DNA of 23,892 nucleotides from the NCBI GenBank assembly GCA_003221005.1, contig QHTZ01000015.1, positions 1 through 23,892 of the forward strand, written 5' to 3'. Numbering within the stretch: the stretch's first letter is position 1; each line of letters begins with the position of its first letter. Both the position numbers and the translations under genes were made by a program. This document shows, piece after piece, positions 1-23,892 of this stretch. Source of the DNA: Gemmatimonadota bacterium. Its GTDB lineage: Bacteria > Gemmatimonadota > Gemmatimonadetes > Gemmatimonadales > GWC2-71-9. The notes under the pieces were generated by a model, which had not been told where the DNA came from, searched no databases, and was given only the letters and a program-made list of their open reading frames with translations.

Positions 1-71
1 GAGTCGAACTCTCACGGGGTTGCCCCCGGGGGATTTTGAGTCCCCTGCGTCTGCCATTCCGCCACTCGGGC
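1..71 (-). tRNA. tRNA-Leu(CAA), 3' end cut off by window edge
   Basis: Reverse complement reads GCCCGAGTGGCGGAATGGCAGACGCAGGGGACTCAAAATCCCCCGGGGGCAACCCCGTGAGAGTTCGACTC. It shows a D-arm, anticodon loop CTCAAAA (CAA), a long variable arm GGGG-CA(A)-CCCC and T-loop GTTCGA. Confidence 0.95.
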
Positions 72-80
72 GCGCCTGCC

Positions 81-103
81 GCGGAGCAACTTAGCTGCTC
101 CGC
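81..103. repeat. Perfect 8-bp inverted repeat between DUF2911 gene and tRNA
   Basis: GCGGAGCA-ACTTAGC-TGCTCCGC with no U-tract. It overlaps a minus-strand TAAGTT candidate -10 at 88-93. Confidence 0.55.
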
Positions 104-132
104 GCCCACGGTGGCACCGGCCGCTGCGTCGG

Positions 133-726
133 CTACTTCCCTGCCTTCACCGTGACCCGCACCCGCGTCCGTTCCCACTCGACCACGAGCGCCAGCGCGT
201 CCGCGCCCGCCGGCTCCAATCGCATCGTCAGCGTCTCGATCGGCGCGTCGGTTCGCTCGCTCGGCATCGTGACCGATCCGACGTCGTGCGCCCGCACCCC
301 GCCGTCGACCGGGATGCCCCACCGCTCTGCCGACTCGTTGAGAACGATTTGCCAACTGCTGGGACCAGGGATCGCGTACAGGGAGTAGACGCCGGGCTTC
401 AGGGCAACGTCACCGAACCGCGCCGCGACGGGGAGGTGAATCGTCGTTGCCTCGTTCGCTCCGAGTCGCCACGGCTCGCCGAACGGCACGAGCCCACCCA
501 TGATGGCGCGGCCGCGGGCGCTCGGGCGGCCGTAACACACCTTGACCTCGGCGCCGCCCAGGCGCGCGACGACAGAGTCGAGCGGGCTCGCGCGTGAGCT
601 GAGGCTCGCACGCGAGCCGCGGACCCAGCAGCCGGTGTCTAGCACAGCCATGGCGTGGCTGGGGTGATGCGATCCTGAGGGGCTCGCGAGCAGCGCGCCA
701 ACGAGCACGATGGCGAACGGTGTCAT
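133..726 (-). CDS. DUF2911 domain-containing exported protein (197 aa)
   Basis: ATG at 726 follows an AGGAG RBS. Hydrophobic signal peptide. Motifs RASP, YGRPSARGR, GGLVPFGEPWRLGANEAT, GVYSLYAIP and EWERTRV match DUF2911. Confidence 0.85.
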   Translation of the reverse strand: MTPFAIVLVGALLASPSGSHHPSHAMAVLDTGCWVRGSRASLSSRASPLDSVVARLGGAEVKVCYGRPSARGRAIMGGLVPFGEPWRLGANEATTIHLPVAARFGDVALKPGVYSLYAIPGPSSWQIVLNESAERWGIPVDGGVRAHDVGSVTMPSERTDAPIETLTMRLEPAGADALALVVEWERTRVRVTVKAGK

Positions 727-736
727 ATTCGTCTCC

Positions 737-973
737 TTACAGGGCTCGGCCCTGGAACTTGTCCGCGACCTTCTCAATCGCCCGAACCGCCCTGGTGCCC
801 AGCCACAGCAGGTATATCACCACGCCGAGCCAAATCACCGCGCCGATGACCCGTAACACGAAATGATGATGCATGAACCTGCCACCGCCTTCCACGCGGG
901 CGGTCGTGTCGGCCGGGCTGTGCCCCGCCGGCATCGGGACCGCGAGGATCAGCCGCTTCCCAATGAGTTGCAT
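737..973 (-). CDS. Small single-pass membrane protein (78 aa), hypothetical
   Basis: GAGGAGG RBS before ATG 973. One transmembrane segment (VIGAVIWLGVVIYLLWLG) is followed by the amphipathic RAVRAIEKVADK. It ends 10 bp before the DUF2911 start. Confidence 0.7.
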   Translation of the reverse strand: MQLIGKRLILAVPMPAGHSPADTTARVEGGGRFMHHHFVLRVIGAVIWLGVVIYLLWLGTRAVRAIEKVADKFQGRAL

Positions 974-1133
974 CAGTCCTCCTCGATTTCCACCGACCGT
1001 TTCATTGTGCGTCCTCGCACAGCGCTGCAACTTAGCGTCCCGCCGCTTCGGAGGCACCCCGGTCCCTGATCGTCTTGCCCTTGCAGGGACCGCCGCTACG
1101 TTCACCGCCATCGCTTTCTCGGGAGGACCTCCC

Positions 1134-1589
1134 ATGCGCCGTCTCATGCTGCTTTGCTTTGTCGCGCTGGTCGCGCACGCCGCCGTCGCGAGCGCCCAGA
1201 AGCCCGCCGCCCCCGCGGCTCCGGCCGCCCCCGCCCCCGCCGCCGGCCTTAAGGCGTCGGACGTCGCAGGCACCTGGGACGGGAAGACCATGATGGGCCC
1301 GAAGGACAGCGTCGTCGCAACCTGGGTAATGACCGTCGCCGCTGACGGCAAGAGCTGGACGATGACGCTGCCCAATCGCGCCCCGATCGCCGCCCGCATC
1401 GTGGCCATGGGCGGCGACAGCGTCGTTGCCGAGATGGGCCCGTATGAGAGCGTCGTGCGCCCCGGCCAGATGGTAACGACCCGGAGCACGGGTCACTTCA
1501 AGGGCGATGCCGTGACCGGGACGCTCGAGGGCCACTTCGCGTCGGGTGCTGTGCTTCCCGGGAAGTGGGTAGCGACGCGGCGGAAGTAG
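1134..1589 (+). CDS. Secreted hypothetical protein, likely small beta-barrel (151 aa)
   Basis: GGAGG RBS; signal peptide MRRLMLLCFVALVAHAAVASA-Q; Pro/Ala linker; DVAGTWDG motif; beta-strand pattern ending WVATRRK. Confidence 0.75.
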   Translation: MRRLMLLCFVALVAHAAVASAQKPAAPAAPAAPAPAAGLKASDVAGTWDGKTMMGPKDSVVATWVMTVAADGKSWTMTLPNRAPIAARIVAMGGDSVVAEMGPYESVVRPGQMVTTRSTGHFKGDAVTGTLEGHFASGAVLPGKWVATRRK

Positions 1590-1592
1590 GTT

Positions 1593-2117
1593 CTAGGGTC
1601 TCGGCCGCCTCCGCACCCCCGGCCGTGCGCCCCGCGGCGGCAGCAACTGCTGGCGTCGCTGCCGCCGCATCTCGCTGATCCGCTCCTGGAGCCGCTGCCG
1701 CATGATCTGGTAGCGGGCCCGCTGCACCGGCGATAGGTAGCCGGCGATCTCCTTGTCCTCATCCCGCTCGATCTGGGCGAGCGCCGCGCGGTTCTGGTCC
1801 CGCGCGTCCATGAGGCGACGCACGCTGTCGGCGTTGGCGGCGACGCCCGGTTGCAGCTGGCCCCGCAGCGCTTCCTGCACGCCGCGCTGGCGCCGCGCGA
1901 TGTCACGGCGCTGCGCTGCAAAGCGGTCCTCCGTCGCTTGCAACTTGGTGGCCTGGTCGGATGTGAGGCCGAGCTGGGTGCGGACCACCTGGTGCCAGCG
2001 CTGCCGGATGCGCTCGCGCAGCTGCTGCGTCTGCGCTGCTTCGCTCGTGTCGGGCGGATTCTGCGCCGCGAGCGGCCCCATCACCGCGCACACCAGTGCG
2101 AGAAGAATGTGCCTCAT
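1593..2117 (-). CDS. Periplasmic Spy/CpxP-like helical protein (174 aa)
   Basis: Signal peptide ending LAA-Q; LGLTSDQ and LSPVQ motifs (LTxxQ-like); TGATG overlap with the upstream gene. Confidence 0.7.
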   Translation of the reverse strand: MRHILLALVCAVMGPLAAQNPPDTSEAAQTQQLRERIRQRWHQVVRTQLGLTSDQATKLQATEDRFAAQRRDIARRQRGVQEALRGQLQPGVAANADSVRRLMDARDQNRAALAQIERDEDKEIAGYLSPVQRARYQIMRQRLQERISEMRRQRRQQLLPPRGARPGVRRRPRP

Positions 2118-2539
2118 CACCCCTCCAGGGAGCGCAGCAAGCTGCGCAGCTCCGGCGCCGACAGATCTTCCCAGTCCGTGTCGGCACTGCCTGGTGCGTC
2201 CTCCCACGACTGATCGAACGTGCTCAGGACCTCGCGGAGCTGGTCGGGCGACAGGTCGTTCAGGTCCACGCCGGCTGGCGCCCCGATGCCGCGTGCGGGC
2301 CTCGCATGCTGGCGCACGTTGCGCAACACCGCGCTCGTCCCGAGTAACAGCACGGCGGCCGCGGCGAGCGACAGCCACACCGGGCGCCGCCGGGTCCAAT
2401 GCACGGTGCGTGGCGTCTGCCGCAGCCGCTCGAGCACCGCCTGCGCCGCGGCCTCGACGTCCAGCCGCTCCGCCGCCCGCGCCCCTAGTCCCTGGGCGAT
2501 CGCCCGCAGCTCGGCGTCCTGCAAGTCGTCTCGGTTCAC
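2117..2539 (-). CDS. Putative single-TM anti-sigma factor (140 aa)
   Basis: GTG start overlaps the sigma stop (GTGA). Short cytoplasmic N-terminus, TM WLSLAAAAVLLLG and acidic C-terminus. Lies directly after the ECF sigma. Confidence 0.7.
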   Translation of the reverse strand: MNRDDLQDAELRAIAQGLGARAAERLDVEAAAQAVLERLRQTPRTVHWTRRRPVWLSLAAAAVLLLGTSAVLRNVRQHARPARGIGAPAGVDLNDLSPDQLREVLSTFDQSWEDAPGSADTDWEDLSAPELRSLLRSLEG

Positions 2540-3093
2540 TTCAAGTGCTCCTTCAGGCGCTTGGCGGCATGGTGATAATGGACCCGCGCCGCTCCCGGCG
2601 ACGTGCCGAGCGCTGCGGCGATGTCGTCGTATTCCATCCCCTGCTGGGCCCGCAGCAGGAACACCTCGCGCTGCATCCGCGGCAGCTGCTCGAGACCCTG
2701 CTGCAGCCGCGCCTCCAGCTCCACCGCAACCGTGCGCTCGTGCGGATCTCCGTCCGTCGCGCGCAACCCGTCGTCGAGCGGCACGACGAGCGCGCGCTTC
2801 GCCCGCCGTGAAGCGTCCTTCAGCACGTTGCCGCCGATGGTGAGCAACCAGGTACGGAACTGGCACTGGTTGCGGAACCGGTCCACGGCGCGGAACGCAC
2901 GAATGAAAGTCTCCTGCACTAGGTCGTCCACGTCGGCGTCGCGTGCGCCCGCGCTCGCGAGAAAGCGGGCGAGCGCGCGGGCGTGGCGGCGCACCAGTTC
3001 GGCCGCCGCCTGCTCGTCGCCGCTCCGCCACGCGGCGATCAGTGCCGCATCAGGAGACGAGGCGGCGGCGGCGACGGCGTCCGCTCGGGCCAT
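2536..3093 (-). CDS. ECF-family RNA polymerase sigma factor (about 185 aa)
   Basis: Region 2 (DDLVQETFIRAF...FRTWLLTI) and region 4 (LPRMQREVFLLR..GMEYDDIAAALG..GAARVHYHHA). Start at ATG 3093 is uncertain. Confidence 0.9.
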   Translation of the reverse strand: MARADAVAAAASSPDAALIAAWRSGDEQAAAELVRRHARALARFLASAGARDADVDDLVQETFIRAFRAVDRFRNQCQFRTWLLTIGGNVLKDASRRAKRALVVPLDDGLRATDGDPHERTVAVELEARLQQGLEQLPRMQREVFLLRAQQGMEYDDIAAALGTSPGAARVHYHHAAKRLKEHLK

Positions 3094-3134
3094 GTGCGTC
3101 GGTACGGTGGACGTGGGAGTGGCGTCAATATTAA

Positions 3135-3221
3135 GGCGGCAGGGGCGGCAGAGGCGGCAAGAGGGCGGCATTAGCCTGGGGGAGCGTGCCGCCTTTGCTG
3201 CCCTTGCCGCCCGGTGCCGCC
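3135..3221. repeat. 4+4 inverted tandem repeat (GGCGGCA x4 ... TGCCGCC x4), about 9-11 bp period
   Basis: GGCGGCA at 3135, 3144, 3153, 3164; TGCCGCC/TGCTGCC at 3187, 3196, 3205, 3215. Confidence 0.9.
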
Positions 3222-3232
3222 CATCGTAAGTT
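3204..3232 (+). promoter_or_regulatory. Candidate sigma70 promoter of the TetR/box operon
   Basis: TTGCCG (3204-3209), 17 bp spacer, TAAGTT (3227-3232). Confidence 0.6.
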
Positions 3233-3236
3233 GCGG

Positions 3237-3254
3237 TTCGAACATCCGTTCGAA
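3237..3254. promoter_or_regulatory. Candidate TetR (PaaR-type) operator
   Basis: Perfect palindrome TTCGAAC-ATCC-GTTCGAA overlapping the predicted start site, 5 bp before the TetR ATG. Confidence 0.7.
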
Positions 3255-3259
3255 AACCC

Positions 3260-3856
3260 ATGCGCCCCTACGACGAACGCCTCGATCACCTCCTCGCCCA
3301 GGCCGCCCGGGTGTTCGCCGACAAAGGCTACCACTCGACCACCATGCGCGACCTCGCCGCCGCGAGCGGGATGTCCCTCGCCGGGATGTACTACTACGTA
3401 CGCGGCAAGGAAGAGCTGCTGGCGAAGATCCAGGAGCGCTGCTTCACACGGGTGCTCGAGGGCGCGGAGCGGGCGGTCGCGGCCCGGACCGGCGACCCGG
3501 TGGAGCGGCTGCAGGCGTTCATTCGGCACCACGTCACCTTCTTCGCCGCGCATATGCCGGAGATGAAGGTGCTGTCGCACGAAGCCGCGTCGCCCACGGG
3601 GGAGCGGCTGCGCCGCATCGCCACCATCAAGCGCCGCTATGTCGACCTGCTGGAGGGCCTGCTGCGCGAGGCGGCGCCCGACGAGACGCCGGTGGATCGG
3701 AGCGCGGCGGCCTACATCCTCTTCGGCATGATGAACTGGATCTACAACTGGTACCACCCCGCGGGGGAGATCGACCCGGAGCGCCTCGGCGCGCTGATCG
3801 CCCGCATCTTCCTCGGCGGCTTCGTCGAGGCGCGATCCCCGGTACATGGAGGCTGA
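3260..3856 (+). CDS. TetR/AcrR family regulator (PaaR/KstR2-like)
   Basis: HTH AARVFADKGYHSTTMRDLAAASGMSLAGMYYY..GKEELL; C-terminal FGMMNWIYNWY, typical of acyl-CoA-sensing TetRs. Confidence 0.92.
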   Translation: MRPYDERLDHLLAQAARVFADKGYHSTTMRDLAAASGMSLAGMYYYVRGKEELLAKIQERCFTRVLEGAERAVAARTGDPVERLQAFIRHHVTFFAAHMPEMKVLSHEAASPTGERLRRIATIKRRYVDLLEGLLREAAPDETPVDRSAAAYILFGMMNWIYNWYHPAGEIDPERLGALIARIFLGGFVEARSPVHGG

Positions 3857-3862
3857 TGTCTC

Positions 3863-4678
3863 ATGGCGACCCTGACCGAACCCAAGGCCGAACGCAGGAC
3901 GCTGGTGCATTACATGGTCGAAGGCGGTGTCGCGATCCTCGAGCTCGACGATCCCCCCGCCAACACGTACACCTACGAGATGATGCGCCAGCTGGACGAG
4001 GCGATCCTCCAGGCGCGCTTCGATGACAACGCGCACGTCCTGATGGTGCGCGGGCATGGTGAGAAATTCTTCTCCGCGGGCGCGAACATCGCCTATCTCA
4101 ACAGCATCACGCCACGCTACAAGTACTTCTTCTGCCTGCACGCGAACGAGACACTGAACCGCCTCGAGCAGACCCCCAAGCTGACGATCGCGGCGCTGAA
4201 CGGGCACACCGTGGGGGGCGGGCTCGAGATCGCTATGGCGTGCGACATCCGGCTCGCGAAGGAGAACGCCGGGAAGATCGGACTCCCCGAGGTGAACCTG
4301 GGCGTGCTCCCGGGCACCGGCGGCACGCAGCGGCTCGCGCGCATCATCGGGAAGCCCCGGGCGATCGAAATGATGGCGAAGGGGGAGACGTTCTCGTTCG
4401 ACAAGGCGAAGGAGCTGGGCATCGTGAACGAGGTGTTCCCGGCCGACGACTACTGGGACCAGATCATGCTCTACGCGAAACAGTTCTGCCCGCCGCACAA
4501 GGCGGCGAAGGCGGTGGGACTGATCAAGCGCGCGGTCCAGTCGGGCGCCGAGGTGCCGTTCGAGTCGGGTCTCGCGCTCGAGCGCGAGCTGCAGCAGCAG
4601 CTGTTCCAGAGCGACGACGCGAAGGAAGGGATCGCAGCATACGTCGAGAAGCGGGTGGCGGAGTTCAAGGGGAAGTGA
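3863..4678 (+). CDS. Crotonase-family protein resembling the catalytic domain of BoxC
   Basis: FFSAGANI, KYFFCLHANETLN, GGGLEIAMACD and LPEVNLGVLPGTGG. Both crotonase Glu residues are present. GGAGG RBS. Confidence 0.85.
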   Translation: MATLTEPKAERRTLVHYMVEGGVAILELDDPPANTYTYEMMRQLDEAILQARFDDNAHVLMVRGHGEKFFSAGANIAYLNSITPRYKYFFCLHANETLNRLEQTPKLTIAALNGHTVGGGLEIAMACDIRLAKENAGKIGLPEVNLGVLPGTGGTQRLARIIGKPRAIEMMAKGETFSFDKAKELGIVNEVFPADDYWDQIMLYAKQFCPPHKAAKAVGLIKRAVQSGAEVPFESGLALERELQQQLFQSDDAKEGIAAYVEKRVAEFKGK

Positions 4679-6102
4679 GAACCGATCTGCTGATCGGCGG
4701 GGAGTGGCGGGCGGGCGCCCGGCGCTATTGCCTGACGAACCCCGCCACCGAAGAGACGCTCGCCGAGGTGGGCGAGGCGGGCGAAGCGGAGATCGACGCG
4801 GCGGTGCGGGCAGCGCGCGCCTGCTTCGAGGCAAAGGAATGGCGCGAGCTGTCGGCGCGCCGGCGCGGTGCCCTGCTCTTCCGGCTCGCGGACCTGCTCG
4901 AGGAGCGATCTCAGGAGATCGCCGAAGTCGAGACCCGGAACAACGGCAAGCCGCTGTTCGAGTCGAAGATCGACGTCGCGATGGCGGTCGAAACCTTCCG
5001 GTACTACGGCGGCTGGGCCGACAAGCTCACGGGCGACACGCTCCCGGTGAGCGGCAACTTCTTCACCTACACGCTGCGCGAGCCCGTGGGCGTGGTGGGC
5101 GCGATCGTGCCGTGGAACTTCCCATTGAACCTCGCCGCGTGGAAGGTCGCGCCGGCGCTCGCCGCGGGATGCACCGTGGTGCTGAAACCGGCGCATGAGA
5201 CACCTCTCACCGCGCTGCTCCTGGGTGAGCTCGCGCTCGCGGCGGGCTTCCCCGCAGGTGCCCTCAATGTGGTTCCCGGCCCGGGCCCTACGGCCGGCGC
5301 CGCCCTGGTGCGCCATCCCCTCGTGGACAAGATCGCGTTCACCGGGTCCACCGAGGTGGGCCAGTGGATCATGCGGGAGGCCGCCGGCACGCTCAAGCGC
5401 GTCACCTTGGAGCTCGGCGGTAAGAGCCCCAACATCATCTTCGCCGACGCGGATCTCGCGGCCGCCGTGCGCGGCGCGCAGAGCGGGATCTTCTACGGTA
5501 AGGGCGAGGTGTGCGCTGCGGGGTCGCGCCTCCTCGTCGAGCAGTCGGTTCACGACCAGGTGGTGAGTGAGCTCGCCCAGCGTGCGAAGAAGCTTGTCCC
5601 GGGCGATCCTTTCGACAAGAACACCCGTCTCGGCGCCATCGTGTCGAAACAGCAGCAGGAGAAGGTGCTCTCCTACATCGCCGCCGGGGAGCAGGCAGGG
5701 GCGCGCCTAGTGGCTGGAGGGAAGGCCGCGAAGGTGAACGGCAAGGGCTACTTCGTCGAGGCCACCGTGTTCGACGGGGCGCAGCCGGGGATGAAGATCG
5801 TGGACGAGGAGATCTTCGGCCCGGTCCTGTCCGTGCTCACGTTCGCGGGCGAGGAGGAAGGCATCGAGCTCGCCAATCGCTCGATGTACGGGCTTGCGGC
5901 CGGCATCTGGACGAAGGACGTCCAGAGGGCGCACCGCGTAGCGCGTGCCATCAAGGCGGGGACGGTATGGGTGAACACCTACAATTTCTACGACCCGGCG
6001 GCGCCGTTCGGCGGTTACAAGTTCTCGGGGTTCGGGCGGGATCTGGGGAAAGAGGCGCTGAAGAACTATACGGAAGTGAAGACGGTGTGGGTCGGGCTAT
6101 GA
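4675..6102 (+). CDS. NAD(P)-dependent aldehyde dehydrogenase (BoxD-like by context; 475 aa)
   Basis: PWNFP, FTGSTEVG, LELGGKSP, GEVCAAGSR, EEIFGPV, PFGGYK; GTG start overlapping the upstream TGA. Confidence 0.93.
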   Translation: MRTDLLIGGEWRAGARRYCLTNPATEETLAEVGEAGEAEIDAAVRAARACFEAKEWRELSARRRGALLFRLADLLEERSQEIAEVETRNNGKPLFESKIDVAMAVETFRYYGGWADKLTGDTLPVSGNFFTYTLREPVGVVGAIVPWNFPLNLAAWKVAPALAAGCTVVLKPAHETPLTALLLGELALAAGFPAGALNVVPGPGPTAGAALVRHPLVDKIAFTGSTEVGQWIMREAAGTLKRVTLELGGKSPNIIFADADLAAAVRGAQSGIFYGKGEVCAAGSRLLVEQSVHDQVVSELAQRAKKLVPGDPFDKNTRLGAIVSKQQQEKVLSYIAAGEQAGARLVAGGKAAKVNGKGYFVEATVFDGAQPGMKIVDEEIFGPVLSVLTFAGEEEGIELANRSMYGLAAGIWTKDVQRAHRVARAIKAGTVWVNTYNFYDPAAPFGGYKFSGFGRDLGKEALKNYTEVKTVWVGL

Positions 6103-6105
6103 CTG

Positions 6106-6133
6106 GATGCGGGATGCGGGATGCGAGATGCGG
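6106..6133 (+). repeat. 4 x 7-bp tandem repeat GATGCG(G/A)
   Basis: Units at 6106, 6113, 6120 and 6127, between the ALDH stop and the thiolase start. Confidence 0.9.
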
Positions 6134-6136
6134 TCC

Positions 6137-7329
<1,193 letters not shown>

Positions 7330-7330
<1 letters not shown>

Positions 7331-8085
7331 TGGCCGCCTATGAGCGGGTGCTGATCGCGATGGAGAACGGCGTCGCCACGGTGACGCTGAACCGTCCCGA
7401 GAAGCTCAACGCCTTCGACCGCGACTCGTGCGCGGAGCTGCTCGAGGGCCTGCGGATGGTGGCGCGGTCGGAAGCGGTGCGCGTGATCGTGCTCACGGGC
7501 GCCGGGCGCGGGTTCTGCGCCGGCGCCGACCTCAGCGTGCTGGCGGAAGATGGCGCGGCGCTCGTGGCGGCGGGGCGCGACATCGCGCTCACCATCCGCC
7601 ACGCACCGCAGCCCGTAATCGCGTCCGTGAACGGGCCGGCGGCGGGGGGCGGCGCGAACCTCGCGCTCGCGTGCGACTACCGCATCGCATCGGAGCGCGC
7701 ATCGATCGGCCAGGTGTTTCACAAGCTGGGCCTCGCTCCCGATTGGGGCGGCAGCTTCTTCCTGCCACGCTTGGTGGGTACGGGCCGGGCGCTCGAGCTG
7801 GTATGGAGCGCCCGCATGGTGGACGCGAGCGAAGCCGCGCGCCTCGGCCTGTTCGATCGTGTCGTGTCCCACGAGACGCTGCAGCAGGAGACGCGGCGGC
7901 TCGCCGAGCTGTGGGCGGGCCAGCCGCCCCTGGCCGTGCGGAGCGCCAAGGAAGCCGTCTACCGGAGCGGCGAGAGCTCGCTCGCGGCCACGCTCGATCT
8001 CGAGATCGCGCTGCAGCAGCAGCTCTTTGCCAGCGCCGACGCGCGGGCGCGCATCGGCGCGGCGCGCGAGCAGAGGAGTCACTGA
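7330..8085 (+). CDS. Enoyl-CoA hydratase/isomerase, PaaG-like (251 aa)
   Basis: TLNRPEKLNA, FCAGADL, GGGANLALACD, GLAPDWGGSFFLPRLVG. Has the Asp-type site and lacks the two Glu residues. TGATG overlap. Confidence 0.85.
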
Positions 8086-9218
8086 TGGTACGGAAACTGG
8101 GCAACTTCGACGACTGGATCGACTATTTCCGCTACTGGCAGGAGTCGATCGGCCTGCCTCAGGGCGAGCTGCGGGACTTCAAGTTCGAGGCCCAGTTCGG
8201 GGACCAGGACGTCCCCATCATCGAGTTCGGGCATTATAAAGGCCAGCGCAAGTGGCCGACCGTGATGCACATCCCCGACCAACGCATCCGCGACGCCCTG
8301 CTCAACCTGATCGTGTACCAGGGCGATACGGAGTTCGCCTCGGTGGAGCAGCAGCGCAGCCTGCTCACGCATGCGCCCTCCGATTACGACCTGCTGGCGC
8401 TCCAGCGCGTGATGACCGAGGAGATGCGGCACGGGTGGCAGATGTCGTACCTCTTGTGCACGCACTTCGGGGACGAGGGCAGGCGCGAAGCGGCGAAACT
8501 GCTCGAGCGCCGTGCCGACGAAGGGGAGCGCCTGCTCGGCTCGTTCAACGAGCTGGTGGACAACTGGCTCGACTTCTTCACCTACACCCAGTTCATCGAC
8601 CGCGACGGCAAGTTCCAGCTCACCATGCTCTCCGTGTCGGGGTTCGATCCGCTGTCCCGCTCGATGACCCCGATGCTCAAGGAGGAGTCGTTCCACCTGG
8701 GCACGGGGAACAACGGCCTGTTGCGGATCGCGAAGGCGGGGAAGATGCCGCCCGAGCTGATCCAGAAGTTCTTCTACAAGTGGATCCCGACGGCGTTCGA
8801 CCTGTTCGGCACCGACAACTCGTCGTCCGCCCACTGGGCGTACGTGTGGGGGCTCAAGGGGCGCTACGACGAGCGGGACAATCAGGTGGAGCCCGACAAG
8901 GCAAAGCTCAACGAATACAGCCGCGAGCTGTACCGTCAGGAGATCTCGAAGCTCGTCGAGCGGCTCAACATGTTTATCCCCGAGCGCGAGCGGCAGCTCA
9001 AGGTCCCCGTGACGCAGTTCAACCGCAAGATCGGCGTCTACGCCCACCAGCGGTACACGGTGGACGGAGAGCCGGTCGACGATCCGGCGAAGTACCAGGC
9101 GTACCTGGCCACGGTGCTGCCCCAGGCCGCGGACTATCAGCGGGTGCACGACATCGAGAAGGAGCCGGACTGGATCGAGCCGAAGAAGGCCGACAGCCTG
9201 CTCAAGCCATCGGCGTGA
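8085..9218 (+). CDS. boxB: BoxB-like diiron aromatic-CoA epoxidase, short form (377 aa)
   Basis: QGDTEFASVEQQ, APSDYD, EEMRH, DRDGKFQL, SGFDPLSR and EESFH follow the BoxB motif order, with two ExxH diiron motifs. GAGGAG RBS and TGATG overlap. Substrate is unproven. Confidence 0.82.
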   Translation: MVRKLGNFDDWIDYFRYWQESIGLPQGELRDFKFEAQFGDQDVPIIEFGHYKGQRKWPTVMHIPDQRIRDALLNLIVYQGDTEFASVEQQRSLLTHAPSDYDLLALQRVMTEEMRHGWQMSYLLCTHFGDEGRREAAKLLERRADEGERLLGSFNELVDNWLDFFTYTQFIDRDGKFQLTMLSVSGFDPLSRSMTPMLKEESFHLGTGNNGLLRIAKAGKMPPELIQKFFYKWIPTAFDLFGTDNSSSAHWAYVWGLKGRYDERDNQVEPDKAKLNEYSRELYRQEISKLVERLNMFIPERERQLKVPVTQFNRKIGVYAHQRYTVDGEPVDDPAKYQAYLATVLPQAADYQRVHDIEKEPDWIEPKKADSLLKPSA

Positions 9219-9219
9219 T

Positions 9220-9906
9220 GTGACCGCGCTCGTGATCGCGCACCGCGGCGCGTCGGGCTACGAGCTGGAGAACTCGCTCGCCGCCTTCCGCGCCGCCGGG
9301 CCGAAGGGCGCCGATGCCGTTGAGCTGGACGTGCACTCCACCACGGACGGCGCCCTGTTCGTGCACCACGACGACGCCCTCGACGGATCGCGCCGCATTC
9401 CGCAGCTGACGCGCGAGCAGGCCCGCGCGTTCCGCCTGGCGAACGGAGAGCCGCTGCCGCTGCTGGACGAGGCGCTCCAGGCGGCCGGCACGCTCCGCGT
9501 GTTCGTCGAGGTGAAGAGCCTCGACCCGCGCTTCGACGATCGGCTGCTCGCCGCGCTCGAGCGGGGCCCCAACCCTTCGGGCTACGCAGTCCACTCCTTC
9601 GATCACCGCGTGGTTCAGCGGCTCGGTAGCAGGCGCCCCGCCCTGCCCCGCGGCGTGCTCTCTGGGAGCTACCCCGTGCGCCCGCTGGCGCCACTGCACG
9701 ACGCCGGAGCGACCACCCTGTGGCAGGAGCGGTCGCTCGTGGACCGCGCCCTCGTCGATCTGATGCACGGGGCGGGGTGCCAGCTGCTGGTCTGGACCGT
9801 GGACCAGCCGGCGGAAATGGAGCGGCTGCTGTCGCTCGGCGTGGACGGGCTCTGCACGAATTTTCCCGACGTCGGCCGGCGCGTGGTGGATCGGTTCGCC
9901 GCATGA
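9220..9906 (+). CDS. Glycerophosphodiester phosphodiesterase family protein
   Basis: IAHRGASG, ENSLAAF, VELDVH, VHHD, VEVK, WTVD, GVDGLCTN. Confidence 0.9.
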   Translation: MTALVIAHRGASGYELENSLAAFRAAGPKGADAVELDVHSTTDGALFVHHDDALDGSRRIPQLTREQARAFRLANGEPLPLLDEALQAAGTLRVFVEVKSLDPRFDDRLLAALERGPNPSGYAVHSFDHRVVQRLGSRRPALPRGVLSGSYPVRPLAPLHDAGATTLWQERSLVDRALVDLMHGAGCQLLVWTVDQPAEMERLLSLGVDGLCTNFPDVGRRVVDRFAA

Positions 9907-10760
9907 GCGCGCCCCGGGTCGCCGTGATCGGCGCGGGCACGATGGGCCACGGCATCGCCTACGTCGCGGCGCTCGCGGGGTGCGACGTCAGGCTCACCGA
10001 CAGCCGCGCCGATGCGCTCCCACTGGCGCTGGACCGGATCACCGGGCTGTTGGCCGGCGCCGTGCAGCGCGGCAAGCTCACCGCCGACGAGCGGGCGGCC
10101 GTCGCCAGGCGCGTCCGGGGCGACGCCGCGCTCGGCCTCGCCGTCGCTGATGCGGGTGTTGTGATCGAGGCTGTGGTCGAGGACCTGGGCGTCAAGCAGG
10201 CGCTGTTTCGCGAAGTCGAGCACGCGGCACCGCGTGACGCGCTGCTCGCGACGAACACCTCCTCCCTCTCCATCGCCGCCATCGCGGGCGCCGTCCGCGA
10301 CCCCGCCAGAGTGATCGGCATCCATTTCTTCAACCCGGTACACGCGATGAAGCTCGTCGAGATCGTGACGCACCCGAGGCTGGGACATGGCGCCCTCGAT
10401 CGGGCGATCGCGCTCGCGCGGCAGCTCGGCAAGGAGCCGATCGTGGTGAAGGACTCGCCCGGGTTCGCCACGAGCCGGCTGGGCATCTTGCTTGGTCTCG
10501 AGGCGATGCGGATGGTCGAGGAAGGCGTGGCCTCGGTCGAGGACATCGACAAGGCGATGGAGCTGGGCTACAACCACCCGATGGGCCCGCTCAAGCTGTC
10601 GGACCTGGTCGGGCTCGACGTGCGGCTCGCGATCGCCGAGACGTTGCACCAGGCGCTGGAGGAGCCGCAGTTCCAGCCGCCGCGCATCCTGCGCGACAAG
10701 GTCGCGAAGGGCGAGCTCGGGAAGAAATCGGGGAAGGGCTTTTATGTGTGGGGCGGTTAG
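9903..10760 (+). CDS. 3-hydroxyacyl-CoA dehydrogenase (285 aa)
   Basis: VIGAGTMGHGIA, IEAVVE, TNTSSL, HFFNP, HPMGPL..DLVGLD; ATGA overlap. Confidence 0.93.
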   Translation: MSAPRVAVIGAGTMGHGIAYVAALAGCDVRLTDSRADALPLALDRITGLLAGAVQRGKLTADERAAVARRVRGDAALGLAVADAGVVIEAVVEDLGVKQALFREVEHAAPRDALLATNTSSLSIAAIAGAVRDPARVIGIHFFNPVHAMKLVEIVTHPRLGHGALDRAIALARQLGKEPIVVKDSPGFATSRLGILLGLEAMRMVEEGVASVEDIDKAMELGYNHPMGPLKLSDLVGLDVRLAIAETLHQALEEPQFQPPRILRDKVAKGELGKKSGKGFYVWGG

Positions 10761-11623
10761 TGGAGCGATTCAGCCGTATCACCGACGTCCACATTCACGT
10801 GCAGCCGTGGCGCGAGCTCAAGCCCGCGGTGCTCGACGTGATGCGCCGCGGCAAGGAAGCCGACTGGGACGTGCTGCTCCAGCTCATGGACGACCCGGCC
10901 GCTCTGCTCGAGCTGATGGACCGGGCCGGCGTGTGGCGCGCCGGCCTCGTGAACTACCCCGCGCCCGACGTCATGGGCTTCACCGACGCCGCCAACGCGT
11001 TCGCCGCCCGCTACGCGGAGGCGAACCGCGAGCGGCTGCTGCCGTACGGCGGCGTGCATCCCCGGTTCACCCGTGATCCCGCGGGCGACGTGGACCGGCT
11101 GTTCGAGCTCGGGATCCGCGTCCTCAAGCTGCACCCCCCGCACCAGTTGTTCCCCGCGAACGCCTACACCGGGGGACTCGACGCGCTGGGAACGATCTAC
11201 CGACGCGCCGAGGAGCGCGGCTTGCCGGTGATGGTGCATACCGGAACGAGCGTCTTCCCAGGGGCGCGTGCCAAGTACGGCAACCCGCTGGAACTCGATG
11301 ACGTGGCGGTCGACTTTCCCGATCTCACGCTGCTGATGGCCCACGGCGGCCGGCCCCTCTACATGGAGGAGGCGTTCTTCGTCCTGCGCCGGCACAAGAA
11401 CGTGTGGCTCGACGTATCCGGGATTCCGCCGGCGAAGTTGTTGCAGTACTTTCCGCGACTCTCCGAGCTCGCGGACCGGGCGCTGTGGGGGACCGATTGG
11501 CCCGGACCGGGGGTGCGGGACATGAAGCAGAACATCGAGCAGTTCGCGACGCTCCCGCTCTCGGACGCTCACCGCAAGGCGATTCTCGAGACCAATGCGC
11601 TGGCTGTGCTTCCTCCTCGCTAG
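10760..11623 (+). CDS. Amidohydrolase_2 family metal-dependent hydrolase/decarboxylase
   Basis: DVHIH, KLHPPHQ, VMVHTG, MAHGG, WGTDWP; TAGTG overlap. Confidence 0.85.
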   Translation: MERFSRITDVHIHVQPWRELKPAVLDVMRRGKEADWDVLLQLMDDPAALLELMDRAGVWRAGLVNYPAPDVMGFTDAANAFAARYAEANRERLLPYGGVHPRFTRDPAGDVDRLFELGIRVLKLHPPHQLFPANAYTGGLDALGTIYRRAEERGLPVMVHTGTSVFPGARAKYGNPLELDDVAVDFPDLTLLMAHGGRPLYMEEAFFVLRRHKNVWLDVSGIPPAKLLQYFPRLSELADRALWGTDWPGPGVRDMKQNIEQFATLPLSDAHRKAILETNALAVLPPR

Positions 11624-12350
11624 CACTGCCGCCGCCCAGGGGGGCGCGGGGGGTGGGCGGCCGGTGAAGCCGCTGCGGTTCGACCTCGCCGCCATTCCCG
11701 TGACCCGGGACTCGTTCACCTTCTTCCTCGATCGCCAGGCGCACGGCTTCGCTGTGTGGCAGTACGAGACCCGCGCGCGCACTCCGCATGAGGAGGTCGT
11801 GTACTCTGCGTACTCGGAGTTTCAGCCGGTCGAGGAGGAGCGGCTCCGCGTCGTGCTCGATCGGACCAGCGGCGCTCCGCTCGCATCGTACCACCACATC
11901 GAGCTGTTCTCGCCCCGGAGCGACACCCTCATGGTGGAGCACGACCTCGAAGTGAAGGACGGCCGGGTCCAGGGCACGCGCAAGGTCGGCACCAAGGATG
12001 GCAAGGTGAAGGCCATCCCCGTGAGCGTGCCGCTGCCGCCCGGTACCGTGTGGTCCAACTACGAGCTGTACGCCGCCGCGGTCACGAACGCCGAGCCCGG
12101 CGACTCGCTCGCCGCCCCGGACTACCGCGAGTTCAGCGATTCGCTCCGCACGCTGTACTTTTTCGCCGAGCAGCCCACGGCCGTCAACGTGCCAGCGGGG
12201 CGGTTCGACGTCCTCCCCTTACGCAGCGGCGACTTCCGTCTCTACGTCACCCGGCAGCCGCCGCGGCGCGTGGTCAAGGGGGAGACGCTGGACGGGCGGT
12301 TCAGCTTCGAGCTGGCGCACACCGGGCCCGTCGTGCCCACGGACCCGTGA
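11595..12350 (+). CDS. Secreted beta-rich hypothetical protein (DUF3108-like)
   Basis: Signal peptide MRWLCFLLASTAAA-Q; VNVPAGRFDV motif; C-terminal LYVTRQPPRRVVK. Confidence 0.65.
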   Translation: MRWLCFLLASTAAAQGGAGGGRPVKPLRFDLAAIPVTRDSFTFFLDRQAHGFAVWQYETRARTPHEEVVYSAYSEFQPVEEERLRVVLDRTSGAPLASYHHIELFSPRSDTLMVEHDLEVKDGRVQGTRKVGTKDGKVKAIPVSVPLPPGTVWSNYELYAAAVTNAEPGDSLAAPDYREFSDSLRTLYFFAEQPTAVNVPAGRFDVLPLRSGDFRLYVTRQPPRRVVKGETLDGRFSFELAHTGPVVPTDP

Positions 12351-12384
12351 CGTGACCGGACTCCCACAACGGAGTGGACATCTG

Positions 12385-13764
12385 ATGCCGCGACGCGCGC
12401 TCATTGCTGTTTCGGTCAGTCTCGCGCTGTGTCTCGCGCCCGGTGGACTAGTCTGCCAGACGGCAGGCCAGATCAACTACGCCACGTTCACGCTGCCGAA
12501 CGGCCTGCGGGTGATCTACGCGGAGGATCACACCACGGCGGTCGTGTCGGTGGACCTGTGGTACAACGTGGGATCGCGTAACGAGCGCCCCGGCCGCTCC
12601 GGGTTCGCGCATCTGTTCGAGCACCTCATGTTCGAGGGATCGGCGCATGCGCCCAAGGGGCTGCACTCGCACTTGATCGAAAGCGCCGGCGGGCAGGACA
12701 ACGCTTCGACCGCCGAGGACCGCACCAACTTCTACGCGACCGTCCCCTCGAACTACCTGAACGTCGTGCTGTGGCTCGAAGCGGACCGCATGCGCTCCCT
12801 CACCGTGACCGACGAGACGTTCCACAACCAGCGGGAGACCGTGAAGGAGGAGCGCCGGCTCCGGGTGGACAACGAGCCCTACGGCGAGCTCTTCGCCGAC
12901 GGGCTGACCTGGCCGTTCGACAGCGCGACGTGCTTCCCTTACGCGCACAGCGTCATCGGCTCGATGGCGAACCTGAACGCGGCCACGCTCCCGGACGTGA
13001 GGCAGTTCTTCGAGACCTACTACGCGCCCAACAACGCCACGCTCGTCGTGAGCGGCGACTTCCGAGTGGTGGAACTGCGGCGTCTCGTGAACCAGTACTT
13101 CGCCGGCGTGCGCGCGCACCCGACGCCACCCCCGATCGCGTGCGAGTACCGGCTCTCGCCCGGTCCCCAGCACCGCACGCTGACCGACCGCCACGCCAAT
13201 CTCCCTGCGGTCGTGCGGATGTACCGCGTCCCGCCGCACGACGACCCCGACACGCCCGCGCTCGGGCTCCTCAACATCATCCTGGGCGACGGGGAGAGCT
13301 CGCGCCTGAACGTGGCGGTGGTGCGGCGGGAAAAGGCCGCGCTCGGCGTGCAGGTGATGATCAACCCCTACGACGTGCGGCGCGGCCCCGGGGTGCTGCT
13401 TGTCCTCGGAATCGCGAACCAGGGGGTCGATCCGGCGAAGCTCGACTCCTTGCTGGCCCGGGAGGTGGACAGCATGCGCACCACGAACGTGGCGCCGGAG
13501 GAGCTCGAGAAGGCCAAGAACCTGTTCCGCGCCGACTTCGTCCGCACCCGCGAGACCTCACTCGGACGCGCGGAAGAGCTCCAGCACTACCAGATGTTCC
13601 ACCGCTCGCTCGCCGAGATTAACACTGATCTCGATCGCTATCTCGCCGTTACGGCGGACGACATCCGGCGCGTCGCCGGCAAGTACCTCGACGCGGTCAA
13701 TGCGGTGGACGTGATCGTGCGGCCGGGAGCGGGTGGAGCAAAGTCGACGGGAGGTGGCGAATGA
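12385..13764 (+). CDS. M16B zinc peptidase, catalytic subunit
   Basis: LPNGLRV, WYNVGSRNE, HLFEH (HxxEH), VKEERR, YYAPNNA; signal peptide. Alternative start is GTG 12352. Confidence 0.92.
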   Translation: MPRRALIAVSVSLALCLAPGGLVCQTAGQINYATFTLPNGLRVIYAEDHTTAVVSVDLWYNVGSRNERPGRSGFAHLFEHLMFEGSAHAPKGLHSHLIESAGGQDNASTAEDRTNFYATVPSNYLNVVLWLEADRMRSLTVTDETFHNQRETVKEERRLRVDNEPYGELFADGLTWPFDSATCFPYAHSVIGSMANLNAATLPDVRQFFETYYAPNNATLVVSGDFRVVELRRLVNQYFAGVRAHPTPPPIACEYRLSPGPQHRTLTDRHANLPAVVRMYRVPPHDDPDTPALGLLNIILGDGESSRLNVAVVRREKAALGVQVMINPYDVRRGPGVLLVLGIANQGVDPAKLDSLLAREVDSMRTTNVAPEELEKAKNLFRADFVRTRETSLGRAEELQHYQMFHRSLAEINTDLDRYLAVTADDIRRVAGKYLDAVNAVDVIVRPGAGGAKSTGGGE

Positions 13765-15878
13765 GGGCGGTCCGGCGGTCGGGCGGTCGGGCGGTCCAGC
13801 GTCTGCTGGTCCTGGCATCGCTGTTGACCGCCAGACCGCCTGACCGCCTGATCGCCCAGGATTCTTTCCCAATGCGTCCCCCGCGGCCCGCCACGCTCTC
13901 CCCCGCGCGGTTCCCTCCGTTCGAGGAGGCCAGGCTCGCGAACGGGGTCGAGCTGGTCGTGGTCGAGCGGCACGAGGAGCCCGTGGCCTCCGTGAGCCTG
14001 AGCTTCCGTGCCGGGGGGATCTACGACCCGTCGGGGAAGGAAGGGCTCGCGGTGCTGGCGGCGGAAGTCCTGACCAAGGGGACGGCCACCCGCTCCGCGG
14101 AGCAGATCGCCGCCACGATCGAAGGCGTCGGAGGCAGTCTGTCGGCGAGCGCGGGTGACGACTTTCTCACGATCGCGGGCGACGCGTTGAGCGACCAGCT
14201 GGAGCTCCTGTTCGGCCTGGTCGGTGACGTGACGTTGCACGCGACGTTTCCAGCAAGCGAGGTGGAGCTTGCGCGCACGCGGGAGCTGTCGGCCCTGGCG
14301 CTCGAGCTGTCGCAGCCGGCGAGCGTCGCATCGCGGTTCTTCGCAAAGGAGATCTACGGGAGCAACCCCTACGGGCGCAGCTCCACCGAGCAGAGCCTCA
14401 AGGCAATCACGCAGCAGGATCTCGTGGGCTTCGCGCGCGCGCGGCTCCGCCCGGCGGGCGCGCTCCTCGTCGTCGCGGGCGACGTCACCCGAGCGCAGGT
14501 CGAGTCGCTCGCGCAGCAGGCCTTCGCTGGCTGGACGGGTGCGCCGCCGCCCTCGCCCGCCGCGGTGACCGCGCGCGCCAAGCGGGCGAGCGACATGCTG
14601 CTCGTCCACCGCCCCGGGTCGGCACAGTCGAACGTGCTGGTCGGGAACACGACCATCCTGCCCACCGATTCGCTCTACTATGCCGGCCGCCTCGCGACTC
14701 ACGTCCTGGGCGGCGGCGCGGACTCGCGTCTGTTCCGGATTCTGCGCGAGGAGAAGAGCTGGACCTACGACGCCCACGCCGCGCTGCGCCGCTACCGCGG
14801 CCTCGGGTACTGGGTCGCGGCGGTGGAGGTGCGCACCGAAGCGACCGACAGCGCGCTCAAGGAGCTGCTTCATCAGATCGACGTAATCCGGACCCGCGTG
14901 GTCCCGGACTCGGAGCTGGACGCGGCGAAGGGCTATCTCGTGGGCTCCTTCCCGCTCACGATCGAGACCCCGCGGCAGATCGCGGGCCAGGTGACGAGCG
15001 CCAAGCTGCTTGGCCTCGACCCTGACTACCTGCGGCTGTACCGCGAGCGGCTGAGAGCGGTCCGGTCACTCGCGGTCCGGGCAGCCGCCCAGCGCCTGTA
15101 CCACGCCGGCGTCTTATCTATCGTCGTCGCGGGAGATGGGGCGAAGCTGTACGACGCGCTCAAGGCCATCGCCCCGGTGCGGGTCGTGGACGTGGACGGC
15201 AACCCGATCGCGCCTGCGGACCTCGTCCCGAAGGCCAGTGCGCTGCCGCTCGACCCGGCACAGCTCGTACCCCACCGCGACAGCTTCGCGGTGACGCTCC
15301 AGGGGAAGCCGATCGGCGCACGGGTGACCGCCGTGCGACGCACGGCGGACTCGCTCGTGTTCAACGAGACGCTCGCGTTCGGGACCGGTGGCAAGCAGGA
15401 CTTGACGGTTGTGTTCGATCCCGCCGATCTGAGCGTGCGGCGGGTAGACCAGACGGGCAGCACCGGCGGCCAGCCGAACGAGGTGCACCTGGTGTACGGC
15501 GCCGGGCGCGTCAAGGGGAGCGCCGTCGTGCCGGACCAGAGCGGCACGCCCCGCACGGTGGCGATTGACACGACCATCGCCCCGGGGACCTACGACGACA
15601 ACGCGATCGATGTGATCGTGCTCGCGCTCCCGCTCGCCCCGGGGAAGCGCTTCGCGGTCAATGGATTCTCGTCGGGCGACGCGAGCGCCAAGGTGCTCAC
15701 CGTGGCGGTAGCCGGGCTCGACAGCGTGACCGTACCCGCCGGCACGTTCGCCGCATTCAAGGTCCAGGTGTCGGGCGGCCAGGCGCCGTTCGTCCTCCAC
15801 GTCACTCGCGACGCTCCCCGCCGGATCGTCAAGTTCGCGATGGTGGGAGCGCCGATCGTCTTCGAACTCGTGCAATAG
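13761..15878 (+). CDS. M16B peptidase non-catalytic subunit with extra C-terminal beta domain
   Basis: LANGVELVV; HxxEH replaced by VLAAE; SRLFRILREEKSWTY (R/Y motif); about 210-aa C-terminal extension containing VTVPAGTF. Confidence 0.88.
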   Translation: MRAVRRSGGRAVQRLLVLASLLTARPPDRLIAQDSFPMRPPRPATLSPARFPPFEEARLANGVELVVVERHEEPVASVSLSFRAGGIYDPSGKEGLAVLAAEVLTKGTATRSAEQIAATIEGVGGSLSASAGDDFLTIAGDALSDQLELLFGLVGDVTLHATFPASEVELARTRELSALALELSQPASVASRFFAKEIYGSNPYGRSSTEQSLKAITQQDLVGFARARLRPAGALLVVAGDVTRAQVESLAQQAFAGWTGAPPPSPAAVTARAKRASDMLLVHRPGSAQSNVLVGNTTILPTDSLYYAGRLATHVLGGGADSRLFRILREEKSWTYDAHAALRRYRGLGYWVAAVEVRTEATDSALKELLHQIDVIRTRVVPDSELDAAKGYLVGSFPLTIETPRQIAGQVTSAKLLGLDPDYLRLYRERLRAVRSLAVRAAAQRLYHAGVLSIVVAGDGAKLYDALKAIAPVRVVDVDGNPIAPADLVPKASALPLDPAQLVPHRDSFAVTLQGKPIGARVTAVRRTADSLVFNETLAFGTGGKQDLTVVFDPADLSVRRVDQTGSTGGQPNEVHLVYGAGRVKGSAVVPDQSGTPRTVAIDTTIAPGTYDDNAIDVIVLALPLAPGKRFAVNGFSSGDASAKVLTVAVAGLDSVTVPAGTFAAFKVQVSGGQAPFVLHVTRDAPRRIVKFAMVGAPIVFELVQ
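13766..13856. repeat. 4+4 inverted tandem repeat (GGCGGTC x4 ... GACCGCC x4), 8-bp period, inside a signal peptide
   Basis: GGCGGTC at 13766, 13774, 13782, 13790; GACCGCC at 13826, 13834, 13842 and GATCGCC at 13850. Confidence 0.92.
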
Positions 15879-15889
15879 CAGAGGACCCG

Positions 15890-17335
15890 ATGAGAGCAGC
15901 CACCGCATACCTGCTCGCCGGCTGGGCGGCGGCGTGCGCCTCCAGCGGGGCGCACGCGGCGCCTGCTGCCGTTCCTGCCGCCGCAGCCACGCCTGCGCCG
16001 CGGGGAGCCACCGGCACCGCTGCCGAGAGCCTCAGCGTCAACCGCCCCCAGTACCCGTCCACTTACCAGCGCCACCCCTACCCGCCCGTCGTCATCACCA
16101 ACGCCACGATCATGACCGCCGCCGGACAGGAGATCCCGCACGCGTCGATCCTGTTCCGTGAAGGCCAGATCGTCGCGGTCGGCGCCACGGTGCAGGCGCC
16201 GTCCGACGCGATCAAGGTGGACGGCACCGGCAAGTGGGTGACGCCCGGCATCATCGACGTGCACTCGCACTTGGGCGTCTACGCGGCCCCTGCGACGGAC
16301 GCCGAGTCGGACGGCAACGAGCTCACCGGTCCCGTCACGGCGGAGGTGTGGGCGGAGCACTCCTTCTGGCCGCAGGACCCGCAGATTCCGCTCGCGATCG
16401 CGGGGGGCGTGACCACGATTCAGGCGCTCCCCGGGTCGGGCAACCTGATCGGCGGGCGGAGCGCGGTCCTGAAGCTCATCCCCACCCGCACCGTGCAGGC
16501 GATGAAATTCCCCGGCGCCCATTACGGCCTCAAGATGGCGTGCGGTGAGAACCCGAAGCGCGTGTACGGACGGCGGAACCAGTTCCCATCGACTCGGATG
16601 GGCAACGTGGCGGGCTACCGCGGCGCCTTCATCCAGGCGGAGGAATATCGGCGCAAGTGGGACGCGTGGAACCGCGACCACAAGGGTGATCCCCCCGACC
16701 GCAACCTGCGGCTCGAGACCCTGGCCGAGGTGCTGCGGGGCAACATCTACGTGCAGAACCACTGCTACCGCGCCGACGAGATGGCGCAGATGCTCGACCT
16801 CGCCCGCGAATTCGGCTTCAAGATCCGCGCGTTCCATCACGCGGTGGAGTCGTACAAGATCGGCGATCTCCTGGCGCAGGCGGGCACGGCCTCGGCCGTG
16901 TGGGCGGACTGGTACGGCTTCAAAGAAGAGGCGATGGACGGCATCCAGCAAAACGCGGCGCTGCTCCAGCAGGCGGGGGCGCGCATCACGCTGCACTCGG
17001 ACGATCCGGGCGGCATCCAGCGCCTGAACCAGGAGACGGCGAAGGCGATGTACGCCGGGCAACGCGCCGGGATCCCGGTCACGCGGGACCAGGCGCTGCG
17101 ATGGATCACCGCGAACCCGGCGTGGGTGTTGGGGCTCGACTCGGTCGTCGGTACTCTCGAGCCCGGGAAGATGGCAGACGTCGTGCTGTGGTCAGGAGAT
17201 CCGTTCTCCGTCTACAGCAAGGCGGTGCAGGTCTATAACGACGGGTGGCTGGTGTACGACCGCAACGACCCGGCGCACCAACCGCGGTCCGACTTCGAGC
17301 TGGGCCAGGAGCCGCCGCCCGGGAGCGACCGATGA
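15890..17335 (+). CDS. Amidohydrolase_1 family, probable lipoprotein, metal site intact
   Basis: Lipobox-like WAAAC; PGIIDVHSH, KMACGENPK, NHCYR, FHHAVE, LHSD, GTLEPGKMADVVLW. Confidence 0.88.
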   Translation: MRAATAYLLAGWAAACASSGAHAAPAAVPAAAATPAPRGATGTAAESLSVNRPQYPSTYQRHPYPPVVITNATIMTAAGQEIPHASILFREGQIVAVGATVQAPSDAIKVDGTGKWVTPGIIDVHSHLGVYAAPATDAESDGNELTGPVTAEVWAEHSFWPQDPQIPLAIAGGVTTIQALPGSGNLIGGRSAVLKLIPTRTVQAMKFPGAHYGLKMACGENPKRVYGRRNQFPSTRMGNVAGYRGAFIQAEEYRRKWDAWNRDHKGDPPDRNLRLETLAEVLRGNIYVQNHCYRADEMAQMLDLAREFGFKIRAFHHAVESYKIGDLLAQAGTASAVWADWYGFKEEAMDGIQQNAALLQQAGARITLHSDDPGGIQRLNQETAKAMYAGQRAGIPVTRDQALRWITANPAWVLGLDSVVGTLEPGKMADVVLWSGDPFSVYSKAVQVYNDGWLVYDRNDPAHQPRSDFELGQEPPPGSDR

Positions 17336-18540
17336 TCGCGGTGCTACTCGCCCAGACGATCGCGATCACGGGCGGCACGGTGTATCCCGTGTCCGGTCCG
17401 AAGGTCGACCATGCGACGGTCCTGATGCGCGACGGCCGGATCGCGGCCGTGGGCGCCAACGTGCCGGTTCCCCACGATGCCCTGCGGATCGACGCGACCG
17501 GCAAATGGGTCACGCCGGGGCTGATCGATGGCGCAGGTCAGATGGGTTTGACGGAGATCGGCGCGGTGCCGGGGACGAACGACGCTGCGGTGCGGAACGA
17601 CACCGTGGCCGCGTCGTTCAATGTGGCCGAAGGGATCAACCCGGCGTCCACACTCATCCCGATCACACGCATCGAAGGCGTCACGACGACGCTGGCCGCG
17701 CCCGAGACCGGTCTCATCCGCGGGCAGGCGGTGCTCATCGACCTCGACGGAGCGACCCTTGAGGCGATGCTCGTGAAGTCGCCGGTCGCCGTCGTGGCGG
17801 AGCTGTCGGAGCGCACCAAGGATGCGGGAGGCGGGTCCCGCGCCGGCGCCGCGGAGCGGCTGCGCCGTGTGTTCGACGACGCGCTCGAGTACGGCCGCCG
17901 CAAGACCGACTGGGCGCGCGCGCAGATCCACCCGCTCGCGGCGTCCGGCGCTGACCTGGCGGCGCTCGGTCCGGTGCTGCGGGGAGAGCTCCCCCTTATC
18001 GTGATCGCGAACCGGCGCAGCGATATCGAGACCGCGCTCCGTATCGGGCGGGAGTACCACCTGAAGCTGATCCTCGCGGGCGCAGCGGAGGGGTGGTTGA
18101 GCGCGAGCGCCATCGCGCGCGCCAACGTGCCGGTCCTGGTCCGGCCGCTCGACAACGTTCCCTCCTACGACGCGCTCGGCGTCCGCTACGAGAACGCCGC
18201 TTTACTCGCGAGGGCCGGCGTGAAGGTTGCGCTGCTGGAAACCGACACCCACAACTCCCGCAACCTGCGCCAGCAGGCTGGAAACGCAGTCGCGAACGGC
18301 ATGACATGGGACCAGGCGCTGCGGGCGGTGACGCTGTCGCCTGCCGAGATCTTCGGCGTGGCCGACCGCTACGGCTCAATCGCGCTCGGCAAAGTCGCCG
18401 ACGTCGTGGTCTGGTCGGGAGACCCGTTCGAGTTTGCGACGGCTGTGGAGCACGTCTACATCCGGGGACGGGAGATTCCGCTCAAGAGCCGGCAGACGGA
18501 GCTGCTGGAACGGTATCGAAAGCTGCCACCGACGTATTAG
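17332..18540 (+). CDS. Amidohydrolase_1 family, degenerate metal site (402 aa)
   Basis: Same fold motifs (DATGKWVTPGLID, GKVADVVVWSGDPF), but HxH is replaced by AGQ; ATGA overlap. Confidence 0.85.
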   Translation: MIAVLLAQTIAITGGTVYPVSGPKVDHATVLMRDGRIAAVGANVPVPHDALRIDATGKWVTPGLIDGAGQMGLTEIGAVPGTNDAAVRNDTVAASFNVAEGINPASTLIPITRIEGVTTTLAAPETGLIRGQAVLIDLDGATLEAMLVKSPVAVVAELSERTKDAGGGSRAGAAERLRRVFDDALEYGRRKTDWARAQIHPLAASGADLAALGPVLRGELPLIVIANRRSDIETALRIGREYHLKLILAGAAEGWLSASAIARANVPVLVRPLDNVPSYDALGVRYENAALLARAGVKVALLETDTHNSRNLRQQAGNAVANGMTWDQALRAVTLSPAEIFGVADRYGSIALGKVADVVVWSGDPFEFATAVEHVYIRGREIPLKSRQTELLERYRKLPPTY

Positions 18541-18612
18541 GCGGCAAGTGGCGGATGGAGACGGTAAGGGGCGGTATACCGCCTCCTACCGCCCCTTCCC
18601 GCCTTCTACCGC
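18540..18612. repeat. 4+4 inverted tandem repeat, 10-bp period, between convergent genes; possible bidirectional terminator
   Basis: GGCGG/GACGG units at 18540, 18550, 18560, 18570; central palindrome GGCGGTATACCGCC (18570-18583); T(A/C)CCGC units at 18577, 18587, 18597, 18607. No U-tract. Confidence 0.88.
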
Positions 18613-18824
18613 TTATCGAACTTGACGATCCCGTCGATCACGGTGAACAGGGTATCGTCCGAAGCACGGCGCACGTTGGTGCCCGGGTGGAACTTCGTGC
18701 CGCGCTGTTTCACGAGGATGCTGCCGGCGGTGACGAACTCTCCTGCGAAGCGTTTGACGCCGAGGTCCTTGGGGCCTGAGTCCCGCCCGTTGCGTGAGGA
18801 GCCGACGCCCTTTTTGTGTGCCAT
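18606..18824 (-). CDS. rpmA: 50S ribosomal protein L27 (72 aa, short)
   Basis: [16 protein letters not shown]...[20 protein letters not shown]. Confidence 0.96.
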
Positions 18825-18834
18825 AGGATGACGC

Positions 18835-19152
18835 TCAGCCGACCTTGACGTCGGCGATTTTTACTTCGGTGAACCGCTGGCGGTGGCCGGCGTGGCGGCG
18901 AAACCCCGTGCGGCGCGCGAACCGATAGATGCGAATCTTCTTCTCCAAGCCGTGTCGCACGACCTCTGCCGTGACCTTGGCGCCTTCCACGACCGGCTTC
19001 CCCGCGTGCACGCGCTTGCCGTCGCTCGCGAGGAGCACGCGGTCGAACACGACCTTGCTCCCGGGCTCCGCCTCGAGCAGCGGGATCTTGATGGTGCGGC
19101 CGGGCTCGGCCCGGAACTGGCGACCGCCGGTCGCGAAGATGGCATAGCTCAT
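18835..19152 (-). CDS. rplU: 50S ribosomal protein L21
   Basis: [11 protein letters not shown]...[11 protein letters not shown]; adjacent to rpmA. Confidence 0.96.
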
Positions 19153-19186
19153 GGGCGGCGGAACCTAAACGCCGACATGGGGTTGG

Positions 19187-20806
19187 TCAAGCCACCGCGT
19201 ACTGCTCCGTCACGTCCCGGCCCGCCGGCTGCGCCATCATCCGAAACTCGTCGAGCCGCATCATCGGGTCGTCGCGCACCTCGAGCTCGAGTCCTGTCTG
19301 CTTCGCGAGCTGGCGCAGGAAGTTGGGTTCCTGCTCCACGAGGTACAGCGCCACCTCGGGATGCAGCCGCACCGCAAGCTGGTGCTCCTTGTGCTCCGCT
19401 CCCACGCGCTTGAGGGAGCGTTCCATGCGCCGCACCACGACTTCCGGCCGGAACACGCGTCCCGTCCCGTTGCAGGTGGGACATTCGGCGGTCATGGATT
19501 GCCACAGCGAGGGGCGCACCCGCTGGCGCGTCATCTCGATGAGGCCGAGCTCGGAGACGGCGAACGCCTTGGTGCGCGCCCGGTCGCGGCCAAGGTGGGC
19601 GCGCAGCTCCTGGAGCACCTTGTCGCGGTTGCTGCGCGACTCCATGTCGATGAAATCGACCACGATGATTCCGCCGATGTCGCGCAGGCGCAGCTGGCGC
19701 GCCACTTCGCGGGCTGCGTCGAGGTTGGTCTTGAGGATCGTGCTTTCGGGGTCCTTCTTGCCGGTGTAGCGACCCGTGTTGACATCGATCGAGATGAGCG
19801 CTTCGGTAGGCTGGATGATGATGTAGCCCCCCGACGGCAGCTCGACCCTGGCCTTGAACAGGGCGCGAATCTCCGCCTCGATGTCGTACTCGTCGAACAG
19901 CGGCGTCTCGTGCCGGTAGAGGTGCACGCGGCCCAGGAGCTCGGGGTCGATCGCCTTCAAGTACTGCGTGATCTCGTTGTGGAGCAGCTTGGCGTCGACG
20001 AGCAGCGAGTCTACTTTGTCGCTAAAGAGGTCGCGGGTGATCCCGCGGATCAGGCTGGCCTCGCGCTGCAGCAGGACCGGCGAGCGCGCCGGGGCCGCCT
20101 TGCGCTTGATCTTCTGCCACTGACTGTACAAGTGGTCGATCTCACGCTTGCAGCTTTGCTCGGTGAGGTCCTCGGCGACGGTGCGGATGATCCAGCCGCC
20201 GGAGTTCTTCGGCACGAGCTTCGACACCAGCTCGCGCAGCTTGGCGCGCTGCTCGCGATTGTCGATCTTGCGGGAGACACCGACCTTGGAGGCGAACGGC
20301 ATGTACACCAGGAACCGTCCGGCGAGGGACACCTGGGCGGTGACGCGCGGGCCCTTGGTGCCGATCGGCTCTTTGGTGACCTGGACGATCTTGAGCTCGC
20401 CGCGCTTCAGCTCGTCGGCCACGCTCGGGAGGCGGCGGCGCCCGCCAGCACGTCCCCGGCGACCCCCGCCGTTCCCGCCACGCTCGCCCTCGGCGCCGTT
20501 CCCCTCCCCCTCCTCGTCCCCCTCCCCCTCACCCTCGCCATTCCCGCTGTCGCCCCCGTTCTCCTCGTCCTCGTCCTCCGACTCGATCAGGTCGGAGGCG
20601 TGCAGGAAGGCGCTCTTCTCGGCTCCGATGTTGACGAACGCAGCTTGGATCCCCGGCAGGATAGCCTCGACTTTGCCGAGGTAGATGTCGCCCACCGAGC
20701 GGCGGGCGTCGGGACGATCCACCAGGAGTTCAACAAGGCGGTCGTCCTCTAGGATGGCCACGCGGGTCTCGCGCGGGCTTCCGCTGATCAGGATTTCGCG
20801 TTTCAA
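19187..20806 (-). CDS. rng: Rne/Rng family ribonuclease (539 aa)
   Basis: GDIYLGKV, IQAAFVNIG, KEPIGTKGPR, IDVNTG, RLRDIGGIIVVDFIDM, EMTRQR and CPTC. TTG start 7 nt after GAGGGG. No long C-terminal scaffold, so RNase G-like in size. Confidence 0.93.
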   Translation of the reverse strand: MKREILISGSPRETRVAILEDDRLVELLVDRPDARRSVGDIYLGKVEAILPGIQAAFVNIGAEKSAFLHASDLIESEDEDEENGGDSGNGEGEGEGDEEGEGNGAEGERGGNGGGRRGRAGGRRRLPSVADELKRGELKIVQVTKEPIGTKGPRVTAQVSLAGRFLVYMPFASKVGVSRKIDNREQRAKLRELVSKLVPKNSGGWIIRTVAEDLTEQSCKREIDHLYSQWQKIKRKAAPARSPVLLQREASLIRGITRDLFSDKVDSLLVDAKLLHNEITQYLKAIDPELLGRVHLYRHETPLFDEYDIEAEIRALFKARVELPSGGYIIIQPTEALISIDVNTGRYTGKKDPESTILKTNLDAAREVARQLRLRDIGGIIVVDFIDMESRSNRDKVLQELRAHLGRDRARTKAFAVSELGLIEMTRQRVRPSLWQSMTAECPTCNGTGRVFRPEVVVRRMERSLKRVGAEHKEHQLAVRLHPEVALYLVEQEPNFLRQLAKQTGLELEVRDDPMMRLDEFRMMAQPAGRDVTEQYAVA

Positions 20807-20957
20807 AGCATGACCCCTCGATCCCGACGGGCCAGCAGCCCTGCGGGATCTTGTAGTTGTTCCAGCATTCGATGAACCGATTGGCCTGGGCGCGCGCCAG
20901 CGCCGCCTGCGCCGGGGCGAACTGCACGCGCAAATCCGAAGTCCAATGCATGCGGTA

Positions 20958-20986
20958 AATGTAAGCGGGCTTGCGACTTAGGTCAA
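20958..20986 (-). promoter_or_regulatory. Candidate sigma70 promoter of rne/rng-rplU-rpmA
   Basis: TTGACC (20986-20981), 17 bp spacer, TACATT (20963-20958). Confidence 0.65.
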
Positions 20987-21007
20987 TGGAGTCGAGATTT
21001 ACGAGCC

Positions 21008-23149
21008 ATGGCCTCGTTTCTCGCCACCAGCCTGCTGTGCGGTCTCGTGACGACAGCAGTGAGCGCGCAGGGCATGCATTACCCCCCCGCCCGCAAGGGC
21101 GCGCAGGTAGACGACTACCATGGCACGAAGGTGGCCGACCCGTACCGCTGGCTCGAGGACGTCGATGCCCCCGAGACCCGCGCGTGGATCGAGGCGGAGA
21201 ACCGCCTCACCGCCGCGTATCTCGCGCAGGTCCCTGCCCGCGAGACGATCCGGCGCCGGCTCACGGCGCTGTGGAACTATCCCCGCTACGGCACGCCATT
21301 CCACAAGAGCGGCCGATACTTCTTTCTCAAGAACGACGGTCTCCAGAACCAGGCGGTCCTCTACAAGCAAGCCTCACTCGTGGGGGACCCCGAGGTGCTG
21401 CTCGATCCGAACCTGCTGGCGGCAGACGGTACGGTGGCGCTCTCCGTGCTCGAGCCCTCCGAGGACGGGCGCCTGCTCGTGTACGGGACGCAGGCGAGCG
21501 GCTCCGATTGGGAGGAGTATCGGGTGCGCGACGTCGCGAGCACGCGCGACCTCGGCGACCGCTTGCGCTGGATCAAATTCTCAAGTGCGAGCTGGACGCA
21601 CGACGGGCTCGGGTTCTTCTACAGCCGGTATCCCGAGCCAAGCGGGGGCGATGCGCTGCGTGCCGTGAACCGCTTTCAGACGCTCTACTATCACCGGCTC
21701 GGCACCGAGCAGGCGGCGGATGTGCTCGTGTACGAACGCCCGGACCAGCCGGACTGGGGGGTCAACGGCAACGTGACAGACGACGGTCGCTACGTGATTC
21801 TGACGGTGTGGCTCGGCACCGACCGGCGCAACCGCGTCTACTATTTCGACCTCCTGGATGCGGCGCGGCCGCGGGTGCGGGGTGACGTGGTGAAGCTGCT
21901 CGACGCCTTCGACGCGAGCTATGACTTTGTAGGGAACGACGGGCCGGTCTTCTACTTCGCGACAGACTACGACGCCCCGCGCAAGCGCGTCATCGCGATC
22001 GACACGCGCCATCCCGAGCGGGGCGCTTGGCGTGAGATCATCCCGCAGGGCGAGGACGTGATCGACGCCGTGCGGCTGATCCACGACATGTTCGTGGTCA
22101 ACTATCTCCACGACGCGCACTCGCGACTGCGGTTGTTCACGATGGACGGTCGGTTCGCCCGGGAGCTCGCTCTGCCCACCCTCGGGTCGGTCAGCGCGAT
22201 CACCGGAGAGCGGCGGGACGCTGAGATGTTCTTCGCGTTTACGTCGTTTCTCTATCCCACAACGATCTTCCGCCATGACTTCGCGACCGGCGCGACGAGC
22301 GCCTTCAAGGCACCCGCGATCGATTTCGATCCCGCTGGCTACGAGACCGAGCAGGTGTTCTACCACAGCAAGGATGGGACCCGGGTGCCGATGTTCGTCA
22401 CGCACAAGAAGGGCGCCCGGCGCGACGGCTCGAATCCCACGCTGCTGTACGGGTACGGCGGCTTCAACATCAGCCTGACGCCGGCGTTCTCGGTGGGCGT
22501 CGCGGCGTGGCTCGAGCTGGGCGGCATGTACGCCGTTCCCAACCTGCGGGGTGGCGGGGAATACGGCGAGGAGTGGCACCAGGCCGGGATGCACGAGAAG
22601 AAGCAGAACGTGTTCGACGACTTCATCGCGGCGGCGGAGTACCTGGTCGCGCAAGGCTACACGTCGCGGCCGAAGCTCGCGATCGCCGGGGGGTCGAACG
22701 GGGGCCTCCTGGTGGGGGCGGCGATCACGCAGCGCCCCGAGCTGTTCGGGGCGGCGCTGCCGACGGTCGGCGTGATGGACATGCTGCGGTTCCACAAGTT
22801 CACGATCGGGTGGGCGTGGGTGACCGAGTATGGCTCAGCCGACAGCGCGGCGCAGTTCCCTTATCTGTACGCCTACTCGCCGCTGCACCGCATCACGCCG
22901 GGAACGAGCTATCCCGCGACCCTCGTGACCACGGCCGACCACGATGACCGCGTCGTGCCCGGCCACTCGTTCAAGTTCACCGCGGCGCTGCAGGCGGCGC
23001 AGGCGGGTCCCCGCCCCGTGCTGATCGAGATCGAGACCAAGGCCGGCCACGGCGCCGGCAAGCCGACGAGCAAGGTGATCGAGGAGCAGGCCGACCGTTG
23101 GGCCTTCCTCGTGCAGAATCTGGGGATGCTCGCTCCCGGCACCCCCTAA
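21008..23149 (+). CDS. Prolyl oligopeptidase (S9A), exported
   Basis: Signal peptide; [25 protein letters not shown], and catalytic triad motifs GGSNGG, DHDDRV and GHG. Confidence 0.96.
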
Positions 23150-23181
23150 CGTCCGCGCGCACCTCCGTCAGGAAGGCATCC

Positions 23182-23892
23182 ATGTCCGCAAGGCCACCCG
23201 CGACCAGGGCCAGCTCGAAGCTTCCCTGCTCGCTGTATCAGACGCACGTCGACCGGCGCAAGCTCGTCTCGCCGCAGAAGATGGAGAACCAGCTCCTGGA
23301 GATCATCAAGCACGAGCGCCCCGAATGGGACGGGACGCACGGCATCTGCCGCGACTGCGTCGAGCAGTACCGGGCGAAGAAATTTCTCAACTACCTCGAG
23401 ACCGAGTACCGCAAGATCTCCGACATGGAGCAAGCGCTGGTGAGCAAGGTCGCGCGGCGCGGGCGCGTGTCGCGGCTCGTGGACCAGGAGTTCGAGGCAC
23501 ACATGACCCTGGGCCAACGGGTGGCGGACCGGGTGGCCCAGTTCGGCGGCAGCTGGCCATTCATCTTTATCTTCGGGGGTGTGCTGATCGGCTGGATGGT
23601 CGTGAACTCGATCGTGCTGGCGCGGCGCCCGTTCGATCCCTACCCCTACATCCTCCTGAACCTCGCCCTGTCGGCGCTGGCGGCGATCCAGGCGCCGGTC
23701 ATCATGATGAGCCAGAACCGTCAGGCGGAGAAGGACCGGCTACAGGCGCAGCAGGACTACGAGATCAACCTGATGGCCGAGTTCGAGATCCGGGACTTGC
23801 ACGACAAGCTCGACGCCCTGCGCTACAAGCAGTGGCACGAGCTGTGGCACATCCAGCAGCGGCAGCTCGAGCTGCTGGAGCACGTGCACAAG
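23182..23892 (+). CDS. DUF1003 domain membrane protein, partial (runs off window; absent from ORF track)
   Basis: Hand translation from ATG 23182 gives TLGQRVADRVAQFGGSWPFI, FDPYPYILLNL and QAPVIMMSQNRQ. Confidence 0.9.
   Translation, partial: MSARPPATRASSKLPCSLYQTHVDRRKLVSPQKMENQLLEIIKHERPEWDGTHGICRDCVEQYRAKKFLNYLETEYRKISDMEQALVSKVARRGRVSRLVDQEFEAHMTLGQRVADRVAQFGGSWPFIFIFGGVLIGWMVVNSIVLARRPFDPYPYILLNLALSALAAIQAPVIMMSQNRQAEKDRLQAQQDYEINLMAEFEIRDLHDKLDALRYKQWHELWHIQQRQLELLEHVHK

Follow-up and report, generated by a model that had tools for sequence, protein, structure and literature searches.

Tandem-repeat hairpins with arms of about four short units form a genome-wide class in a Gemmatimonadales bacterium

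The window analyzed here, a stretch of 23,892 nucleotides (contig QHTZ01000015.1, assembly GCA_003221005.1), comes from a soil Gemmatimonadales bacterium and carries five short tandem arrays, raising the question of what kind of process writes such repeats into gene junctions and coding sequence alike. The original prediction had described arms of four units, joined at three of the loci as 4+4 inverted pairs, and had ascribed them to a lineage-specific repeat-generating or mobile process. All five loci are present in the sequence and were recovered by Tandem Repeats Finder: the arms at 3135, 13766 and 18540 are paired and fold into long hairpins, those at 6106 and 6921 are single four-unit arms, and the five contexts are those proposed, i.e., an ECF-sigma/TetR spacer, an ALDH/thiolase junction, a thiolase loop, an M16 signal peptide and the convergent ends of amidohydrolase and rpmA genes.

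The first locus occupies a divergent spacer with an ECF sigma gene (2536-3093, minus strand) on its left and a TetR gene (start at 3260) on its right. Its 5' arm (3135..3170; no strand assigned to this hairpin) is placed 41 nt ahead of the start of the ECF sigma gene and consists of four GGCGGCA-core units with a period of 9-11. A spacer or loop (3171..3186) separates it from a 3' arm (3187..3221) made up of four units with a TGCCGCC core; this arm is 37 nt upstream of the start of the TetR gene, with a conserved GTTCGAAC..CGTTCGAA palindrome lying in between. With a period of 9, Tandem Repeats Finder gave 3.8 copies for 3135-3170 and 3.9 for 3187-3222. The second locus is a single plus-strand arm (6105..6133; GGATGCG, period 7, 4.1 copies by the same program) that fills the gap from the ALDH stop (6100-6102) to the thiolase start (6128). 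Its unit belongs to the GGGATGC family, with 16 arrays genome-wide, so the GCGG core once thought common to all five loci does not extend to it. The third, also a single plus-strand arm (6921..6960), has four to five GGCGG-core units with a period of 10 and is read in frame as a thiolase surface loop (GRSEAGGGGKGRS); the program reported 2.6 copies at 6920-6945.

At the fourth locus, on the plus strand, the array is part of the M16 peptidase gene, whose ATG (13761) overlaps the upstream stop (ATGA). The 5' arm (13766..13801; GGCGGTCN, period 8, 4.5 copies) begins 5 nt past this ATG and is read as the Arg/Gly-rich n-region of the signal peptide, the spacer (13802..13824) as its hydrophobic core (QRLLVLASLL), and the 3' arm (13825..13856; NGACCGCC, period 8, 4.0 copies) as TARPPDRLIAQ, the single unit with a would-be in-frame TGA having AGA instead. 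The fifth lies between two convergent genes, again with no strand assigned: the first G of its 5' arm (18540..18576; four GGCGG/GACGG-core units, period 10-11) also serves as the final base of the TAG stop codon (18538-18540) of the amidohydrolase gene, while the outer unit of its 3' arm (18577..18612; TACCGCC core, period 10, 3.6 copies) contains the rpmA stop TAG (18606-18608, minus strand), and the L27 protein encoded here is without a tail of about 16 residues that is present in its orthologues. The 14-mer reported as common to the third and fifth loci was confirmed in both (at 6943 and 18562) and has 17 occurrences genome-wide.

The three paired loci form long hairpins with stems of the 33-bp class. 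On the two strands, folding energies were -68.6 and -63.5 kcal/mol for 3135-3221 (z -6.2 and -5.2), -81.9 and -72.2 kcal/mol for 13766-13856 (z -8.5 and -8.2), and -44.4 and -50.3 kcal/mol for 18540-18612 (z -4.0 and -5.8), and in each of these six folds none of 200 shuffles was equally stable. A scan of the window found no canonical promoter or terminator sited at an array and no Rfam match at gathering score; terminator-like sites, defined as a GC-rich stem followed by a T-run, numbered 6 in 2900-19200 (6.4 expected), with none at an array. In contigs from three soil metagenomes (X1, X2 and X4), a form of data that drops rare variants, no unit-number variants were seen at the arrays, the only change being a 2-nt loss in the loop at 18575; those from X4 span 3135-3221 and 13766-13856 gap-free, and none of the 13 contigs from a metatranscriptome (X19) fell on an array.

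The five loci represent only a few members of a genome-wide class of hairpins whose arms are about four tandem units of 7-10 bases. Arrays with periods of 7, 8 or 10 and at least 3.3 copies numbered 375 after removal of redundancy, compared to 44 in an order-5 Markov genome, and a GGCGG-core detector run over the 2.79-Mb genome found 18 loci with a GGCGG array followed by a CCGCC array, none in the reverse order, and none in each of five order-5 Markov genomes. Chance or high-GC composition was rejected as a source of the arrays on these counts. At least 78 convergent pairs (G-rich array, spacer, complementary array) were counted; among pairs with a spacer of at least 6 nt, 74 were inverted and 3 direct, two of the latter having self-complementary units. 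The G-rich arm comes first in 71 of the 78 pairs, with 6 neutral and 1 C-first. Median arm length was 30-31 nt for periods 7 and 8 and 39.5 nt for period 10, and the median hairpin element measured 84 nt, with 33 pairs and -56 kcal/mol. Arm length is thus defined, about 30 nt at the two shorter periods and about 40 nt at the longest, and polarity is fixed. The spacers are of arbitrary sequence and 6-93 nt long, which does not support the enclosed cargo genes that the original prediction had proposed to look for.

The class extends beyond GCGG cores. At least 15 very diverse unit families were found in the genome, recurring ones being GGGGGAC (41 arrays) and GGAATGC (25 arrays), with GGGAAAC, GGTCGGAC, GGGATGC, GGGGCGGTAA and others besides the GGCGG and GGATGCG units of the window. 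AATGCGG units are found in the study genome (G000) and in two relatives (G001 and G009; other G numbers below likewise denote relatives), and the period-8 GGCGGY hairpin was found nearly exclusively in Gemmatimonadota among 185,579 species. Single copies of the units are not in excess genome-wide (GGCGGTCG, 835 observed and 857 expected; others near expectation), and an over-represented oligomer of the uptake-signal or Chi type was rejected on this basis. The same singleton counts speak against the idea that the arrays are iteron-like sites, four direct and four inverted, to which a DNA- or RNA-binding protein attaches. Periods of 7-10 nt and a fixed unit number would suit such arrays, and TAACTGA heptamers of Beggiatoaceae have been proposed as regulator sites in the text available from MacGregor 2015 (PMC4679880); however, with 15 or more unit families in this genome and others in relatives, many specificities would be required, and arrays lie inside housekeeping genes. 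We regard this explanation as highly improbable.

Whatever the unit, the copy-number mode is four. Among period-7 arrays from Tandem Repeats Finder, 118 of 380 had 4.0-4.49 copies, a peak rather than a decay. One reason for the number, proposed for GGGAATC/GGGGAYT repeats, is that four G-tracts are needed to form a regulatory G-quadruplex. The four-unit mode and the G-rich strand polarity both fit this idea, as do 108 of 243 period-7 arrays in which four or more G-runs reach a length of at least 3 (a sequence count) and the circular dichroism (CD) evidence for quadruplexes in Xanthomonas and Nostoc units given in the accessible text of Rehm et al. 2015 (PMC4692102). The mode is nonetheless also present without any G-run (units such as AGACGTC and GCGAGAT): the share of period-7 arrays at 4.0-4.5 copies was 81/206 with G-runs of at least 3, 25+21/129 with G-runs of 2 and 10/38 with none. 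Further, 68 of the 243 arrays would be incapable of forming a quadruplex even with two-G tracts, the window units GGCGGTCN provide GG tracts only, the dominant unit of relative G020 (GTGATGAN) has isolated Gs, and a neighboring complementary arm would compete through a duplex stem. The four-unit preference therefore appears independent of quadruplex potential, as judged from the unit sequences, and a quadruplex origin is improbable.

By the calls of our own home-made gene finder, which underlie the coding share and the in-gene counts given here, 34 of the 78 pairs and 101 of the 375 arrays (the latter fully) are intergenic in a genome that is 8.4% non-coding, and 204 of the 375 arrays lie in called genes. 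About 7% of genes have an array, always at a tolerant place. At same-strand junctions, the median distance is 2.5 nt from the stop codon to the hairpin and 15.5 nt from the hairpin to the next start, and 19 of 22 hairpins are closer to the stop than to the start. Within genes, hairpins separate Pfam domains in SucA/E2 (two), LigD, NadE, TrpE, MnmE, YidC, DnaX and DnaG, and further in-frame sites are found in RadA, GlcF and an MFS loop. The consensus unit presents a stop triplet on the coding strand in 8 of 204 in-gene arrays compared to 29 of 202 intergenic strand-instances; in the 6 of these 8 inspected visually, the unit lying in frame departs from the consensus precisely at the stop triplet. 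In other MAGs, 17 of 80 period-8 GGCGGY hairpins flank a hydrophobic core, and their reading closes with ..AQ where cleavage is predicted. Altogether, the arrays occupy unconstrained sequence, i.e., gaps between stop codon and ribosome-binding site, signal-peptide n- and c-regions around the hydrophobic core, linkers between domains and a dispensable C-terminal tail, and those in genes are kept open in the frame of the gene.

Comparison of orthologous sites revealed presence/absence variation among relatives, in support of a lineage-restricted process. The ALDH/thiolase junction is an empty site in G005, where the two genes overlap at ATGA, and has short unique spacers in G007, G022 and G026; it carries GGATGCG x4 in the study genome, GGAACGC x3 in G006 and a full 4+4 AATGCGG hairpin in G009. 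The thiolase loop has period 10 x4 in the study genome and G006, period 8 x3 in G005, 6+4 units in G009 and no array in nine others. At the rpmA end, G003 has a 5+5 GACGGRCAAA hairpin (-82.8 kcal/mol), G002 one arm and G005 a remnant. Among 23 M16 orthologues, 4 have both arms, 1 a decayed array, 1 a single arm with another unit and 17 none, and the signal peptide is 32-38 residues long with arrays, compared to 22-24 in four array-free genomes of the same genus. The RadA linker array is present in G000, G001, G015 and G017, partial in G005, G003 and G014 and absent further away. The linker itself spans 123-171 nt in 18 relatives; in the nearest of them it is 141 nt with or without the array. 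Orthologous sites thus show turnover of unit, period and copy number: they are empty, decayed or occupied by arrays that differ in unit or period, and no clean insertion is seen.

Pair density among relatives is patchy, 0-35 per Mb, and a clean family-level split (present in families f1 and f3, absent from f2) failed on wider sampling. Ku was found in 24 of 31 relatives with no relation to array density, G020 being without it. SbcD_C (PF12320) was found in none of the 31, an absence that says little because the control profile matched only 5 of 14 model genomes.

These comparisons also bear on whether the hairpins are non-autonomous mobile elements (MITE-like, REP/REPIN-like or resembling Rickettsia palindromic elements) that enter junctions and, in frame, genes. 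Such elements would account for unit families common to many loci, for presence and absence at orthologous sites (including one empty junction) and for the in-frame occurrence; the genome also has two Y1 transposase (Y1_Tnp, RAYT-like) genes (C27 and C66). In the window itself, as had been stated, no transposase domain was found in the 24 ORFs scanned. Flanking direct repeats of at least 5 nt accompany 4 of 78 pairs (5%), compared to 12.7% of some 1980 random placements; within each of four unit families, the spacers (8-93 nt) are unrelated in sequence and length; the RadA linker is not lengthened by its array; the M16 spacer is a functional hydrophobic core rather than imported DNA; and single arms occur (6105 and 6921). 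A MITE identity was rejected since target-site duplications and a conserved spacer are lacking, and a RAYT/REP link was rejected since the two RAYT-like genes are bordered by different, conventional non-tandem palindromes. Mobility is accordingly a very unlikely explanation, and the sequences suggest that these hairpins are not a transposon but the product of a fast-turnover repeat process acting in situ; of the process originally envisaged, lineage-restricted repeat generation is supported and mobility of the transposon or REP type is not.

Selection for the hairpins themselves, as RNA or as single-stranded DNA, deserves more weight. Stems of about 33 bp might punctuate operon transcripts as barriers to 3' exonucleases, RNase III sites or pause and termination signals, and might brake early translation at signal peptides, the tandem units being merely the fastest mutational route to a long stem. 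Consistent with this, units at orthologous sites change in both arms together with the fold retained (rpmA, G000 versus G003; M16 and the thiolase junction, G000 versus G009), the hairpins abut stop codons while leaving about 15 nt before the next start, stem length is constant across periods 7 and 8, and the 17 of 80 hairpins framing hydrophobic cores in other MAGs end at the predicted cleavage site; most Xanthomonas repeats, in the available account of Rehm et al. 2015 (PMC4692102), are transcribed. Against it, T-run terminators and Rfam families are missing at the arrays, the benefit of a -60 kcal/mol stem is hard to see in the linkers of dnaX, dnaG, radA, sucA, nadE and trpE, close relatives lose sites freely, pair density ranges from 0 to 35 per Mb among relatives, and no structural need explains the polarity. 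We consider such selection rather unlikely.

Our preferred reading, to which we assign a probability of roughly 0.5, is that these are non-mobile tandem-repeat hairpins that grow in place by slippage and arm-to-arm templating and are mostly tolerated passengers. Replication slippage would build, in situ, a purine- or G-rich array with units of 7, 8 or 10 nt, about four in number, and intrastrand template switching, i.e., quasi-palindrome correction, would keep the two arms complementary. Seeds may be short inverted repeats such as the GGCGG...CCGCC of ordinary signal peptides (Arg-Arg codons ... Thr-Ala-Gln codons), and growth would halt at functional constraints and at a stem of roughly 30-40 bp. 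Intercistronic copies, as RNA, are probably stable stem-loops in polycistronic transcripts. Arm complementarity was 0.87 in register and 0.87 after a one-unit shift, the best register being strictly better in 24 of 73 cases, so arm-to-arm copying is inseparable from two homogeneous arrays and mirror-image unit variants are uninformative as proof of arm pairing. A pre-existing inner hairpin was dropped as a general seed because 58 spacer loops were no more structured than shuffles (median z -0.04). In-place growth has its own limits: the metagenome contigs show no unit-number variants at the arrays, slippage and templating do not by themselves yield the strict G-first polarity or the optimum of four units, and purely local growth leaves unexplained the recurrence of unit families at many loci and in relatives, for which some copying between loci or some unit preference must exist.

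More speculatively, it is conceivable that some lineages (this Gemmatimonadales genus, G020 and, by analogy, Xanthomonas) have a sequence-independent "stem-writing" mutational process that builds and continually rewrites complementary four-unit arrays on either side of any short DNA stretch. If so, this would be templated mutagenesis of a distinct class; it would account for the four-unit heptamer repeats that lack an explanation, with no need of G-quadruplexes, and would provide a steady supply of new coding sequence (signal-peptide n- and c-regions, interdomain linkers) and of new stop codons that trim C-terminal tails, as in L27 here. Since the arrays are not confined to spacers and two arms can encode the charged and cleavage parts around a hydrophobic core, this genome offers a concrete, testable system for the shaping of protein ends and linkers by repeat dynamics at the DNA level. 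It also carries a warning for annotation: in these genomes, strong hairpins contain start codons, signal peptides and gene ends.

Several known repeat systems invite comparison, and a Gemmatimonadota literature search found no description of such repeats. REPs, named in the original prediction, have a conserved sequence and flank their own RAYT gene. Like REP/REPIN elements, the present hairpins lie between operon genes and are of comparable size, with RNA consequences that are likely similar; unlike them, they have arms built as tandem arrays from many different sequences, and about half of the arrays are intragenic. Rickettsia palindromic elements are palindromic repeats found in frame at tolerant positions of protein-coding genes, where they are insertions of a conserved 100-150 bp sequence. 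The in-frame presence is shared (RadA, GlcF, MFS, SucA, the M16 signal peptide and others), whereas the present arrays have no conserved sequence, make no net insertion in RadA and flank pre-existing coding sequence. Cyanobacterial STRR heptamers, the other comparison drawn at the outset and the one that proved fruitful by leading to the repeats discussed last, are dispersed, mainly intergenic tandem arrays with lineage-specific units; they share the dispersed heptamer form but are usually longer, and we know of no reports of them as in-frame parts of genes. TAACTGA heptamers of Beggiatoaceae, Cyanobacteria and Bacteroidetes, as described in the available text of MacGregor 2015 (PMC4679880), occur two to six in tandem in many sets per genome, adjoining start codons. 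They resemble the present arrays as short tandem heptamers in many sets, and differ in having one AT-rich unit, located upstream of genes and almost only direct (169 direct sets and one indirect).

The closest known relative is the four-unit GGGAATC repeat of Xanthomonas with its convergent pairs. According to the accessible parts of Rehm et al. 2015 (PLoS One, PMC4692102), this heptamer and the GGGGA(C/T)T heptamer of Nostoc show a clear four-copy preference, for which G-quadruplexes are the proposed reason, with no function established; 70-75 cases per Xanthomonas genome are two convergent arrays on opposite strands, Nostoc having few inverted pairs, and the Xanthomonas repeats lie near stop codons, with length and sequence varying between related species while the site is usually kept. 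The present repeats share the 7-nt tandem unit, the four-copy mode (3.6-4.5 copies in the window arms) and the G-first architecture of the pairs. They differ from what that account describes in having at least 15 unit families instead of one consensus unit per genome, with units such as GGGGGAC and GGAATGC that do not follow the GGGNATC/GGGGAYT consensus, in their periods of 8 and 10 and GGCGG cores, in lying largely inside genes (204 of 375 arrays) rather than being 89-93% intergenic, and in a four-unit mode independent of G-tracts; arrays there reach 26 units. Compared to the repeats as reported there, occurrence in Gemmatimonadales, the many unit families, the additional periods and the heavy presence in coding DNA are new. 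Because the same architecture is built here also from units incapable of quadruplexes, some other cause is needed for both the four-unit count and the polarity.

All five four-copy GCGG-core repeat loci described in the original prediction were listed at their predicted positions by Tandem Repeats Finder (TRF), and the description was accurate and the finding real. Three are paired arrays, i.e., hairpins of a G-rich tandem array, a spacer and a complementary array: 3135-3170/3187-3221 (GGCGGCA core, period 9-11) between ECF sigma and TetR genes, 13766-13801/13825-13856 (GGCGGTCN, period 8) in an M16 peptidase gene, and 18540-18576/18577-18612 (GGCGG/GACGG core, period 10-11) between an amidohydrolase gene and rpmA. 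Folded from either strand, each gives a single long stem with interruptions, at -44 to -82 kcal/mol (z -4.0 to -8.5), and none of 200 dinucleotide shuffles of each was as stable. The two single arrays are GGATGCG x 4.1 at 6105-6133, a member of the GGGATGC family (16 arrays in the genome), and four to five GGCGG units of period 10 at 6921-6960. The 14-mer noted as shared by the 6921 and 18540 loci has 17 copies in the genome, every one in the GGGGCGGTAA family.

The window is an entire contig (C60) of a 2.79-Mb, 141-contig assembly with 69% GC and is ordinary chromosome by Pfam content (ECF sigma, TetR, enoyl-CoA hydratases, aldehyde dehydrogenase, thiolase, two M16 peptidases, amidohydrolases, L21, RNase G and prolyl oligopeptidase); as had been stated, no transposase is among these matches. 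An assembly artefact was rejected, with contigs of another soil metagenome spanning two of the window hairpins gap-free. The window also holds a palindrome, GTTCGAAC-n4-CGTTCGAA, at 3231-3258, just upstream of the TetR start, kept in six relatives and probably the TetR operator. A hexamer repeat (CCCCTC x 6) at 20501-20536 lies close to the 5' end of the minus-strand RNase E/G gene; being a multiple of three, it gives an amino-acid repeat.

The class is much larger than originally reported. A detector requiring at least three GGCGG at 7- to 22-nt spacing, then within 60 nt at least three CCGCC, found 18 such loci in the genome; the reverse order did not occur, and five order-5 Markov genomes had no match. 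When TRF was run on the whole genome and arrays with complementary units were joined, 78 pairs were obtained, 52 with period 7; their units include GGGACGG, AATGCGG, CGGGATG, AGACGTC, GAACGCG, GAAACGG, GACGGAAG and GGGCGGTAAG, among which the GCGG core proposed as common is only one flavour. Non-redundant arrays (period 7, 8 or 10, at least 3.3 copies) number 375 versus 44 in a Markov genome, and 141 of them fall within pairs under the strict pairing rule; as singletons the units are not over-represented in this genome. Arms of period 7 or 8 have a median length of 30-31 nt and those of period 10 one of 39.5 nt; the median element is 84 nt, with 33 pairs and -56 kcal/mol. Inverted pairs number 74 versus 3 direct, two of the latter with self-complementary units. 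Of the 78 pairs, 71 have the G-rich array in front (6 are neutral and 1 is C-first), and because the architecture equals its own reverse complement, this order is a true polarity. Period-7 copy number peaks at 4.0-4.5 without a decay shape. It is unlikely that the arrays are quadruplex elements: the four-unit mode persists for units without G-runs, and the main unit of the related genome G020 has isolated Gs, so that a quadruplex cannot be the general reason for four units.

Genes were called with our own codon-usage caller (2665 genes, 91.6% coding). By place, 34 pairs are intergenic, 11 lie over gene ends and 33 within genes, and the 375 arrays comprise 204 within called genes, 101 fully intergenic and 70 over ends. 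At same-strand gene junctions, hairpins start a median of 2.5 nt past the stop codon and end 15.5 nt ahead of the next start, the stop being the closer boundary for 19 of 22. In-gene hairpins lie between Pfam domains, in a SucA/E2 fusion (two), LigD, NadE, TrpE, MnmE, YidC, DnaX, DnaG, RadA and GlcF, and in the central loop of an MFS transporter. Units giving a stop on the coding strand occur in 8 of 204 in-gene arrays versus 29 of 202 intergenic strand-instances; in six of these eight, read by eye (C60:13825, C62, both C77 arms, C102 and C120:25508), the unit with the in-frame stop is altered just there, e.g., AGACCGCC replaces TGACCGCC at 13833. Ribosomes therefore read through the arrays, and selection filters them. 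That the elements are RNA hairpins under selection is possible, though we hold it doubtful; Rfam, terminator and promoter scans returned nothing at the arrays.

Most period-8 GGCGG elements occupy the 5' ends of genes whose products are exported. At the M16/M16 junction, the start ATG at 13761 overlaps the upstream stop (ATGA, 13761-13764), and the element is translated as M-RAVRRSGGRAV-QRLLVLASLL-TARPPDRLIAQ-DSFP, its 5' arm encoding the basic n-region, its spacer the hydrophobic core and its 3' arm the c-region ending in A-Q. A signal peptide ending in ..AQ before (D)SFP/YP was found in 23 of 23 orthologues. Both arms are present in this genome (G000) and its relatives G001, G002 and G009, decayed in G017, and replaced in G015 by one arm of a different unit (GCGGGCAN x4); 17 orthologues, four same-genus genomes among them, have no array, and the signal peptide measures 32-38 residues with arrays versus 22-24 in those four. 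The G001 region (L039, about 1497-1616) has a TAG in the mature-protein frame and a GTG start in another frame, which a frameshift, an alternative start or a sequencing error within the hairpin would explain. The reading ..LTA.PP[DN]RLTAQ recurs in this genome at C62, C75 and C77 and, with period 10, at C80 and C46. Among 80 period-8 hairpins listed from other MAGs, 17 carry the signal-peptide reading, several being mutual orthologues and hence not independent; a further 3 show a hydrophobic spacer but lack AQ, 14 are at a 5' end in another arrangement, 9 are in frame and internal (two of them where this genome has a period-10 array in GlcF), and no coding frame crosses the remaining 37. Ordinary signal peptides hold GGCGG (Arg-Arg) before the core and ACCGCC-CAG (Thr-Ala-Gln) after it, which may be a ready inverted-repeat seed of the right polarity.

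Orthologous sites point to turnover rather than insertion, the position persisting as the sequence changes. The RadA zinc-finger-to-ATPase linker, readable in 18 of 20 loci, is 141 nt in G000 and its nearest relatives, arrays or not; arrays are clear in G000, G001, G015 and G017, partial in G005, G003 and G014, and absent beyond. The thiolase loop (6921) holds a mixed period-10 array in G000, GGCGGTCGAG x4 in G006, GGCGGACG x3 in G005, and 6+4 G-rich units in G009, where it is 17 residues longer; the other 9 orthologues have no array. The ALDH/thiolase junction (6105) is an overlapping ATGA in G005 and a short unique spacer in G007, G022 and G026, and contains GGATGCG x4 in G000 and GGAACGC x3 in G006; in G009 it holds a whole 4+4 hairpin of AATGCGG units. 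In the window, ATGA also stands at the ALDH end (6099-6102), yet the thiolase start is 26 nt further on, past the array. The 18540 element begins exactly at the last base (G) of the amidohydrolase stop TAG and extends beyond the rpmA stop, which lies within the outer unit. At this rpmA end, 8 of 18 loci could be placed with the query: G003 carries, directly past the L27 stop, a hairpin of 5+5 GACGGRCAAA units (-82.8 kcal/mol), G002 the G-rich arm alone and G005 a C-rich remnant; L27 ends in ..VKFDKR* in G000 in place of ..VKFEHKDKKRQKVSVYPKA*, and the array therefore took over the L27 tail. The rpmA gene (18606-18824, minus strand) encodes 72 residues, without the basic tail HKDKKRQKVSVYPKA seen in G002, G003 and G005. 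Upstream of TetR (3135), G006 and G005 carry hairpins of different sequence between conserved flanks, and three genomes of family f3 carry none.

The original interpretation was half right: a lineage-specific repeat-generating process held up, and a mobile element did not. The latter is highly improbable, since the elements have flanking direct repeats less often than random placements do, spacers inside one unit family are unrelated and show no extra structure relative to shuffles, and both Y1-transposase (RAYT/IS200-like) genes of the genome (C27:17898-18239 and C66:6398-6736; L165, L166) are flanked by other palindromes, which also rejects a RAYT/REP link. The C27 gene lies between two copies of a ~90-nt conventional palindromic repeat (GTGCGCTGAAGCGCCGGCTCGGCC...), a separate REP-like family.

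The feature does bloom in some lineages. Arrays and pairs per Mb are 134/28 in G000 (16/0 in its Markov null) and, in 80- to 200-kb samples of relatives, 110/25 in G001, 125/12 in G003, 145/35 in G020 (units GTGATGAN), 60/0 in G026, 70/5 in G028, and 20-40/0-10 in G013, G014, G018, G019, G021, G023 and G027. The dominant G020 family, GTGATGAN x ~5 then TCATCACN x ~5 with 12- to 16-nt spacers (L185-L194, G020:C1:100001-300000), has six copies in 200 kb, three inside 2 kb (110033-112103). An exact pattern (3+3 period-8 GGCGGY units, 8- to 38-nt spacer) matched 106 stretches in 185,579 species, one genome per species; among 80 matches listed, 74 are from MAGs labelled Gemmatimonadota, -ales or -aceae and 6 from one labelled Thermomicrobiales. 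So restricted a distribution assigns the source of the window to Gemmatimonadales and shows that high GC by itself is not enough to make such hairpins. The Thermomicrobiales-labelled MAG (SMAG_U3822; L059, L061, L067, L110, L122, L132), the only non-Gemmatimonadota label among the 80, either was binned under the wrong label or represents a second lineage that has the feature.

For the observed form, abundance, polarity, placement, translation constraint and turnover of the arrays, we favor, at a probability of about 0.5, a model of passengers arising in situ: arrays would grow by slippage, the arm-to-arm match would be kept by template switching, and selection would set the limits. That the arrays are sets of binding sites is very improbable in our judgment. 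The four-unit number, the G-first order and the same units at many loci have no explanation in this model. The SbcD C-terminal domain PF12320 matched 0 of 31 Gemmatimonadales genomes (25 at least 90% complete), a weak result, as the control matches only 5 of 14 model genomes.

A literature search turned up no description of such repeats from Gemmatimonadota and, in the portions of text available, no later work on GGGAATC repeats. Direct TAACTGA heptamers are described in the accessible part of MacGregor 2015 (PMC4679880), and the Xanthomonas repeats of Rehm et al. 2015 (PMC4692102), as presented in the sections available, share the architecture of the hairpins studied here. The arrays belong to a known but unexplained bacterial repeat type and are notable for their reach into coding sequence.

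Follow-up and report, generated by a model that had tools for sequence, protein, structure and literature searches.

The segment at positions 3237–11623 of the window (the whole 23,892-nucleotide stretch analysed here) is probably a single TetR-controlled catabolic operon for aryl-CoA ring epoxidation, in which the multi-subunit epoxidase has been replaced by a single short enzyme of the BoxB family. The tightly packed run of nine genes reported in the original prediction was confirmed by a Pfam domain search: all nine are present in the listed order on the forward strand between positions 3260 and 11623 (Table 1).

Operon layout and regulation

Adjacent genes of the operon are separated by gaps of 1–6 nt or overlap by 1–4 nt, with TGATG joining the end of ECH2 to the start of the diiron gene. 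The proposed gene-neighbourhood comparison was carried out on 42 related loci. ECH2 lies immediately 5' of the diiron gene in all 40 loci with upstream DNA, and GDPD lies immediately 3' in 41 of the 42; the order is not due to chance because it recurs across these loci.

Table 1. Features of the operon and its divergent neighbour, in window coordinates.
Feature	Position	Strand	Basis or remark
ECF sigma factor, divergent to operon	2536..3093	-	Sigma70_r2, r4_2, ECF domains
Candidate TetR operator, perfect palindrome TTCGAAC-N4-GTTCGAA	3237..3254	strand-less	Ends 6 nt 5' of TetR ATG
TetR-family regulator	3260..3856	+	TetR_N + TetR_C_24
ECH1, crotonase-fold enoyl-CoA hydratase-like, coupled to ALDH gene	3863..4678	+	ECH_1
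NAD(P)-dependent aldehyde dehydrogenase (ALDH)	4675..6102	+	Aldedh 603.5 bits; 4675 = probable start
Thiolase, 3-oxoadipyl-CoA thiolase-like (PaaJ/PcaF-like)	6107..7330	+	Thiolase_N/C
ECH2, PaaG-like crotonase (isomerase)	7330..8085	+	ECH_1; 7330 = probable start; stop overlaps diiron start
Short BoxB-family diiron oxygenase, 377 aa (P0002)	8085..9218	+	PaaA_PaaC
UgpQ-like glycerophosphodiester phosphodiesterase-fold protein (GDPD)	9220..9906	+	GDPD 120.2 bits; PDB GDPD matches
3-Hydroxyacyl-CoA dehydrogenase (HCDH)	9903..10760	+	3HCDH_N, 3HCDH; 9903 = probable start
Amidohydro_2, metal-dependent hydrolase/decarboxylase fold, last gene of conserved operon	10760..11623	+	PF04909 122.4 bits; start 10748 or 10760

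The scaffold enzymes all score below their Paa equivalog cut-offs. The top NCBIfam match of ECH1, which is 64–89% identical among related loci across phyla, is enoyl-CoA hydratase PRK07658 (214.8 bits; PaaF 168.8) and its top PDB match is 2PPY; it may act as an oxepin-CoA hydrolase or as a PaaF-type hydratase. ECH2 is best matched by PaaG (TIGR02280, 195.5 bits; cut-off 345), with PDB matches to 2EJ5 and E. coli PaaG (4FZW_C). One of these crotonases had been read as a half-size BoxC, a reading that was rejected: ECH1 and ECH2 reach 79.7 and 29.3 bits against the BoxC cut-off of 712, and are matched much better by models of an ordinary hydratase and a PaaG-like isomerase, respectively. The thiolase scores 539.1 bits on PRK09050 (cut-off 605) and 536.6 bits on TIGR02430 (cut-off 597), and the hydroxyacyl-CoA dehydrogenase 247.6 bits on the PaaH model (cut-off 669.4), of which it covers positions 6–286 of 503. 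In NCBIfam the top match of the ALDH is phenylacetaldehyde dehydrogenase StyD, at 569 bits (cut-off 850); the enzyme may oxidize the ring-opened semialdehyde, as BoxD or the ALDH domain of PaaZ does. The sole PDB relative of the Amidohydro_2 protein is the uncharacterised BB4693 (3IRS). Neither an acyl-CoA dehydrogenase (Pfam) nor a fused PaaZ was found in the operon, and the window ORFs scanned contained no reductase, ligase, PaaI or PaaY domain.

As predicted, a TetR regulator stands at the operon head; it is of the FadR-like TetR_C_24 type and could be an acyl- or aryl-CoA-responsive repressor. TetR-type PaaR occurs in Thermus. A regulator of this type is also described for Corynebacterium (PMC13186573). 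The palindrome upstream of the gene occurs once in the window, where 0.06 matches are expected, and an exact copy lies 5' of TetR in 16 short-BoxB loci, in three loci of sister genera that carry a PaaA-type enzyme (PaaA') and in both canonical boxBC loci. Judged by this candidate operator, regulation would be common to all three kinds of locus. The genome has one other exact copy, at C102:14600, which precedes an SDR...acyl-CoA dehydrogenase gene set. The start of the divergent sigma factor is uncertain, as its ORF extends to 3261 and the in-frame ATG at 3093 gives 185 aa; a homologue lies divergently beside TetR in both short-BoxB and PaaA' operons.

A short diiron protein with the BoxB fold

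The diiron protein scores 220.8 bits on the TIGR03225 BoxB model (471 positions, cut-off 499.1 bits) and 43.2 bits on PaaA. Since 221 bits is set against a cut-off of 499, its sequence places it in a separate short clade outside canonical BoxB, in agreement with the original prediction. A PDB search returned BoxB chains with E-values of 1e-50 and PaaA at about 4e-6, and Foldseek comparison of the AF2 model (pLDDT 94.6) gave a TM(query) of 0.86–0.88 for BoxB and of about 0.5 for PaaA. The sequence is about 31–32% identical to the solved BoxB chains in the Foldseek alignments and 37–39% identical to canonical BoxB-type representatives, and the aligned core is more conserved. Relative to BoxB it is shortened at the N-terminus, lacks two internal insertions and has no C-terminal tail.

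Residues E83, E113, H116, D172, E201 and H204 are identical in the alignment to the six BoxB iron ligands as these are named in PMC5489048. Of 34 short forms, 33 retain them, the exception being P0191, which has lost five of the six. Five of seven second-shell or benzoyl-orienting residues are also identical to BoxB (the equivalents of Q116, T119, S123, F193 and F203), including the conserved F193 and F203, which contact the aromatic ring. Beside ligand D211, two changes are specific to the subfamily: F206 to Y and T210 to I or V, each in 32 of 34 short forms. Members of the short clade occur in 588 or more stretches of species genomes, and all of them come from uncultured organisms. The member encoded in the window is the operon's predicted aryl-CoA ring epoxidase.

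Exchange of the oxygenase in sister genera

In all 14 sister-genus genomes examined (G037 and, in 13/13 cases, further genomes of the same family), the same operon is present, with GDPD and Amidohydro_2 and with the ECF sigma factor alongside, without short BoxB and with a PaaA-PaaD-PaaC module placed after TetR. The order is sigECF, divergent, then TetR-PaaA'-PaaD'-PaaC'-ECH1-ALDH-thiolase-ECH2-GDPD-HCDH-(ECH3)-Amidohydro_2; four loci have no TetR match, two have no thiolase match and one has ECH1 before PaaA'. Two of the 14 loci are cut off by a contig or fetch edge short of the last operon genes, and GDPD is in place in 13 of the 13 that reach its position (L121 ends inside ECH2). The swap junctions are clean. 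Scaffold proteins of the PaaA' operons are 49–76% identical to those of the window, the same range as in short-BoxB operons of other genera, with ECH1 and ALDH at 71–76% in 13 of the 14 loci (ECH1 of L119 is at 69%). In a quick maximum-likelihood tree of ALDH and ECH1 (47 rows; SH-aLRT support, midpoint root only), PaaA' operons are nested among short-BoxB operons, and the well-supported branches require at least two switches of oxygenase type.

Because the sister-genus copies carry PaaA-PaaD-PaaC in place of short BoxB, the operon is a paa-type scaffold and not the streamlined Box cluster that had been proposed. The short BoxB would therefore be a single-polypeptide substitute for a multi-subunit epoxidase of the phenylacetyl-CoA type. 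PaaA' itself scores 115–138 bits on the PaaA model against a cut-off of 280, so its substrate is likewise a presumed one.

The two oxygenases do not overlap in distribution. Among 301 sampled Gemmatimonadota genomes, 55 carry short BoxB, 155 a PaaA-type enzyme and none both, against an expected overlap of about 10 in family f1 and 7.4 in f2, counts that come from related and not independent genomes. In the Acidobacteriota sample the overlap was 0 of 251 against 1.0 expected, too few expected to be informative. Both genomes with canonical BoxB also carry canonical PaaA (2/2). No BoxC was found among 80 short-BoxB loci or the 14 PaaA' loci. Of the 37 loci in other phyla, 18 showed neither an ECH1 nor an ALDH within 8 kb of short BoxB, and in the four Acidobacteriota loci examined it adjoins mutY-like genes.

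Proposed route, alternatives and known systems

In this Gemmatimonadales (soil) bacterium, an aromatic acyl-CoA would undergo ring epoxidation, hydrolytic ring opening and β-oxidation-like steps, a paa/box 'hybrid' strategy. The O2-dependent step would fall to the one diiron protein, of BoxB (benzoyl-CoA 2,3-epoxidase) descent but shorn of about 95 residues of peripheral segments. ECH2 would carry out the PaaG-like isomerase step, ECH1 and ALDH would share a split PaaZ or BoxD role, and the thiolase and the hydroxyacyl-CoA dehydrogenase would take the PaaJ/PcaF-like and PaaH roles, yielding succinyl-CoA and acetyl-CoA. The electron supply would lie outside the operon and would involve neither BoxA nor a reductase of the FNR/PaaE type.

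As predicted, the window has no BoxA, no BoxC and no dedicated aryl-CoA ligase, and none of these was found in the 94%-complete genome; nor did the genome yield PaaK, an NAD_binding_1 (FNR/PaaE-type) protein, an electron donor or a source of aryl-CoA. The lack of reductase and ligase is not special to this operon, however. It looks like a lineage trait, since BoxA, NAD_binding_1 proteins and PaaK are missing as well from relatives that carry canonical boxB and boxC or canonical paaA.

The earlier caution about benzoyl-CoA as the substrate is borne out. Phenylacetyl-CoA is the likeliest substrate, with benzoyl-CoA a possible but distinctly weaker candidate. Taken alone, the BoxB-like pocket argues for benzoyl-CoA, and characterised BoxB is described as not accepting phenylacetyl-CoA (PMC4498308). 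A minimal Box pathway, in which the short BoxB forms 2,3-epoxybenzoyl-CoA, a crotonase of ordinary size hydrolyses and deformylates it as BoxC does and the ALDH acts as BoxD, is unlikely overall. The enzyme is much nearer to BoxB than to PaaA, it shares the five benzoyl-orienting residues, canonical boxBC loci have a similar TetR and candidate operator, and the isomerase, hydratase, dehydrogenase and 3-oxoadipyl-CoA thiolase-like enzymes would also suit a lower Box route. Yet neither crotonase nor any of the 80 short-BoxB or 14 PaaA' loci offers a BoxC-like enzyme, while canonical BoxB of the same family keeps BoxC adjacent. The same operon runs with PaaA-PaaD-PaaC around closely similar ECH1 and ALDH, PaaA is missing from all 55 short-BoxB genomes but present in both with canonical BoxB, and the substitutions beside D211 also speak against this pathway. 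Of the original proposal, the short BoxB, the TetR and the missing partners stand; the BoxC reading, the Box framing and the special nature of the absences do not.

It is improbable that the operon serves general β-oxidation or short acyl-CoA metabolism, with the diiron protein desaturating or hydroxylating an aliphatic or alicyclic acyl-CoA in an O2-dependent reaction. The missing acyl-CoA dehydrogenase, the FadR-like TetR, the gene set behind the second exact operator site and the generic short-chain hydratases that top the ECH1 matches would fit such a role, but the characterised diiron relatives found are exclusively aryl-CoA epoxidases, F193 and F203 are kept, the protein is interchangeable with the PaaA/C/D module, and the thiolase and ECH2 best match 3-oxoadipyl-CoA thiolase and PaaG. 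Still more remote is the idea that the short BoxB is a relic without catalytic activity, or a passenger with a structural role only, and that the operon's oxygenase is encoded elsewhere. It would accord with the missing reductase and with the ligand losses of P0191, but the ORF is intact with all six ligands, relatives are 57–90% identical across phyla, the gene's position is fixed with its start overlapping the upstream stop, and the source genome has no other PaaA_PaaC-family gene; PaaA' and PaaC' were not found there. The preferred reading remains that of a single-chain epoxidase within a paa-type operon.

Among known systems, the uncharacterised SSO1313-type PaaA/BoxB-like protein of Sulfolobus (PDB 4MUD) shares the ferritin-like diiron core (E 1.5e-15 to the window protein), but has 235 aa comprising the core helices only (TM(query) 0.50). 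The canonical boxB-boxC clusters of G188 and G146, from the same bacterial family, resemble the window operon in their TetRs (same subfamily, 35–40% identical), identical palindrome and lack of BoxA (G188 also has no NAD_binding_1 proteins). They differ in that BoxB (857.9 bits) stands beside BoxC (882–913 bits), joined in G188 by an acyl-CoA synthetase, and co-occurs with canonical PaaA. BoxB of Azoarcus/Aromatoleum evansii (PDB 3PER, 3PM5, 3Q1G) has the same fold and likewise consists of one polypeptide and lacks a PaaC-like partner gene, but has about 470 residues against 377; unlike it, short BoxB never adjoins BoxC, has no BoxA, is part of a paa-type operon and was not found together with PaaA. 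The paa operons of the PaaABC(D)E phenylacetyl-CoA 1,2-epoxidase (E. coli, Pseudomonas, Thermus) share the TetR, PaaG-like isomerase, hydratase/hydrolase plus ALDH, PaaJ-like thiolase and PaaH-role dehydrogenase, and the sister-genus operon contains actual PaaA, PaaD and PaaC homologues. Unlike these operons, that of the window has no fused PaaZ, PaaI, PaaY, PaaK or PaaE-type partner within the searches above; it has an additional conserved GDPD and an Amidohydro_2, the latter kept in both operon variants, and its oxygenase is one BoxB-family chain in place of PaaA+B+C(+D+E).

The operon and its conservation

Contig C60, which the window covers in full, belongs to a metagenome-derived assembly of 2.79 Mb in 141 contigs that is 93.9% complete; records of relatives carry the label Gemmatimonadales. 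The operon consists of nine plus-strand genes separated by 1–6 nt or overlapping by 1–4 nt. They encode, in order, a TetR regulator, a crotonase (ECH1), an aldehyde dehydrogenase (ALDH), a thiolase, a second crotonase (ECH2), a diiron protein of the PaaA_PaaC family (the BoxB-like protein termed short BoxB here), a GDPD protein, a 3-hydroxyacyl-CoA dehydrogenase (HCDH) and an Amidohydro_2 protein. The original prediction had described these nine genes correctly in all items, as judged by Pfam domains and gene order. An ECF sigma factor gene lies divergently upstream of the operon, and no reductase or ligase domain was found in any window ORF scanned. The genes 3' of the operon (see the table) keep their synteny with it in the closest relatives and may form a peptide-degradation neighbourhood.

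Coordinates of features in the window and in related genomes and loci
Feature	Position	Remarks
Palindrome TTCGAAC-N4-GTTCGAA, candidate TetR operator	window 3237-3254	ends 6 nt 5' of the TetR start
Operon, nine genes	window 3260-11623	plus strand
Short BoxB gene, 377 aa	window 8085-9218	ATG overlaps the ECH2 stop codon
Signal-peptide protein, no family match	window 11595-12350	3' of the operon
Two M16 peptidases (one with DUF3108) and two Amidohydro_3/1 proteins	window 12352-18540	
Second exact palindrome in the same genome	C102 ~14600 (L100:6001-6018)	between divergent cstA and SDR gene
Canonical boxB and boxC side by side (L094)	G188:C2:652000-670000	with TetR and acyl-CoA synthetase
Canonical boxB and boxC side by side (L095)	G146:C346	with TetR
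PaaA-like module	L108:8104-10604	matching stretches in L110-L121
564-aa open frame starting with short BoxB	L025:7998-9692	locus labelled Rokubacteria
NuoF-like protein (FMN, 4Fe-4S, Complex1_51K)	L058:9440-10699	Binatia; 3' of short BoxB

The enzymes around the diiron protein resemble those of the paa pathway. ECH2 is closest to PaaG (195.5 bits against a cut-off of 345; PDB entries 2EJ5 and 4FZW_C, the latter E. coli PaaG), while the best matches of ECH1 are generic enoyl-CoA hydratases (PRK07658, 214.8 bits; PDB entry 2PPY), with 168.8 bits for PaaF (cut-off 371). The PaaH model gives 247.6 bits (cut-off 669) and the thiolase scores 539.1 bits (cut-off 605). All of the PaaG, PaaF, PaaH and PaaJ equivalogs therefore remain below their cut-offs, yet each is the best or near-best match. 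A half-size BoxC, as originally proposed for this operon, is not borne out by these matches: the best score for two-domain BoxC (TIGR03222) in the genome is 79.7 bits (cut-off 712.3), and no BoxC-like gene occurs in 94 related loci (80 with short BoxB and 14 with the PaaA-like oxygenase genes described below).

Conservation was assessed in 42 loci with a short BoxB at least 64% identical to that of the window, leaving out locus L025. The recurring order is TetR–ECH1–ALDH–thiolase–ECH2–short BoxB–GDPD–HCDH–(ECH3)–Amidohydro_2, with ECH2 immediately 5' of short BoxB in all 40 loci that have upstream DNA and GDPD immediately 3' in 41 of the 42. The third crotonase, ECH3, is missing from the operon in the sub-lineage of the window, and an ECH3-like gene (50% identity) is found elsewhere in the genome on contig C118. 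Among 37 loci from other phyla, 19 have an ECH1 of 64–70% identity within 8 kb, usually together with TetR and ECH2. Neither ECH1 nor ALDH was found within 8 kb in the other 18, eight of which are loci shorter than 10 kb; one locus of this kind, L081, does contain TetR and weak crotonase matches. Short BoxB adjoins mutY-like genes in the four Acidobacteriota loci examined. In eight Acidobacteriota loci, small arginine-rich ORFs 5' of short BoxB appeared to be conserved; they were rejected because they seem to be wrong-frame or antisense translations, with no Pfam match and no counterpart in the window.

The short BoxB protein and its clade

BoxB epoxidizes benzoyl-CoA with NADPH and BoxA. The short BoxB protein scores 220.8 bits against the BoxB equivalog model (TIGR03225), in three stretches of the 471-position model and below the cut-off of 499.1; the canonical BoxB of G188, a genome of the same family used as a control, scores 857.9 bits. 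The protein was predicted to stand outside canonical BoxB, and these scores agree. It likewise falls outside the PaaA/PaaC subunits (43.2 bits with the PaaA model; cut-off 280). It passes the gathering threshold of PF05138 PaaA_PaaC (48.8 against 28.5 bits), and the four-helix-bundle fold was confirmed in an AlphaFold2 model (pLDDT of 94.6, from a 38-sequence alignment). Solved BoxB structures match it best (E of 1e-50), with PaaA well behind (about 4e-6). The model superposes on BoxB with a TM-score of 0.86–0.88 normalized to the query and ~0.70 normalized to BoxB. As modelled, short BoxB is a trimmed BoxB; canonical BoxB-type proteins have an N-terminal stretch, a C-terminal tail and two internal insertions that it lacks.

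The diiron ligands reported for BoxB (E120, E150, H153, D211, E240 and H243; PMC5489048) align with E83, E113, H116, D172, E201 and H204 of short BoxB; all six are present, and they are kept in 33 of 34 short forms. The equivalents of the BoxB second-shell residues Q116, T119, S123, F193 and F203 are identical, whereas short BoxB has Tyr at the position of F206 and Ile at that of T210. These two replacements are subfamily-wide, with Tyr at the first position and Ile or Val at the second each occurring in 32 of 34 short forms. A 367-residue protein from a record labelled Myxococcota (P0191) keeps only one iron ligand of the six (the others change from E to H, E to N, H to S, D to N and E to H) and is probably not an oxygenase.

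Members of the clade are numerous: the search matched more than 7,275 clusters at 90% identity, and relatives are encoded on at least 588 stretches in a collection of species genomes. Among the matches listed, the phyla in record titles include Gemmatimonadota, Acidobacteriota, Binatia and others, and all short-clade records come from uncultured organisms, with inconsistent source names. The proteins carry four public names: 'benzoyl-CoA 2,3-dioxygenase component B', 'phenylacetate-CoA oxygenase subunit PaaI', 'Phenylacetic acid catabolic protein' and 'hypothetical protein'.

Several less usual relatives were also seen. Two proteins of 693–695 residues (P0275 and P0277; 35–37% identical to the window protein) fuse BoxB-like and EF-hand calcium-binding domains. 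A third BoxB-like group, apart from the canonical and short forms, occurs in 13 of 251 Acidobacteriota genomes (for example G471, G308, G400 and G513) as open frames of 420–550 residues with 31–35% identity to the window protein. P0029, a single 565-residue sequence, has a short BoxB at its start and GDPD domains behind it, and the open frame in L025 begins with a short BoxB 77% identical to that of the window. These long frames could reflect a real fusion, read-through or a mis-binned contig, and both were kept out of the evidence because read-through errors are possible.

Exchange of the oxygenase and missing partners

Short BoxB is an accessory gene, present in 55 of the 301 Gemmatimonadota genomes sampled. 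BoxB-type matches occur in 29 of 126 genera, counting the two genomes with canonical BoxB, and presence is largely consistent within a genus. In the same sample the PaaA model detects 155 genomes, 62 above the cut-off and 93 with PaaA-like matches at 113–245 bits, one of which is a canonical PaaA cut short by the end of a contig. None of the 155 carries short BoxB, compared with overlaps of about 10 (family f1) and 7.4 (f2) expected under independence; these expectations illustrate the pattern only, because related genomes are not independent. Both canonical-BoxB genomes carry canonical PaaA as well. The overlap between short BoxB and PaaA is also zero in the 251 Acidobacteriota genomes, where only 1.0 is expected by chance and the test is therefore uninformative. 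These samples include G180, G155, G095, G326 and G449, which are flagged as unpublished; leaving these five out does not affect the conclusions.

A comparison of neighbourhoods, proposed alongside the original prediction, proved to be the most telling analysis: in all 14 genomes of the same family that were examined, the PaaA-like gene is surrounded by the scaffold operon of the window. The order there is PaaA', PaaD', PaaC' (PaaA-, PaaD- and PaaC-like genes), ECH1, ALDH, thiolase, ECH2, GDPD, HCDH, (ECH3) and Amidohydro_2, with a divergent ECF sigma factor gene in 14 of 14 loci, TetR in ten, thiolase in 12 and ECH3 in nine; L119 has ECH1 before PaaA', and L110 and L121 stop short of the last genes. 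No diiron gene lies between ECH2 and GDPD in these operons, and in the window TetR and ECH1 leave no space between them. The scaffold proteins are 49–76% identical to those of the window, the same range as in short-BoxB operons of other genera; ECH1 and ALDH are 71–76% identical in 13 of 14 loci (69% for ECH1 of L119). In a quick maximum-likelihood tree of ALDH plus ECH1 (47 rows, SH-aLRT support, midpoint root), the PaaA' operons fall within the spread of the short-BoxB operons. At least two switches between the oxygenases are required by well-supported branches, and four are counted by parsimony. The shared scaffold and these switches lead us to infer one conserved pathway that runs with either oxygenase; GDPD and Amidohydro_2 are part of the conserved operon in both versions.

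The PaaA-like module is similar to the paa genes of haloarchaea; in NCBIfam it best matches paad_haloarch and the 56-position zinc-ribbon paae_haloarch. A small zinc-ribbon 'haloarchaeal PaaE' accompanies PaaA'/PaaD'/PaaC' in G037, and neither PaaB nor an FNR-type PaaE was seen in the module in L108 and L110–L121.

The palindrome preceding TetR occurs once in the window, compared with 0.06 expected. Exact copies precede TetR in 16 short-BoxB loci, three PaaA' loci and both canonical boxBC loci, the TetRs of the last being 35–40% identical to that of the window. The sole other exact copy in the genome lies beside cstA, a carbon starvation transporter gene, and an SDR gene, which is followed by genes for two proteins without a family match and an acyl-CoA dehydrogenase; the set from SDR to acyl-CoA dehydrogenase may belong to the same regulon. 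A palindrome search of the genome revealed neither the missing ligase nor the missing reductase.

The wider genome search suggested with the original prediction likewise found no BoxA, BoxC or dedicated aryl-CoA ligase. The best BoxA match in the genome reaches 27.2 bits (cut-off 459.2), and searches of G032, G044 and the single-contig genome G125 yielded nothing above that cut-off. The genome of the window encodes small ferredoxins, for example at C14:16406 and C132:5689, as well as flavoprotein reductases. NAD_binding_1 (FNR/PaaE-type) proteins are missing from the five genomes searched, which include a single-contig genome and G188, where canonical PaaA is present. The genome of the window has no second PF05138 gene, and PaaA' and PaaC' were not found in it by tblastn. 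PaaK gives no match there at E ≤ 0.001, and three relatives that carry PaaA (G065, G021 and G037) give none at E ≤ 1e-10. The highest score of the four AMP-binding genes in the genome of the window against benzoate-CoA ligase (TIGR02262) is 217.9 bits (cut-off 375.25), and the four resemble ligases for acetate, propionate and fatty acids. A fused indolepyruvate:ferredoxin oxidoreductase, a ligase-free source of arylacetyl-CoA, was not found in the five genomes searched.

The same partners are missing from relatives with the canonical genes. G188 and G146 have boxC (882 and 913 bits) beside boxB (858 bits in G188, identified by match in G146), and no BoxA homologue was found anywhere in either genome. 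G188 also lacks NAD_binding_1 proteins. Canonical BoxB in these genomes therefore seems to draw on some other donor too. The absence of a reductase and ligase from the window was correctly noted; as a mark of this cluster it does not stand, since relatives with canonical boxBC or PaaA lack BoxA, PaaE-type reductases and PaaK as well, and the lack seems to characterize the lineage. A 'Rosetta stone' search for a reductase fused to short BoxB found none; it returned 12 longer proteins, from clusters of one or two sequences, with ECH, ALDH, EF-hand, XRE or AMP-binding domains as partners. The NuoF-like neighbour in L058 is a single case.

Pathway, substrate and comparison with known systems

Taken together, a paa-type route of aryl-CoA ring epoxidation is the best reading of the operon, with a single, shortened BoxB-family chain in the place of the multi-subunit PaaA/C/D epoxidase. 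The original framing as a minimal Box cluster fits less well, given that no BoxC-like gene occurs in the 94 loci and that the same scaffold carries PaaA'/PaaD'/PaaC' in every PaaA' locus examined.

For the substrate we lean towards phenylacetyl-CoA, because the same ECH1 and ALDH serve both oxygenase versions, because short BoxB excludes PaaA whereas canonical BoxB co-occurs with it in the 301-genome sample and because BoxC is never present in the 94 loci. However, the pocket of short BoxB is BoxB-like, and characterized BoxB is described in PMC4498308 as not accepting phenylacetyl-CoA. Benzoyl-CoA is a rather unlikely substrate on balance, and some other compound would be more surprising still.

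More tentatively, and with some doubt, we propose that the short clade is a one-polypeptide epoxidase of phenylacetyl-CoA (or of aryl-CoA more broadly) that has repeatedly been exchanged with the 3–5-subunit Paa epoxidase in one conserved operon. Its electrons would come from a donor class not yet tied to aryl-CoA epoxidases, which is proposed because the carriers searched have neither BoxA nor an FNR-type reductase. The conserved GDPD-fold and Amidohydro_2 proteins could be novel enzymes of the pathway that act, for instance, in ring opening or salvage instead of PaaZ, PaaI or PaaY. The question is thereby sharpened to what reduces aryl-CoA epoxidases in lineages without BoxA and PaaE.

The inconsistent annotation means that metagenome surveys probably count the short clade as evidence of benzoate degradation. 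If short BoxB does feed a paa-type route, such inferences would change for abundant soil phyla such as Gemmatimonadota, Acidobacteriota and Binatia. A limited literature search found no description of the short clade or of the oxygenase swap. A 2026 survey of paa clusters (PMC13186573) reports having chosen its genomic contexts by the ligase gene, which is missing in these bacteria. If the reading is correct, short BoxB would be a natural case of a monomeric enzyme taking over a step that a multi-subunit oxygenase otherwise performs in the same pathway, and its small size would make it a candidate part for engineered breakdown of aromatic compounds.

Follow-up and report, generated by a model that had tools for sequence, protein, structure and literature searches.

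The stretch of DNA analysed here, 23,892 nucleotides from a Gemmatimonadota bacterium and referred to below as the window, carries an operon on the plus strand with a TetR-family regulator gene at its head, followed by a crotonase gene, ECH1. The features are as follows:

3260..3856, + strand, TetR-family regulator, operon head (Pfam TetR_N, TetR_C_24)
3863..4678, + strand, ECH1 (P0001), single-domain crotonase of the FCLHANETL subfamily, proposed ring-opening hydrolase
4675..6102, + strand, aldehyde dehydrogenase, ALDH (Pfam Aldedh, E 1e-181)
6107..7330 (start codon approximate), + strand, thiolase, 3-oxoadipyl-CoA thiolase-like, PcaF/PaaJ type (NF006551, TIGR02430)
7330..8085, + strand, ECH2 (P0003), PaaG-type crotonase, isomerase type (PaaG TIGR02280; alignment)
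8085..9218, + strand, short BoxB-like di-iron oxygenase, 377 aa (TIGR03225; PDB 3per)
9220..9906, + strand, glycerophosphodiester-phosphodiesterase-family protein, conserved in the operon (Pfam GDPD, E 2e-34)
9903..10760, + strand, 3-hydroxyacyl-CoA dehydrogenase, PaaH-like role (Pfam 3HCDH_N, 3HCDH; PRK08268, 302 bits)
10748..11623, + strand, Amidohydrolase_2-family protein, conserved in the operon (Pfam Amidohydro_2, E 4e-35)

The TetR gene is kept upstream of ECH1 in both Gemmatimonadota and Methylomirabilota loci. The GTG start of the ALDH gene overlaps the ECH1 stop codon (GTGA), and the ATG of the short BoxB gene overlaps the ECH2 stop by 1 nt. The best NCBIfam match of the ALDH is StyD-like (566 bits, under the cut-off), class-1/2 ALDHs are also among its best matches, and with the PaaN/PaaZ model it reaches 120 bits, the cut-off being 563; on these scores the enzyme is not of the BoxD/PaaZ type, and it could serve at a point before the pathway begins, oxidising a free aldehyde. 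The thiolase reaches 539 bits with NF006551 (cut-off 605) and 537 bits with TIGR02430 (cut-off 597). The short BoxB scores 221 bits with TIGR03225, the match spanning profile positions 85-255 of 471, and matches PDB 3per with an E-value of 1e-50; its E..EXXH-type motifs are invariant across 33 orthologs. As for the amidohydrolase, a homologue of 36% identity adjoins a canonical boxC gene in Nonomuraea.

The ECH1 reading frame starts with ATG, with GGAGG about 10 nt 5' of it, ends with TGA and encodes 271 aa, of which residues 20-270 are covered by Pfam ECH_1 (PF00378; E 2.2e-52, 178 bits), placing the protein in the crotonase superfamily. The motifs that an initial annotation had quoted for this gene are all found in the product, namely ANTY (33-36), ARFD (51-54), GANI (73-76), KYFFCLHANETLN (87-99) and both catalytic-type Glu residues, E122 (in GGGLEIAM) and E143 (in LPEV). 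These two Glu, at the positions of Glu144/Glu164 of rat ECH, occupy the same alignment columns as the Glu pairs of BoxC and canonical hydratases, are invariant across 33 ECH1 orthologs, and are the pair carried by crotonases of the hydratase/hydrolase type. GANI had been put forward as a distinguishing mark; it does occur in ECH1, but it is not fixed in the subfamily, as N75 is replaced by Asp in close relatives, which carry GADI. As anticipated, public annotation names such proteins enoyl-CoA hydratase. Every relative returned by a homologue search with P0001 was at least 82% identical, so the search is uninformative on diversity.

The BoxC model TIGR03222 gives ECH1 79.7 bits against a cut-off of 712.3, covering profile positions 43-227 of 548, and with 271 aa in one domain the protein lacks the two-domain build of BoxC (~550 aa, second domain non-catalytic); its gene context is that of boxC, upstream of a BoxB-type oxygenase, since ECH1 shares an operon with the short BoxB. 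ECH1 is not a BoxC. Likewise, no curated hydratase model passes its cut-off with ECH1: the PaaF model PRK09674 gives 168.8 bits against 371. With NF046063, the model for an alternative oxepin-CoA hydrolase, the score is 120.4 bits against 300. Cyclohexa-1,5-dienecarbonyl-CoA hydratase (Dch, TIGR03189) was considered and rejected, with ECH1 scoring 54.7 bits against 292.5, the lowest of the genome's six crotonases. In family and structure searches ECH1 is closer overall to ordinary hydratases than to BoxC, with 215 bits for PRK07658, 187 for 5zai (3-hydroxypropionyl-CoA dehydratase), 139 for rat ECH and 138 for PaaF (4fzw_A), and the best 60 of its 219 PDB matches do not include BoxC.

One way to read these scores is that ECH1 belongs to the ordinary (S)-specific enoyl-CoA hydratases of the lower pathway, as an analogue of PaaF acting on 2,3-dehydroadipyl-CoA, with the ring opened otherwise and the likeness to BoxC reflecting shared ancestry only. 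We regard this as the main alternative, albeit a less likely one. The top family and structure matches of ECH1 are all hydratases (PRK09674 169 bits, 4fzw_A 138 bits), and no feature of an ordinary hydratase is missing from it, which speaks against a ring-opening role; both Glu are placed as in hydratases, and PaaF-type hydratases share its fold and length and have isomerase, dehydrogenase and thiolase genes as neighbours. The window operon, too, has isomerase, dehydrogenase and thiolase and no other two-Glu crotonase; with only two crotonases in the operon and a hydratase required for the pathway, ECH1 could fill this place. Against this, ECH1 stays under the cut-off of every curated hydratase model. 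PaaF-type hydratases differ from ECH1 in that they lack the FC...NET motif and fall outside the clade of ECH1 and the BoxC N-domain in trees.

The kinship with that N-domain was examined against two real BoxC references, the RefSeq-annotated boxC of Mycetohabitans rhizoxinica and PDB 2w3p. The BoxC motifs named in the initial annotation are correct on both (NSY, IRFE, (F/C)SAGANI and KVNFCKFTNETRN). BoxC measures 556-566 aa in two crotonase halves, against 271 aa for ECH1. The ECH1 counterparts of the N-domain motifs, ANTY, ARFD, SAGANI and KYFFCLHANETLN, are also common to 2ppy-like single-domain crotonases. In BLASTP the BoxC N-half matches ECH1 with 93 bits (E 1e-25; 167 aa aligned, 38% of them identical) and the C-half with 30 bits; the neighbouring ECH2 gets no further than 45 bits. 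Similarly, the profile alignment to each half that had been suggested as a check favours the N-half, with an hhalign score of 194 (E 5e-29, 35% identity) against 61 for the C-half; canonical hydratases of the same operons score 155 against the N-half at 28% identity, and the margin of ECH1 over them (194 vs 155) is modest. TIGR03222 matches four crotonases of the genome, with ECH1 at the top (79.7 bits vs 43.5, 33.3 and 29.3). The best PDB match of ECH1 is 2ppy (238 bits, E 1e-69), which is also the best non-BoxC match of the BoxC N-domain, with 84 bits vs 67.5 for the next. In the careful tree the BoxC N-domain and the ECH1 family lie inside a clade of 22 rows (99/96*), with canonical hydratases and PaaG-like rows outside, and the quick tree agrees on this grouping; the BoxC-N branch is very long (1.84), is placed inside an 18-row clade at 93/88, and has a sister that the tree does not fix. 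The likeness goes beyond chance. Trees, profile comparison and the reciprocal search of PDB all show that no single-domain group is closer to the BoxC N-domain than the ECH1 subfamily, which shares ancestry with this catalytic domain. The description of ECH1 as a stand-alone BoxC catalytic domain thus stands as far as specific kinship with the N-half, and not the C-half, is concerned, and fails as a statement of BoxC membership (one domain, 79.7 bits vs 712.3).

BoxC is known from Burkholderia/Paraburkholderia and Azoarcus. Like ECH1, BoxC (PDB 2w3p, TIGR03222) has a crotonase with two Glu as its N-domain and the motifs NxY, (A/I)RF(D/E), SAGANI and K..FC...NET.N; the two are 35-38% identical over ~170-190 residues, and the boxC gene is also found directly upstream of a BoxB-type oxygenase. 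Unlike ECH1, BoxC extends to ~555 aa with an extra crotonase domain, described as non-catalytic in PMC4498308, contains insertions of 11 aa and 4 aa and reads GGGYE instead of GGGLE, whereas ECH1 also occurs in operons with Paa-type oxygenases. PDB 2ppy, deposited as 'Enoyl-CoA hydratase', shares with ECH1 a single-domain build (265 aa), the motif KxxFCLxxNETL and both Glu, and differs in having GADI instead of GANI; a literature search found no paper naming it. Thermus and Haladaptatus plasmid crotonases beside Paa-like clusters (39-42% identity) at first resembled further cases of co-occurrence, and were not counted in the subfamily because they lack the FC...NET motif.

The initial annotation had further suggested that ECH1 might work with the second crotonase of the operon as a split BoxC, a heteromer in which ECH2 would take the place of the non-catalytic C-domain. 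The two genes do lie within one operon, BoxC itself consists of two crotonase halves, and PDB 4fzw shows E. coli PaaF and PaaG deposited together. However, ECH2 is not a degenerate protein: it is without both Glu, has the Asp of the PaaG-type GLxPD motif (GLAPD) and finds its best NCBIfam match in PaaG TIGR02280 (196 bits, cut-off 345), while its likeness to BoxC is confined to the N-half (45 bits, residues 20-152) and the match to the C-half is not significant. It is also absent from all 10 Methylomirabilota loci that hold the ECH1 and short BoxB pair, and its slot is empty in Gemmatimonadota operons of the f7 type. Moreover, the natural two-domain relatives (430-475 aa) have a degenerate copy as the second domain and not a PaaG-like protein. 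Of 80 loci from a metagenome scan with alignment A3, 3 were usable two-domain loci; a scan with P0136 gave no match. ECH2 is a PaaG-type isomerase missing from the Methylomirabilota module, and we consider the split BoxC extremely improbable.

The co-occurrence with a short BoxB that the initial annotation had called for is seen in a sample of 201 Methylomirabilota genomes. A full-length short BoxB is present in 12 of them, and single-domain matches to the BoxC model (69-90 bits) occur in all 12, as opposed to 1 of the 189 others. In 10 of the 12 loci the gene just before short BoxB on the same strand is an ECH1 ortholog (63-72% identity), with gaps down to 1 nt, which is the boxC-boxB order, and in all four annotated loci a benzoate-CoA ligase family gene then follows (647-693 bits, cut-off 375). 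No ALDH, thiolase, ECH2 or HBD gene was found in the flanks, which run for <1 kb to ~9 kb before the contig or sequence ends. Canonical BoxB and BoxC are missing from 11 of the 12 short-BoxB genomes; canonical BoxC is present in 113 of the 201 genomes of the sample. That ECH1 here travels with short BoxB and a benzoate-CoA ligase, in these BoxC-lacking genomes and without lower-pathway genes, argues against its being a PaaF-like hydratase. With kinship to the BoxC N-domain and co-occurrence with short BoxB both found, neither of the two outcomes that would have refuted the initial annotation, no closer likeness to that domain than to generic enoyl-CoA hydratases or no BoxB co-occurrence, was seen.

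In Gemmatimonadota the operon of ECH1, ALDH, thiolase, isomerase and dehydrogenase is conserved with ECH1 at its head, and its oxygenase is either a short BoxB, as in the window, or a set of PaaA/D/C-like genes. ECH1 is followed by the operon ALDH in 60 of 80 short-BoxB loci, with one more locus (L041) having ECH1 without ALDH, and the two are adjacent in 11 of the 12 examined loci without short BoxB. ECH1 orthologs (63-76% identity) head the same operon in 12 sampled genomes without short BoxB, 3 of which have PaaA/PaaC-like genes upstream of the operon, and one of these (G260) a PaaD-like gene as well. By our reading of the searches, 35 of the 151 sampled genomes have an ECH1-type gene and no short BoxB; the link of ECH1 to BoxB-type oxygenases is therefore not exclusive, and such operons without short BoxB fit the reading of ECH1 as a PaaF-like hydratase. 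In those sister operons that have three crotonases, ECH1 is accompanied by a PaaG-type isomerase and by a canonical hydratase with two Glu (ECH3, ~50% identical to the C118 enzyme of the window's genome). With isomerase and the more canonical hydratase already in place, a third role is left for ECH1, which tells against the PaaF-like assignment.

The f7-type genomes, in which a core ECH1-ALDH-thiolase-HBD operon has no oxygenase nearby, also bear on a different reading, namely that the operon serves general fatty-acid or dicarboxylate beta-oxidation under FadR-like TetR control, that ECH1 is unconnected with aromatic rings, and that the short BoxB was inserted late and does something unrelated. 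The weak match of the TetR regulator to Bacillus FadR (46 bits) and the generic type of the ALDH would agree with it. Yet the thiolase is nearest to 3-oxoadipyl-CoA thiolases, the operon contains a PaaG-type isomerase, two different aryl-CoA-type oxygenases fill the same operon in sister lineages, and PaaA/C-like genes occur elsewhere in both f7 genomes checked. With ECH1 also neighbouring genes of the benzoate-CoA ligase family in Methylomirabilota, a separate phylum, we consider beta-oxidation improbable.

The reading to which we incline, with slightly better than even confidence, is that ECH1 is a ring-opening hydrolase acting directly after an aryl-CoA epoxidase; in the window this epoxidase would be the short BoxB, in sister lineages an enzyme of the PaaA/D/C-like kind. 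Using the crotonase oxyanion hole together with E122 and E143, ECH1 would add water to a non-aromatic epoxide or oxepin CoA-ester, and this addition would open the ring to give a CoA-semialdehyde; with benzoyl-CoA as the substrate, formate would be lost at the ECH1 step, as with BoxC. The aldehyde would then be oxidised by the translationally coupled ALDH, and ECH2, a canonical hydratase (ECH3 in sister operons, the C118 enzyme in the window's genome), the 3-hydroxyacyl-CoA dehydrogenase and the 3-oxoadipyl-CoA-type thiolase would carry the product on to succinyl-CoA and acetyl-CoA. Kinship with the BoxC N-domain, gene neighbourhoods, genome distribution, conserved catalytic residues and the absence of a recognised ring-opening hydrolase are observed; substrate, ring-opening chemistry, formate release, the part played by the ALDH and the electron donor of the short BoxB are inferred. 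Points that tell against this reading are the modest profile margin, the long BoxC-N branch, the missing BoxC insertions, the GADI of close relatives, the type of the ALDH and the occurrence of ECH1 without short BoxB.

PMC4498308 places the two Glu of BoxC as in PaaF and reports that BoxC co-purifies with BoxB. For ECH1 and the short BoxB, predictions of a complex (alignments A1 and A2) were split across the mark of 0.32, the runs giving 0.00, 0.38 and 0.18, and speak neither for binding nor against it. A different single-domain crotonase family is described as an oxepin-CoA hydrolase with genetic support in PMC9007349 (Price et al. 2022; NF046063, with H281DRAFT_04594 of Paraburkholderia bryophila), and its logic matches that of ECH1 with a free ALDH. 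It is nevertheless a different subfamily, ECH1 scoring 120 bits against the cut-off of 300 and ECH2 higher (151), and where fitness data stand behind that family, the role put forward for ECH1 comes from sequence and context. In the window's genome (94% complete), profile searches found canonical BoxC, BoxA and PaaZ all absent, and none of its crotonases reaches the NF046063 cut-off. A genome with no other recognisable ring-opening hydrolase again speaks against ECH1 as a PaaF-like hydratase. Searches of the genome found no CoA ligase over its cut-off and no reductase for the oxygenase, which counts against the ring-opening reading.

The Box and Paa pathways, aerobic 'hybrid' routes that depend on CoA, are known from a few Proteobacteria. 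To our knowledge, only three enzymes have been assigned their ring-opening step: BoxC, the PaaZ hot-dog domain and a single crotonase family with genetic support. In the literature collection searched, no description of a short-BoxB/ECH1 system came up, and the papers it holds on gemmatimonads, BoxB and benzoyl-CoA together do not, by their titles and the opening of their abstracts, concern this operon. More tentatively, and with rather less than even confidence, the FCLHANETL crotonases may represent an ancestral single-domain BoxC, a general aryl-CoA epoxide ring-opening hydrolase. With short BoxB it would form a minimal two-protein dearomatising and ring-cleaving unit needing neither BoxA nor the second domain of BoxC, and it would also serve PaaA-type epoxidases, filling the gap of the 'missing oxepin-CoA hydrolase' in lineages without PaaZ; the two-domain relatives of 430-475 aa would then have arrived at a BoxC-like architecture independently, by a second route.

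If ECH1 is merely a hydratase, the finding is an evolutionary note on the origin of BoxC, and the ring opener of short-BoxB systems is still to be found. If, however, ECH1 is the ring-opening hydrolase, Gemmatimonadota and Methylomirabilota, abundant and mostly uncultured soil phyla, would break down aromatic acids by a far simpler set of enzymes, masked by the current annotation as 'enoyl-CoA hydratase'. A direct test of the role of the BoxC second domain would become possible, and pathway-prediction tools would gain a marker for benzoate- and phenylacetate-type catabolism.

The crotonase ECH1 (P0001) lies in a single, tightly packed operon on the plus strand of the window (3260–11623; window G+C ~69%), with the following genes in order:

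Gene 1, plus strand, opening the operon: TetR regulator
Gene 2, 3863–4678, plus strand: ECH1, crotonase of 271 aa
Gene 3, plus strand, after ECH1: aldehyde dehydrogenase
Gene 4, plus strand: thiolase of the 3-oxoadipyl-CoA type
Gene 5, plus strand: ECH2 (P0003), PaaG-like crotonase
Gene 6, plus strand: short BoxB-like di-iron oxygenase (P0004), 377 aa
Gene 7, 9220–9906, plus strand: GDPD-family protein
Gene 8, plus strand: 3-hydroxyacyl-CoA dehydrogenase
Gene 9, 10748–11623, plus strand: Amidohydro_2 protein

The GTG start of the aldehyde dehydrogenase overlaps the ECH1 stop codon (GTGA). At 566 bits (cut-off 850), its best match is StyD-like, and it resembles class 1/2 enzymes, not the BoxD/PaaZ type; its position in the operon suggests a semialdehyde dehydrogenase. 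The GDPD-family and Amidohydro_2 genes are constant in the operon across the window's family, whether or not short BoxB is present, and an Amidohydro_2 gene 36% identical to that of the window lies directly 3′ of canonical boxC in Nonomuraea (L090:12901–13743). The window also holds a 470-aa ORF (12352–13764) with, as read from the translation only, an HxxEH-type motif (HLFEHLMFEG), typical of M16 zinc peptidases.

ECH1 is matched by Pfam ECH_1 (E 2e-52). The initial annotation had proposed that it is a stand-alone BoxC catalytic domain, and the motifs on which it relied were all found in the translation: ANTY (33–36), ARFD (51–54), GANI (73–76) and KYFFCLHANETLN (87–99), together with both catalytic-type glutamates, E122 and E143. 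The N-terminal motifs that it ascribed to BoxC are correct, as seen on comparison with the RefSeq-annotated boxC of Mycetohabitans rhizoxinica, a 566-aa BoxC from Nonomuraea, the BoxC of a Rokubacteria MAG (924 bits) and PDB 2w3p, the last taken from an alignment. A representative search showed that the KYxFCLHANETL motif defines a subfamily with both GANI and GADI members.

Model scores, PDB matches, profiles and trees agree that ECH1 is nearer to the BoxC N-half than ordinary crotonases are, although it remains an outlier to BoxC. BLASTP aligned it to the N-half with 38% identity over 167 aa (93 bits) and to the C-half with 23% identity (30 bits), while ECH2 reached 45 bits against BoxC. The BoxC model TIGR03222 gave ECH1 79.7 bits, and the other matched crotonases of the genome 43.5, 33.3 and 29.3. 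The top PDB match of ECH1, 2ppy (238 bits), is also the top non-BoxC match of the BoxC N-half (84 bits, the next being 67.5). A profile built from 33 ECH1 orthologs scored 194 against the N-half (E 5e-29, 35% identity) and 61 against the C-half; as a control, canonical hydratases of the same operons gave a profile score of 155 against the N-half, with 28% identity. The BoxC N-half was placed among the FC...NET crotonases both in a quick tree (50 rows) and in a careful tree (39 rows), for which 14 rows of the first set that were fragmentary, compositionally odd, very long-branched or in some cases redundant were removed and three were added. The 18-row clade that unites them has a support of 93/88, and canonical hydratases, ECH3 and PaaG-like rows fall outside the enclosing 22-row clade (99/96*). 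The stem of the BoxC N-half is 1.84 long, and its exact sister is not settled by the tree. On these sequence comparisons, ECH1 is kin of the catalytic half of BoxC.

Overall, however, ECH1 is more alike to ordinary hydratases than to BoxC (PRK07658, 215 bits; 5zai, 187; rat ECH and PaaF, ~138 each). BoxC is absent from the best 60 of its 219 PDB matches, and no curated model scores it over the respective cut-off. The main rival reading, that ECH1 is a PaaF-like hydratase, finds its footing in this likeness; we nevertheless consider it the less likely of the two, given how the operons appear to divide the work among their crotonases. ECH2 has neither catalytic glutamate and carries a PaaG-type aspartate in GLAPD; it is the predicted isomerase. 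Three-crotonase operons add ECH3/ECHx, a canonical two-glutamate hydratase (GGGCELA...GQPEI) ~50% identical to the separate C118 enzyme of the window genome. With isomerase and hydratase thus assigned, a third function would be left for ECH1, and it is probably the ring-opening hydrolase. A Dch-like role was discarded, since the five other crotonases of the genome are all more Dch-like than ECH1. In that genome (94% complete) we found no canonical BoxC, BoxA or PaaZ-type fusion. None of its crotonases exceeds the threshold of the model for the alternative oxepin-CoA hydrolase, and neither PaaK, a reductase nor a CoA ligase above cut-off was found there.

According to a review covering BoxC, only its N-domain holds an active centre, its two glutamates are placed as in PaaF, and it co-purifies with BoxB, relieving product inhibition of the latter (PMC4498308). 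A different single-domain crotonase has genetic support as an oxepin-CoA hydrolase, and the same paper notes that in organisms whose PacL-type dehydrogenase is free the hydrolase had not been identified (Price et al. 2022, PMC9007349). The literature searched contained no published description of the ECH1/short-BoxB system.

A family of two-domain crotonases of 430–475 aa (P0136, P0143, P0156, P0167, P0170, P0175–P0177 and P0208; loci L162:2425–4011 and L163:5658–7052) resembles BoxC in architecture, yet in the tree it groups as sister to the ECH1 family (92/90). Its active N-domain is ~42% identical to ECH1, with GGVNI and both glutamates, and is followed by a degenerate crotonase copy as second domain, which ends in the C-terminal helices of ECH1. 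The two-domain gene is followed in L163 by a divergent 391-aa BoxB-like gene and a flavoprotein, and in L162 by flavoproteins and a benzoate-CoA ligase family gene.

An ECH1 ortholog (at least 69% identity) is present in 61 of the best 80 short-BoxB loci from species genomes, and in the remaining 19 the contig stops before its expected place. These loci (79 from Gemmatimonadota and one from the Rokubacteria MAG) say little alone, because they are largely one inherited operon. Co-occurrence was borne out in a second phylum, that of the Rokubacteria MAG, which we read as Methylomirabilota: all 12 short-BoxB genomes in a sample of 201 also carry the ECH1 type. P0004 found matches in 129 of the 201 genomes, mostly canonical BoxB (44–53% identity over the core), and full-length short BoxB in 12 (56–76%). 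In 10 of the 12 loci, short BoxB is directly preceded by an ECH1 ortholog (63–72% identity) on the same strand, with gaps of 1, 1, 8, 9 and 97 nt in those measured; both exceptions belong to G156, whose ECH1-type gene is on another contig. The order mirrors boxC followed by boxB in the canonical system. With the six best candidates per genome scored, canonical BoxC exceeded the cut-off in 113 of the 201 genomes. Single-domain matches to the BoxC model below cut-off (69–90 bits) occurred in 13, namely all 12 short-BoxB genomes and G193. Neither canonical BoxB nor canonical BoxC was found in 11 of these 12, G001 having both systems. Three genomes flagged unpublished (G030, G059, G102) are counted in the tallies, each of them on the canonical side.

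Homologs of the aldehyde dehydrogenase, thiolase, ECH2, 3-hydroxyacyl-CoA dehydrogenase, GDPD and amidohydrolase genes were absent from the flanks of these loci, which extend from <1 kb to ~9 kb before the contig or fetched region ends. A benzoate-CoA ligase family gene comes next in all four annotated loci (647–693 bits, cut-off 375), and two of the four have a 4-hydroxybenzoyl-CoA-reductase-like Mo enzyme nearby (852–893 bits, cut-off 995). Its genes adjoin the TetR–ECH1–short BoxB–ligase module (L132:12370–16573 and L133:12018–15909; alpha subunits 852–893 bits), thus joining an "anaerobic-type" dehydroxylase to an oxygen-dependent ring oxygenase; L132 has separate 2Fe-2S, alpha and FAD subunit genes, and L133, among its annotated genes, only the FAD subunit and a 925-aa alpha. 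The short-BoxB ORF of G001, the Rokubacteria MAG (L041:8242–9933), is 563 aa long, running ~190 residues past the usual end, and its neighbours (a Zn-dependent dehydrogenase, ECH1 and a KAS III–ACP fusion) are unlike those of other contexts; the genome also carries a canonical boxC–boxB pair. Between boxB and boxC of Nonomuraea, a gene for a 322-aa protein with no Pfam match (L090:10221–11189) occupies the slot where other organisms have boxA beside boxB.

Among 151 Gemmatimonadota genomes, canonical BoxC with BoxB was found in one and short BoxB in 33. By our reading, 67 have an ECH1-type single-domain match of at least 69 bits, a count that takes in the unpublished G298. These include 32 of the 33 short-BoxB genomes, the exception being G243 with its short BoxB on a short contig, and the other 35 have the ECH1 type but no short BoxB. 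In all 12 loci fetched from these 35, an ECH1 ortholog (63–76% identity) heads the same lower-pathway operon, directly followed by an aldehyde dehydrogenase in 11. Oxygenase genes were checked in five of the 12 genomes. Three from the window's family (G260, G240 and G313) have the window operon minus short BoxB, with PaaA- and PaaC-like genes directly upstream of ECH1 (in G260 in the order PaaA-, PaaD-, PaaC-like, each below cut-off), and in G334 and G272 PaaA/C-like genes lie elsewhere in the genome.

The sequence features described in the initial annotation are confirmed, and its interpretation is supported in part: kinship with the catalytic half of BoxC is borne out, membership of BoxC is not. 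In the genomes, ECH1 is coupled with short BoxB or, elsewhere, with PaaA-type oxygenases, so its association is not confined to the BoxB type. Since the FC...NET motif is retained in every context, the same cassette would work with either oxygenase type, on a substrate that could be benzoyl-CoA, phenylacetyl-CoA or another aryl-CoA. Among the ring-opening/hydratase crotonases, ECH1 represents a new variant.
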